Shown here in pieces: positions 1-64,000 of a stretch of DNA of 64,000 bases. Each line of letters begins with the position of its first letter. Positions within the stretch are counted from its first letter, which is position 1. Source of the stretch: Botryllus schlosseri (Eukaryota); contig CM119386.1 in the NCBI GenBank assembly GCA_051294905.1, positions 9,920,001-9,984,000 of the forward strand, read 5' to 3'. The notes beneath the pieces were generated by a model. It ran no database searches, was not told the DNA's origin, and saw only the letters and a list, made by a program, of their open reading frames with translations. Made by a program: the position numbers and the translations under genes.

Positions 1-411
1 ACAACATATTCTACTTTATATGGTCATATACGAAGATCTACGAAGTATGTGGTTGGCCCTTGGCTACGCCAATGCGTCGGAACTGGTGTTTTAGTCATCA
101 ATGTTCCACATTTCGCGGTCAGGTTAATCAAATTGTCGATTGGCCTTGCAAGTTCACAATAACTTTCCCTATTTCTCTGATAACATAACTAATTTCGATA
201 ATACCTCGCGGGTCACTCAAAACCTTCTCGTGGGCCACAGGTTGGCCGCCCCAGACCTGCACCATTGTCCGATATGCATATAAGTTATGTCATTTGAGGA
301 TTTGTGCTTCATTGTTGAGTACGAATATCGAGATAGTGGAGATTCGTAATTCGCCCGTGGCCATTTTCTTTAGACATGTTTGCCTGTAATGCCAAATGTC
401 TATTCTGACAG

Positions 412-642
412 CGAAAACATGCCCTTCCTTGTCTCATTTCGACAATCTACGCTCAATAAGATATGTCCGTGTGAACCGCTCGACACACCTTCCTGAAGAC
501 GCAAGTGAGCCGTTTTGGTATGACACCCGTGCATATCACAAATGTAAGCCGGGATACGAACCTTATCCCACTGATTTACGATTTTGTCACGGGAGGGGAG
601 GTGTGGGCGAGGGAGCGTGGACCAGGCCCGTGGTGTGTACAC
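412..642 (+). CDS. CFB: Bf-like exon: N-terminal CCP/sushi module
   Basis: TCPSLSHF...HKCKPGYEP...RFCHG...AWTRPVVCT; acceptor ctgacag, donor gtgagt; phase 1-1. Confidence 0.8.
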
Positions 643-3600
643 GTGAGTTGAATTTTCTTTATACAGCAACACTTATCGATATTGATCGAGGCACTTCAGA
701 TGTAATGACGATCAAATCAAAAAACCGAAATCGGCAAGAACATGAGTTTTATTTGCCTATTAGCGACAAATATTTACTGTTTTATGGTATGTTTTTGTCG
801 ACTTTTTACGTCGAAACTTATTCGTAATGAAATTAGGTGTTTATCGATACATTGAATATGATGTTGTAGACCAGTGGTTCTTAACCTTTTTTCTTCTAGC
901 GCCCCCTTTCAAAAATTATCGTGCTCCAGCGCCCCACCTCTTATTGTAATGACTGTAATTAAGACAATGGGTGAGAGGGATGACCGTTACAGCACTTCGT
1001 CAGCCCCCTAAAAAACGATTGTCTTGGGCACCCATAGCGTGATAAACCAAACTCATGAAGGCCTCTCCCCCAAGAACCCGTCGCGTGATTTCGATGGCCA
1101 GCAACGTTTATATGGCATGGTCGTCCTAGGAGCCAATATTTTCTATCATGCATGAATGAAATATGTTGTAATTGCATATATATGTCACTATAAACTTTTT
1201 ATTCTCTCAGCCCACGTAATCAGATTTACCAGTAGCGCTGAGTGAGCTGTTGTAATGGAAAAGGAAAGCCACGTAATTAATAATTGAACATATTCGGGCG
1301 TGCCCGTTGGTACAATTAAATCGTTACATGTTATTTTGTTACCTCCTATCCGCTATATAGTCAAAAGCTATTGAAACGCATAAACGTATTAAACTAAAGT
1401 AAGCACACGATTCGAAATTGGTATTTTTTCCCTGACAAATAATATTCTCTGATGGATGTTATTCGTCCTGTGGAGGTGCAGATTGCGACGACATGATAAT
1501 TCGACACGAGCCATTCAGTATCTATGGACAATTAGACTTATATACATCGAAGTTTACGCTCAACATAAGGGCAATCCTCTATCAAGCCATAAGGTTTTCT
1601 CGCTGACGATCTTTTTGACACACTTCTCGGAGTCCCATATTCACCGTAACTTCATATGTCTTCGTGCATCGTGGCGTGGTAATGGCCACCGCCAAAATGC
1701 CTGTTTCTATATTCCATAATTATGCGTATTCTTCCGTGAAGGAGTCGTCAAAACATGATGTTCAATTTATGTTCATTCACCGAAATAATTTAGGGCACCT
1801 TTTGAGCTAACCGATTGCGGGTTTGGGTTGCAGTTTCGGTCTTGGTAAGATGTCAAAGTTCAGTCGGTCTTTTTGAAACTTTGGTATTGGAAATATTTCG
1901 AGCTTTAATCGCGCTCGAGGACCATTCGACTATAATAAACCATGTATCAATTGTGTGTGGTATATTCGGGGTCAAATCAAGGTTGTTATAACAACAATCG
2001 GGTACGGTTTCCTCATACCCAGTGGTTCGAACCCTCCCGAATTCACATCGGCGACTGGCAATACGAGGGAATTAATGGAATTGGATTTTTGTCTTAGTGC
2101 TTGGTGTAACTATAAGTAAGTCAACTGAGAATGGGGTGCATATACCTGCTCAGTGCTCATATTGAATTTAGTACTGTACCCAGTTATTTATTTTAACATG
2201 AATGTATTCCAAACAAAGCAACTCATATTATAGGCCTACAACGTTCATGTGAGGTTGTGAACCACAACACGAGATAGTGTCATCCTTTATGATGAGATGT
2301 TCAAAGAAATATTCAGATGATTTAATTTTGTAGCTCTCAAATACAAGTATATTTAGTTATTCATTTCATGCAAAATGCTTCAAAACTTATTGTATGTACA
2401 AGGGGCTCTCACTCTCAATCAAACGTGATATACAGTGCCTCACATTCTTCGATTTTCACACGCTGTGCGCTGCGCGATATAATACCTAATTCGAAACATT
2501 TTGTTGAAAAAAAAAATTGGCGATCTAAAGGTACGCGCAATTCGTTTTATAAGAATTATAATAACCCACTACATTTAGGAAAACATATGCAGGCCTAGCA
2601 AACATAGTCGCGAATCGCGACCAAAATTTTCGGGATTGGACAGGTTTTGTGGAATGTTAATTTGTTCTGAATAGGCTACTCATTAAGGATATGTCCTACT
2701 ACCACATTATCTACGGCGAAGCCATTTTCTTCAGCGCCCCCTTATCGCCCCCCTATGCCCAGCGCCCCCCCCCCCCCCATTTCGCCCTCTGAGCGTTTGC
2801 GCACCCTTCGAAATCGCCAGCGCCCCTTTGGGGGCGCCGGAGGCAAGGTTAAGAACCACTGTTGTAGACAAATCGATTTATTTGTCGTCTGCAATATAAC
2901 ATAAAAATGCACTTGAATCAATATTACATAATCAGCTACCTGCGCCCAGAGGGACGAACAAGCTATAAAAGAATATGCACTACAATGCGGAGCTAGTTGC
3001 CTTACCTCAAAAGACTGCCCCGGATCGAAAATATGTTGGTGTGACGGAGCATGTGGTAGATCCTGCTTGAAAAAACGTAAACTAATAGCTCTATTTAGGG
3101 CTGCGTAAAAAGTGTTCAAATTGATAAGCTTTCCGTTTACCGAAGGTATATCGTGTGGTGACGCGCCATCAATTCCTCACGCTACCATCGAATACACTGG
3201 TTCAGGACGCGACAAAGTAGCGCACTACCTTTGTGACGAAGGCATGTATATCACCGAAGGAGATGTGTTCAAGAAATGTTCTGGTACGGGTCAGTGGGAA
3301 GGACGGTCTCCGCGTTGCGAACGTCAGTTGCGTATCACGTAATCTGTCGGGCTTTCAAAATATACACCCAGAACTTTTTGTATAGGTGTGGTGTGTCTGG
3401 ATCCAGGCCCTGCAATAAATTCGATGGGTGGCTTTTTAGTTACGGAGAGCACCGCGCCCTATTATTATAACTCGGTTGTAAAATTCGCATGTGGCCCGGG
3501 ACAACGTCTTCTTGGATCGAAACAGCGAACCTGTCTTTCGGACGGTACATGGAGCGGAGTGGATACGGTTTGTGACAATGAAAGTGAGTGTGACAGTACT

Positions 3601-6600
3601 ACATTGGTGCAACGTCGTTGTGATGTGATACTTGATATGGTTGGTTTCACAATTGCTACCAAGACGACGGGCTAAATATACTTGATTGGTCATGAAATGT
3701 TTAAGCAGAGAATCTTGCACCGGTCGATCATTGGCGACGCCATCAATGTGTTATCACTATGGGCAAGTTTTTGTTGCACTAAAATCGTGAGAAAGCTGCA
3801 CTTAATTTTAACAAAAGTTTCATTTAGATAATAATTCTTTAGAATTATCAGGCAATGAGATAGCCTACTCGAAAGGTCCCGCTGTATAACCCAACAGTTT
3901 AAGACTTCAGGATATTCATTCTTCGCTATTCAATCGAAAAATCGATTATGCATACACTATTATGTTCTTTAGGTCTCAAACCTGCATGACAGCATTTCGC
4001 CGTCAGCTCCCACAGAACTGTGAAAATTTGGTACTTCCCCATATCACGGACAGTCTGGCGAGATCACCTAAAATTACTTTTTCCGGTACGCAGCAAGAAA
4101 ATAACGCAATGTGGACATAATTTAGTTAGTCCATGAAAAGTCAAGTGCCATGACCCAAACTTCCTAGGCCTGCAAACTTGGCCGAAGGCATTACAGCAAA
4201 ACTCATTGTTAGCTACTTTACCTAATCAATAGCCTGAAAAAGTGACCCAGTGAAAATGTAATTTTCGGCGGTCTCGCATGGACGTCCGTGAAATAGGATA
4301 GGACCTCAAATTTGAACGACAGTGAATCAATCGCTCGAGTGATTTAGATATAGTTCATGCACTGTCGTGCTTGGCTGGGTTTGTTGCACTTCCACCTTAC
4401 AAGCCTTTGCGTCATAGATAATATTGAGCTGCATCAGTTAATCCATAACAGAGCTCTTTGTTTAGCAAATCAAAGAGAGATCCATGCGGGAAATAGTTTT
4501 GTCGCGAGTTTTTTTAATCAATCCATTACATTTTGCGCAAAAAGTTGCACTAAAAGGTTGCACGAAAAAATGGAAAATATTGCAAAAAGTTGCACTATAA
4601 ACTTCCTCCAAACAGCGTAAAACATCATGCGACATATCTTCTTAGTATTTAGGAAGTTCCCCGATAATAAAAAAAAGTTGCAAAAACTTGCCCTAGTTCA
4701 GGGTTGCCATACGTCCGGAATTTCCCGGACATGTCCCGAATTTCACTGTTCAAACTAGCGTCTCGGAGGAATTTCCAAAATATGCCAAATGTCCGGAATT
4801 TTGAAGGTTTGACGTAGGCTCGTAATTTTTTCGTAAATCAGCATAAAACAATATATTTTGGGAATATTTATGCTAATGCATGATATTTTTCTTCGCGCCG
4901 TGTGCGACTTCCTATCACATTTATTGATTTTAATATGGAGACTACCACCCTCGAAAAAACTGCAATAAAATATAAATAAAAACAACCTTCATTTACTGGA
5001 ATAAGCTTAATTGTAATCGCAATTATAGGAGAACCGTATATTTCTAGAGGCCGTTTAAATGCTTTATTCAATGATAGTGGTTCCAAACGGGGGGTCGTCG
5101 TTTGCCTTTATTCTGGGATTTGCGAATATGTTGAACGTAATCAGCTTCCAAAATAGCCCGTAAGTCTAGGCAAAGGTGCTGACTTCTTTCAGTAATCAGT
5201 TCGTCAAATTTTGATATGGGACAAGGAACATTTTCAAATTGGAGATGGAGTCGCGACCATAAAAGGTTGGAAACCACAGGATGTGGGGTGTTTATAAAGC
5301 TCCGTGGTGCGCACCCGCATAATGCTGATAAACAATGTTATCGGTAGGACATGAACATGACTTAACGATGTACAATTACGCTCCCTGTATTTTTGAACTC
5401 ATCATCCTCCACCAGCTCTACCGCTAACTCTTGTCATGTGGGCGGAGAGTAGTAGGCCTATCTATATAGTAATATATGGAACGACCAATATTATTGACAG
5501 AATCCATTCAAATACCAGATGCATATAGAAACCAGATTCATATAGCAAGCACCCCCCTGCCCCAGAAGTTGCATCGATTACCCTATAGTGTGGGCTATTT
5601 GGGCGGGAGGGGGCTGAAAACATGTGCTTTCGGTCCCGGTTACATAACCACACAGCCACGTACTCCTGAACCGGATCGTGACCACCTCTGGTCTATGAGC
5701 AAAGCTTTGTTAGTGTGACGTCATAATTCATTCAAATCCACTAGTGGGCGCTAAAGAGTGTCCGGAATTTGGGTTGCTGAAATATGGTAACCCTACCCTA
5801 GTTATCACCAAAAAATTCACCTGCGCTAATTTCGTTAGTTATTTATACATGTGAAACGGGGCAGAGATTGAGTTGCTTTGGGTTACCTTTACATAATACG
5901 TCCACTCATGGCGTTTGATATGCAATAAACCAGGGTTATCATATTTTGGAATCGGGAAAGGGGGACACTTTTTAAAAAATTTCAAACTTCGAATACAGGA
6001 GGAAAATCTTGAAGAAATGGTCAATTTTTATATTTTGGCGTCCTCGGAGGACATTTTCAAAAACCTGAAAAAGGAGGACAAATCCTCCTAGAGAAGGACG
6101 TATGGTAACTCTACAATATACATAATCTCGATACTAAACCACGATACACATTCCGCATCAAATGTTGAAAGTACAGAATCAATTCATTATAAAAAAACAG
6201 AGGTGCTCCGTAATGAAGTATGATATAGTTATACTTTTTTGGAGTATTCCAGTGGGTTTTGCCTACTTGTACTAGTTACTCAGGTGATTATGTCTTAGAG
6301 TTAGACCATAGGCACCGACTTTTATTTTTGCATGGGGTGGCGGCAGGCGCGTAGCCAGCGGGTGTCGAAACCCCCTCATTTTTTAACGCAAAACCACGTC
6401 CTTTTGAAATGACCATTCTGACTCTAATATTTAGTTGCAATTCAACAAGTCGTATTATCAGTGTTACGCGGGATCGCGACCAATTAGCGAGATTCGTCTG
6501 TGCACGCATATCCCATCGCACAATGCAACGCGACGCGATCTCCCGCTGAGAAGATTGCAGAATTAGGTCATTGATTGCCGCGCACTCAGCATTCGTCGCT

Positions 6601-9600
6601 GGACTGAGCAGTAACACGGCGCGACAATTCTGGAACACGAAAGACAGACAAGAATTATGATTACAAACGCGCGCGGTCAATCAGTATTTATCCCTTACCG
6701 CCGACACAATGGGTTTTCACTTAGTTTTGAGTTGCTCGCATCACGACTATTGGTTGTTGATTAAAACATCGATTTCGACTGCATTGCTGCATTTCCCGAT
6801 TTGCGTTCGCAAAGTATAATTGGATTAATATTATGGGCATTGGGCACTGCAATAAATTCCAACTTGCAGGCACACACAATAAAACACTGTTCAACTTTGG
6901 GCTCCGAGAATATTTATCACAAAAAATGGTTCACAAAATATTTTAAACGAGGCTTGCGGTCCTCATCGATGCAAATAATGCACTTTAATTTGTAGAAGGT
7001 GGACGCATATTTGGTCGGCAAATCGCGATAGGAGATGGTGTTTCTCAGAGTTCGCGATGAAATCTACGTTTCTAACGACGACGTCGAATTTGTACATCTA
7101 ATAAGGATCGTTAGTTTGCTTAAATCAGCATCAGTACGCTGTGCGAAATACATAATAGTGATCAATTTTTATCGGACTGTACAATCGGCCGGCAAAGTTG
7201 CGCTGATAACGAAACTGCAGACATGCCGCAAACCTGCAATAATTACAATTACAGGGTGCACTATATACCCAGATTCGGCAATGGCAACGAACACAATTTG
7301 TTAACATGCGGGCATAAGTATTAATCAAAAAGATACATAAGCACAAACAATGTTACACTCAGAGATTGTTACTGTTTCGCGAAGGTGATTCTGCGGACGG
7401 TAGCAGGCCTGCATGCGGACGCGCTAAATCAAACCACCGACGATAGTGCACATGAGATATCGATGACCCATTTCGCATGCAAATGATTCTCGCAAATTTG
7501 CAGTCCGCAGCATCGATAATAGGAATTAGTGAATTGGCATTTCAAAAGGACGGGATTTCTAGTTATAAATCAGAAACTTCCTGGCTACGCACCTGGGGTT
7601 TTTATGCCGACAACGCGCTGGTTGATATCAGCCCGTAGGCCCCGATCAGCGAGTCGAATTCGATCGTAAAATGGTGCGCTTGTAATTATCCACGTGTAAT
7701 CGCAGTGAGAGCAATATGGGCGCATGCCGCGACCTTATCAATAGAAATACATATCCCAAAGGTTTGAAATTCGATCAGCGATATGGTTGCGCTCGATTGA
7801 GTCCGTCCAGCAATGAAGTTTATTGGAACATAGAAGGTTCCCGTTCAAACTAATCGAATAAATTCGCTATTCACGCCACCGAGAATCTCGTGTTGCATCA
7901 ATTTTGACAACATTATTCAACGCCGTGCACTGCACAATGCGCAGTATTAATAACAAATCAAACACTGACAAGTGACACAGAGGGAATGCGAGTGTATATA
8001 GCAGACAAGAATTATTGTGGCCTACAGATGATAGCAAACGAGAAAGTGATATAAGTTGGCAAAGCCTTGTTAGAGTAATGAATATGCGCACTTTGCGCTA
8101 TGGAATGACTTTCAATTCGCAGGCATACACAAACACACCGTCCTATTTCGCGCTCCAAGCCTCCAATTAAAAGAGACTATCACGGAACGAACTCAAGAAT
8201 TATTTCGTAAGGGAATATAACAATATATAATATACTATATATATATAATATACAATTTAACTAACGTGAATTCGCTCGTCTGGTCGAGAGAGAAGATGGT
8301 GTTTCTCAGCGAAAGCGTGTCGAAATCGACGTCGTAAACGAGGTTGCCTCGACTGTCTGATTACTAATCACGGATTACAATTTATTAGCACTAGTTCATC
8401 GTCGCCAACGAAGCTGCGTATTAAATTATTCGCGCGCGTATTGGTTAATGGTAAATATTTGGCATTTACGCGCTATTACTCGTTAAGTGGGCGTTTAATC
8501 TTATTGTATGGGGTGGCCGCCACCCCACAAATGTGTCATGGGCGCCTATGTCTTAGACTACCTCTTCTACTTGTTTGCATCACTTGCAAGAGTAAAATTA
8601 AGAACCTCGTGAAATAGCATATTTTCAATATTTTATTTTTTTAATAGTGATCTTATTGTAGCTTTTTGTAGTGATGTTCGTCGTTGTGCGTTAGTTGCGA
8701 ACCGAACATGCATCTTTGCACTTTTGGAAGTATCGCCAACTTCGATTATTATCTGCTAAAGGTAACGAGAACCTCCGAACCGTCGAGCAAATCTGGAGTA
8801 CTGTTTCGAAATTTCATTTTTTACTCTCAATTGAAGTAGTTAATGACAGGCCTTGAAAATTGCTACTTTTACCTGTCGTTGGTAGAAATGGATAGGAACG
8901 CTGACTATTTTGACCAGCTCTGCCCTTAAAACACAATTCGCTATCATTCCGAGAAGTCCGAGTTATAAAAATGAATAATTTATAACAGTCCATTACACCA
9001 TAGCTCTATAGAGCTACTGGATGAAAAATGCTCAAGATGGTTTGACTCTCACAAACAGGTCCCGTTAAGAGGTGTCCTCATCCGGGCGTACCAATAGGCG
9101 GAAGCTTGTTGGGGCAGGGCAAAGACGAAGAATTTATGATTGGAAAAGAAATAGTATTTGCATGCAATAAGGGATTGGTGATGGTTGGCAAAAACCTGCA
9201 GGAATGCCTCTTCAACAGGCAATGGACAGGAAACGGTGCTCCAAGTTGCGTTGGTATGCTATACATTTCTATATTGATTTCTCTTTTGTTGTGGATCGTA
9301 TATTTAACATACCTATCCTTACCCTATCTCGCTAAGAGTACAGTATATATATTGGCAAGCCTTATATAATAATTTCACTGCGCTGCATTACATTACATTG
9401 CGGAAGGAAGGAAGGAAGGAAGGAAGGAAGGAGCGTAGCCTGCTTTATTTTTGTCCTTGATGTTTTTTGCGGCATACACACCGACTCATGATATATACAA
9501 TATACACACAATCCGTGCACATGCTTACCATGAGTGCATGATGATGTGCATATGCCGCAGGACAGGGGAGGTGCAGATATAGTCTTGAACGGCTTTCTAC

Positions 9601-12600
9601 GTCTTGCACCACCCCCTCCATGCGATCCCAGTGATGCATGAGCGCCAAGCGGGGAAGTCATGGATACCAATGTTACTAATCAGGTCTTTGGTATGGCCCG
9701 GCCGGGTATTGAACCCACAACCTACCGATCAATAAGTCGGACGCTTCACCATCACTATATCTTGTCGGTGATATAACCAAAATATCTTCCCAAAACATGA
9801 CAACGTGCAAGTTAGCTGACTGAAAGATATAACGAAGTTTCGCATTGATGGTGGATTTAGAGGTAGTTAGTATTGTGTAATAAAATGCCCATATTGTGCC
9901 AAAAATTATTTAAAGCGACTTTTCTTCTAATCCAGGTATGGTGCAATTCTCTGATATAAGCACAAAATTCTTTTGTTTCCCTTGTCACCTATAGACAATA
10001 GACATGTAGCTGATGCGTCAAGCAACGGCAGAGACCGGCGTGTTTCTTGTATTAGTTCTCAATCGACTCTTGCTGGAGGTGCAGAACTTCAATATACACA
10101 CCCGAATATTCTCAGTTGGTACTCGACAGGGGTAATTGTCAGTAATTAGTAGGAAATTGAACTGTATTTTTGTGGCACTGAGCATGTCGCAAAATTACTA
10201 CTCTTTCGTTAATCGTTTTGATCCCACTAGCAGTGCTTTTCAACCTTTTAGAGCTCCATTCGCACCTTTTTTGCAAAATATATTTCATCTGCACAAACCA
10301 ACCGAAAATTGTTGTACAAAAAGAAGATGAAGATATCTTAACAATATTCTGTTCAGCAATACAAAAAAGGCAATCAATAAAAAGGCCACTGCTTTCCCTC
10401 ATTTTGATTTAAACTACAATGCACTACAATCATTCCCGGCCAAATAAGTTGTTGGGTTTTGCACAAGAACGTCTACGATAGTGCTTGGATGGCAAGGTCT
10501 TAGGAACTGTTCAGCACTCCCATCCAAAGTACAGCGTAGGATATTTTCCGCGAACGAAAAATTCCCCTGACAGAAATCGTAGATGACACAAAGGTCCCGG
10601 AGGCTCAGTTCGTCGACAGGGTGAAAACCAGCATGTTTGTGTTGACTGTTGAGGCTTTTGTCTGATGGTTTGGTAATAGACTCCAAAACGATCAAGGAGA
10701 CTAGGCACCTTAGAGCTTGTTACCTTATGATACGTTGCTCCAACTTATGTTCTGTATATTTTTTAATTTCCCATTTTCCGTTCCGCGAGTAAATGAAAAG
10801 ATCAAAGAAAGTCACGATACCGTGTGTTCGGCGTACAGACATACATAGAGAACGCGCTAACCCCAATTGTACCCAACACAGCTCTATACGAAACATGTCC
10901 GACGCACGCGATTTCAAATTAGGGTGATTAAATTTCTCTGCGCATCGCATTTTTACCTGTGTCTTCCCAGATTGCAAGAGCGGCACTATTCGGTGCCGAC
11001 TGCCGACCATTTCGACAATGGAGCATATTCTTATCGAAAGTTTTGAACAACCAGCGACGGTCATTTTTGACCAAGGTTTTGTCGCGGTTGATGTTATTGG
11101 CAACGCATTTTATCGCAGGTATATGTTAGCCAAAACTTGACGTATTGACGTCTTCATGTGTCCCGACGAAGAAGGGGTTGGCCTCGAAATGAATGTGTCT
11201 CATAGGCTCGAACTCGCTCGTTGCACACCCCACAATGGTTCATCAAAACGGTCTTCGACCAGTCGGGCAAATCGTATCATGAATTCAAACCAAAGGTCGG
11301 CACATTCTCATGATCAAGCCATATTTCTGCGAGTCTCGCTTATTTGCTATGTTACCCAACACAGTGACCTGGATGTTAAAACTATACCAGCATGATTTTT
11401 TTTGCAATAAATTCAACATATATTACACACATATTAACAGATAGCTCTGGCAATGTGTCGACCCAAAATTATGCCGTTTGCGACCCATACTTTAAAGGGC
11501 GAACATGTGCGTTACAGTAACTGGCAAATGTGAGACTGTAATGATGGTACTTACTACTAGGGCTGGGCAAATTCGAGTACCCGAGTGATTCGATTCTGAA
11601 TCACGTATTTTTCCTTCGAGTCGAGTCGAGTATTCGAGTATCACTCATTATGACGTCATAACAAAATTCATTTTGTCAAAGTTCAAATATGTACTTTTTA
11701 TGCGACCAAGAACAATATAATGCCTGTTATCCATCACACTGGAGAGTGGAGATACTTAGGTATTTTTCGACCATACCGATTCCATCACACTTTGAGATAA
11801 TGATGTGGGACGATCATGACTTCGGAAATGTGTTGTTTCTAGCAACCTTCTAAGCTTTTTAATATGTTTTGTACGCTGCGATACGGCCAATTAAGGTTTC
11901 AAGGCTACCACAGTGGAAAATGGTATCGTAACTTTGATTCTCGTTGATAAATTGAATTTCAGCTGCGAAGAGCGTATTATTTTCGTACTCGAAAAAATAG
12001 TAATTTACTACTCGACTCGAATCATTAAAATTATTACTCGATTCAGATTCGAGTACTCGATTCAGATTCGAGTACTCGAATCATTGTGCCCAACCCTACT
12101 TACCACTATCCTCGTGCCTCGCGCTAATCGAACTGTTATTACAAAATATGATGATTGTACTGCTAAAGAAAGCAGAAAGTCAATTTGACGTCATTCTTCC
12201 CGCCTGTCTCAGGCTCGGACGTGCTGATGCACTGTATGTCTGCAACTACACCAGCTTTAGAAACAGGCCTTTGATTACGTAATTATTATAGTGCGACAAT
12301 ATTAATTAACTGCGGCTTGTGAGAGACAAAATTATTCCAAAGTGGTGGTGCGTCGAGAGTCAAACAAGTTTTTACAATTGCGTCGCAACTACAAAAGTTA
12401 GGGAGCCACTGCACTCGAATTTTCGCGCTCATCTGAACTTCAATCCGCACCATATGCCACACGTCCTTCATCCGCACTGCAATTGTTTTCATTCGCACAA
12501 GTGCGTACCATCCCACAGATTAAAAAGAACTGCACTATAGTATTCGCACATGAGCCGCTTTGCGTGCCTGAAAGTTGAAAACAGCACTGTGATAAACAGT

Positions 12601-15600
12601 AAACCGATCTATAGTGTAACGGGATTCAATGTCAGACGACTAATGAGTTTATTACATGTATACTTTTAGATCCTCGGTATAGCGATCGTTCTACTGATAT
12701 AATAAGAAAGTTATCCGAAAGCACCGCCAACATAAAGGAGTACGATTTCCTCCAGCTAGGAAGAGCGGTCAATATGATAAATACTAGAGGCAGGATTGAA
12801 GTATACTTTGTGATCGATTTATCCGAAAGCATGAAAGACAAACATATACAAAATCTGATCGATTTTTCAAAGGCTCTGATTAAGAGGGTGAGTCATCAAC
12901 AATTATCAACTGTGTTCATCGTTCGCATTGAGTGTTGCTTGCACTACATGATATCTGTAATAGCCTGTGACGTAATCACTAAAGTTCGAAACCTTACATT
13001 GTAATGGCATCACACTGAGCAACACGGTGGGAATACCAAGGCGCACTGAAACAAATCTATTACTGCACGAACCAAAGCACGTGAATTGAAAACGTTTACT
13101 ATTTACGTTCACAATATGGCGCAGTTCAGACATATCTATATATGTCAGCAGACGGGTTGGTATGCCCAATGCCAGTGACTTGAATACAGGTTTGCGATGC
13201 TTCAGGAAACTGAATGATCCACACTTTTCCCTATAGGAACCGGCAATATTTTCAGTCACCGTTTATGTTACGTTCACAACGTTTTCTTGAAACATCCTAT
13301 GCGAAAGTGGCGACAGACAGACAGACATTGCTTCATTGATCATTTGCTACCATCGTATAATTTTTCTTCTATTTTCCTTTTTTAACAAAACATTTTTACA
13401 GCCAGACTGTTCAGAGTCAAGTGTACCTGTTAGATGCTGATGTGATCAGACTAGATGACCTTCACGGTCTTATCGATCATTCCCATCTAATACCGAATAG
13501 GCCTATACTGTACAGCAGGGGCGGGCAACTTCTCGAGTCGGCGGGCCGGATATAGGAAAATTAAGTACTTGGCGGGCCGGATTGCTGAATCGATACAATA
13601 TTCGCCCATTTATCCACATTCCACATATACAAGGAATAAATCGCATTTAATGAATACATTTTAACGACAGTAATGTCACTTCAAAGCCATTTCTCGCCGA
13701 TAATGACGAAGACAATGTGGATTTGAGAATAGCATTGTCATACAGGCGCCGCCATGTCTGCTTCTATCTGATCAATCAACACACGGTACAATCCTCAATT
13801 AAGATTTCAAGGAGTTCGATAACCCCGGTACCCCTAATTTACCAACACATATATTCGTTAGGGTTGAGTAGGTGACGAGATAGCATCGTTGTTCAATTGT
13901 GTGGCCTGAGAAATCTCGATAATGAATTCATGCGGTCCGCGACCTCTACGAAATTTGAAAAGTGACCCGCGACCCGTTTTGAGTTGGCGACCCCTGGTAT
14001 AAGCAGTGTTTTCGTCTTACAAAAGCCTAGAAGTGTGCCGTGCTACAAGTCGGCGGTTACAGAATGAAAAATAAGAAATATCAGCCTGGTGTAATTGACC
14101 ATTGTAGTCGACAAACACCATGATTACCACAAACGACATTAGGGTTGAGTACGTCGCAAATGCCGATAATGCAAGTCTTCTCGCTTCGACGAAATTACGC
14201 GTAAGCTCCACTCTAGCACGCTGCGCATATACGTATATAATAACATGCACTATGCAGTCACTAAAATTTGACGTAAGCAAGTAGTGGGAAATCTCGGCAG
14301 ACTAGGGCCGCGGGCCACATTATCACGTAAAACGGAAAACTGTCCGCGGGCCGGACAAAATCCCTTCGCGGGCCGGATCCGGCCCGCGGGCCGTATGTTG
14401 CCCACCCCTGCTGTACAGTGTACAATACATGCATGCATATTTTCTGTACCACCATCACTGCCGTTTGTTATGTATTTTGATTGGATGAAAAATAAAGACT
14501 CTCTCTCTCTCTCTATGATTGCTATTTATTAAATCAGTATCATCTGTTTTATACGATTGCAAACCGTATTTATAGTGGCCATTTCGTCATCGCAGACGAA
14601 CAACGAGCAGACTCACAGACGAACGCTAGTGAACAATGAACTGAACATGCATTACTAATTTTATTATTCCTGTGCTTATCATCAGGAAATTGTCAATTCC
14701 ATTTCTCCAGATTAGCCGAAACGATACGGGCAATCGGTTGAGATTTGGGATCGTCGTATTCGCTACAAAGCCGTCGACTAAGTTGAATATTATGGATGAA
14801 CCACCCGCCACTCCCAAAAAAGTAATTGACATACTGGATGAAATAGTACTCGATTACAGTAAGTGAACAAATTGTTGGAGTATATTCCACGTAGGTGAGT
14901 TGATTGGCAAACCATGAGAAGGTATATGGTCTATAGTCCATCTTTATACAATATTATAGACCATATCAGTGGTTGTCAACCGCCGGTCCGTGTGGCAAAT
15001 GCCATGCCCGTCTGCAGAATATATTATAATTTTATAACTCAATTCCAAATGGTCTCCCTGTAATTAAAGAAATATATCATCAAATTTTAAATCGATTTAG
15101 TTGTTTGGAACGTATGTTGCACTATGGTGTCATAATAGGTTAAATAGACAGTTGATACTCCGCTTTGGGTGTACGTTACAACGATGCAAGTGCTGTACGA
15201 AACTGTTTAAAAGTAGCGTCGAATTCGTTGCGGACAAGTTATATCTGGAAGCTACTGAGACTCTTAAACAAACTTCGTTTTGCGCTGCAGAAGCTCCAAT
15301 AGTTCCACGTATGAATATCTAATATCAGAAAAGAAGCATTAAACGAAGTTTACGATATTACATATCAGTTGAAAGCAAACAGAGACGATGATATCAATTT
15401 TGCACTTTTCATCAGTAGACGATTTTATAAAAATGTTGTTCAAGAAAGATATTATCTTTGGGAATGGTACCGTATCGGTAATGTATCAACACCCGAATCG
15501 TGTTTTAACAAGGGAACATCCGGAAAAAAAACGGAGGAGGAACTGATATCTACAGGGCTCTAGACTATCTTTATAAAGAACACATGACAGATTCGTACAA

Positions 15601-16925
15601 AATTCATCCCCAGGACAACGTCAAAAGACATATTTTCGTCCTAACTGATGGTGAGACGTTTTCTATGTCTTGATATTATAACATATTCTTTATACCGCAT
15701 ACCATGATGTCAAATCGTCGGCACACAACAAAACCGTTTAATACGAAATATATGACCCACAATCTTTGGATTTAATCATTTTAGGTCTATAACTAGTTAT
15801 TTTGTGTCATCTCAAAACCTTCTCTCAAACACAGGCGCCAACAATGCGGGTCCGAGGCCGGTCAATGCGAAGTTCATGATCGAGCTTGAATTTTTTGAGA
15901 CAGCCATTCCAGAGGTAATATTAACATTTTTCATGAGTCAACGTTTTGATGGGTGTGACATTATAAAGAATGCGACGCCTCCATGCAACTATCCATTCGT
16001 TTCGATAGTCGTGCAATTACTCAGATAGACGTAATAAAAGCATTCCTATAAATTAGGGTTTCCATACGTCCTCTTTTAAGAGGATTTGTCCTCTTTTTTG
16101 ACTTTTTTGAATGTGTCCTCGGTGGACACCCGAATATCCTCTTTTTTGAGAACTTGTCCTCTTTTTTGAAGATTTTGGTTAAATATAGGTGAAAATTCGA
16201 CTAATACATAGGAAATCAGTACTGAGGTAACGTTCCGGCGGATATTTCGGGAGTCGAGCCGGAAAGTGGACCTTTTTTTAGTCGCCATAAGGAAAAATTT
16301 ATAGAAAACCGTAAATTCTGGCTGTGAGCCGGAAATATGACCTTTTTAAATTTTATTTTGTTTTTATTTTTAGTCAACCGACCACAAAGTCGTGACAAAT
16401 TTACCATTTTTTCCGGTCTTAACTACAGTATTGTGTCTCTGAAAATTTTGAAAAAGTGTCCTCTTTTCAGATTTCCAAAATATGGTAACCCTACTATAAA
16501 TAGCACGAGATTTTTTGACCAAACACCACGATGGTGTGCGGACTACAGGCAATACGTCATAGCCGCGGAGTTGAAATCTTGAGACACCCATCCGTAATGC
16601 GGATATTGAAGATATGCACAATTGCACATCAAATCTATTTTTCTTGGTATCGCAGTCTTCTGATATTTTGAAATAATGAAATTATTAATAAAACCGATAC
16701 TATAACGTTTAAGGACATATACTACGACCAGTTTTACAGCATAACCTCGTCCGCACAAACCAAAGACCCCGAGGCTCGACAAAAGTTAGAGGAGATAGCT
16801 TCAAAGAATGAAAACTTCGTGTATGTCGATGACTTCTACAAGCTGCATAAATATATCGACCAGGTTACGGATGTGAAGGAAGGTATATCTATTTCGGGTC
16901 ATTGCTGAGCGTTCATATATGATAC

Positions 16926-16959
<34 letters not shown>

Positions 16960-19900
16960 GAAAAACGAAAGAACAACAATCGCAGTAAGAAAGACCAAAA
17001 GTTGAATGAACCTGTGGCATAAAATTGAATAAACGATTGACATAATACTAAAATAAAGAAACTAGAAAAGTGAGGGAAAATATATAAATAGAGACAAGAT
17101 CATCTGATGACCAACCCGCTACATCTGCGCAGCAGGAGAATAGGGTCAGATGTTTTAGCGGGAGCGGGAGCGCATTGTTAGGACTTAGTCGCTCTTCCCC
17201 AGGAGGTTGTCCTCGACCTAGACCTAGGACCTAGGCGATATAAATTTAAAAAGAAGTGACCAAAAGTGCCATGCCGAAACTTTTTCAACGTAAGCAAATT
17301 TAAATAGAGGTCGGTTGTTGCTTTTTCTGAACTAAACCGCATACTTTCTATTACGTAATAGACGACCCAATGCAGATTTGACTGTAATCGACACGCGTTG
17401 TAGTAGATGTAGTATTTCTTAGATTCAGTCCACATGAATACTTTGCGGTTCACTAAACCTTTGCACATAAGAAATAATCATTTCTAACGAGATCGTGAAA
17501 TTGTTTACACGAAATATCATTGAAAATATATGATGATCGAAATTGATCCAACTAATGCTGTCTCTTTCTTTGCATCATTGTGGTTGCATCAAAGAAAAGT
17601 GCGCACAACATTGGCATTATGGGCCATAGGCCTGCTGCTAAAGTAAAATAGCGCGATGCACTGTATGTTCACTAAACATTTCTTCGGTTCTGCAATGCTG
17701 GATATATTCTGACCATTTTTCATGTGCCAGCATTTTAGAAAATGCAGTTGCATCAGTTAGGCTACATGTCGCCTTTGCACAAATTTGCACAACCCTTGGT
17801 ACTGGGCGAACAATTCAGCATCGCTGATGTCAATGTTTCTTCTCTCCCAGATAATTTACAAATGGCAAACGTTAGCCCACTCGCTGGTGTTAGACAGAAG
17901 CATCCAATCAGGAAATTTGAATTCAGCAAATGAATTGGTACATTCATTCATCATTAAGTAGTCTCTACGGAACACAATGATCGTACAATGAGGATGCATC
18001 TGACATCAACAAATCCCATTGCTATTTGTTGGAAAACCGTTTCTAAACCAGTGATTCAGCATTTTCCATGGCTACATCATGACGGAAAATACAACGTCTC
18101 GCCTAAAAGTCTTGTGAATACTATAAGCAACTAACTCGAAATGAAAAAAAGAGAACACTTGGTCATTTGTGATCGTCCTCGAAAGACCATACAATTTTCT
18201 TGAGATAAGAGGACAAGTCCTCCTATAAGACGACATATGATAGGCTTATATCCCATCCTCTTTGCTAAATTTAGGGTATGAACTAGTCTCGAGATGTAGC
18301 TTATATTTCAAACCGTAACATCTTATCAATAGAACTTATAAAAGAAATGACTGTTAAGATTATGACACTTGCGGAAAAGATGGGGAAAAGGGAAGTATCA
18401 AGCAGGAAGCTTTGTTGGGTAAAGTGCTTGCCGGGCGCACTTTAGACAGAGCGTGGCCTTGGCAAGCTTTGATATCAAGACTCGGAGAAACAGTTGACAA
18501 TGTTTGTATCGGCGTATCGCCATTTTGTTGTAATTGGGCTACTGCCTTTTTCAAATTGTGATATTGCCACAGACGTTTAGTGACGATAACCTGAAGGGTG
18601 GTGGAAGTTTAATAAACAACAAATGGGTGTTGACTGCAGCTCACCTGTTCGCCAAGGAGGTTGGCGTGGATTGGGAACACACTATTGCAGTATCTTTGGG
18701 TGAGACGTTTTCTCACATTTATTGGATAACTTCATTTGTGCCGATGATTAGTTACATCTAAACGATACTTCTGCGACGTTAACTATGCATCGCGCGTCCA
18801 TCATGGAATATGTATGGACAATTGGACATTGGATATGCGTGTCTTTATATTTTCTAAGGTACCTGAAGTACTATAGACTATAATTCATATATAACTCACA
18901 ATATATATCTATATATATATATGAATTGTCATTGGATATTCATGAAAGATCCCATGTGTAGCCTACGCAACATTTAAGTCACTTTGAAGTAAATGTACTT
19001 TTCCTGCAAACTGCAAATTGTGTCATTTGGGTAGACTTCCGTCAATATATTAGGCTACAACAACGAGGATCGCATCCCTTTCTGACGCATCAGCGAATTC
19101 GCAGACATAGTGGAGCACTGCTAAATCATTTTTTTTAATTTCTTTCATTTTAATAATAGTTAAGCCTACTATTAGCCAGAGGTGGTCAAAGTAGCCAAGA
19201 AAGCTACTCAAGTAGAAGTAGAAGTAGTGACGGAAAATATATTCAAGTACGAGTAGAAGTGCTTTTTCCATAAGCAACCTGAAACTACTTGAAGTAGAAG
19301 TAGAATTGATTGACTTCAAATCTACTCAAGTAAGTAAGTAGTTTTGAAAACAGTCTTAATTCGTTCGCTTGGGCTGTCAAGAGCTGCAAATTGAGCTATG
19401 CTGATAGTACGGAGAGCTTGATGCATCCCAGGAGGTATCAATTTTCGACAGAATAAGCATTCTTTCTCATCATGAGATGCAAATTATAGTATTGATATGA
19501 AAATGCGATACTAACCCTTTGCTTACTAGAAGACCCCGTTTTAAAGAATATCATGGTATGGTGCCCTATACCCCATATTATAAGGCTCCAAATGTTTAGG
19601 CGAAGAGCAATACGGAGAAGTTGAATCGGATGCAGTTTCAACACTTTGCGCGTTGATATACGTTAATAACAAATATTGTGGATCGTAAAATTTATATTTG
19701 ATGTAGCTTTATTTTCGGAAAATAGAGGCATTGCTGCACTTTCTTTTATGCTTCAGCATGTATGTTCTGCAGACAAAAGAACTGAAAGTAATTAGAACTA
19801 GGAATTGAAAGCGAAATACAAATACCACTTCCAAATAGCGGAAAATGTATTTCATGTCTTTTGTCCATAAAGCTTCAAAGGTGATCGGCTAAAACAGGTG

Positions 19901-22900
19901 TAACGTTCAAAAATGCCGGATTTTCCGGATTAGCTAGACATGTCATGGGCTGCTAGATTACGATATGATATGCAATTGCTAGATTGCGAAAAGGTATAGT
20001 TTCAAACGTTATGGAGGGCCATATTTACTGTGATGAAATATTTGATATGGGTGACAATGCGGTATGAGCGGAACCAAGCAATCCGGTACCTAAATTATAT
20101 ATACTGATACTTTCGTGAAACCATATTTGTCACTCCATAACTACTGTGCGCAAAGCGGAACAAAATTTATGGGCGTTTCTTGACTTTTATGAATATTAAA
20201 TGCTGGTACTCCGTGAAAACAGCCCCGAAATTCCTCAGGCTATGTTTCGTATTGGGGGATTAAATTACTTCTACTTGACAAACTGAAAATAGCGAAAAGT
20301 AAGTAAGTAGATCACAAAATATTACGAAGTAGAAGTAGAAGTAGAGAAAATCAGATATTACTTGAATAAGTACCAGAAGTAGAGGAAAACTGCTTGAGTA
20401 CTTCCAAAAAGTAGAAGTACTTCGTTACTGACCACCACGGCTATTAGCCCATGGATTTTTCAGAGTATAAATATCCGCTACCTAATGGAAATCATCCTCC
20501 CGAGAACAGGTTATTATTTAATTACTATTCCTGTCCCATGAGTCCCAGACGGAAACATAAACCGTTTCTCAGTTGAATTCAACTCAATATTTGTTCAAAG
20601 GTATTTTTCGCAGGCCTAGGTACGGCGACGGATTGGACGGATCTGTGAGAATATTTCGTCCAGAAAAGATTGTATCTCACGAACTTTATGAGCGTGATGA
20701 TGAAGGCAAGCTGATGGTTCGCTCCTTTAGACACGATATCGCCTTGGTAAGTTGTTTCCTCCACAAAAATGAAATTTGTGAAATTTAATGAAAGTGGTAG
20801 CGACTGGCGAATTTTCACTTCCTCTGTCTGGCTCCTCCGATGGGCAAAAGCTTCAATAAAGTCTGTGCAGCAGTTCTTGTATCGTGGAGGCGGTCTTTTA
20901 AACTTCCTCGATCTTGCTGTCAATGAGCCGTTTCAATCTCGACGTTTGCGGGTAATATATAGAGGCACTTTCATAACAGATAAAACTCGGTGGGGAATAC
21001 GTCATCGACGGAGATTATATTTTTGAACCCCAATTCAAACCAGGAGACGTCGGCTATCGAGGATTCGTTGACTTCACTCCTTACGTGAAACCCGTTTGTC
21101 TACCTTGCAGCAATAGTAGTTGCGTTCACGAAATATTGAGAAAGGAAGATAGCAACGGCGATATCATGATAACCGGAAATGAAACCCCCGAAAGACAATG
21201 CGAAATCGAGCGTAAGTTTGTGAACGTCGAGAGCGCACTGGACGGAGTACCATCTTTTCCCATAGATAAGCGGATAGCGCATTGATTCAAACCAATATTG
21301 TGTTACGGATATCATAATAAGATCCGAGTCCAGACGCAGAATCACGCACTCCTCCATAGGTCCGATACTGACTCAAAATGCATTCGAAATTGGCAGGAAA
21401 GTTGAATATTATGTGAAAATCCGTGTCCAATTGTAGTCTCGCAAAAAAACGCGTATTCAAGCCTGGTCAAAATCTTCAAATCCAATTCCCTATTATTATT
21501 ACGGAGCGTCATACAATACTCAGCGAGTTCTCGGGGCACCCGAAAAGACAGTGTACTAGATGAAACTGTAACTCGGATACCATATATTGCATGGTATCCG
21601 AGGTACAGTTTCATCTAGGATGGTCGTAAATAACACCCGTTTACATGTAGTACATAACACCCTTTATCGACTGTAGGCCTACTCCTTGCCATATAAGGAT
21701 AAAGTGTAGGCAGATGGATCGACTGGATTGGATAACTTAATTTTATGTAATGTATTCGTATTATTGGCCCGTGACCCGTTACCAATTTCAGATAACTACT
21801 TATTGGGTCTTGAAAACGACGGTGAAACGCCTGTTATTGCCTCGGGGTTCGGACACAACCAAACGCGTGGACGCAACGACAGAATTAAGCCAAGTACAAC
21901 GCTACAGTTGGGCGCCTTGAAAATTGAAAAAAGAGAACAGTAAGATCACCATGATTCCGTACAGCTCACATATTTTAGTATCCTATATAGCAGTTCTTCC
22001 TTTATCATCTTCAAGTCTACTACATGCACTATAACAAAAGAAAAAAATGAAAATCTAATATAAATTAAGTATAGCCAAAACAGCAATTGTCATGCCATTG
22101 CTGTTGCCCTTCCCCCCAACATATCATTGTGAATATGGGTTTTCAATAATGTTATTTCGGAAGACACTAAGCTATGCAATGTCCTATTGTTATTCAATAT
22201 ACCATGTGGCTGGCTCTTTTCAGCATCACCAAACCAAGAATTGCCGGAGCAAAAGCAAGCTCAGCCATGGCATTAACTGAATATATCATAAATATTTTAT
22301 CATGTTTTGTGCGTTGTTTTTATATCAGTTTATCATTTTAACTCTAGTGATTGCTGTATAAACCAGTTTCTATTAATTAAAAATAACATTTCCTAATTTT
22401 TTCACACATCCGGAAAAATAGGGGGCATTGATTTTTCAATATTTTCGAATAAGCCCACGATGTAAAAACGTTGGCGACCCCTGCAAATATAGCTTAGCGC
22501 ACATTGCCTGGCACAAATATTTAATAGGATCTATCTTCCTATATACAACTCGAAGGTCAGGGTTTAGTTGCAGGGTGGCGGTCGACCTCATCAATGGTCA
22601 AATGAAACGGACGCGCCGTGTGTTTTCGAAAGAGATGCTATGCGCCACCGGTATACCGGACAGGAACAGTGGGAAAATGCCAGATACATGCCAGGGCGAC
22701 AGCGGAGGTCCGGTGGTTAGAGAGGTAACAATATTCTTAAAATTGCAAACCCAACAGTAGTGCGCTATATCAGCGATCCGCCCAAAGTGATGTAGCCGTT
22801 TTTCTGGGTAACTTGCTGCTTTTGTAACAATTCCAAAGAATGATAGGCAAAATAACATAATCTTTTTAAAACTGCATCCAAGAGGTGAACATTGTCAGGG

Positions 22901-23490
22901 ATATCTATACTGTCCAGTCCATGGATACCTCAGCTCGTACGGTCTTCACCGCCGAGATTTCAGTTAGCCATGACCTACGGTAGCATATTATCTATGGAAT
23001 TGATGGCGTCGCAAATGCTACTTTTATAATAATAATATTAAACCAGCTTGACTCGTCCGCAGTTGTAGTATTCCTAGCGGCGCAAACGTGAAGAAACATA
23101 CCACTTTGCTATTTGGTCCACAAGCGACGAGACGGTCTGACTCCAGCTCAGTTGAATTGAATGTGCCTGAATTATTAAGTCACAGCAATGAAGACAATAC
23201 ACGATTTGGTCAACATATACGCATCTTTACCTGTTGGCATAAAGAGCATATTTCAATATTTTATGACATTGCATGAGTTAAGGTCAAATGTCATGCTACC
23301 ACCTTTAATGTTTTAGGTGCATGATCAGTACAAAAAGAAAAATTGCTTTGTTCAAGTCGGAATTGTGAGCTGGGGATATGGCTGCGGACTTCACACCCAC
23401 CATCAGTTCCGAAAGTTTTATTACCCAGGGTTTTATAGTGACGTCACTTCAATGATATCGTGGATCAACAACGTCACGACGAGTGATTGA
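412..23490 (+). CDS. CFB: Complement factor B/C2-like protease (CCP-WAP-like-CCP-CCP-CCP-vWA-trypsin domain); spliced, 5' end lies outside the window
   Basis: Exons with GT-AG ends and compatible phases: 412-642, 2936-3076, 3146-3322, 3386-3583, 9059-9253, 12670-12887, 14711-14858, 15513-15650, 15835-15914, 16714-16882, 18359-18501, 18573-18699, 20601-20746, 20980-21211, 21792-21939, 22568-22724, 23317-23490 (TGA). Motifs: four C-C-C-W-C sushi modules; DPRYSD linker; MIDAS DLSES/GTD/TDG; TAAH, HDIAL, GDSGGP; VSWG. The CCP-vWA-SP order is diagnostic of the Bf/C2 family; the symbol denotes the family, not 1:1 orthology. Confidence 0.9.
872..2861. mobile_element. Non-autonomous hAT-type DNA transposon in a Bf-like intron
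   Basis: TIR CAGTGGTTCTTAACC at both ends; 8-bp TSD TTGTAGAC (864-871, 2862-2869). Confidence 0.85.
2936..3076 (+). CDS. CFB: Bf-like exon: WAP/four-disulfide-core-like module
   Basis: TCAQRDEQAIKEYALQCGASCLTSKDCPGSKICWCDGACGRSCLKK with 8 Cys; acceptor atcag, donor gtaaac; phase 1-1, in frame with both neighbours. Not in the supplied ORF track. Confidence 0.8.
3146..3583 (+). CDS. CFB: Bf-like exons: CCP modules 2 and 3 (3146-3322, 3386-3583)
   Basis: SCGDAPSIPHA...YLCDEG...KCSGTGQWEGRSPRCE and VCLDPGPAINS...FACGPG...TCLSDGTWSGVDTVCD; 63-nt intron between them. Confidence 0.9.
4699..5795. mobile_element. Non-autonomous hAT-type element (AGGGTTRCCATA family)
   Basis: TIRs; 8-bp TSD CCCTAGTT (4691-4698, 5796-5803); related copy at 59295-60424. 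Confidence 0.85.
6307..8550. mobile_element. Putative non-autonomous TIR element (CATAGGCRCC ends)
   Basis: CATAGGCACC...GGCGCCTATG termini; flanks share TTAGAC (imperfect TSD). Confidence 0.45.
9059..9253 (+). CDS. CFB: Bf-like exon: CCP module 4, adjacent to vWA
   Basis: RCPHPGVPIGG...FACNKGLVMVG...ECLFNRQWTGNGAPSCV; phase 1-1. Confidence 0.9.
9402..9769 (-). mobile_element. tRNA-derived SINE with a (CCTT)n tail
   Basis: Minus strand: A-box-like TAGTGATGG, B-box GGTTCAATACC followed by CGGCCGGGCCATACCAAAGAC; 3' AATAAA then (CCTT)n. Confidence 0.7.
11558..12098. mobile_element. hAT-type MITE
   Basis: TAGGGCTGGGCA / TGCCCAACCCTA TIRs; TSD CTTACTAC vs CTTACCAC (1 mismatch); internal CTCGA repeats. 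Confidence 0.75.
12670..16882 (+). CDS. CFB: Bf-like exons: linker plus von Willebrand A domain (5 exons)
   Basis: DPRYSD...LGRAVN...VYFVIDLSES; RFGIVVFAT; GGTDIYRAL...HIFVLTDG; ANNAGPRP; EEIASKNENF. Confidence 0.9.
13328..14514 (+). mobile_element. LINE 3'-UTR copy ending AATAAAGA(CT)n, interrupted by a hAT-type insertion
   Basis: Matches the reverse complement of 44778-45060; split at 13515/14411. Confidence 0.8.
13516..14410. mobile_element. hAT (Charlie-like) non-autonomous element nested in the LINE 3' UTR
   Basis: TIR CAGGGGYGGGCAAC at both ends; 8-bp TSD CTGTACAG (13508-13515, 14411-14418). Confidence 0.85.
16056..16493. mobile_element. AGGGTT-CCATA family MITE
   Basis: TAGGGTTTCCATACGTCC...ATATGGTAACCCTA; relatives at ~5933-6112, ~55943-56260 and ~61141-61347. 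Confidence 0.65.
16926..16960. repeat. (GTT)n microsatellite
   Basis: About 11 tandem GTT units. Confidence 0.95.
18359..23490 (+). CDS. CFB: Bf-like exons: trypsin-family serine protease domain (7 exons)
   Basis: TCG...WPWQA; GGGSLINNKWVLTAAHL; HDIALIKL; VKPVCLP; ASGFG; MLCA...DTCQGDSGGP; GIVSWGYGCG...YPGFYSDV...WI. Confidence 0.92.
19177..20440. mobile_element. Non-autonomous hAT-type element with AGTAGAAGTA subterminal repeats
   Basis: CAGAGGTGGTCA...TGACCACCACGG ends; 8-bp TSD CTATTAGC; diverged second copy at 58797-60883. Confidence 0.85.
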
Positions 23491-23576
23491 GATTAGAAGC
23501 AGTATACCTTCTGCTTCATCAGTGTAAACAGAATACTGTAATGCGTAGTTCTGTATGATTATGATTACCCATCAAT

Positions 23577-23582
23577 AATAAA
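23577..23582 (+). promoter_or_regulatory. Candidate polyadenylation signal of the Bf-like gene
   Basis: AATAAA 87 nt downstream of the TGA. Confidence 0.5.
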
Positions 23583-24689
23583 TGGGGTAAAACGGAGTGC
23601 ATATATGTTAGCCAAGATATACTATGATATATGACTTATATATGTAAGTTCCTCGAGGCAAAGAATTTGAATATCACAACAAACAATACCCTCATGTTAG
23701 AGATGAATAGATCATCTTTTTTCGGGATCCGTATACGATCCGGTTCGATAAAGCGTAATCTGGATCCTATCTGGATCCTGTTTCTGTGTGTAATGATAAA
23801 ATCCGGATCCAAATATATCCTGCTTAAGGGTGAGCAATGAGCATGACCAAGCATTTATTGACGAACCGAGTATTACTTTTTCTGAGTTCTCAATAGGTTT
23901 CGCCTACTTGCGCTACTTATACTTAAGTACTAACATTCTGCGTACACGTCTACTCATGTTTTTATCCAAAAGTACTTAGGCTACTTTTACACTTTGGATT
24001 TTATACCGATGGAGTTGCCCATTTGCAGTGCTCACTCATGTGATCATGATTTTAGACTACTTAACAGCTTTCTGTTTTCAAGACGGAATTAGGCCCAGAA
24101 TACTCATATATTTAGGCCTACATACTTGGACATCGGTACTTCTACCCGTAGCCTATTTGAGTAGAAATTGACGAAGTTACTTCTACTGCTACACGAGTAC
24201 CAACGACGACTAATTTGACCAACCACCTAGGGTAGCTGGTACTTTTCAAATTCTACCTTCGGAAGTACATTGAAGTTTGCGATAAGGGTTTCTTTGAAAT
24301 TGTGGTGCACTGCACAAACTAGTAGTAGAGAAATACAAAGTTACTGTCATGCGATGGAAATTTAAAATCCTATCCGGATCCGGCACTAGGTCAAAAATGC
24401 CAATCCGGATCAGTCCTGTTTCGGAGAATCCGAAATCCTGATATAGCCTACATCTCTACTTCATATGCCTACATTTTTTCGCTCCAAGTTTCCTTAGTCT
24501 CATCGAGAGCGACCGTTAGCAAATGCGGAGATCAGATTTCAGAATTTCAAGGATGAAAAATATACTTTGTGGCATAAGAATGGAAGAAAAACAATATGTA
24601 ATTTAAAATACGAGAGTGTTAATCATGTAGTCAGAGGAGACAACGCTAGTAAAATGTCCGGAGACGGAGAGTATAGCCTATATAGAGAG

Positions 24690-26173
24690 CAATGTTCCCT
24701 CTAAGCTGCGCACGTGCGCAAATGCGCAGTGCTGAAACGGTCTCTGCGCACAGAAAATCTACGCTGCGCACAAAAAATCAGAAATGATGTTTTTTTTTAT
24801 AGTTGTTGCGCACTGTTGTCCAATGGACCACGCAGGCGCGCAGATTCGTGAAAATTAAGATGGAACATTGTCAGGGCCAAATAGTGTTATCACTGAAGTC
24901 TGAAATCGAGGTACAAGTGCGCCCCACAAAGGTAACTATTGCGCTACGTGAAGAAATAAGAATTCACTATCACGTGCGCCTCACGGAAGATATTTTTTTC
25001 AGTATGGCCTCGTACGCGCGAGCGATACTGATATCATTTCAATAGCGCATTATTTTCTGGGAATGGCGAAATAACATGGTTTAACAAAGTTATAAATATT
25101 AATGGGCTAGCTCGAAGTTAATCTCCGAGAAACTAACGAATAGTTTTCTCCGCGTGGCATGAACATTGCGTAAGATTTACTCAGGTCCGTAAATTTCGCA
25201 CACAAACCCCCCAATTGGAGGGGCCGAGCTCGATGGGGGTCCAAAATTATTTCGAGAATTAACATAAATCATGGTGTATTTTTTTGGAATTTTTCAGGAA
25301 TTTTTTTTCGCTCTACGCGCGTTTTATTATTGTCAGATATCTGATTATTGGGTACCCTTTCCCAACAAAAATTACGCATGATTTATAGAAATGGGCAGTT
25401 AAGCGTAGGCCATCACCGCACCATGACGCGCCAAGACATATGAAGTTAAAGGCTATGTAACATGCGACTCCAAGAAGTGTGCCAGAACGATCAGCAGTGA
25501 GAAAACCTTGGGCGAAAAAGACTGCCCCGGTGCTGACCGAAAACTTCGATATATACAAATATATGTGTGATTGTCCATGTCCATCGGCGCCTTAATGGCT
25601 GGCGCCGAATATTCCTGTCCTGGCGATCCGAGTCCCACAACAAGACGAATGCCATATCGAGGGAACATTATTTTCCAGTTAAGAAATACCAATTTGAAAT
25701 CGTGTACGTCTTTTACTTTAGTACGTTTTGACGATTTCAACATCTTTTGACATAGCAGATAGGGGTCACGAAATAGCATCATGTAACGAAGTCATTATAT
25801 CAATTGGTACGCCCAAAGATGTTTTATTATTATTTAGAGGGCATATCTATTCCAACACACCTCACTGGATCAGCTCTACCGGTAAATCTGATTATATGAG
25901 CAGGGAGAGGATAAAAATTGATAGCAATATATATGCAATTCTCGATCATATTGTCCGATGCAATCATGAACTATGTAAATTTTTCGCGCTTCGCGCGTTT
26001 AGGGACGGTGCTACTAAATGGGCACCCAATGTAGAAGATAAGTACCAGAAAAGCTTAGAGCCCTAGGGGGGTTTTGTCACCCTATTGGAGAGTGGTTGCG
26101 CACTGTTGTCCGAGGGCCTGCGCAGTGAGTTGGCGTGTTTGCGCAGGCTCTTGAAAAATTAGAGGGAACATTG
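24690..26173. mobile_element. Non-autonomous hAT-type element (CAATGTTCCCTCTAA TIR)
   Basis: TIRs at both ends; 8-bp TSD ATAGAGAG (24682-24689, 26174-26181). Confidence 0.85.
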
Positions 26174-26252
26174 ATAGAGAGGCGGTCCTTTGTCGACAGA
26201 CAATGTTTTCTAGTTTATGATAGTCGATTCGAGAACATTAAATGGACAATAC

Positions 26253-29200
26253 TGTAACACGAGAAATGGTCAAGTGATTGTGAGCCTCGCAGCTCAGTAG
26301 TGCCCTCTGTGGTTGGATTGTCCCCTCGTGTCTTGATAGTCACTTGTTGAAGTCGAGTCGCTTTGTTGCTTGTAATATCATTGGATCAGTGATTGAAGTT
26401 AGGCTAAATTTGGGGATATAATGTACCATAGGGCATTATTTGTATGTTCAAGTATTGTATAAGTTTAAGCCATCATTCAGGTGATTGTATTTTATTGTTT
26501 AGATTGAAAGTTTAGAGCCTAGAGAGTTAACTGTTGTTAACCGCTATTGTGACTATTGCCTCGACGTTGACGTGATCTTTCTATGTAGTAAATTGCTATC
26601 CTATTCTGTAACTGTTTGAGTTACATTTGACCGGGTCTCAGGGGTAGGCTCGGATTGTAGGAAGCAAAGAAAGTGAGGTGGTAGTCTCAATTCGAGTTGG
26701 CAAGCTACTCGACAAGCCTAAAATTGTCACAGCCAAAACTCTAATCAAGTAAATATAACGAACTGTCGTTTGAGCTAGGCAACGACCAAAACGTCCGTTA
26801 CATTTAAGTTAACAACAATCTCAGAAGTTATTTGAAGACTATCAAAACGGCAATTTTTGGTAGAAACGGTCGTCCACAGTTTGATATATCCAAGCCTATT
26901 GTATAGACTTGGCCATTGTTGAATATCAATTGCTGTAAGTGGAGTACCGGTATTGTACCGTTTGACAACTGTTAGTAGAAGTATTGTATTGGAAGAGCTG
27001 ACATTGAATTGATTGTTAGAATCAGCTTTAGTAGCAGTTGATACAAATTCGTAAGACTATTGAGGCTGGTGTTCCCAATAGAAAATTTGACTGCTAAGCC
27101 AAGGGTTCTCAGCAGAAGTATTTTGCATTTGAATGAGATATAGGTTCTCATATGAGGCTAGTGTCCTCCATACATGAAATTGTCCTCGTTGTAATTGAAA
27201 GTAGAAGCAAGTTCAGGAGTTGTTAATTGGCCCAGCCCTAGGTAAGCAAATAGTTAGTTCACGTCAGTCAAAACGGTAATGTGCAACTGAGGTTTCCAAC
27301 GTCTCTCCAATTCGTACCTGATGAAAAACAACAATGACCATGGCAAGAATTAAGTGTGTGTCTGAAGAAGAATTGATTCAGAAGTTGGCCGGACTGCATA
27401 GAAGATATGAAAGCATTGAACACGAAATCTTGACCCGAGACGTAAATATCAATCTTCTGAGACATCAAAGTGATCTACAGTGTATGTTTCAAGAATATTC
27501 TACACTCTGGAGTTTATATCTCCTCGGAGTCGAAGATGATCTAGAAATGATTGCATGTCATGAAGATCATGATAAACAAGTGAGAATTTATCATGAATTC
27601 CAAACTAAGTTGGAGAGATGCATGCAAGAAAGATCGAAACATACACGTTTGAATTATATTGGAAGCAGTCGTCATATGTCTCGGCGATTTGGAAATGCTT
27701 ATTCTGCCAGCATACATGATAGTGTAAACGTGAAGAGAAAAGAAGCAATAATCAAAAAGAAAATGGCTCATTTGAAATTGGCTCATCAGTTCAATCGCGA
27801 AGTTTTGGAAGATGAGAAAGTAATGATTGAACGTAAAACGTCACGATTACGATTGAAGCAAGACTTTGAACTTGCTTGCGTTGAAGCAAGTATTTGGAAA
27901 TCCTCAGCTAACGTGCACAAGCTACATTCATACTCGCAGAAGAATACTGAAGAAATGGCTGTTTGTCAAAGTACTGCTCTGAAGCAAAGCAGTGTAAATA
28001 CAGAGAATCCAGTTTCTCCTGCCCCCGTGGGACTTGTTGTGAAAGGCCTTGGCAACACTGCACAAGTATTTGTCAATGGGACAAGCAAAGATAAATGTGA
28101 TGCGAAAGGTCAGGATGTGGAATGTCCAAGTAATTCTGAAGCTGCAGTATTCAATTCCACTGAAGTCGATGTTATCGTCGATCCTGTCAATGCGCCACAC
28201 CCAATTGAAGATTGCATCAAGGCAAATACTTGTGTTCAGGACCTTGGTATTTTGAAAGGAAACTATGACAACGTTGAGGACTGTGACACAGAATGTTCTC
28301 AAACCACAATGGTTAAATTCGACAGTGCTAGGTCTTGTAAATTTCCTGATATTGGAAAGGCGCTGAAATGTATTCCGGAAGACGTTCTCCATGTGAACAG
28401 AGTTGATAATCATAATCCGGAACATACATTGTTGTTGGAACACTCCGGTTGTTCTCGTGATGCAAAGTTTGAAGGTGAAACCGAATCACCTAATGCGCAT
28501 GATGAAGTATCAATACTTCACAAGTCAAGCCATCCTGATCCAACTGGTAATGGTCAGGTAGCAAAGATGCCTGTGCAATTTGTGCATAGAGAAGTGACAG
28601 GAGATCAATTCACATTTGAGAAACGATATTCTCTTGATGCCAATATTGAAAAGTTGATGACACAGGTGTCAATGGATTGCGCATTGGATTCAAAGATTGA
28701 AGCATGCTCTCGTTCCATAACTGGTGATGATGGGATTCGCAATGCGAGTGCTAATTTCCAATCGAAATTGTTGAAGGATCCACAAGGGTATTCTTACAGT
28801 ACTGAGTTTGATGAAAAAGCACCTCTTTATAATGGGGCTTGTCTTCAAGAGCTGGCTCGGTTTGGTAGCATGGACAAATCAATGTTGGAGTGGGCTGCCA
28901 TTTGGATTGGCACTGATATATTGTCATTATCCTTCTTTTATAAGGAGGTGCAAACGGAAACAGCTTTGGAGACCTTGAAGAAGATCGATTGTATGGTGAA
29001 TGCCATTGTGCGATGTGGATCGAACTCCGATATCTCCCAAAGAAGAAGAGTGGAACCTTTCTTCATGGAGTTCCAGTTTTTTGTTCGTACTTGGTTGATT
29101 GTACAGCCAGTAAACAGATGGTTGTTCGAAAATGTTACTTGAAGAAACCTTTTGAAGAACATTTGACCTATATTGATAGTGACATTGTGGCATGAGTTGA

Positions 29201-29846
29201 TTGGTTATTTGAATTCCTTTTCTTTGGTTTGCTAATATCTCGTGCTATTAGGTTTAGTCGATGTATTCTCATGGTTCCTACATCTGTGGGGGGGAATGTA
29301 ACACGAGAAATGGTCAAGTGATTGTGAGCCTCGCAGCTCAGTAGTGCCCTCTGTGGTTGGATTGTCCCCTCGTGTCTTGATAGTCACTTGTTGAAGTCGA
29401 GTCGCTTTGTTGCTTGTAATATCATTGGATCAGTGATTGAAGTTAGGCTAAATTTGGGGATATAATGTACCATAGGGCATTATTTGTATGTTCAAGTATT
29501 GTATAAGTTTAAGCCATCATTCAGGTGATTGTATTTTATTGTTTAGATTGAAAGTTTAGAGCCTAGAGAGTTAACTGTTGTTAACCGCTATTGTGACTAT
29601 TGCCTCGACGTTGACGTGATCTTTCTATGTAGTAAATTGCTATCCTATTCTGTAACTGTTTGAGTTACATTTGACCGGGTCTCAGGGGTAGGCTCGGATT
29701 GTAGGAAGCAAAGAAAGTGAGGTGGTAGTCTCAATTCGAGTTGGCAAGCTACTCGACAAGCCTAAAATTGTCACAGCCAAAACTCTAATCAAGTAAATAT
29801 AACGAACTGTCGTTTGAGCTAGGCAACGACCAAAACGTCCGTTACA
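26253..29846 (+). mobile_element. LTR retrotransposon, BEL/Pao-like, non-autonomous and recent
   Basis: Two 550-bp LTRs (26253-26802, 29297-29846) with TG...CA ends and no difference found by eye; 5-bp TSD AATAC; PPT GTGGGGGGGAA before the 3' LTR. Confidence 0.9.
27334..29142 (+). CDS. Single 602-aa ORF of the LTR element: coiled-coil Gag-like N-terminus plus degenerate pol-like relics
   Basis: Long uninterrupted ORF between the LTRs; helical, charged N-terminus; no recognisable RT (YxDD) or intact integrase. Confidence 0.7.
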   Translation: MTMARIKCVSEEELIQKLAGLHRRYESIEHEILTRDVNINLLRHQSDLQCMFQEYSTLWSLYLLGVEDDLEMIACHEDHDKQVRIYHEFQTKLERCMQERSKHTRLNYIGSSRHMSRRFGNAYSASIHDSVNVKRKEAIIKKKMAHLKLAHQFNREVLEDEKVMIERKTSRLRLKQDFELACVEASIWKSSANVHKLHSYSQKNTEEMAVCQSTALKQSSVNTENPVSPAPVGLVVKGLGNTAQVFVNGTSKDKCDAKGQDVECPSNSEAAVFNSTEVDVIVDPVNAPHPIEDCIKANTCVQDLGILKGNYDNVEDCDTECSQTTMVKFDSARSCKFPDIGKALKCIPEDVLHVNRVDNHNPEHTLLLEHSGCSRDAKFEGETESPNAHDEVSILHKSSHPDPTGNGQVAKMPVQFVHREVTGDQFTFEKRYSLDANIEKLMTQVSMDCALDSKIEACSRSITGDDGIRNASANFQSKLLKDPQGYSYSTEFDEKAPLYNGACLQELARFGSMDKSMLEWAAIWIGTDILSLSFFYKEVQTETALETLKKIDCMVNAIVRCGSNSDISQRRRVEPFFMEFQFFVRTWLIVQPVNRWLFENVT

Positions 29847-30115
29847 AATACAACATCTACGTGTACAATTATGCATTTATTAGTGAGTTTTATACTCAAA
29901 TAAATGATTAAGCTGTAAATAAAGCAACGAAAGACTTAACCGAAACTTGCACTTGTCACTACCTTCAACTCCAGTGAGTAGACACAAAAAGTCTTTGTTA
30001 GCATGAACACAAGTCATGTGTGACGGTATGAGCCATAACCATACATCCCCCCACAACTCCGATAAAGGCACAACTTGAGGAGTGAAAAAGAAAAAGGCGC
30101 AACAATAAACATGCA

Positions 30116-30810
30116 TCAATATGAATACAACGCGCCCAGGACATAGTCTTTGTGCCAAAGTGGAGGATTTTTGACACGGTTTGACTTGCGGCCACCATCA
30201 GCGCTGGTTGATGGTGAAGTACCAGGAGAGTCATCATCCATGTACGCATCGTCAACATCATCCACAGGCTGGTCGTTGCAGTCTTCTTCCTCGTGAGCGT
30301 CATTGAGAATCCTCTGCGCGGGATTCGCACCATCGACATGCGGTGACTCAGGTGTCGGCACGGGTGATAAAGTTTCCGTACCATGCCGCTTTTCAGCATA
30401 TCGACAGAATGGCTGTACTTTACGAAGGTACTTTCTGTTTCGCAAAGTCAATCTCCCGGACCCATCAATCTTAACAAGATACTGGTCATTGCCGTTACAC
30501 TGAACAATCATACCGGTCTTGTCCCATCGAAGAGGGAAACGTCCATGTTGATTTTGTACACGACATATGTCCCCCACTTCAAGGGGTGCCAGATTATGAG
30601 TGCGCGGTCGCAAAGATTCGAGCTGCTTAGCGAACCTGGTACGTAATGTACGTTCTCTTGTTTGCCATAGCTTTGTCCACATCGGTCTTACGATATGTCC
30701 GTTGAAGACTGAACCTACTTTCTTGAATGGCAGAGCGTCTTTCAAAGGTCTTCCAAAAACGATTTGAGCTGGAGACAGGCCATTGTCTGGATCAGGACAG
30801 TTTCTGAACT
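30116..30810 (-). pseudogene. Gypsy integrase C-terminus
   Basis: QFRNCPDPDNGLSPAQIVFGRPLKD...VQNQ...WDKTG...YLVKIDGSGRLTLRNRKYLR. Confidence 0.85.
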
Positions 30811-33106
30811 GTAACACGGGGGTAACCCTAAAAGGAGGGAACGCGGAAACTGCGGAAAACGCGGAACTCGCGGAAATGGCCCCTAAAACGCGGAAACTGC
30901 GGAAAAAGCGGGAAACCTCGATTCCTAAAGCGCTGAAAACAAAGGAAAACGCGGAACGCGGAACACTCGGTCATTGACCTCTATAGAGCACAAAGTAGGC
31001 ACTAAAACGAGGAAACAGCGGAAAAGGCGGAACGCGGGACAGTCGGTCATCGACATTTGTAGATCTCATTGAAGGAACTCTAAAGTCTAAAACGAGGAAA
31101 CTGCGGGACACCAATTTTAGAGTGAGGCGATTTAGGCCTCATAAATAGCAGAGAACTGTCGTAATAGTTGAAAATTGAAATTACTAGGTATCTGAGAGTC
31201 AGACAGTCGTTCACTAACAATTATACACCTGGCCTCGCGGAACATACCTTGAAAACGCGGGAGCTGCGAGGCACCCTAATTTTCGAGTATAAGGCAGATT
31301 TAACCTCACAAACGACCGCAAACCGTCGTGATAGTTATAAATCGAACTTATGAAGTATCTGAGGGTTAAGCCTTCGGTCACCGACGCTAATAGACGCTGA
31401 ACATAGCCTGGCGGAATATATATAGAAAACGCGGAAACTGCTAACACCTTAATTTTCGAATACAACGCAGATTTAACCTCACCACACCATCGGCCGCGAA
31501 CTGTCGTGATAGTTAAAAATCGAACTTATGAAGTATCTGAAGGTTAAACATTCGGTCACTAACGCTTATACACGCGCAGCGTGGCCTCGTGACAAACATC
31601 TAGAAACCGCGGGACACAAATGTTCAAGTATAAGGCAAATTATGCCTCAAATGGCAGAGGACTGTCGTATAAAGTTAAAAATTGAACTTATCAAGTATCT
31701 GCGGGTCAAACATTCGTTCACTAACGATTATACACGCCCAGCATATGGCCTCGTGGCAAATATCTAGAAACCGCGGGACACCCGAAATTTCGAGTTTAAG
31801 ACAAGTTTGACCTCACAAAGGGCCGAGAACTGTCGTAATAGGTAAAAATTGAATTAATGAGGTATCTGATGGTTAAACATTGGGTCACTTAGCCTTGTAA
31901 TCGCTGAACATGACCTGGTGGAAAGTATATAGAAAACGCGGAAACTGCGGAGCACCCTAAATTTCGAGTATAAGACGAATTTGGCGTCACAAATGGCCGA
32001 GAACTGTCGTAAAACAGTTAAAAATTGAGCTTATGAGTTATCTGATGGTTAAACTTCGGGAACTTAGCCTTGTAAACGCTGAACATGGCCTGGTGGAAAA
32101 TATCTAGAAACTGCGGAACACCCTAAATTTCGAGTATAAGGTGAATTAGGCCCCATAAACACCAGAGGACTGTCGTACAAAAGTTAAAAACTGCACTTAT
32201 GAAGTATCTGAGGATCAAACATTCGGTCACTGACCATTATACATTCACGAACCATCTGCCCTCGTAGAAAATATGATCTAGAAAACGTGGAAACTGAGGG
32301 GACTCAAATTTTACCGAATACATATAGAATAACACCCACGGAAGTATTGTAATCGGAAGAAAACACGAATTTCATTGACAAGTTGTTATTATCGAGCATC
32401 AATTCTCGATGAATTTCTACATTCGTGGTTGCCCTTGTCATTTCATAGTGCTAGATCTAGACATACGTCCGTTTTTTTTTCGCTCAGTGTTACTGTTCTG
32501 GGCGTGGGTGAATGCATGCATGTTTTTTATTACTTGACCTTCAATTATTTTTTGCGTTTATGATACTACCGGTTGATGATTTGGTTACTTTAATAATTCG
32601 TTTCACCTCTTTGCGCATTAATATTTTTCGCCATTTTACCAGTCTTAGATACATCTAATTTAAGCGTTCAATAGGAATAGCATGGACGGAGTTGCATTTA
32701 AAACAAACACGTTTAAAACAAGGCCTTTGGTTGAAACATGTATTTTATTGTTTATTGTTTTTTAAGCCATGACGTCGCGAATATTCAATTGTGATGTCAT
32801 AGTGGATTCACATTGGTAATTGAAAATAGAGATTAAATATAGCTCCTTTGACGAAATATATGTACTATTGCTGTTGAACCGACTTTTCTGAGGGGTCCAA
32901 CCATCCCATATCGATATACGTCGGCTATATCTGGTGGTAATTGTCCGTAAGCTCATACAACATGCTTTTTGGAAAGTATTTACTAGGGATGGTGTGAACC
33001 TCTGAAAGGTTCGGGTTCGTGTGAACGCGAACCTTTTTGAAAGGTTCTGTGTGAACACGAACGTGAACCTCATGACGTCACGTGACGTCATATTGCTAAT
33101 TCCAAC

Positions 33107-36100
33107 CGGGGCCTACGATAACTTACGGCCTTATCTGGTACAAAACACTTGCAAGATCGAGGAGGCCGGCGCTCGCAAAACAGACATCGGCGATTGTTTT
33201 CGATTTCTACCAGACGACTCCCTTTTGAAGCCATAGTATTCGTTACGCAGCTACCGTTGAGCATTTGCGATTGGGCTTCTCTGTATAGCAGACGGCTTAC
33301 AGTTTGAGGCAAAGATTTCGAGCTAGTAGCTGCATTTGAATTATTATGGATTATGGAATCATGCCGTGACTAGCTATGATACTACAATAACGAATGTGTT
33401 CGATTGCAGTCGCGACTGAGTTATGTTTAGGTGCCGTTTTGACTAGCTTATAACTATGAGGTAGGCTACCTTTACTCGGCTAACCGTTGTGCATTTGCGA
33501 TTGTGGTTCTCTGTATAGCAGACGGCTTTCATTTTAAGGGAAAGATTTTTAGCCATATATTCGGTGCGTTTGAATTATTATCGATTATGGAATCATGCCG
33601 TGATTAGCTATAAAACTACAGTAACGACTGTGTTCGATTGCGGTGGCGACTGAGTTACGTTTAGCTGCCGTTTTGACTAGCTTATAACTATGAGGTAGGC
33701 TACCTTTATTCAGTTGGTAAATAACTCATTATATTGCGGCGTTATGCGCGCCCACTATTATCAGCCGAGAATTCATGGCGATATTTCATGCGGCCTTCCT
33801 GACAGCGAATTTCGACTGACTATATACTTAGTAATTCAGGCTTGACTTAAGGCATAATAATGGCCAACAAATGTTGTGTTTATGGTTGTAAGACAGGATA
33901 TCTGACAACTGGGAAAAGGTTTCGTCATTCCGCTTTACATTTTATGATTTGAAGTTCCTCTGCTTCCTTGGTTCACACAAGGAACAAGTGCTACTCTGAC
34001 TAAGTTTGGTGCTTTACTTAATTTAGCGAAATATCTCGAAAATGTCTGAAAAATCCGCCAACAATTTACTGGAAGAGCTTCCAAATCTACTATATTACAA
34101 GACTCGGTGTTGCTCATATTGCGTATTCATCCGAAATAGATTCGTTTTGCGCTCCTACTTCGGTATACATCTGCGCAAGCTTATAGAATTCATACAAGAA
34201 GGTTTCCATTTCCCTCAACGTCAACGTTGTCTCGGTACAGTAAATGGAGCGTTGACGCATTTAAAGTCCATGGAGATATGAAAGAAGAGGGCGAGATCTC
34301 CACTGAAATAATGTTGATGGTATAGATGAGATGTACTTACAGAAAGGTGTTCAATAGCACGCTGGTAAATATTATGGAGTAGATGAAAGCGGTCACTTAT
34401 AAAGGCATTGTTGTAATGATGATCTCTTCAAAAATCTTCTTCAATCGTGGTGGAGGCACTGCCAGAGACCGAAATTACGGGAAGATGGTAGGCGGAAGAA
34501 TTACTAGAGTGTATTGCTACTCTCAATGAGAATGGAGTTTTTGTTCGGGATAATCATCCATCCATTGTGAAAGCATTTCAAATATTGCGAGAAAAATACC
34601 TTAGCAATGACGAGTTCTCTTTTCGTTAATACACCCTGCAAGAAACTATCAATTGAAAGATAGTTCTCGCAGTACAGGAAAATGAGTGGGGGACGGTTTC
34701 TAGTCGGTTTAACAGAAGTTACCAATTCTGAAAAGATAATACTGCTCCGTTCCATGCTGAAAATTGACATTAATTTCTGGGGACATTAAGTTTGTGTGTA
34801 AAGCTCAGCTCATTTGGATCGTTTTAAATATGTGGCAATTGAACTTACTCGATGACTTATATCTCCTGACAGTGAGGAGGTGTCCTACTATGTTGCTGGG
34901 TACATTGACAAAAATGTCCTCAAAAATTGCAATTGCAAATTGCTTGCCTCTGTGAGAAAATATGATGCGAAGGACTTTAAAAAACGGAAGTTGAGCAGCA
35001 TATGCTTCATTGATGCATTTGATTACTCGAATTTGTTGTTGAAGCTTTATAACCATAAGCTTGGTGTTCGTTTTTGCAGTAGTTACTTGTGAAAACACTT
35101 ATATAAAGGCATTGTTGTAATGATGGTCCATGGTCTTCAAAAATCAACATCCATCGTGGTGAAGGCACTGCCAGAAACCGAAATTACGGGAAGATGGTTG
35201 GCAGAAGAATTACGGGATTGTATTGCCACTCTCAATGAGAATGGATTTTGCGTTCGAGGACTTGTATCAGATAATCATCCATCCAATGTGAAAGCATTTG
35301 AAATAATGCGAGAAAAGTGCCCTAGCAATGATGATTTCTCTTTTCATTACACATCCTGCAAGAACAAAACGTATCTATTTTTTGATAATGTTCATCTTGT
35401 AAAGAACATACGAAACAACTTGCTCCGAGCCAAGAAATTTGTTTTTCCACCATTCTCCTTCTGCATAAATTCTTCAATAATATCATCTCCGGGTGGATTC
35501 ATTGCATGGAGCGACCTTCACAAGATCAGAGAATGTGACGACAAGCTGGATGCGAATTTGCGCAAGGCGCCGAAATTGACGTATGCCTCTTTGCATCCGG
35601 GCAATAACAAGCAAAATGTTAATTTAGCTCTCGCTCCATTCCACGAGTCGACTATTGCAGCTTGCAAAAGCTACCTGCCTCACAGGGAAGATATGGCTTC
35701 ATTCTTGAGCCTAATTAATGCTTGGTGGACAATTGTAAATAGCTGTCACAGATATTCACCCAATCCATTGTCTGATGCAGTAATTTCACATGATGGTAAA
35801 ATCAATTTCCTACAAGATTTCTCTAATTGGCTGATCAAATGGAACGGATACAACCCTCAAAATTATTGCCTGTCCAAGCAAACATTCAAAGCTCTGATCG
35901 GAACTTATGAACTTATGAAAATGACTTCAATTTATTCTTTACATGCTGTAATTGATTTTACCATGCATTAAAATACTTATCATTAGCAAGTTTATTCCTT
36001 ACCGCTATATAGTCTATTTGTGTGATTAGTGGATAAGGGGATATACTGGATAATTGTATCTTGGATGCTGTCAATTGTAACTTTAGGAAAGTACTAATTT

Positions 36101-36259
36101 CGTCTGTTATACGGCTTTGCTAGACTTATCCTAAGGGAGGGATCTGGTTGCGAGAAACGAAATCGTAAGCAATCGCTGATGTCTGTTTTGCGAACGTCGG
36201 CCTCCCCGATGTTGCAAGTGGAATGCGCCATATAAGGCCGTAAGTTATCGTAGGCCCCG
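33107..36259 (+). mobile_element. P-superfamily (THAP9-like) element nested in the hAT
   Basis: 29-bp TIR CGGGGCCTACGATAACTTACGGCCTTAT at both ends; 7-bp TSD TTCCAAC; transposase remnants inside. Confidence 0.85.
33950..35910 (+). pseudogene. P-element/THAP9-like transposase, fragmented and internally duplicated
   Basis: ORF 35120-35971: LVSDNHPSNVKAF...LFFDNVHLVKNIRNNLL...KLTYASLHPGNNKQNVNLAL. A frameshifted earlier copy lies at ~34400-34760 and a C-terminal YYVAGYI...CNC piece at 34880-35092. Confidence 0.8.
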
Positions 36260-38713
36260 TTCCAACCCTATCTTTCAATGAAGTGATAGCCTATATTAAC
36301 GTACACGATACCTAGCGACGACTCGGGCCACATCATGTCACAATGCAGAAGTACATGTTGGCGTTTTAAACGTCACTAAATGTTTCAACTGAGGCAATCA
36401 AAGGATATAATACTCCTATAAAATCATTATCTTCCGTCGCTTTGCCAACAATTTCGACGAGGACTTACCAGGGAATATAAGCTTACGCCTTAACGGTCTA
36501 GGCCAGACCGGATAATGTATTTGGCGTCTGAGTAGCCTATCGCTACATTGATATTGAGCAGAGTGTAAAACTGGTTTCTATACTTGCTACCGATATTACC
36601 CCATTAACAAGTTTTACAGCAGTAGACAACATCTCAATCACAAGGATTTGGTTCTCGTGATGCAGTAAAGATATGAAGTCAAGATTGCCCCGTACCCCTG
36701 CTAGCTTTTTTGCATCAGAAAACGATATCAATCTCATTGATTGGTTGAATATAAGCATCATTCGCTGACTACGTATTTCGCTCGTGATGTTGTGTAATCG
36801 CAGGTCAAACTCACAGCAGAGAGACACTAAATATTCACAAACGGAAAGCTGAATATTTCGAGCAAACATTCGTTACAAAGCAAGTAAAACTTTTGAGATT
36901 GTCAAGGTGCATGCTCGTTTATAGTGTTAATTTTTAATGCTGCCAGCGCCATGCATAGAGTGGCCCGCAGTTGAAATGCAATTAATATGAACCAAAGATG
37001 TTATAATGAAGTGAAAATTGTAATATATGAAAAAGGTTCACAGTGCAGAACCTACCAAGGTTCTGTTGTGAACGTGAACCTCTAAATTTCCGAGGTTCAC
37101 ACACAGAACGCGAACGTGAACCTCACGTTCACACCATCCCTAGTATTTACTCAATTATGGCATAATTTTACAACTTGAAAAACACAAATTTTTTCAAAGA
37201 CTTTTGTTTAAAACACTGTTCAAAACATGTATTAAACGAAGTGTTTTTTAACACCGTTTATTTTAAATGCATCCCTAGTTGGAGAAGAGTCGCTGCCGAA
37301 GGTTGGTTGGTTGCTCGATTGGTTGGTTGGTTCGTTGGCTGGCTTCAGGGCTTTGCTGGCTTGTTGGTGGGAGTTGTCAGTTCATTCCTCGACAGAACGA
37401 CATTCTGGAGTGCCGAAACGTCGAGAGTTCATCTAGGCTTCAACTCCCTTAATAGGTCGCTGCTGTGAAGGAAGAATAGCATAACACTAATACATTATAC
37501 ACCGAGCCAGTTGGGGAAGCGAGTGGCGCAGTGATCGCTGATTGCTGGTTGCAGCACTGGTGTAGCCAGAGAGGGGCGATCGCTCCCCCTAAATATCTGG
37601 AAAGTTTTCGTAATCTCAATAAATATAACAGTATTTTGGGGCAGATGAATACAACCTGAAAAATATGTCCGCGCTTCGCGCGATTTAGTGTCCAACATAC
37701 ACGTCTTGATTTTCTTATCGGTATCCCGAAAAAAATTCTTTCGCAAATACCCATAATTGAAGTTAGCTGCATTTACATGAGAATACAACAGTACCAGTAT
37801 AGATATACGAGAGTATCCCAAGGTCGTTGGGTTGATTGAGTCTAGGGGTGTCAGTTCAGTATATGGGGGTTGGGGATTGCTAGTTACGGCAATTTCCGTA
37901 CCGGGACACACGAAGACATTTAAAGTAGGCTACATGAGACTCCGCAGTGCGCTGTCAAAATGATTGACAACTAAAAAACCGACGCATGCTGCATTCCGAA
38001 GCCTACTATATAGATTTTCGGGTGCTTAAATAGCTGGCGCCTGATGATCCTGTCCCTGCAATCAGACCCCTCCGGCATAAATGCGACTGGCACACCTCCC
38101 GTTAAAAAGTGCTAATTTGGAATCGCACGAGTCTGATCAAAGGAGTTTTTTTTAATTACGTCTGGTATGTAACAGCAATTCCAATCTTTAAAGTAGGCCA
38201 TAGCGTTAACTTTTACCAGAGTTTGCTAAATAACCGCGTGCTTCAACGAAATAGGCCTAATTGCTGTAATCCACTTGCTCATATACACGCACCAATATTA
38301 TTCATCAAATTCTTTCTTTTATTCAAAAACATTCATCGAATTTTTCGCCCCCCCCCCTCCCCCAAATATTTCTTATGGCTACGTCCTTGGTTTCGAGTCT
38401 CGTCTTTGCCATGTTTCGATGTGTTGGAGGTTTATCTGGGCTCCTCATCGCCAATACCGCAGTTAATATAGCGCCGTCACATGTCCAGAAGGGAAGAGAG
38501 AGCTGAACTCAAGAAAGATGGCGGCAGAGACCAGAAAAAAGTACGCAAGAATGCGGCAAAGATCTCAAAAGACACGAATTTATGAAATTACTGTCCGGGC
38601 GCAAATGACCTAGGAGTTAATATGCGCCAATTGTGTTAATAAAACAAACAAACAAACACCGGGCCAATTATGTCGTGATTTTCGAATGCAAGTGTAAATT
38701 ATTGTAGTGGGGG

Positions 38714-38777
38714 ACTCACGGTATACCGGAGAATCGTGCCTCACGCCGTGAACCCGGGTTCGATTCCGCGTCGGAGT
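38714..38777 (+). pseudogene. Degenerate tRNA-like sequence (Glu/Asp/Gly-like) or SINE head
   Basis: B-box CCCGGGTTCGATTCC; ACTC...GGAGT partial acceptor stem; D and anticodon arms degraded. Confidence 0.4.
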
Positions 38778-40517
38778 TTATTCTGTGCTTCATTGCTTCG
38801 CAGACCCGGTGAAAGAGCGCACTCACAAGGGAGGGAAAAAGCAAGAAAGAGGCGCGCGAAAACGAACTGTGACATCGGGCACTAGGCTAGGATATATAAC
38901 GGTTATTTTCAGGGATATTTTTCGGGTTGGGGTTAGTTTGGAGGTCCTATAAAGTCACAGCATGCTAAAATGATGCATGCTAAAGTGTCCTATGTTCAAC
39001 TGTCGTTTTCGATTTTGTTGCATGCTCATATGTCGGGCTACCATACATACGGAAGATGTGGTACCAACGAGACACTGGGACCGAAAATACTCGAAAATTT
39101 ATCTGTGATAATCCCATGATTACAGTACGCGAATTTGTCCACAATGGCATGCTGGCAGAATCGAGTCAAGTCAAGTCATACGAAAAAGGTGACTGGAGTC
39201 TGACTTGAGTCAAGTCATGACTCGAGTCATCCCGACACTGCCCTGTTTACCGTCTATTAGGGTCAGTGACCCAATGTTTACCCATCAGATAACTCATAAG
39301 CTCAATTTTTAACTATTACGGCAGTTCTCGGCCATTTGTGAGGCCAAATTCGTGTTATACTCGAAATTTGGGGTGTTCCGCAGTTTCCGGGTTTTTTTAG
39401 ATATTTTTCACCAGGCCATGTTCAGCGCTTACAAGGCTAAGTGACCAAATGTTTAACCATCAGGTAGGCCTACCTCGTATAATTTCAATTTTCACCTATT
39501 ACGACAGTTTTCGGCCATTTGTGAGGCCAAACTCGTCTAATACTGGAAATGTAGGGTGTCCAGCGGTTTCTAGATATTTGCCACGAGGCCATATGCTGGG
39601 CGTGTATAATCGTTAGTGAACGAATGTTTGACCCGCAGATACTTGATAAGTTCAATTTTTAACTTTATACGACAGTCCTCTGCCATTTGAGGCATAATTT
39701 GCCTTATACTTGAACATTTGTGTCCCGCGGTTTCTAGATGTTTGTCACGAGGCCACGCTGCGCGTGTATAATCGTTAGTGACCGAATGTTTGACCCTCAG
39801 ATACTTCATAAGTTCGATTTTTAACTATCACGACAGTTCGCGGCCGATGGTGTGGTGAGGTTAAATCTGCGTTGTATTCGAAAATTAAGGTGTTCGCAGT
39901 TTCCGCGTTTTCTATATATATTCCGCCAGGCTATGTTCAGCGTCTATTAGGGTCAGTGACCGAAGGCTTAACCCTCAGATACTTCATAAGTTCTATTTAT
40001 AACTATCACGACGGTTTGCGGTCGTTTGTGAGGTTAAATCTGCCTTATACTCGAAAATTAGGGTGTCTCGCAGCTCCCGCGTTTTCAAGGTATGTTCCGC
40101 GAGGCCAGGTGTGTAATTGTTAGTGAACGACTGTCTGACTCTCAGATACCTAGTAATTTCAATTTTCAACTATTACGACAGTTCTCTGCTATTTATGAGG
40201 CCTAAATCGCCTCACTCTAAAATTGGTGTCCCGCAGTTTCCTCGTTTTAGACTTTAGAGTTCCTTCAATGAGATCTACAAATGTCGATGACCGACTGTTC
40301 CGCGTTCCGCCTTTTCCGCTGTTTCCTCGTTTTAGTGCCTACTTTGTGCTCTATAGAGGTCAATGACCGACTGTTCCGCGTTCCGCGTTTTCCTCTGTGT
40401 TCAGCGCTTTAGGAATCGAGGTTTCCCGCTTTTTCCGCAGTTTCCGCGTTTTAGGGGCCATTTCCGCGAGTTCCGCGTTTTCCGCAGTTTCCGCGTTCCC
40501 TCCTTTTAGGGTTACCC

Positions 40518-40982
40518 GTAACACGGCTCGTACAAATGAGTCGGTTCGGAGCTCACCATCCTGTGATATATTTCCAGTGATAAGTCGTTTAATTGACTTG
40601 ACCGCAATTTCAGCCCGGCCATTTGATCGAGCATTGTATGCTGAAGACAGTCTGTGCCAAACACCCCATCGACGTAGGAAATCTTGCGTACTATGAGCGG
40701 TGAATTCAGGTCCGCCATCGCTGCTCAGTTCTTCTACAACGCCGAATGTCATGAAGTAGTTCCGTAAAGCATCTTGCAGTCCAAGTGCACCAGAGGTTTG
40801 AGTGCCAGGCTTAATATGAAAGATTTCAGGCCAATTGCTGAAACGATCGATGGCTACGAGATACTGGTGACCTGCAACAGCGCAGTAATCTGCGGCAATA
40901 GCCTGAAAGGGGTATGTCGGTACGTAAGGATCACAAGGGGGCAAATGCGGCTGGCTCGGTGCGGACCTGCTACACGCATCAC
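40518..40982 (-). pseudogene. Gypsy integrase core
   Basis: CDACSRSAPSQ...PFQAIAADY...DRFSNWP...SSDGGPEF...RAEIAVKSIKR. Confidence 0.85.
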
Positions 40983-40985
40983 ATT

Positions 40986-41954
40986 TACTTCGTTTCCATG
41001 CTCGGCCGACGGTCGGCCGAAAGGCCATGACGCATGCGTTGTACATGTCGGCCGTGTTTCCATGAGCAGACGTAACCCAACCGTGACTTGGCCGAACTAG
41101 GTGGGCGAAGCGATCGCGATGACGTTTTTGGCTTACTTACTCAGTAACAATTTCAAAATAATCAGAAGATTGCGATAAATGACTCGGTAGGAATGAGTCG
41201 AAAAGACTTGTAGCGATCATTCAATCAAATAACACGCTTTGACCTTGAACACGAAATGCATCCAACATGTAAAATGGTCACGATGAACCAATTGCTTAAA
41301 ACTAACAGAAGATAAAATAAGATGGATAAAAGATGAAAATTGGTGGCATATCTTCGTATGTGGGGGATATAGATATGGGATATCGTGGTCCAATAATTTC
41401 GAGCACAGAATAGTAACTTCTCCAGTAGTCTACCGGTACTACTGTTTCGTCGTCATGATTCAGACATGAACGTCCAGTGTCCTGTCGATGATTTGCTTAC
41501 CAGGGGAATGTGAATAAGTTCACCTAGTTTGTGGTCAAGCGGTATAGTTTGTATTGTATCCATGCACCATAGAACGCAAACCTTCGAATTGTGGCAGCAG
41601 CGTATGTGATCAGATCGCGAAGATTTCGGTAGCCTACGGGTAATTCGTAGCAGTACCGGTACTACTAAATTCCGTTACGATCATAATTCTTGGTTTCTCA
41701 AGGCGTCCAAGATCCGTCCGGAGTGCAGCCATGGTTAATTTGATACGAAAAGTGTATTGTAAGTAGCGAATACCAATTAGCTAATCGAAGACACAGCGCA
41801 AGCATGGCCGAAGGGCTAAGCCGAAGGATTTACTAGATGGCCGACGAGTCGGCCGACGTGGGTGTGCATCACTTTAAATGCGCAACAAAATTCTCTCGTT
41901 CGTCGGCCGAGTCTCTCGAAAATGGGCCCATCGGCCGAGCATGGAAACGAAGTA
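40986..41954. mobile_element. 969-bp non-autonomous TIR element, PIF/Harbinger-like
   Basis: TIR TACTTCGTTTCCATGCTCGGCCGA at both ends; 3-bp TSD ATT; its removal restores the Gypsy codons CAA-TGT-GAT (Q-C-D). Confidence 0.8.
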
Positions 41955-43902
41955 ATTGTGCCCGCGTTCTTGCAATGCAAGCCGACATACCGGGCCAGAA
42001 AACAGCAGCTTGAGCTCTCTGTGACATGGCATTGATACCTTGGTGAGCAGAATGAAGGGTGTCACATATTGGTTTCCTCAGAATTGACGGTATAACAACT
42101 CGATCATCATACATGACGACATCATCAACAATAGAAAGCTTACCACGATAGCACCAATATGCTAGGACCTGAAACGGCAACTGATCCGATCCACGTGAGA
42201 ATCCTGAGACGATGCATTCCTTCAGCTTACTGAGAGTATCATCGCATAGGGTAGCTTTTCGCACATCCTCCCATGAAATGACTTTAATGGCGTTCAGAGA
42301 TGCCCTTGTAGCTGCAATAATAGACGTCTCTAGCTGGTTGTTTTCATCGTGACCTGCCGCCACACAATCGACTGGGTCCAGGGAGGACCAGTGACTCGTG
42401 TCCAGTGATGCGGGGTGCCTCGAGAACGCATCCGATGCCGGTATGGATTTACCTGGAACATGAAAAATACGAAAGCGCCAGGACATCGTACGCTGCTTCA
42501 GGCGGAATATTCTAGTGTTTGTAATATCGTCCAACGATTTGTCCCCGAAGATTTTGATCAGCGGTTTGTGATAGGTAGCGATAACAAGGTCATCACAGCC
42601 AAGGGTAAAGAACTTGGTATCCTCCAGTGACCATGCCACAGCAAGGGCTTCACCTTCAATCGGAGCGTATCGTCTTTCTGAATCACGTAAGAATCGGGAA
42701 CCTGCCAGAGTAATTTTCCAGCCATTGGGACAGCAATCAGGCGTCGTAGATTCGCACTCGCAGTATTTTTGACGCAGCCAGTACCCAATGCCCGTTTTCG
42801 ACCAGTCGGGATTCAAGCAAGTTTTTCGCTTCGGGTCAAAAATGCGCACCCCATTTTGGATTGCTTGAATAATCTCAGCTTTTGACTCTGCAAACGCCTC
42901 ATCGAGTTCATTGGTCCACGTGAAAGAAGATTTCGAGCTAAGTAAGCTCGTGAATGGTGCCATCATGTCGGTAAGTTTGCCATAATGGGAGACTTGGTTC
43001 ACAAGTCCAAACCACGACCGTATGTCTGACAGCTTCTGTGGCCTTGGGAAACAGGCGATGGATTCCAAATATTTTGGAAGTGGACGTACGTCGTCTGCCG
43101 TAATCTCGAATCCTGCAAATTCAATATGCTTACATGCAAATTGAAATTTCGAAGGGTTAAGAATGATGCCATTGCGTCCCATCAGTTCGAGATAATGAAT
43201 CATTCTCCACCAATGTTCAGACAGACTGTCATCCCATAACACTGTGTCATCGACGCACTTTGTCTTTCTAGGCACATCAGCGATTATCCGATCATATCGA
43301 TGAGTGTATATCCATCCCCGCTTGCTATGAAACCTTGTGGGCCACTCGGTATCTATATCTGCCAAATTCAGTGATGAACGTGAGTATAAGTGGCGATCAT
43401 CTTCTCTGACGGGTACCGAATGGTACCCATTCCAGGCGTCAGTAACCGATCTGAAAGTATCGGGTGGGATGGAACGGGCCTGATGAAATGGTGGAACGAT
43501 GTGGTGCGTGTCCCGGGAGCAATGGCGGTTGAGGGATTGGAAGTCGATTACTCTGCGAGGACTTCCATCGCTTTTACGAACCCATATTGCTCGATGACAC
43601 CACTTTGTCGGCGTATTGGGTTCAACTTTTTCAATGACACCAAGACGCACGTCATCATCCAATTGTTTCTTAACTGCATCACGCCAGTGAATAGGCACTT
43701 GAGAAGGTGTGTGGACTGCTGCTGGCTTTGCATCTGGATCAACATGAATGGATATGGGTGTTCCAGACATGGAAGGCAACGTTTGATGTTTGCACTTGTT
43801 GAATGTTGACGAACTAAATCGCAGTAGAAGCCATTGTTTCATCTTTTCGTTATTTTCCACACATGGCGTGAATGGGAGCTCAGTGGGTGAACTAGGAGGC
43901 AA
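41955..43902 (-). pseudogene. Gypsy pol: RT, RNase H and integrase N-terminus
   Basis: ORF 41869-43902. Compensating indels near 43300-43390 scramble the TFITEFGRYRY...PQG segment. Confidence 0.85.
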
Positions 43903-44774
43903 GAATTGAAGTCGATATTATCATTATAAGATTTTTCACGCTCTGGAAGCGTTGAATTGAAAGTTGCTGGTCTATCGCGGACTTATATGCCATGGTCTGG
44001 TTCTATGGTCCCCTTAATGCATCATCAGTCTGTGATAGAGCATCAGAAATGGCATTGGCATTACGCTGAAATTTGGTACGAATGGAGTTTGAGATGTGCT
44101 TCATCTATAGGCTGGCGCAGCAGCTACTCTCTCGTTTCGCTAGACAGCATTGTTACGTCCTGGGCTACTCTCTTGTTTCGCCAGACAGCATTGTTGCGTT
44201 CCAATGCCAATCTCCATAACAATGAAAAATTCGAGGCTGATTGTGGGAGTTCCAAGGCCACGAGCGGAATAAAATTTATATTTTCGTAATCAGTGGAGAG
44301 TCAGCTTTCGATTGATACCCGTTATACCAAATTTAATGCTTGGCAAGCCGGTCTAAAATGACCGTCAAATTGCCTGTAGCCAAATGGAAATTGTGACGTG
44401 ATACAATTTCACTGAGGCGTGAGATTTGCTTGTGTCGACACCATATAGGACACTATGGTGGAGATCTATGGAGCCAGAATAGATTTTGCGAGAACCGAGA
44501 ATATAACTTCGTGAATTTTGTTTCAGGAGGGTTCGCACGAATGTAGTTGTAGGTGAACCTCATCTCACGTGAGTACCAAATAATGGATGAAGAATCGTTT
44601 TCGCAACATAATTTATATTTTTTCGCATCATTTTTTTGATCGCTGGGCTATATGTGATAAAATTATTGATAAACTGATATTATGTTTAATTTCTATACTG
44701 ATACTGCTACTGAATCTGATACGTTCGTTGTGGTCGTGACGTATCACCTTTAATTGATATCCTCGAAGATTTGT

Positions 44775-44777
<3 letters not shown>

Positions 44778-44809
<32 letters not shown>

Positions 44810-45520
44810 TTTATTTTCATCGAACCAAAATACATAACAAACGGCAGTGATGGTGGTACAGAAAATATGCGTGCACAGTATTCGGTATTAGATAGGAATG
44901 ATCGATAAGACCGTGAAGGTCATCTAGTCTGATCACACCAGCATCAAACAGGTACACTTGACTCAGAACAGTCTGGCTGTAAAAAAGTGTTTAGTTAGGA
45001 AAGGAAAATAGAAAAAAAATTAAACAATGGTAGCAAATGATCAATGAAGCAATGTCTGGGCGGGGTAGGGCAACAGTGTTAGTGTAACGACAAGAGGTGA
45101 TCAAGTAGGGCTTTTTTGAATCTATCATAAGGCAATTCACGGATATGTGATGGTAATGCATTCCAGATGATAGGTCCCGAGTAGTCGATAGATCTCTTAG
45201 TTAGGTTGCTATTGGGTTGGGGTAAGTAGACGTTTCCTTTAGACGAAGATCTCGTGTAATGGGAATGGACATGTTTAGCAGGTATGAAAAAGTCATCAAA
45301 CACAGGAGGGAGATTATTGGAAAAATATTTGTGAACAACTTTTGATACTTCGAAGCGATACAGTTCATCAACTCGCAAAATTCGATGCTTACGGTAGTAA
45401 GGCGATAAATTGGTACGTAAAGGTACAGATGAGATCAGCCGTATCGCACGGTTTTGCAGGGTTCGAATTCTGCACAAAAATGTTGTACATGCATTTCCCC
45501 ATACTACGATACTACGGAAA
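44778..45520 (-). mobile_element. 5'-truncated non-LTR retrotransposon (CR1/L2-group-like): RT C-terminus, 3' UTR and (CT)n tail
   Basis: ORF 45079-45477 (LQNRAIRLI...HSHYTRS...YSGPIIWNALP...FKK..L); 3' UTR with AATAAA; (GA)n on + strand at 44778-44807. Confidence 0.8.
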
Positions 45521-45577
45521 GTTTTGTGATGGAAAATTTATATTGGGGTTTAGACTCTCGGTGTGGACTTGAAAGTT

Positions 45578-48500
45578 ATGCACTGTAAGCACATACCCGC
45601 TGGTTACAAACTAGATAAAAGGGCTCTATTGCGTCAATGTCGGGTATGTTTACTGTTACCTTAATTTAGCGTGAGATATAACATCTTTATGTCGCTGTTT
45701 CCCACAGATTCCGTGCGGCATATGCAAAGCTGATAAAGGACTCTGGGCTTGCCTTGAAGTGAGTATTAACTATTAATATCAATAATAACTATTTATTATT
45801 GATATAAAGCTACTGATATAGTGATACAAGGATATCCATTCATCATTAACCTTAACCATTCTATTGAAACTAGCCTGACGGCTGACCCGACTCAGATATC
45901 CATTGCTTGCACTTGCAGAAAAGCTGTTACTTTAATGGATGCGGAAAAAAAGCTAAAGACCATAGCACAGAACATCACAAGGTAACGTGCTAAAAATACT
46001 CTGTAATTATTGCAACAATTTATATGGAGCAAATGTCGAATTTCTCACAGCTGCAAAATATCATACTCCTGCTCCTATATACCTCTCTCTTGTCGAGCAT
46101 TATATACTACTGTCGGTGGCAGGATATTTCCCACTGTGAAGTATAAGCGGTAGTGTATCAACTTCAGGAGCGACCGAGTCTATTTTATAGAAGTAGGCTA
46201 TAGTATACAACCACCAAATTATGTCATTATGCACATTGTCATGCCGACTCATGCGCCCTCCAAGTCTGAAATATCGGCATCGTCCGGACAACCGGAGAGC
46301 TGCAACAGGTTATTGTTGAGGTCATTGTTTTGCAGCCATCCGATTATTCTGAACAATGCAGATTTCAGATGTTGAGGGTGATTTTTAGTCAAGTTCCGGA
46401 GCCCTAACCATATTTTAATTTATATTTTCGGAATCAGTGCTACAGTAGCTTTTGATCAAGACCAGATTCCGTAAATTCTGCCCTCTGGATGAAAATTTTG
46501 GATTGCCAGAAATCCTACAATCACTGCTACGAAGCAATTCGTATTCAAGCCTTGGCGGAGCGGAATGAAGCTGTTAACATTCTATATTTAAACCCTCTGT
46601 ACAAATCTGGTCATTACTATGGCTGTATGTTAATACCAAATAAAGAGAGTTTGATCGCGTGCGCCACTTCACCGAAGTCTAGCCAATCTTGCTAGAGTGA
46701 GCAATTTTGTAGTTTTAACTTTAATTTGTTCCATGTGATGAAATTTATCAAGACTTTTTTTCATTTCAGAAAACAGGCCACCCTGTTGCGGTGAATTTAC
46801 AGACGTTCCGGTGTTGGTGTTGTATATGCGAAATTGAAATCAAGCTTTTTAATACTGATGAAATTGTAAGTCTCCTAATTCAGTTAAAGAAGTAGACGGG
46901 ATAGTTCCTACTCATTTCAGTAATGCTTAAAGCAATTAACCACACACATACAAATATATTGTGACTATGACATAACAATCTAACGACTCTTGAATGTTTA
47001 TATCTTACTCTATCACAGAAAGCTTTGAAAGAAGAACGTAAACTTTTTTTATCTCTACATTCAAGCACTGCACAGGGTAATTTAGTTAGTTGATGTTTAT
47101 GATAAATTCATGTAAATAACAATTTTGTCCGTTTGTGCAGTGCCTTGGACAATGGACGTTGATTGTGAAAGCAACACAAGGACCTCTACCCTTGGTTTGA
47201 CCGGACTGGAAAACCTTGGGAATACGTGTTATATGAACGCAGCGCTGCAGGCGCTTTCAAACTGGTAAGTAACGCATCCGGAAGCTAACCCTATGCCCCT
47301 CCTCTGTACCATGTTTTATTAAAATCTACTGGTGGTAGTTCGTATCTATATATAGGCCTACGTAAACAAGAGATGTAGCACCTTCCATACAACTTTTTTA
47401 ATTCACAAGCCTCATTTGTACTTATTAGGATGGAAGATAATCTTATCCTTGCACAGTGTTAAAACTGGAACCGTAGGCTATGTTCTGAAGTTTTTGGTTC
47501 ATTCTCTTGTTGACAAATGAAACACATCCTACTGACAGCTAGTGACTGCGATCCCTGTTTTCAGCATGCAATTAATGTGTTGCATTCAATTAATGTATTG
47601 CATTATCTTCTGAACAACATCAACTCATTCTTGTTAGCCGAACGGAACGCCTGTGTCTTGTAACTAATCCTTTTCGTGTCACACACCTGTAGTTTGTAGC
47701 AAAGTTTTCTGAAATGCCATCCGTTTAGTTCGCCGTTGACTTACTACTTCATATCTGAGTACGCGGAGCGGAACAAATCCCACAAAAGCGGTTCAATGTC
47801 ACTAGGGTATTTCAAGGTACGACATTACTCGATACATGTTACCGTTTTTCTATCCCGGCATGCGTGCTTACATTCAGATGCTGACAGAGTTCTGGAACAA
47901 AAATATGTACCAAAGACCGCCTTACCTCAACCCTGCCGCGATACATATGTCTCTGAAAACGATCAACCCTTCTTTTAGAGGATATCAACAGCAGGTATTC
48001 TTTACGCTTCGGTGCTGCCTGTAATGTGATATGCAATGAGCCTTTTAGTTGCCAGTGGATTTGTGTACTATACTTTATAATTACTGAGTAATAATAATCA
48101 GTGAGCCACTGCTGAAGCACGATAAGTAGAGGAGGGGTATTCCGAGTGGGGAGGCAACGTTCTTCAAGTTTTAGGTTTGTTGACTGTGACATGATCATTT
48201 TTCTTCATGTAGCAGTGGATAGTCTGCCAAATATGATTTTCGTTTATGCTGTTGGATGTATATTGGACATGAATTATGTTTGACCATATTGTTCCACCCG
48301 TCCTACTCCACTGTTCCGAAAAGCTGCAGACCCCTATCGTACTAGGAATCGCTAGCGTTCAAAACCACTGCTGATACTTGAACGATTATATAAATATGTG
48401 AATAATGATCGCAACACTTTATTGGTGATATCATTGCCACGCCGGACAGTCGTTCAATGACAACCATGTTTTTCTAAATTTTCTCTCGAAACTTTGAATG

Positions 48501-51500
48501 CATAACCTTCGATCTACGTGCGTGATTACGTCATATTTTTGTGTCAGGACACCCAAGAGTTTTTGCGTTGTTTCATGGATTGTCTGCACGAAGAGCTAAA
48601 GGAGGTCGTGCCGAGGTGGACCTACGAAGATGATCTTGGCAACGGCAGGGGTGAAGAGCCGGCAAGCAAGAACAAGAATGATATTCAAGTATAAAAGCAT
48701 TGTCGCACCTGGCATCAGTGGTAGCATTCTAGCATAAAAGTCTTAATTTTCAGCAGGTTTTGTTACAAAGAGTCATTAACAGTAACCAGTAATCCTCACC
48801 GACTCGCTGATCTCATAAAATTCCATGCCACAGTTCTACAGACCTGGCTGAATCCAACCGATGTGATGTATCGCCTATTTAGTTTGATATATGAAGGCAG
48901 AACGCCTTTACACTCCTACCGTCTTACAGCTATCACTTGACAGACAGTTTTGTTAGCTTACGTTTATCACGCGACAGTCTCCCATGCTTCTAAACAACAA
49001 ATCATTATGAAATGTGGCTGCGATGCTTAAGATCGACTCATTTTGAAACTGCGCCTACTGACCGATGAATTTTTCCACAATTTAGAAAGGACTCAAAATG
49101 TCGAAACTACTTACTTCCTAATCCGACCTTTTGGTCTTGATGCATGCCACTGTTGGTAATCCAGCAATTAATCATGGAGTTTTGATCAAATTTTGCTAGC
49201 TGATAGTTGATCTGTTTCAGGATAGCGAAACGGAAGATGTATCAAGCGGAAATGCAAAGGAGATTGATCATGCTGCGGAGTCATGTCCGTTCATACCTCC
49301 CCGGTAAGTCCATTCACTCAGAACGTATATCAGTATTGGGCATTGCCTATTGAAACATAAACTTGGAAATTGACTGAATTGGCTGTCAAGACTAGAGGTT
49401 GTCTCAATTGAGACAACAGACATCCTAATCTAGGTATAAAGTTTGAATTTATTTATTTGATGCCAGCTTACCGAATATAGATAATTATTATCAACAAAAA
49501 TATGATAAGCGGCAAAAATGATTGGATAAGAACGGGTGATCATTCATTTCAATGATTGTTCGGATGACATTCAAGCACTCTGTGTTGTGACTTAGCCCTC
49601 TCGATATTTGTCATTTGGTAAATTCGAGAGAACTGGAAAGATCGTTAACTTACAGTGACGTGCCGGGAATATCGGCGGCCGCGATGCGGAAAAAGCAGCG
49701 ATTGTCGTCGGAAAATGTAAGTAGTTGATTGTTCAGTCTGTTGATTGTTGGTTTATTAGACCAGCATCACAGAATCTCTGTTTGCTTCCAGGAGCTTCAC
49801 GGCACAGAGAAGTCTGATGTTTCATCACCCAGATCACCATCGCCCGCTCAATACCCAAGTAATTCCAATTCGCGTTGATATTTTGTTGAAAGATTGCGAT
49901 GCAGTTACTTGTCTTGCACGATTGTCGATTCATATATTTTTGAAATCGCTCTGATAATAACTTGTCTGTTTTGCCGTGCTATCCTATCTCTCTTTATTTT
50001 CAGAACAACATAACAAAAGACCACCTTATCGTTTCCGCAGCGTGATTTCCGAATTATTCGACGGAGGGCTGCGGTCGTCAGTTCAATGCTTGACGTGTGA
50101 CCAGGTGTGTGGCTGGATGTGGTCTCGGACAATTTTTGCAATATGAGGCACACACTTTCATGATTAGACTTGGTGTGATATATTGGACAGACATTCCAGC
50201 TGTCTGGATTCTGACAAAATATGGGCATAAGTAAATAAAATAAGTACAGATCTTATAAATAAGGACAATGTAGGTATATTTTTAGTATTGGTTTCCGTAT
50301 TGGCCTAGTCTTCGGAACCCCAAGGGGTACATAGACCCCAGGTTGAGCACCCCTGTTTTAGTGGTTATTACTTGTGCTAGGCACAATGACTCTAGTAGTG
50401 AGCTATGATTTTTGCGATTACTGAAATTATACGCTTCTTGTAATTTTGCTATGAAAATTATTGATTCGATAGTATTTGCCACTATGGAAGCCATGAAATT
50501 TTGATTAGTAGTATCGAAGCCTACAAAGCTATACACGCTTAAGTGAAAAATGATCTATCTGTGTAATACGAAATTATCTTTATTTTTATATGGAACTGAC
50601 ATATAAAATAAAAGGTACACATTCGAACTTTCTACATCTTTCATACTGTTTTGACGTCATAGTTAGTGACACTCGACTCGAAACCTAAAACTCTATTCGG
50701 AATCGAATCACTCGGGTTTTCGATATTGCGCAGTCATAATTGTGACTACTGGACCGTTGCATTTTAACCGATTACATTGTTTGCAAATCACAATGTTGCT
50801 AGCATAGAGCCTTGCTGATCCACAGTGTCATATATTATGTGTAGGCTCGATAATGAAGCAAAGGTATAGAAATGAAGATAACATTTGGAACAAGTGAGCA
50901 AGCGATGAGAAGTCTGAATTTGATTCGCGGCACGGATTCAGTTTATTGCCTGCATTCACAATGCCCAATGTACAGTACACCAAACGCATTTGTTCCTTGT
51001 GACAGGTCTCGCACACAAGAGAAACATTCCAAGACTTGTCGTTGCCCATTCCTGGTAAAGACGATTTGGCGAGACTGCATACGTCAGCCGGGTTTTTGTT
51101 TTCCGGAGAGCTGGCCGTCAATCCGGGCTTCAACGGCCCGTGCGAGGAGACCAGCGGTATGAAGATACCCCTGCTCAACTACGCCTGGAATGTCTGGGAA
51201 TGGGTTAAAGGGTAAGCTTTGTTGTTAACACCGTAGTAACACCATTCGAATCAAAAGCCTTTCCATGTACAAGCCGCAACCATATTTCAATATAGTGTGA
51301 AATTTGGTCACGAGATACAGGGGAAATCGTACTGCCACATATGTCTGTGTGCGAGTATTCAATATAAGCAGACACCTTTCGAGAGAATTGATGTCCGAAG
51401 TCAGACAGGTTTTTTCAGGCCAAACTATACTTCGTAAAGACAGACAGTTCCAACCAGAAATGAAGATAAGTACTACAATTCTAATATTAAGTGGGAAAAC

Positions 51501-54500
51501 ACCAAATTTGCATACTTTAGGTCAAAGTTTGTATTTTTAAGGTCAAAAAATGTCAAAATTTTTATTTTTTAGGTCAAAAAATCGCCCTAGTCATGAGGTT
51601 TTCATCCTGTAAAAACCACTGCCCTAGATATCGAAATTATCAAAATAAAGTTGACATACTAGTACGTCAATTCTTGTTGACACGTTGTACGATTGACATT
51701 GTGTCATTCCGGCAGCGATTTATGTCGAATCCCGAATGTGCTCATCACTTGACGCATTCTTTCCAGCTGGTTTTGGGGGCCGGAAGTGACGCTACACGAT
51801 TGCCTGTCGGCTTTTTTCTCTGCTGACGAGCTCAAAGGCGACAACATGTACAGCTGCAGCAAGTGCAATAAGTTAGTGTATTCTGGTGTCACTGAATTTG
51901 CGCCGTAATATTCTTGAAACGTGTGCCCGCGCAGGTTGAGAAACGGTGTCAAGTATTGCAAACTGCTGCAATTGCCGGAACTTTTGTGCATTCACTTGAA
52001 GAGGTTTCGTCACGAATATCAGATGTCGTATTCTTCAAAAATATCCGGTCCGGTCTCGTTTCCAATCGAGGTCAGTGTGTTCGTTGAAACTGATATGTAT
52101 TGGACAAGATGAATTTCGAGAAAAAGCAATGGGAGGTTTCATGCTCGAAATTTGGCTTTTAACTGTTTTCTGTGCAACCGCGTACGGTTGTTTATACACG
52201 GTTAGTTTTATGAATGCAACCCGTGGAAATATTGATTTTTCCTATGACTTTTAACCCATCCATTTTGAGGTAGTCAAACAAAGTAGTTAGCGTTGCTACT
52301 GGAGTATTAGTAGAAGTAATTTCAACTCCATTACGAGTAGAAGTGGTAATTTCCAAAATGGTGGAAGCATAAAATGTCAGGGCTAAAAAGTACTCAAATA
52401 GCAAAGTAGATTTGGGTGAGCATACATATACTTTTATTAGTTTGTCGATGGTGGCTAGTTTTGAAATTGCACCCAGTTTTGTCTAATGACGCCACTAATG
52501 GGTGCAATTTTCGAACTTATATTCAGCAGTCACGATGTTGGCTATTTTGCACTGTTCTTGCGACGGTTTCTCGCACATAAAAGTGATCCTGTTCGAGCAG
52601 AAGTGGGAGTAGTCTAAAAGCAAAACTACTTGCATAAGTTGTGGAATTAAACAAAATCTACATGATTACATAAAATAACTAGAAGTGCTTTGTTACGCAT
52701 CGCACCCGTGTGCTGTTCAGTAGTTGGCTAAAAAGAATTCAATGGCCTTCGACCGCAGTGAGTATTAGCGATTGCCCGCATGTTTTCAAAATCCTCAACA
52801 CATGATTGATTCACAGCAGTGTTGAACCCGCTTTGGGTTTCACGGTACTTTTTTTGTCTAACTTCTATCTTATGCAAATAGTTTGTGTGTTGCGAGGTCC
52901 GTGTCTATGTAAATTTTGTTTTCAGGGCCTCGACTTGAGCCAGTTTCTAGGCCAGGACAGCCCGTCGTCGTGTTCCACGTACGACTTGTGTTCCGCGATC
53001 ATTCATCATGGCAATGCCGGAGGTTGGTTGGTTGTTGTTGGCGGCGACCAAATATTTTACGCCACCAATCCTTCTGCTTCGTTTTAGGCGGTCACTACAC
53101 GGCTTACGCAAAAAATTTCTTGAATAAAAAATGGTACGAGTTTGACGACAAGTACGTCACCGAGGTTCCGGAATCGGTTGTCGCTAACGCGGAGGCATAC
53201 GTTCTCTTTTATCAGTGAGTATCTGGTCTCGCGACTGATAGCATATCCTTCTAAAGATACTCGTTGAGGTACTGAACTTCAATATACAATTGAATAAGAT
53301 ATTCATATTGAAATACACCGTAATATTTTCGGCTGATCAGGACCAGGGGTAATCGACACTGCCTAGTAGAAAACTGAAAGAACATTGTATATCAACGACA
53401 GTATCACCAAACATGATGTCATTGGCATGTTGATTGAATAAATGCTTACAAAGCGATACAAGCCTTCAAAAACGTTGTTGTTGATACTGCAGTTTGTCAT
53501 CATCCCCGAGTCTTTATCAGCTGCTTGCTGATGAGCAACTGATTTTCATTGTACCACATACGGAAATATTTAAAGTGAATCTTGGAGGTACAGTACTTCA
53601 ATATACAATTGAATACATATATTTTCGGCTGTCAGCCACTAAAAGAGATTTCAAAAGAACTTGTATATGTATCAACAATCGTATTGATATCTTTCTCAAG
53701 TATTAATATCGATCGATAAATTGCAGAGTTACCATTTATTATTTATCCTCGAACCAGGAAGCCAGTGTTTCGATCTCATGAAGTCGAACACGAGTAAAAT
53801 AGGAATTTTACTTGAAATGGAAGTATCTCCAAACGAGAGGGGACAAGAGTCAAGAGGCTACCTTCGAGTCGCAATTCATATTGAGTTAATTGCACATTTG
53901 TACTCAGCCCCGTCACTTGATTTTTTGTAGTGATTCCATCGAGTCAAATCAAGTCACTCAGTTTTTGGAGGTGACTCAAGTCAAATTTTCAAAGTGCAAG
54001 GCATGATAAAATGATAAAACCGCCGATTATTCAAGTCGTTATTTTAATTGTGAATTGAGTCATCCTAACACTCCTCTGTTCGCTTTTTATTTGCTATATC
54101 GACTCGTCGCACTTTTGAAGCAAGTCGAGTCACTCGCTTTTTGAAGGTGAGTCAAGTCAAGTCAAACGCAGATTTTCAAAGCATGAGGTATGATAAAAAT
54201 ACTAAAACCACCAATCATGCCACTCGTTGCACTTAGCAAGATGATTAAAGTACAGATTGAGTTGCTATTTATTGTCAATCGAGTAACGAGTGCCTAGCGG
54301 CAGTTGCCCCGGTTCGCTTTATATTGGTTGCTAGCTGGGGACTTGCGTCGTGCTGAGACTAAATCGAGTTTGAAGTGAAAGATCGCTGCTCATCACCAGT
54401 TGTCACTTTGCTACTTCGAATCCAAGGCCTGTCATCAGTCGATGAATATTCATTCGCAGAAAATCCAGCGTCGAAGCCTCGAGATTCCGCGACCGTTGTA

Positions 54501-57500
54501 TCCGCAAACTCGGCGACGCCGACGACCTCTTGCATTTCTCCATCTCCAGACGCTGGTGGACGAAATTCTGCACGTTTGCGGAGCCGGGACGGATTGACAA
54601 CTCTGATTTTCTGTGCCGTCATTCTGGTATGATTTCATCGTGTCTTGCGCCGTGATTGATTCTCAAGAAACGAGTGAAATAATGATTACTCGTTAATTCC
54701 GTGCAGGAAAGAAATTTTGTTTTGTGTCAATGTGTTTGTGGAGCTGTTAGTTACTGTAAGACACGATTCCGCTCTGAATAACCTGTCTGAGGGCGGAGAT
54801 CATGAAGTTGGCCGATTCGGGAGAATGGTAATCGTCTGATTGAAAACTGTTGATCGGGGTGATTACCCGAGATGTCCCGAGTTGTTAATCATGTGCGATG
54901 TTATCTGATGCATTGCCGCAAGATAACGCGTAATTGGCTGTCAGTTTTCAGGTTGATGAATGAAACGGCAGGCTGCTGATAAAACCTACTGCGATTGTAA
55001 CAGGTAGAATCATCATCATCTTGAAATGAAAGTCGTGTCCAATTAGTATGGCTCAACAATGCAAAGGATTATAGAATATTGATAAGATTGCTCTGCAATG
55101 ATGCGTGCATGCGCATAATTCTTCGATTGTCCGATTGTTAGTCGAGCCATTACCTATGCAACTTGTCACAGGAATTTTGCGCAGTGTATAATTTGTCCAG
55201 GTTCGCTAAACCAGTTTTTTTTACTCTGGGTTGTTAAATTCTGATGAATGCGATAATCGACTCTTTAATCGATCCAACGTTATGATCTCCGGTCCTGAGG
55301 ACTAGGTAGCTAACGCAAAAAGACTTATCCGGTCAAATTCAGTTAACTGCGCTACACTATGATTCCATGTTTTTCAAATTTTTTGTGCAGGCGTCCGACC
55401 CGAGTTGGACGGACCTCAGCGCGATCAGTGCGCCGCCACCATCCCGAAGTCGGTCTGGGAGTCGTTACACGGACGGTTTGGCGGCGGACCGGCCGTCACC
55501 CAACTCTTGCCGTGCGAAGTCTGCTCCGGGGAGATGGAGGTTCTAGAACAGCGGAGACGACATGAGGACGAAACTTTTCGAGAGGTATGGGCATTGGGTA
55601 AGGTTACCAGTGAATCCGGCACATGACGGCCCCTAATCCTAACATACCAGTAACCGTAATACGTTAATACATTTGAACAGAGTGCTGTATATCACATATT
55701 CAGTGGCGTTTAATACATATTCAGTGAGACATTCATTTTCTTCTTTATTACTACAATAATGAAGCATTGCTTTCATATCAATAATAATAGTTGTTACGTT
55801 TCCAATGATAACTGCACCAAGTGTCGTATTCAACATGCCGGATATCAAAATTATTGTCAATACGATATTGATGCATCGCTTTCATAATAATAAATCACTA
55901 GTACGATTCCAGTCTGCAAATCGTTTACCAGAGTAACAGCGTTAGGGTTATCATATTTTGGAATCGGGAAAGGAGAACACTTTATACAAATCATCAAAAA
56001 CGGCTGATTTCAAATCTTTCCTGGAAATCTTGTGTTGACTCGGAAAAAATGTCATTTCATTCAGTCTTACTTCTGAATGAGTCGCTCGAACGCCTGCGTT
56101 ACATATTTCGCGTCATTTATGCAGTTTTTTAGTTGTTTTTTAGTTCATTAGCACCGCTGTCGAAGCTGTAAAGGAGGCCGAATTTCAAAAAAGGTGGACA
56201 TGTAGGCGTCCTCGAAGACATTTTCGATTTCCTGAAAAAGGCGGACGTATGGTAACCCTAAAAAAACGTGCAATCGAAAATTCACTCAGGCCGTTATCAT
56301 TGAAACTTTGTTTACCTGAATATCGCTGTCGCACGCGTTGCGTCCAGAGGTGGTATACCAGACCCAAATTATGATCATTGCTGGTATACTTCGAGCTGGT
56401 TCATCGATCAAGTTTTGTTTCAGCTGAAGAAAAGGCCGAATTTGGACGCGCAACAGTTCACCGTGTACATCAGCCTCGACTGGTTTCACGAGTGGGAGGA
56501 TTTCATAACGGGCCGGCTTCCGGACCCGCCAGGAAATATCAACAACTGGCCCATTTGCTTTCAGAAGGACGGGGAATATATTTTGCGACGAAGTACGTGT
56601 GAAGTTGGTACAGTAGGGCTGTTCTACGATTCTATAATAAATAATGCAAGAGTTAGCCACCGTAAATACCATTTTATTCAAATGCAAATTTTTTTCCTGC
56701 AACAAATTAGCTTCTACTGGTTGGAATCGAGCCAAATTTGGTGTGCAGCATTGTTTTAGCCAACCTAACAATTTTATCAAGTAGCCAGTGAAATTTGAAT
56801 TTTTTTAATAGCCCTATTAAACACGGATAAAATCTTTGTACTTTGTACAAAGTGAGCGCAGTTAGCCTGTTGAATAAAGACTTGTTCAGTAATGAAGTAC
56901 GGTACTTGGCTTTTTGTGAGTACTGAACTTATGTTTTCTTGTTACTTCTAATCGACTGATTTTTGGCATATCCACTTATCGATCATGCTTTGGATTTTTT
57001 ACAGTAGAAAATGGTTTTGGGTTATGCTTGCGTCGCTTTGTGAATGAAATTGTCACAACAACATCGGTAAATTTTCCAAAATTGCGAATATCTGTAGAGT
57101 AATGGATTGGTCATTTTGCATTCGTCAAAAATATGTGCCGAGTATCACTTTAAATCTATCTGCAACTCACTTATGAAGTCATTCGCTTGCAATTTACCTT
57201 GCTCACTGTGCTTGGGTAATTATAATAAATCGGTAATCATGTGTCAGGGCATTTATTGTCATGTTCTAGCGCGGTCAATATCAGTTGCGTATAATCAAAT
57301 TAACCTCGCCAAGCCTGGTGTCTTCCGTAATTTTAATATGAAATCTTGCATTGTATCTGACCTTCAAATACCGGTCGGTTTTTCTTTCAATCGTTGGGGA
57401 CAATACTTGCCTGTAACATTTTAGCGGTGCACAATACAATGTTGTTGGTTTTATAAGGTGTTGGGCATTATCAAATATCGTAATCCTTATGCATGCACTA

Positions 57501-58303
57501 GTTACTAATTTCTAACGTGGTTTTGTTTCTCAGGCCAGTCACATTTAGAACTAATTCTTCGCACCCTTTTATTTAATTATTTCGTTGAGAACTCATTAAA
57601 GCGTTTATAATCTACTGTCAGTTCAATTATGTTTAGCGTAGCACTCAACTCTCTACCTTACTTCAGTAGAAAATGTGTGCCATTTCATGTACTTGAGTAG
57701 TACAATTTTGTCTGGGATTTTGCATTAATCAAACGTGGTAGCCCTATTATATGCATATATCTGTCTATGTCCATTGCCAGTCTTTGGCCACAGAGTAAGA
57801 TAGTGATTGTTGGCATAAGCCGACCGATGTGGTAGAGCCGCATTTAGGGATGTAAATATGTCGTACAAGCAGACAGCTCAAACTGCCCAATTTGAGACTG
57901 GCATGTATCCGTTTTCTTTGCTATCTCTGCATATCGTCCTAGTACGCACTTAAAGTGGATACAGCTTTTCCCTGTGGATGGATGTAGCTGTAAACTTTGG
58001 TTTCTCATTGCAGATTCATCCTATGCACCGATCTCAAGGAGAGCCTGGGAATTCCTGGTATCGATTTACGACGGCGGACCAGAAGTACCACATCCACTTT
58101 ACGTTGCTCCTTCCCAGGCTCCAAAAAAGTCCGCTTCCACTAGTTCAGACGGCACACCTGTAAAGGCTGTCTTAAAAGACTCTGACAACGCAATATTGCC
58201 AGATAACGGCGATCAGAATAAATCGAAGTCTCGGTCAATGGAGACTGATGAGGATGTTGATGCGAGGAGCTGTGGGGAATTAAGGACGGAAGTGTGTACG
58301 TAG
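45578..58303 (+). CDS. USP20: Ubiquitin carboxyl-terminal hydrolase 20/33 (zf-UBP, USP catalytic domain, 2 DUSP domains); 22 coding exons, 855 aa
   Basis: Exons: 45578-45643, 45708-45758, 45919-45981, 46770-46865, 47019-47037, 47141-47264, 47729-47816, 47878-47994, 48548-48688, 49221-49303, 49656-49716, 49792-49858, 50004-50104, 51006-51211, 51767-51871, 51935-52070, 52926-53022, 53088-53214, 54460-54626, 55391-55584, 56424-56592, 58014-58303; total 2568 nt, in frame. Motifs: [89 protein letters not shown]. The start codon is inferred. May be the single pro-ortholog of vertebrate USP20 and USP33. Confidence 0.92.
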
Positions 58304-58796
58304 AAGCCGAAAGCAGTTTGTTGTGATGTTTCGTCTAAATCTGTAATTTGTTTTGAAGTATATATGCCCCTTTATGGATCTGGCTTTGACGCTGATAGTT
58401 GTTAGAGATCGATTATTTGGGTGTTTCTGGCTATTTCCGAATGTCTATGTGATACTGTCTATGGAAAACCGTTACATAAAATCTCATAAGTTGCTACTGT
58501 TTGGAAGTGTCTGACTTGTGGGTGTACAGACTGTGCAGTGCAGAATATGGTCGGGTGGAATGGCGAGGTGGCGTTAATTCACAGCTTATAAAGAAAGCCT
58601 AGAAGTAGGCCGTGCTAAAGTCGGTAAATACAGAACATCGGCCTGGTGTAACATGACCAATTGACCAATGTAGTCGGAACACCATGAATATAAAAAAAAC
58701 AGCTGACAATTGCTGAGGTAGTACACTACCAGTGGTTTCATCATCATTATGTATATGATACGAAGTCGTCAGTCCAGTTTGCATGTCAGGTGTGAT

Positions 58797-60883
58797 CGGA
58801 GGTAGTTAAGCAATTACAGCTACTCAAGTAGAAGTGGCGACGCAAAAATATACTCAAGTACGAGTGGAAGTAGCACTTTTAAAAGCAACCTAAAGATACT
58901 TGAAGTAGAATCGCCTGTCTTTAAATCTACTCAAGTTAATAGTGAAAACTGTCGTGACTCGTTCGCATGGACTGTCAAAAACTGCAAATTGAGCTATGCG
59001 GAAGGTGTAGAGAGCTTGATGCATCCCAGGACGGATATGCTTTCGACAGAATAAGCACTCGTTGCATTATGAGATGCAAATGATAGTTGTGATATGGAAA
59101 CGCGATACTAATCCATTATTTACTCGATCACTCTGTTATAGAAACTATCATGGCATGGGCTCCTCGCCCCATATTATAAGGACCTTAGTTTAGTCGAGGA
59201 GCGACATGTAGAAGTTGTATTGGATACGGTGTTGACACCTTGCGCGAATACTATACGTGAAAAATATGGCGGCTCGTAAAAATGCCATATAGTGTAGGGT
59301 TGCCATACGTCCGGAATTTCCCGGACATGTCCGGAATTTCACTGAAAAATCTGCGTCCGGGAGGAATTTCTAAAATATGCCTAAATGTCCGGAATTTTGA
59401 AGGCTTCAAGCATGCTCAAAATTTTTTCGTAAATCAACATAAACAATATTATTTTCAAGCAGATTTATGCCATTCAAAATTGTTCTTCGCGCTGCGCGGG
59501 AGTTAATGCAACGTATGATGATATTAGTATAGGCACCTGGCACTACCCTCGCCAAAAAATGCAATCAAAATAAATATAAATAACCATCACTTACTAAAAT
59601 AAGTCTGATAGTAACCGCAATTATAAGATATAACGGTATATTCCTAGAGTTGGTTAAGGTCGATTGGGGACTTCGGTCACAGACAGTGGTTCGAAATTTT
59701 GGGGTCATTCGCCTTTATCTGGGGATCGCGATGATGTTGGACGCAATCAGCTTCCTGGGCCGTGAGATAAGTTTGGGCAAGCTGATTTTTTTAGTAATCA
59801 GCTTATCAAGTTTTGAGCTTTGCCACGAAACATTTTCAGATGGGAAATGAGGTCGCGACCATGAAAGGCTGGAAATCACCGGATGTGCAACCTGTTGGTG
59901 CATTTTATAGTGGCCTAATCTATGGAAGAATCAATATTATTGACAGAATTCATACATAAAATTTAACAGGCAAATGCATATAGTAAGTGCCCAACAAGTA
60001 ACATCGACTACCCAATGGTGGCCCCAAGATCAGTGCTTTTTTGGGCGGAAGGGGGGAGGGGAGAAAAAAAAAGTTTTTTCGGACCTGATTAAAACACATA
60101 AACAGATAACCGCACCAACCTAACAGTATAGCAGGGCTGTCAAACACAATCCTGACAGGCCAGACACGGCCCGCCAGATGACATCATCCGGCCCGTAGAG
60201 GAATCTATTGTAGACCCTAGCAAGTAGCAATCACCAGAGCTCACATTACAGATGGCCAGATTCATGACCTATGTTCCACTCCACTATAGTGTATAGAGTC
60301 GATGGGCAATGGTTTGCTATTGTGACGTCATATTGACGGTCAATGTGTTACATCTCATTTTAAAATCCGCTAGTGGGCGCTAAAGAGTGTCCGGAATTTG
60401 CTTCACAGAAATATGGTAACCCTAATATAGTGTGGCTTTATTTTTTGAAAATGGAGGCATTACTCATGCACTTGCTTTTATACGTCAACATGTATGTTCT
60501 CCAGACAAAATAACTGAAACTAATTAGAACTCGAAGCCTGATATATATTCACCGATACTTCCGTGAAAACATTTGTCACTCCATATCTGCTATGCGCCAA
60601 GCGTGACGAAAATTCAGGTCTTTACTTAACTTTTATGATAATTAAATGTTTGTAGCCTACTCCGTATATAAATAGCCCTGAAATTACTCAGGCTATCTTT
60701 CTGCTTTGAGGATTTGACCACTTCTACTTGACAGACTGAAATTAGCGAAAAGTAAGTATTAGTGAGATTACAAAATATTATGAAGTATAGAAGTAGCGAG
60801 AAATTAGATTTACTTGACCAAGTATCGGAAAACGACTTGAGTAATTCGGAAAAGTAGTATTACTGCGTTACTGACCACCACTG
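58797..60883. mobile_element. Second copy of the 19177-20440 hAT-type family, interrupted by 59295-60424
   Basis: Colinear similarity on both sides of the insertion; right end GTTACTGACCACCACTG. Confidence 0.75.
59295..60424. mobile_element. Second copy of the 4699-5795 family
   Basis: TAGGGTTGCCATACGTCCGG...ATATGGTAACCCTA; 8-bp TSD ATATAGTG. Confidence 0.85.
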
Positions 60884-61812
60884 GGTTATGACAGTTCATT
60901 GAAAATTCGAAGTCATCACCTTTGCCGCCTCACCTCTGATCACGTAGGTGGAGAGAAGTTGATGTAGAGAAGTTGGTGGAGAGAAGTTGCGTCGTATGCC
61001 CTATGGTGGGTCTCAGAGCAGCATGAACATATAATGCCCGCCAGACGATTTCATCCAGCCCGTGACAAAGTCTCTTGCAGAGCAAATGAGAGTACCATCC
61101 CTTGCAATCACCAGAGCTGAAATTAGAGATGGTCCAATAGTAGGGTTACCATACGTTCTCCTCTAGGAGGATTTGTCCTCCTTTTTAGGGTTTTTGAAAA
61201 TGTCCTTCGAGGACGACCTTTTTTTTAATCAACCAACCTAGCACTGAGAAAAAAAATTATCATTTTTTAGGATTTCCCTTCGGCATTCTAAGTTTAAAAG
61301 TTTTGAAAAAGTGTCCTCCTTTCCCAAGTCCAAAATATGGTAACCCTACCTAACAGCCGAGTCAATGATTTAGGCCCATATGTATATGTATATGTATTGT
61401 ATATGTATATATATTATATATCATTGATAGACACGACCAAGTAAATTCACCTGTACCGGTGTTCGATCTTGATATTGCAGCTGTCTTTCTTTCATTGTTC
61501 TGTTTACTTGCGTTGCCATGTTCTCATCCTTCACCTGGTCTTTCTTTCAACTTTTTTTCCGTAAAGACGCCGTATGAGCAATGAGCAATGAGCATCGACG
61601 TGGTGTGGAAGGTCATCACCAAAACACAGCCTTTCTAAGCCTGACCAGGCTATGATCAGAGTAGGAAATTCTGATAGTTGTAGCGTCAACAATGTATAGT
61701 AGCGTCAATGTTGATCATCGAGGAGCGAGAGATACGTGATAGTCTACTCCAGTCGTTACACTTCGATCAGACGCATATAGTAATATCAAAAAAGTGTTTG
61801 CATCTTATACAG

Positions 61813-62233
61813 CAGGGGTTCTCAACCCGCGGCCCGCAGGCGATTGTTTTGCGGCCCGCGACATCTTTCATTATGAACGCAATTACTATACTGGCACGGT
61901 ATTGTTATGTAAAACCGATGCGCCATATTTGTCGAAGAACAGTTGTTGTATCGAAGCGTAGAAACTTAAAATGATACCCCGACAATTTCTTCTGGAGTTC
62001 TACATATCGCCTGATCTTATAAAAAAACAGCAACTGCGAACTTACGAACGCTGTCCATTAATGCTACAGAATGGATAAAGATGTACCAAATGCGTGTATA
62101 TACAACTGGTAAATAAGCTCTAGTTGTCTTAATTTATTAGTAGCACACAAATACATAAAAAATGTTCTGCGGCCCACAGCGTCTTCTGCTGTTAAAATGC
62201 GGCCCGTTATGTCAAGGAAGTTGAGAATCCCTG
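61813..62233. mobile_element. hAT (Charlie-like) MITE
   Basis: CAGGGGTTCTCAAC / GTTGAGAATCCCTG; 8-bp TSD TTATACAG. Confidence 0.85.
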
Positions 62234-62699
62234 TTATACAGGATATGAGCAGAGTTATCGGGTTTCCTAATGGGCAGACCGTGTTATTTTTGGCATTTCA
62301 GGAGCCAGATGCCAAAACTGCCAAAAATAAAAATTTGAAAATGCCAAAAATAAGCAATTTTTGGCATATGCCAAAAATAACACGGCCTGCCAAATAGTGT
62401 ATTTCGTTCATGGTGTTGTGTTAGCAGGACCTCGTTACAAGCGAGAAGAGCGTTTGTGAAAGGCAGGTTTCTTAATCTGGGTCCAGCCCACCCATTAGGG
62501 GTGAAAGCATGGTGTCCTAAATGGCGTGGGCACAGCGAGATTGAACGGCTGACTGCATTTGGTTTACGTCATACTTTCCATTTGTCCAAAGGCAATTTTA
62601 CAACCATTTTTGACCGGCTTGTCGAGCACTAAATTTGATAAAACAGGTATCAATGAGAAGCTGCCGCAGTACTGATTATTAAAATCTAAATTATATTCT

Positions 62700-63280
62700 G
62701 CTCATGGAACTGGAACCCCCAAAATCAACCACAATTTTTGCATCGTGATCGAGTTGAACATTGTGACGCAACAAACTGTCTGGCTATTTCTGAGCTGCAT
62801 AGTCTCGTTTTGCCAGACAGTCTTGTTGCGTCAATGTTTTTAAACAAGCTAACCTTCCCAGGACTCTTCCATGCGAGTTGGTAATATTAAAGCCACCAAG
62901 TGACAAAAGTCCTCCGAAATTATATCAGTGGACTGAAGGAGAAATGATAATCGGGCTACTAAATAGAATGTGTTGAGAGACAACACAGGAAACTCCTGGA
63001 AAAGGATCGGGAAGAAAATTCTTTCCGCGATGAGATCGATGGCACTGGTGAAGTGATCTCTTTTCATGATGCATGGAAGCCGGTTCGGCCCTCCAAAGAT
63101 TTTGAAGCTCTGAAAAACTTTTGTGGATGACTGGCAACATTCTTTCCCTCAACGGCTACTGTTGAAGCCGATATTTCCCAGATTCGCTGGGCGAGAAGAG
63201 AATTTAGGAGAAACTTGACTGACCTAAGTTTGGAAGCACTGTTACAGTGCAAACGATTTAAGTCTATTCAACAGCTGTAA
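62700..63280 (+). pseudogene. hAT-like transposase C-terminal remnant
   Basis: LPRTLPCELVILKP...DFEALKNFCG*LATFFPSTATVEADISQIRWARREFRRNLTDLSLEALLQCKRF with stops and frameshifts; resembles a hAT dimerisation region. Confidence 0.55.
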
Positions 63281-64000
63281 CAATCAGCTGTTGAGCGTGT
63301 TTGTTAGGCTTTTCCAGGGTTGTAACCAAGTCACATGGTTCCGAGTCACGAGTCAATCATACTTTTGTGGTTTTGACTCGAGTCGAGTCGAGTCATTTTA
63401 AATTCATCACAGACTCGAGTCCGAGTCCAAGTCACCGTTTAAAGGGTCAAGTCCGAGTCATGGTGTTATGACTCGAGTCGAGTCCAAGTCACAGTATTGA
63501 AGTCATGTTCAACTCATGTTTTCAATCCTGCTTGGGTGATATCGAATTCCCTGTTTGCGAAACATGCTCATTTTGTCCCTATCAGAGTCTTGGCACGTGT
63601 TTATTTAGGCAGATAACGGACAGGTCCTGGCCTCATTTACCGATGCTAAAGATAACTTTACTAATCTTAGAACTTAAAATCAAATATCTCTCTTGTCAGT
63701 CTGATACATCACCAATACAAGCATTCAGTTTTTATTATGAACACATCGACGATAGCTCACGAATAGCTGATAGAGAACCAACGAATTCACGTCTACATAC
63801 TATCTGATAGAGAACCAACAAATTCACGTCAAGATACTAGTTGATAGAGAATCAGTAGATGCATGTTTATGTAGAGGTATTTACAACAGGCCAGCATGCT
63901 GTAAAAGCGTGCATGCAACTATGTGCATTGTGCAGTGACAACAGAACAGATACCTTTTGATTATACTAAAGGTTTTCCCAATTGCATTACCGACTACATC

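What the first reader, a model, noticed from the sequence alone, without database searches (positions are those of the whole stretch)
412..9253. Factor B-like protein with a WAP-type module: CCP-WAP-CCP-CCP-CCP-vWA-SP
Seen: a 141-nt phase 1-1 exon (2936-3076), in frame with both neighbouring exons, encodes 8 Cys (C..C-x3-C-x5-C-x5-C-W-C-x3-C-x3-C, including CWCDGACGRSC) between CCP1 and CCP2. Known: vertebrate Bf/C2 have 3 CCPs, and described ascidian Bfs add a CCP plus LDLRa modules rather than WAP. The C-x-CDG-x-CG spacing recalls WAP modules of WAP-CCP proteins such as nematode LEV-9 (from memory). Inference: exon shuffling placed a WAP module, a fold that includes protease inhibitors and antimicrobials, into an alternative-pathway convertase protease. 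This could be an undescribed complement variant, possibly with a built-in regulatory module.
Basis: partly seen in the sequence, partly recalled or inferred. Interest (0 to 1): 0.75.

Follow-up and report, generated by a model that had tools for sequence, protein, structure and literature searches.

The report
Sea-squirt factor B with WAP module
The exon is real and encodes a WAP-type cysteine module inside a sea-squirt complement factor B gene, but all sea-squirt factor B genes, including the Ciona ones cloned in 2005, carry the same module, so only its name (WAP of the LEV-9 kind, not LDL-receptor) looks new.

Summary
Observation confirmed. Window 2936-3076 is a 141-nt, phase 1-1, AG/GT-bounded exon. 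It encodes 46 aa with 8 Cys between CCP1 and CCP2 of an intact 17-exon factor B (Bf) gene (412-23490, + strand; the N-terminal exons lie upstream of the window).

The module is WAP-type:
- Pfam WAP scores 21.9 bits against a cut-off of 20.8.
- A profile of 23 ascidian modules hits elafin and SLPI in the PDB.
- The best AlphaFold DB match is the C. elegans LEV-9 WAP domain.
- hhalign against LEV-9/Hasp-type WAPs gives 99.1% probability; against true LDLa modules of the same proteins it gives 0.2%.

The module is not a novelty of this gene. The same module, plus a second one before CCP1, is present in every ascidian Bf retrieved: Ciona CiBf-1 and CiBf-2, Phallusia, Clavelina and Styela. In Ciona it is also a single phase 1-1 exon. 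Echinoderm and tick Bf/C2 lack it.

From memory, the 2005 Ciona paper reported these modules as "LDLR domains". Ciona Bf has no Pfam LDLa, so the architecture was already reported under another name.

The elafin-type inhibitory loop is not conserved, so a built-in inhibitor role is unsupported. The module most likely belongs to the released Ba-like N-terminal arm. This is a modest re-annotation of low to moderate interest.

The parts
412..642 (+). Exon A: CCP1, the ascidian-specific extra CCP (phase 1-1, 231 nt)
   Evidence: It has 4 Cys plus a Trp in CCP spacing and aligns to CCP1 of Clavelina, Styela and Ciona Bf. It gets no Pfam Sushi hit, so it is divergent.
867..2866 (.). About 2-kb insertion with 22-nt terminal inverted repeats inside intron 1; it ends 70 nt before exon B
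   Evidence: the repeat finder pair I1: arms 867-888 and 2845-2866, 91% complementary. The close relative P0001 has only about 100 codons between CCP1 and the module.
2936..3076 (+). Exon B: the LEV-9/Hasp-type WAP module ('WAP2'), 141 nt, phase 1-1, 8 Cys
3146..3322 (+). Exon C: CCP2 (phase 1-1)
   Evidence: Pfam Sushi 25.6 bits; splice sites.
3386..3583 (+). Exon D: CCP3 (phase 1-1)
   Evidence: Pfam Sushi 34.5 bits.
9059..9253 (+). Exon E: CCP4 (phase 1-1)
   Evidence: Pfam Sushi 32.3 bits.
12670..12887 (+). Exon F: linker with a conserved basic residue before Leu (IIRKLS, 12699-12716; possible activation cleavage site) and the start of vWA with MIDAS DLSES (12816-12830)
   Evidence: Pfam VWA on the ORF.
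14711..14858 (+). Exon G: vWA
15513..15650 (+). Exon H: vWA (MIDAS Thr in GGGTD; LTDG spans the H/I junction)
15835..15914 (+). Exon I: vWA
16714..16882 (+). Exon J: end of vWA
18359..18501 (+). Exon K: linker and start of the serine protease
   Evidence: tblastn to ascidian Bf.
18573..18699 (+). Exon L: serine protease, catalytic His (TAAHL, 18633-18647)
   Evidence: Pfam Trypsin.
20601..20746 (+). Exon M: serine protease, catalytic Asp (HDIAL, 20732-20746)
20980..21211 (+). Exon N: serine protease (ascidian-type insertion)
21792..21939 (+). Exon O: serine protease
22568..22724 (+). Exon P: serine protease, catalytic Ser (GDSGGP, 22695-22712; Ser codon AGC)
   Evidence: Pfam Trypsin.
23317..23490 (+). 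Exon Q: last serine-protease exon, including the stop codon

Best explanation
The window holds all but the 5' end of the complement factor B (Bf) gene of a stolidobranch ascidian. Exon 2936-3076 encodes the second of the two WAP-type four-disulfide modules that all ascidian Bfs carry on either side of an extra N-terminal CCP. The ascidian layout is [LDLa x0-2]-WAP1-CCP1-WAP2-CCP2-CCP3-CCP4-vWA-SP. The module belongs to the LEV-9/Hasp subtype of WAP: C-x-C in place of the CC doublet, a CDGxCGxSC signature, and a CCP directly after it. It was fixed in the ascidian ancestor as a symmetric phase 1-1 exon. How it works is inferred, not shown. It is a constitutive, rigid, disulfide-rich part of the N-terminal Ba-like arm, which precedes the conserved basic-Leu site in the CCP4-vWA linker. 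It would therefore leave with the pro-fragment when the proenzyme is activated on C3b. It most likely serves as a spacer or binding surface for the extra CCP, and not as a canonical protease inhibitor. The vWA MIDAS and the His/Asp/Ser triad are intact, so the protein is expected to be an active convertase protease.
For: Gene model: 17 GT-AG exons and one open 939-aa frame. It aligns end to end with ascidian Bf, at 50-51% identity to the Styela clava Bf-like proteins P0113 and P0035 and 33-35% to Ciona, Phallusia and Clavelina. Model residue 1 corresponds to P0035 residue 171, so the signal peptide, LDLa and WAP1 exons lie upstream of the window. MIDAS DxSxS..T..D and the catalytic H/D/S are present. 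WAP identity: Pfam WAP 21.9 bits against a cut-off of 20.8, up to 33.4 bits in the Clavelina orthologous module. A 23-module profile hits elafin (E 8e-4) and SLPI as the top PDB sequences. The AF2 model has pLDDT 86.8. Foldseek's top PDB hits are elafin, SLPI, omwaprin and nawaprin. The top AlphaFold DB Swiss-Prot hit is C. elegans LEV-9 residues 26-59, probability 1.00, TM 0.63, 2.5 A over 42 residues. hhalign against LEV-9/Hasp-type WAPs gives 99.1% probability, E 1.4e-18, over 45 of 46 residues. The ESM Atlas neighbours are WAP clusters. Conservation: the module sits at the same place in Ciona CiBf-1/-2, Phallusia, Clavelina and Styela with nine invariant columns. All position-2 modules form one clade, support 99/99. 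In the Ciona genome it is also a single phase 1-1 exon of 144 nt.
Against: There are no transcript data for this species, so inclusion of the exon is inferred from orthologs, and a phase 1-1 exon could be skipped without breaking the frame. The Pfam score is only about 1 bit above threshold. The structural matches are statistically weak (Foldseek E >= 0.09; VIA-align Z <= 2.5), as is usual for 46-residue disulfide knots. The CC doublet that is typical of WAP is interrupted by one residue. The proposed spacer/binding role and the release with a Ba-like fragment are inference only. The residue before the conserved Leu varies (RK, NK, IK, QR, RR) among ascidians. The statement that the literature calls these modules LDLR rests on my memory of Yoshizaki et al. 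2005, which the library does not hold.
Confidence: 0.8

Rival explanations
1. Built-in regulator: the WAP module acts as a protease inhibitor or antimicrobial unit inside the convertase, for example by holding the Bf protease or a neighbouring protease in check.
For: The WAP family includes elafin and SLPI, which are the closest solved structures by sequence profile. The module sits on a protease zymogen.
Against: Only the C3-C8 half aligns to elafin/SLPI (profile positions 19-45). The segment around C2, which forms the inhibitory loop in elafin, has different spacing (C1-x14-C2-x3-C3 against C1-x6-C2-x8-C3) and is predicted to hold a short helix. The closest relatives are LEV-9/Hasp WAPs, for which no inhibitor activity is known; the LEV-9 WAP is dispensable for LEV-9 function (PMC9083331). 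The module lies five domains away from the SP domain, in the part expected to be cleaved off.
Confidence: 0.08
2. Cassette or pseudo-exon: the exon is skipped, or only alternatively included, in this species, and the main protein is CCP1-CCP2-CCP3-CCP4-vWA-SP.
For: Phase 1-1 symmetry means that skipping keeps the frame. There are no transcript data here. A 2-kb transposon-like insert ends 70 nt upstream of the exon.
Against: All 8 Cys, the D and the G of the invariant core, and canonical AG/GT sites are kept. The exon is 80% identical at the protein level to a close relative's copy, in which the flanking intron has diverged and shrunk. The module is present in the cDNA-derived Ciona and Phallusia Bf and in the RefSeq models of Styela and Clavelina.
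Confidence: 0.07
3. The module is an LDL-receptor class A repeat, as ascidian Bf extra domains are labelled in the literature.
For: PMC4714745 states that ascidian Bf have an LDL_A domain. From memory, Yoshizaki 2005 reports two LDLR domains in CiBf.
Against: The module has 8 Cys where LDLa has 6, and it lacks an acidic Ca-cage motif. Pfam gives only WAP for the module even at E <= 10. Pfam Ldl_recept_a hits fall only at residues about 23-58 of the Styela and Phallusia proteins and nowhere in Ciona Bf. hhalign of the module profile against the true LDLa repeats of those same proteins gives 0.2% probability.
Confidence: 0.01

Closest known systems
Ciona intestinalis complement factor B genes CiBf-1/-2/-3 (Yoshizaki et al. 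2005, Immunogenetics 56:930; UniProt Q5H875), with Phallusia, Clavelina and Styela Bf
   Same: The domain order from CCP1 to SP is the same. The 8-Cys module sits at the same position between CCP1 and CCP2, and in Ciona it is likewise a single phase 1-1 exon. MIDAS and the catalytic triad are the same. Identity is 33-51% over the full length.
   Different: This is a different species and ortholog; its closest match is only about 51% identical. The introns are much longer (a 23-kb gene against about 12 kb in Ciona). A Trp lies between C5 and C6. The N-terminal exons are not in the window, so the presence of WAP1 and LDLa here is inferred from Styela.
LEV-9 (C. elegans) / Hasp (Drosophila) WAP-CCP synaptic matrix proteins
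   Same: The WAP subtype is the same over its whole length (C1-x12-15-C2-x3-C3-x5-C4-x5-6-C5-x-C6-D-x2-C7-G-x-S-C8) and is directly followed by a CCP. hhalign gives 99.1%. LEV-9 is the best AlphaFold DB match. The WAP1-CCP1 of Phallusia Bf aligns collinearly with an insect Hasp-like WAP-CCP1 at 35% identity.
   Different: LEV-9 and Hasp have one WAP followed only by CCPs (8 to 17), have no vWA or protease, and act in acetylcholine-receptor clustering (PMC9083331). Here the module is internal, is present twice per protein in ascidian relatives, and sits on a complement protease.
Canonical WAP inhibitors elafin and SLPI (PDB 1FLE, 2REL, 2Z7F, 4DOQ)
   Same: Eight Cys, with identical C3-x5-C4-x5-C5..C6-x3-C7-x3-C8 spacing and the DCPG..K.C / CG..C motifs. 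They are the top PDB sequence and Foldseek hits.
   Different: One residue interrupts the CC doublet. The C1-C2-C3 spacing differs, and the protease-binding loop is not conserved. The statistical support is weak (E 8e-4 by profile; Foldseek E >= 0.17).
Vertebrate factor B / C2 and other invertebrate Bf (echinoderm, tick)
   Same: The core is CCPx3-vWA-SP, with MIDAS and a trypsin-like domain.
   Different: They have no WAP-type module in any of the eight non-ascidian Bf/C2 sequences checked, and they lack the extra N-terminal CCP flanked by Cys-rich modules.

Membership tests
Complement factor B / C2 | N-terminal CCP (sushi) modules | tested here: met
   Pfam Sushi on exons C, D and E (25.6, 34.5 and 32.3 bits). 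Exon A has the CCP Cys/Trp pattern and aligns to ascidian CCP1, but gets no Pfam hit.
Complement factor B / C2 | Central vWA domain with a MIDAS motif (DxSxS ... T ... D) | tested here: met
   DLSES at 12816-12830, the Thr in GGGTD, and the Asp in LTDG. Pfam VWA hits the first vWA exon at 20.1 bits, below the cut-off for that fragment alone.
Complement factor B / C2 | C-terminal trypsin-like domain with a His/Asp/Ser triad | tested here: met
   TAAHL, HDIAL and GDSGGP; Pfam Trypsin on exons L and P.
Complement factor B / C2 | All domains in one transcript in the order CCP-vWA-SP; orthology to known Bf | tested here: met
   The 17-exon GT-AG model gives one ORF. The best matches over the full length are ascidian Bf. 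Splicing itself is inferred, not observed.
Complement factor B / C2 | Forms a C3 convertase with C3b after cleavage by a factor D/MASP-like protease | not testable with these tools
   This needs biochemistry.
WAP four-disulfide core (Pfam PF00095) | Score at or above Pfam's gathering threshold | tested here: met
   21.9 bits against 20.8, E 2.2e-4, which is marginal. Orthologous modules range from 14.7 bits (Ciona) to 33.4 bits (Clavelina).
WAP four-disulfide core (Pfam PF00095) | Eight Cys with WAP spacing, including the central CC doublet | tested here: inconclusive
   Eight Cys are present, and the C3-C8 spacing equals that of elafin, except that one residue (Trp) splits the CC doublet. The C1-C2-C3 spacing differs.
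WAP four-disulfide core (Pfam PF00095) | WAP fold and C1-C6, C2-C7, C3-C5, C4-C8 disulfides | tested here: inconclusive
   AF2 pLDDT is 86.8. The top Foldseek hits are WAP structures, but with E >= 0.17 and TM about 0.45. VIA-align Z <= 2.5 does not discriminate. The LEV-9 WAP model matches at TM 0.63. Disulfide connectivity was not obtainable.
WAP four-disulfide core (Pfam PF00095) | Elafin/SLPI-type protease-binding loop (a feature of the inhibitory members only) | tested here: not met
   The N-terminal half does not align to elafin/SLPI, and residues 7-12 are predicted to be helical.
LEV-9/Hasp-type WAP module | Full-length profile match including C1 and the CxCDxxCGxxC signature | tested here: met
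   hhalign A1 against A2: 99.1% probability, E 1.4e-18, 45 columns. LEV-9 is the top AlphaFold DB Swiss-Prot hit.
LEV-9/Hasp-type WAP module | Module directly followed by a CCP | tested here: met
   The exon C CCP begins 3 residues after C8.
LDL-receptor class A repeat | Six Cys, an acidic Ca2+-binding cluster, and a match to the Pfam Ldl_recept_a profile | tested here: not met
   There is no Pfam LDLa hit at E <= 10. hhalign against true LDLa repeats of Styela and Phallusia Bf gives 0.2%.

The most novel reading that the evidence does not exclude
The two Cys-rich modules of ascidian factor B, carried in the literature as 'LDLR' or overlooked, are LEV-9/Hasp-type WAP domains. On this reading the ascidian ancestor's Bf gene captured the 5' WAP-CCP cassette of a LEV-9/Hasp-like extracellular scaffold gene and then duplicated the WAP. 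The cassette would give the ascidian alternative-pathway protease a function that other Bf lack, such as anchoring to a matrix or surface ligand, or cis-regulation of the zymogen.
Probability: 0.2. Interest if true: 0.5.

Novelty: new member of a known kind. Interest (0 to 1): 0.3.

Why it matters
The finding does not reveal a new complement variant. It is one more ortholog of the ascidian Bf family, whose odd N-terminal extension has been known since 2000-2005. The useful residue is a correction of domain naming. The extra Cys-rich modules of ascidian Bf are LEV-9/Hasp-type WAP domains, not LDLa repeats. Recent domain surveys (PMC4714745 Table; PMC11312191) list Ciona Bf simply as CCP-vWA-SP. 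This gives comparative immunologists a concrete exon-shuffling link between a synaptic/extracellular WAP-CCP scaffold family and a complement protease. It also gives them a testable question: what the WAP-CCP-WAP arm does in the closest invertebrate relatives of vertebrates.

Tried and rejected
1. Literature.
- Ten full-text searches found no paper that names a WAP domain in any Bf.
- Several of these searches were swamped by 'transcription factor binding' and LDL-cholesterol papers.
- Yoshizaki 2005 is not held, so its 'two LDLR domains' wording is quoted from memory.

2. Homolog retrieval.
- A whole-protein word search with Phallusia Bf returned mostly unrelated CCP proteins. Restricting it to vWA+SP worked.
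- The N-terminal search with Styela Bf added little and did not retrieve Halocynthia Bf.

3. DNA of relatives.
- The DNA of the close relative's contig (P0001, SRR25569784) was unavailable, so no dN/dS or intron/exon conservation test was possible.
- Styela P0035 is not on record.

4. Structure. The VIA-align second look gave Z <= 2.5 for WAPs and for unrelated knottins alike, so it was uninformative.

5. Readings rejected.
- LDLa identity of the module is rejected.
- The coral protein P0012 has WAP, VWA and Trypsin, but in the order CCP-SP-VWA-CCPs-WAP-MAM-SP. It is a mosaic or fused model, not a Bf layout.
- The antisense ORF 2745-3176 has no family hits.
- No further WAP, LDLa or CCP exon was found in window 1-411 or in the long introns by tblastn with three ascidian Bfs.

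Full report
**Observation**

Window 2936-3076 (141 nt) is preceded by AG and followed by GTAAAC. Read in phase 1 it gives 46 residues with eight cysteines, spaced C-x14-C-x3-C-x5-C-x5-C-W-C-x3-C-x3-C. It joins in frame to the CCP exons at 412-642 and 3146-3322, which are also phase 1-1.

I extended the model through the window. It has seventeen exons, all with GT-AG introns: 412-642, 2936-3076, 3146-3322, 3386-3583, 9059-9253, 12670-12887, 14711-14858, 15513-15650, 15835-15914, 16714-16882, 18359-18501, 18573-18699, 20601-20746, 20980-21211, 21792-21939, 22568-22724 and 23317-23490. Together they give one open 939-residue frame that ends in a stop.

The domains run CCP1, the 8-Cys module, CCP2-4, a vWA domain and a trypsin-like domain. 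The vWA has an intact MIDAS (DLSES, the Thr in GGGTD, the Asp in LTDG). The trypsin-like domain has His, Asp and Ser in place. The first exon starts in phase 1, and no start codon, signal peptide or further module is found in 1-411. The 5' end of the gene therefore lies outside the window.

**What organism and gene**

The spliced protein aligns end to end with ascidian factor B. Identity is 50-51% to two Styela clava 'complement factor B-like' proteins. It is 33-35% to Ciona intestinalis complement factor B-1 and B-2 (Q5H875), Phallusia mammillata 'CiBf-3 complement factor B-3 precursor' and Clavelina lepadiformis factor B-like proteins. The window is thus from a stolidobranch sea squirt, and the gene is its Bf ortholog. 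Earlier notes on the same genome also call it a tunicate. Model residue 1 corresponds to residue 171 of Styela P0035, whose first 170 residues hold a signal peptide, two Pfam LDLa repeats and another 8-Cys module.

**What the module is**

Several independent lines place it in the WAP four-disulfide-core superfamily, and more precisely in the LEV-9/Hasp subtype.
- Pfam WAP scores 21.9 bits, just over the curated 20.8. Orthologous modules range from 14.7 bits (Ciona) to 33.4 bits (Clavelina).
- A profile of 23 ascidian modules (alignment A1, nine invariant columns) finds elafin (E 8e-4) and SLPI as the best of 177,635 PDB sequences. Only the C3-C8 half aligns.
- An AlphaFold2 model (pLDDT 86.8) has elafin, SLPI, omwaprin and nawaprin among its top Foldseek PDB hits, but without significance (E >= 0.17, TM about 0.45). 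A VIA-align second look could not separate WAPs from knottins (Z <= 2.5).
- Against AlphaFold DB Swiss-Prot the best of 550,129 entries is C. elegans LEV-9, residues 26-59: probability 1.00, TM 0.63, 2.5 A over 42 residues, 36% identity.
- WAP domains of LEV-9-like and Hasp-like proteins from a nematode, three insects and two corals share the exact signature, including the residue that splits the usual CC doublet. Profile-profile comparison with them gives 99.1% probability, E 1.4e-18, over 45 of 46 residues.
- The same profile compared with the true LDLa repeats of the Styela and Phallusia Bf proteins gives 0.2%.
- ESM Atlas neighbours are WAP clusters; this is a lead only.

LEV-9 (one WAP plus eight CCPs) and Hasp (one WAP followed by up to 17 CCPs) are described in PMC9083331, which also notes that the LEV-9 WAP is dispensable for receptor clustering.

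**How widespread it is**

The module is not a peculiarity of this gene.
- phmmer of the 46 residues against 1.84 billion representatives finds a close relative's copy (80% identity) and then the collinear module of Clavelina and Phallusia Bf.
- A pattern scan and alignment show the same module between CCP1 and CCP2 in Ciona CiBf-1 and CiBf-2, Phallusia, Clavelina and three Styela proteins.
- The full-length models also have a second module of the same type N-terminal to CCP1.
- In a tree of 29 modules, all position-2 modules, including the window's, form one clade (99/99). The position-1 modules fall with the LEV-9/Hasp WAPs.
- In the Ciona genome (locus L001) the position-2 module is one phase 1-1 exon of 144 nt, and the position-1 module is also one phase 1-1 exon.
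- Eight non-ascidian Bf/C2 proteins (two sea stars, five ticks and one unnamed 989-aa entry (P0096) from a run assembly) have no such module.
- Related modules also head other ascidian CCP-serine proteases.

The arrangement [LDLa]-WAP-CCP-WAP-CCPx3-vWA-SP therefore dates to the ascidian ancestor.

**What is already known**

Ascidian Bf has been known since 2000-2005 to carry extra N-terminal domains. From memory, Yoshizaki et al. 2005 describe CiBf as having 'two LDLR domains and one SCR' added to the usual set; that paper is not in the library.

Ciona Bf has no Pfam LDLa at all. Between its signal peptide and CCP2 it has only the two WAP-type modules and one CCP. Those 'LDLR domains' can therefore only be these modules.

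PMC4714745 lists Ciona FB-1 to FB-3 as '4 CCP, no additional domain' and Halocynthia FB as having LDL_A, and states that ascidians have LDL_A. PMC11312191 (2024) summarises all BFs as CCP-VWA-Tryp_SPc. No paper in the library links WAP with factor B.

Automatic annotation already hints at the link. The precomputed Pfam domains for Clavelina XP_076821631 include PF00095, and NCBI names a truncated Clavelina model 'protein lev-9-like'.

The architecture is thus already reported and sits in databases. What appears unpublished is its correct name and the LEV-9/Hasp connection.

**How it probably works**

What is shown: the module is an independently folding, eight-Cys unit, conserved for the whole ascidian radiation, lying between the extra CCP and the three canonical CCPs.

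What is inferred: it belongs to the Ba-like N-terminal arm. A conserved basic residue followed by Leu (IIRKLS here) lies in the CCP4-vWA linker, where vertebrate FB is cleaved. The WAP modules would therefore leave with the pro-fragment.

A canonical inhibitor role is unlikely. The elafin/SLPI binding-loop region has different spacing, does not align, and is predicted to hold a short helix. The closest relatives are non-inhibitor scaffold proteins. I therefore favour a spacer or ligand-binding role for the WAP-CCP-WAP arm.

The collinear 35% match of Phallusia WAP1-CCP1 with an insect Hasp-like WAP-CCP1 is compatible with capture of a whole WAP-CCP cassette, but CCPs are too generic to prove it.

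**Limits**

- There is no transcript evidence for this species.
- The DNA of the closest relative's contig was unavailable.
- The N-terminus is outside the window.
- Disulfide connectivity is not available from the model.
- The key 2005 paper could not be read.

Noticed in passing
window 867-2866: Intron 1 of the Bf gene holds an element of about 2 kb bounded by 22-nt inverted repeats (TAGACCAGTGGTTCTTAACCTT and its complement). A close relative's copy of the gene has only about 300 nt of intron here, so this looks like a recent DNA-transposon or MITE-like insertion.
   Followed up: partly
window 18633-18647 and 22695-22712: The Bf protease domain has no Cys before the catalytic His (no histidine-loop disulfide), and its active-site Ser uses an AGC codon. 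This agrees with the separate first-stage note s1-240602. The ascidian relatives share the missing Cys.
   Followed up: partly
L001:3001-3165 (Ciona intestinalis AP043579.1): The RefSeq model 'complement factor B-1' (P0036, 975 aa) starts at an ATG that overlaps the acceptor site of the WAP1 exon (ATGCTTTATACAG|GT). Its first residues are probably intronic, and the real signal-peptide exon is missing from the model; PMC4714745 lists the cDNA-derived FB-1 as 999 aa.
   Followed up: partly
P0002, P0006, P0008, P0114, P0115 (Clavelina lepadiformis): Several Clavelina gene models of 1,360-1,920 aa are read-through fusions of a complete Bf-like unit with a second WAP-CCP... unit. This points to tandem Bf-like genes that are merged by the annotation.
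   Followed up: no
P0049, P0059 (Ciona), P0032 (Phallusia), P0033 (Styela), P0041: The same LEV-9-type WAP module heads other ascidian CCP-serine proteases that lack a vWA domain and are named 'limulus clotting factor C-like' or 'TMPRSS9-like'. The module has therefore spread within ascidian CCP-protease genes.
   Followed up: partly
window 40363-43917, minus strand: Retrotransposon ORFs with RT/RNase H, an integrase zinc-binding domain and an integrase core (Pfam).
   Followed up: partly
window 27325-29139, plus strand: A 605-codon ORF without any Pfam match. The first-stage note s1-240574 calls it a collapsed BEL gag-pol.
   Followed up: no
window about 50800-58300, plus strand: Exons of a ubiquitin-specific protease gene: the end of a UCH domain at 52913-53215 and DUSP-like pieces at 56304-56756 and 57896-58300.
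   Followed up: no

What the first reader, a model, noticed from the sequence alone, without database searches (positions are those of the whole stretch)
13490..60660. TA dinucleotides converted to TAGGCCTA or TAGCCTA: a recurrent micro-insertion signature, possibly excision footprints
Seen, in three paired-repeat comparisons. (a) LINE 3' UTR: ccgaaTActg in the 44.9-kb copy vs ccgaaTAGGCCTAtactg at 13498. (b) Foldback arms: catcagaTAcctc (left arm, reverse complement) vs catcaggTAGGCCTAcctc at 39465. (c) hAT family: ggTActccg at 20207 vs tgTAGCCTActccg at 60653. TAGGCCTA occurs at least 8 times (2231, 5453, 13498, 21674, 24053, 38252, 39465, 47353), where a rough base-composition estimate gives about 1. 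TAGGCTA/TAGCCTA occurs at 18 or more further sites (roughly 8 expected). Known: TA-targeting Tc1/mariner elements leave TA-CAG-TA or TA-CTG-TA footprints. Inference: an unidentified TA-targeting transposon with GGC...GCC termini, or another TA-specific insertion process, has marked the genome, even inside other transposons.
Basis: partly seen in the sequence, partly recalled or inferred. Interest (0 to 1): 0.7.

Follow-up and report, generated by a model that had tools for sequence, protein, structure and literature searches.

The report
Transposon excision scars at TA sites
This marine animal's genome holds roughly a hundred thousand tiny 5- or 6-base insertions at TA sites (TA becomes TAGGCCTA, TAGGCTA or TAGCCTA); they look like the scars that cut-and-paste "jumping genes" of the Tc1/mariner/pogo kind leave when they jump out, so the mechanism is known but the scale is unusual.

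Summary
TAGGCCTA occurs 8 times in the window against about 0.5 expected, and TAGGCTA/TAGCCTA 21 times against 4.6. Genome-wide there are 43,701 and 131,669 sites, several-fold above controls.

In repeat families the motif is a clean +6 or +5 insertion at a TA that 2 to 10 sister copies keep as plain TA. Five such cases lie in this window. About 77% of sites in both motif classes have purine-TA...TA-pyrimidine flanks, so one process made both.

This is the signature of excision footprints of TA-targeting Tc1/mariner-superfamily transposons. The only such transposases I found in the genome are pogo-type (DDE_1, DD35D). Several families look intact and have TA duplications, GG...CC ends and the same purine preference next to the TA.

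Its "GGC...GCC termini" detail is not. No such element was found, and its predicted full-retention product TAGGCGCCTA lacks footprint-like flanks. No donor/scar allele pair was seen, so the source family is inferred.

Scars outnumber candidate elements about 100 to 1, which is unexplained. Other windows of this genome carry the same first-reader note.

The parts
39465..39472 (.). TAGGCCTA footprint in one unit of the 167-bp tandem repeat of the right foldback arm; +6 bp (GGCCTA) at a TA
   Evidence: Six or more sister units have CAGATA|CCTC without it
36533..36539 (.). TAGCCTA footprint, +5 bp at a TA inside a dispersed repeat
   Evidence: Five paralogs at 73-87% identity have GAG-TA-TTG without the five bases
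60653..60659 (.). TAGCCTA footprint, +5 bp at a TA inside the 'AGTAGAAG' hAT-like repeat family
   Evidence: Four paralogs, including window 20207, lack the five bases
2672..2678 (.). TAGGCTA footprint, +5 bp at a TA
   Evidence: Two paralogs have GAATA|CTCATT
3861..3867 (.). TAGCCTA footprint, +5 bp at a TA
   Evidence: Two paralogs have GAGATA|CTC without it
13498..13505 (.). TAGGCCTA abutting the left end of a 0.93-kb TIR insert in a LINE 3' UTR; origin not resolvable
   Evidence: LINE homology to the 44.9-kb copy stops at the TA and resumes at about 14430
23977..24680 (.). Cluster of five motif sites in 700 bp of unique DNA (23977, 24113, 24149, 24444, 24674); candidate footprints, not polarised
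   Evidence: about 0.3 sites expected at the window's own density
2231..2238 (.). TAGGCCTA, candidate footprint in unique DNA (no paralog to polarise)
5453..5460 (.). TAGGCCTA, candidate footprint, not polarised
21674..21681 (.). TAGGCCTA with G..C flanks (ctgTAGGCCTActc), candidate footprint, not polarised
38252..38259 (.). TAGGCCTA, candidate footprint, not polarised
47353..47360 (.). TAGGCCTA, candidate footprint, not polarised
26400..26406 (.). TAGGCTA copied with a 100%-identical 304-bp duplication (second copy at 29444-29450); at most one event
33462..33468 (.). TAGGCTA shared by two units of a 234-bp tandem repeat (second at 33696-33702); at most one event
41630..41636 (.). TAGCCTA shared with a 98.8%-identical LTR-element copy 195 kb upstream; inherited, not a local event
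36287..36293 (.). TAGCCTA that is ordinary repeat-family sequence (paralogs have TAGCCTA, TTGCCTA or TAACCTA); not a footprint

Best explanation
The motifs are donor-site scars of cut-and-paste transposons of the Tc1/mariner superfamily that insert at TA.

Proposed mechanism:
1. On insertion the TA is duplicated.
2. On excision the transposase cuts the 3' ends exactly and the 5' ends a few bases inside the element, so each flank keeps TA plus a short 3' overhang made of the element's first bases.
3. End-joining then seals the gap.

With ends that start GG...CC and a 2-base stagger, full retention gives TA-GG-CC-TA. Loss or overlap of one base gives TA-GGC-TA or TA-GCC-TA.

The most likely sources are the pogo-type (DDE_1, DD35D) families of this genome whose ends read TA|GGGG... 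or TA|GGGT..., together with their roughly 960-bp non-autonomous derivative.

Shown here:
- polarity (the motif is an insertion)
- TA duplication
- constant filler
- a flank signature common to both motif classes
- existence of matching elements with a TA duplication and the same flank preference

Inferred:
- that these particular families, rather than a lost relative, made the scars
- the 2-base stagger
- the end-joining route
For: (1) Polarised insertions. About ten clean cases in 264 kb where one copy has +6 GGCCTA or +5 GCCTA/GGCTA at a TA that 2 to 10 paralogs keep plain. They are enriched over all other TA-N-TA words (Fisher p = 3.6e-5 and 9e-4).

(2) Genome scale. TAGGCCTA has 43,701 sites and TAGSCTA 131,669, against controls of 2,851-9,854 and 51,110.

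(3) One process. RTAGGCCTAY accounts for 30,261 of 43,701 sites and RTAGSCTAY for 76,921 of 131,669. After subtracting background, both classes have about 76-78% purine...pyrimidine flanks, against 31% expected at random.

(4) Transposases. Pfam searches of the genome found no Tc1-type DDE_3 and no mariner hit, though the mariner search also found nothing in its control genomes. They found at least 72 pogo-type DDE_1 hits, many with open frames of 540-640 aa. These carry DDE_1 plus HTH_psq and an intact D..D35D triad.

(5) Ends. Families A, B and E have TA|GGGGAGAG.., TA|GGGTAGAG.. and TA|GGGGAGAC.. termini. A 948-bp GG-ended derivative has an empty paralogous site showing a 2-bp TA duplication.

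(6) Flank preference. The base next to the TA is a purine at 15 of 15 GG-ended element ends (G at 11), the same bias as at the scars.

(7) Stagger. Three-base products of GGG ends are not enriched: TAGGGTA, TAGGGCTA and TAGGGCCTA in the 264-kb sample, and TAGGGCCCTA genome-wide at only 568 sites. This fits a 2-base stagger.

(8) Literature. Tc1/mariner transposases cut 2-3 nt inside the 5' ends and exactly at the 3' ends (PMC2170065). [quoted passage not shown] The pogo-family element Passer leaves 0-4 bp footprints in cells (PMC9976928).
Against: - No locus was seen where one allele or paralog carries a GG-ended element and the other carries the scar, so the donor is inferred.
- Scars (about 116,000 after background) outnumber recognisable GG-ended ends about 100 to 1. 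TAGGGKAGA is only about 2,400 above control and the exact 14-mer end occurs 221 times.
- The more numerous CCG-ended Passer-type elements have left few scars, so the imbalance needs a special explanation.
- The 3-base class is about 2.3 times more common than the 4-base class. That is the pattern expected of a 3-base stagger on a GGC-ended element, not obviously of a 2-base GG overhang.
- The read-laying run gave no information on polymorphism at the motif sites.
Confidence: 0.7

Rival explanations
1. The scars come from a TA-targeting element whose ends really are GGC...GCC and whose transposase cuts 3 bases inside, as for Sleeping Beauty. The element is rare or extinct and was not in the DNA I could read. 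Three-base overhangs GGC/GGC would anneal fully with a central G:G mismatch, giving TAGGCTA/TAGCCTA as the main class. They could also anneal by a perfect 2-base GC:GC overlap, giving TAGGCCTA.
For: This model explains most naturally why the 3-base class dominates (about 80,000 against 36,000). In the same genome, CCG-ended Passer-type elements seem to leave some 3+3 products: TACCGCGGTA has 954 sites against 89 for TACCCGGGTA, and ATACCGCGGTAT dominates its R..Y class. A 3-base stagger therefore occurs among these transposases. Only 20 of at least 72 pogo loci could be inspected.
Against: No TA|GGC TIR element was found in 264 kb or in 20 pogo loci. The predicted full-retention product TAGGCGCCTA has footprint-type flanks in only 100 of 2,688 sites, and GTAGGCGCCTAC is almost absent. 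At the Passer rate, several hundred would be expected.
Confidence: 0.2
2. There is no insertion process. The words are simply part of abundant repeat consensus sequences, or reflect a compositional bias of the genome.
For: This is true for look-alike words. Most TACCGGTA sites lie in a high-copy repeat or in LTR-element copies. TAGGCGCCTA and TAGGGCCCTA also behave like repeat sequence. Some TAGSCTA sites are inherited with duplications or are family sequence.
Against: Sixteen of 24 TAGGCCTA sites in 264 kb lie outside repeat-covered DNA, and half of those inside are clean insertions relative to paralogs. The sites sit in many unrelated families. Flanks vary but keep an R..Y bias.
Confidence: 0.03
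3. The scars come from the abundant elements whose ends read TAGGG.../TAGGC... (hAT-like MITEs such as 61141-61348), or from another non-Tc1 process such as the TA-microsatellite-targeting tyrosine-recombinase element noted elsewhere in this genome.
For: Such TAGG-ended elements are common in and around the window.
Against: The TAGG-ended elements have 8-bp target duplications, for example GTGGACAT, GTGCTGAT, ATATAGTG and GCCTGTAC, and the TA is part of the element. The scars show no 8-bp duplication. From general knowledge, hAT excision goes through flank hairpins and does not leave element bases. From general knowledge, tyrosine recombinases excise conservatively.
Confidence: 0.04

Closest known systems
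Canonical Sleeping Beauty / Tc1 / mariner excision footprints (TA + 2-4 element-end bases + TA)
   Same: TA is duplicated, the filler is constant and derived from the element termini, the net insertion is 5-6 bp, and repair is by end-joining (PMC2874221, PMC2170065).
   Different: The filler is GGCC/GGC/GCC instead of CAG/CTG. The scars are seen as a genome-wide k-mer excess of about 10^5 sites rather than at experimental donor sites. The stagger and donor are inferred, not measured.
Passer (pogo superfamily, DD35D) of fish: active element leaving 0-4 bp footprints (PMC9976928)
   Same: Same superfamily as the candidate donors: DDE_1, DD35D, short TIRs and a TA duplication. This genome also holds a true Passer-type non-autonomous family whose TIR closely matches the published Passer TIR.
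   Different: The candidate donors of the common scars end in GGGG/GGGT, not CCG. Their transposases are longer (580-616 aa against 400-500). Passer-type scars themselves are rare here.
Genome-wide footprint surveys, e.g. rice O. sativa vs O. glaberrima (PMC4423477)
   Same: Excision sites of DNA transposons are recognised by comparing filled and empty sites genome-wide.
   Different: In rice only 8 of 94 excisions left a simple footprint and most had deletions or filler. Here one stereotyped junction dominates strongly enough to distort k-mer counts.

Membership tests
Tc1/mariner-superfamily excision footprint | Site is an insertion relative to the ancestral state, at a TA | tested here: met
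   About ten polarised cases against 2-10 paralogs each
Tc1/mariner-superfamily excision footprint | TA is duplicated and separated by a few bases identical to the element's terminal bases | tested here: met
   TA-GGCC-TA and TA-GGC/GCC-TA; TA-flanked elements with GG...CC ends are present
Tc1/mariner-superfamily excision footprint | Same target-site preference at scars and at resident elements | tested here: met
   Scars have about 77% R..Y flanks; 15 of 15 GG-ended element ends have a purine at -1. The element sample is small.
Tc1/mariner-superfamily excision footprint | A donor locus seen both occupied and scarred (allele, haplotype or experimental excision) | not tested
Tc1/mariner-superfamily excision footprint | Position of the 5' cut (2 vs 3 nt) that fixes the filler length | tested here: inconclusive
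   Three-base products of GGG ends are not enriched, which favours 2 nt. The dominance of the 3-bp class would favour 3 nt on a GGC end. This needs biochemistry.
pogo family transposon (candidate donor) | DDE_1 catalytic domain with D,D,D triad and N-terminal HTH | tested here: met
   PF03184 at E 1e-20 to 1e-25; HTH_psq reaches Pfam's cut-off only in family C (L033), is marginal in family A (L025) and was not detected in family B (L037) or L034; DETG...D-35-D in all copies that reach the N-terminus
pogo family transposon (candidate donor) | Terminal inverted repeats flanked by a 2-bp TA duplication | tested here: met
   19-20 of 20 matching TIR bases and TA on both sides in nine copies; empty site for the 948-bp derivative
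pogo family transposon (candidate donor) | Current mobility | not testable with these tools
   Open frames and near-identical copies suggest recent activity, but no polymorphism or expression data were obtained

The most novel reading that the evidence does not exclude
The scars are a fossil record of an extraordinary burst, or of continuing hyperactivity, of one pogo-like lineage. About 116,000 stereotyped donor-site scars stand against about 1,000 surviving elements. This would mean either that each element jumped about a hundred times, with repair almost always by one end-joining route, or that a once-huge family has excised itself nearly out of existence and left only its footprints. Either way the k-mer would give a direct, datable count of past transposition events, and the intact copies may be a naturally active pogo system with a defined 2-base stagger.
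Probability: 0.3. Interest if true: 0.6.

Novelty: new member of a known kind. Interest (0 to 1): 0.42.

Why it matters
Excision footprints are textbook, but they are usually seen one locus at a time. Here a single stereotyped scar is common enough (about 230 per Mb) to be among the most over-represented words of a 495-Mb animal genome. Four consequences follow.

1. It defines a recurrent 5/6-bp insertion class that breaks reading frames and must be allowed for when aligning repeats or haplotypes of this species.
2. It offers a count of historical cut-and-paste events that copy numbers cannot give.
3. It predicts the cleavage geometry and target preference (R-TA-Y) of pogo-type transposases that look intact and could be tested as tools.
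4. The 100:1 excess of scars over elements, and the contrast with the Passer-type family in the same genome, is an open quantitative puzzle about excision and repair in the germ line.

Tried and rejected
1. TAGGG-ended MITEs in the window (61141-61348, 55943-56260, 59297-60425) as donors. Rejected: they have 8-bp target duplications and the TA belongs to the element.

2. My own argument that [quoted passage not shown]. Withdrawn: 11 of 12 TACCGGTA sites in 264 kb are repeat sequence.

3. TAGGCGCCTA as proof of a GGC-ended element. Withdrawn after the flank test.

4. CpG decay of CC-type scars as the source of the TACAGTA and TACCATA excess. Not supported: CpG observed/expected is about 1.0 and none of 34 covered TACAGTA sites is a polarised insertion.

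5. TIR scans for TA|GGC...GCC|TA pairs. All hits were interior points of larger inverted repeats or of LINE or hAT-like families.

6. Read-laying for polymorphism or outgroup state at 21000-26999. The tables were filled by a very high-copy repeat at 24690-26200, so there was no usable information on the motif sites.

7. Fetching more genome or public contigs.

8. Full-text search for the octamer in papers. Only unrelated primer or oligonucleotide hits.

9. The 3.7-kb TAGGG-ended element in L009 has 550- and 210-aa frames with no Pfam match. Left aside as unrelated.


Full report
**1. Observation**

The octamer TAGGCCTA is present eight times in the window, at 2231, 5453, 13498, 21674, 24113, 38252, 39465 and 47353. 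Dinucleotide shuffles give 0.51, and none of 100 reaches 8. TAGGCTA/TAGCCTA occurs 21 times against 4.59 expected. Against an order-2 Markov background, TAGGCCTA is the third most over-represented 8-mer of the window, behind only homopolymer and (AG)n words, and GTAGCCTA and GTAGGCTA also rank high.

The window is C16:9,920,001-9,984,000 of a 495.5-Mb assembly. Genome-wide counts are:

| Word | Sites | Control |
|---|---|---|
| TAGGCCTA | 43,701 | 9,854 (reversed word); 2,851 (same-composition palindrome TAGCGCTA) |
| TAGGCTA + TAGCCTA | 131,669 | 51,110 |

In the resulting 264 kb, TAGGCCTA is 13-fold and TAGSCTA 4.9-fold over expectation. They are the top non-tandem words among all TA-N(1-6)-TA words.

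**2. Polarity**

I blasted each motif site with its flanks against the 264 kb. This gave 43 sites with paralogs that span the site. About ten are clean. One copy has TA-GGCC-TA or TA-GSC-TA where 2 to 10 paralogs from the same family have a single TA.

- In the window: 39465 (tandem units of the foldback arm), 36533, 60653, 2672 and 3861.
- Outside the window: positions 12490, 44680, 121238, 153885 and 157572 of the 264-kb sample (coordinate = window coordinate + 200,000, so the first 200,000 bases lie upstream of the window), plus a double TAGGCTATAGCCTA at L018:2311.

An unbiased list of all "TA-X-TA versus TA" indels puts GGCC and GSC (four each) directly after a tandem-slippage hexamer; every other X is a singleton or doubleton. 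Within repeat-covered DNA, 4 of 8 TAGGCCTA sites are such insertions against 19 of 777 other TA-N4-TA sites (p = 3.6e-5), and 4 of 36 TAGSCTA against 6 of 674 (p = 9e-4).

Some sites are not independent events. Examples are copies in a 100% duplicate (26400/29444), in tandem units (33462/33696) and in a 98.8% LTR-element copy (41630). Site 36287 is ordinary family sequence.

The motif abuts a 0.93-kb TIR insert that is absent from the 44.9-kb LINE copy.

**3. One process, with a target signature**

Genome-wide, 30,261 of 43,701 TAGGCCTA sites (69%) have a purine before and a pyrimidine after, where random flanks would give 31% (reversed control 2,271). For TAGSCTA the figure is 76,921 of 131,669 (control 12,496).

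After subtracting a background of about 8,000 and 51,000 sites with random flanks, both classes have 76-78% R..Y flanks. They therefore share an origin, and about 36,000 + 80,000 sites are attributable to it. G is the commonest base at -1, as seen in the 264-kb sample and in the first 100 genome sites listed.

**4. What makes such marks**

A duplicated TA with a few constant bases in between is the form of Tc1/mariner-superfamily excision footprints. The transposase cuts exactly at the 3' ends and 2-3 nt inside the 5' ends (PMC2170065). End-joining then leaves a footprint between the TA duplicates (PMC2874221).

Pfam searches of the whole genome gave:

- no Tc1-type DDE_3 hit
- no mariner hit (the mariner model also failed to ring in the controls, so this absence is weak)
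- at least 72 pogo-type DDE_1 hits, many with open frames of 540-640 aa

In the 20 loci returned, I found TA-flanked inverted ends for five families:

| Family | Terminus | Size |
|---|---|---|
| A | TA\|GGGGAGAG.. | 2.85 kb |
| B | TA\|GGGTAGAG.. | 2.9 kb |
| E | TA\|GGGGAGAC.. | - |
| C | TA\|CCGTAAAC.. / CCGTCAAT.. | - |
| D | TA\|CAGTCATC.. | - |

The transposases of A, B and C carry DDE_1. The HTH_psq match reaches Pfam's cut-off only in family C (L033), is marginal in family A (L025), and was not detected in family B (L037) or L034. The three that reach the N-terminus (L025, L037, L033) show the full DETG...D-35-D triad; the N-terminally truncated family C copy L034 retains only the D-35-D pair.

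In the 264 kb, nested-insertion analysis found two further elements, each with an empty paralogous site showing a 2-bp TA duplication:

- a 948-bp GG-ended derivative (L008:8499-9446)
- an 832-bp CCG-ended element (L002:1430-2261), whose TIR closely matches the published TIR of the fish pogo-family element Passer (PMC9976928)

At GG-ended element ends the base next to the TA is a purine in 15 of 15 cases (G in 11). This is the bias seen at the scars.

**5. Which ends, which stagger**

I weighed two readings.

(i) GG-ended pogo elements with a 2-base stagger. Full retention gives TAGGCCTA, and loss or overlap of one base gives TAGGCTA/TAGCCTA.

Full overlap with a central G:G mismatch gives TAGSCTA, and a perfect 2-base overlap gives TAGGCCTA.

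Reading (ii) explains the 2.3:1 excess of the 3-base class more naturally. However, I found no such element in 264 kb or in the pogo loci. Its full-retention product TAGGCGCCTA looked enriched at first (2,688 against 197), but it fails the flank test: only 100 sites are R..Y and GTAGGCGCCTAC is nearly absent. That word belongs to some repeat.

For GGG ends, none of the 3-base products is enriched. This holds for TAGGGTA, TAGGGCTA and TAGGGCCTA in the sample and for TAGGGCCCTA genome-wide, which has 568 sites, mostly in pairs about 1.1 kb apart. So the largest scar of the GG type is 2+2, which fits reading (i).

The Passer-type family seems to leave a few hundred 3+3 scars. TACCGCGGTA has 954 sites against 89 for TACCCGGGTA, and ATACCGCGGTAT dominates its R..Y class, matching that family's A preference at -1. 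The stagger may therefore differ between families. I put (i) at about 0.5, (ii) at about 0.2, and the footprint mechanism as a whole at about 0.8.

**6. Corrections to my own intermediate arguments**

TACCGGTA is enriched genome-wide (20,540 against 7,227). Inspection showed that 11 of its 12 sites in the sample are repeat sequence and only one is a clean +6 insertion. The neat "two palindromes, two termini" argument therefore does not stand. CpG decay does not explain the TACAGTA excess either.

**7. What does not fit**

Recognisable GG-ended ends are few. The exact 14-mer end occurs 221 times. TAGGGKAGA occurs 5,992 times against 3,627 in the control, and many of these are +/- pairs about 960 bp apart. 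That means roughly 1,000-1,200 elements against about 116,000 scars.

The Passer-type elements are several-fold commoner in the sample yet have left few scars. Several explanations are possible: the GG lineage has been far more mobile, its scars are repaired more uniformly, it was once much larger, or a lost relative is responsible.

No occupied/scarred allele pair was seen. The one read-laying run was dominated by a very high-copy repeat at 24690-26200 and gave nothing on the motif sites.

**8. Known or new**

The mechanism is known. Active pogo-family elements are known to leave 0-4 bp footprints (PMC9976928). Genome-wide comparisons of excision sites exist, for example in rice, where simple footprints were the minority (PMC4423477). 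A full-text search for the octamer found nothing relevant.

What is new here is the scale and uniformity in one animal genome, and the link to particular pogo-type families. Earlier notes of this scan call the animal a sea squirt; I did not test that. Holders of the sequence include seawater metagenomes. Several first readers flagged the same motif in other windows of this genome; none had been followed up.

I rate it a new member of a known kind, of moderate interest.

Noticed in passing
window 23977-24680: Five motif sites (TAGGCTA, TAGGCCTA and three TAGCCTA) lie within 700 bp of apparently unique DNA, about 15 times the window's own density. This could be local hopping or a preferred target patch.
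   Followed up: partly
window 24690-26200: A very high-copy dispersed repeat: summed contig depth reaches 10^5 in every run laid, including two related species. It contains ..GATTTACCGGTAGAGCTGAG.. and accounts for much of the genome's TACCGGTA excess.
   Followed up: partly
L018:2311-2324 (C16:9892311): A double scar, TAGGCTATAGCCTA, where a paralog has a single TA. It is two adjacent footprints forming a 14-bp palindrome. TAGGCTATA and TAGGCCTATA are themselves 8- and 18-fold enriched in the 264 kb.
   Followed up: no
window 61141-61348, 55943-56260, 59297-60425; L009:4553-8246: A group of elements with TAGGGTT... ends and 8-bp target duplications (hAT-like MITEs). The 3.7-kb member in L009 has a perfect 8-bp duplication GTGGACAT and 550- plus 210-aa frames with no Pfam match.
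   Followed up: partly
window 13506-14419: A 0.93-kb TIR element (ends ..ACTGTACAGCAGGGGYGGGCAAC) rich in GCGGGCCGG motifs, inserted in a LINE 3' UTR next to a TAGGCCTA. The junction shows extra short duplications that I could not resolve.
   Followed up: partly
L039:357-372: A family B pogo element sits in a TA only 12 bp inside the end of a GGGGAGATGTGG-type element: one GG-ended element nested in another.
   Followed up: no
L002:1430-2261, L008:9530-L009:371, L011:4909-8209: Non-autonomous elements whose TIR (CCGTAATTTTCCGAATATAG..) closely matches the TIR of the fish transposon Passer. This is a Passer-family MITE in this marine invertebrate, with an A preference next to the TA.
   Followed up: partly
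genome-wide: TAGGCGCCTA occurs 2,688 times against 197 for its reverse, but almost never with R..Y flanks. It must be part of an unidentified dispersed repeat.
   Followed up: no
window 26253-26556 and 29297-29600: Two 304-bp stretches are 100% identical, 3 kb apart. They flank the 602-aa open frame at 27334-29142, which has no Pfam match.
   Followed up: no
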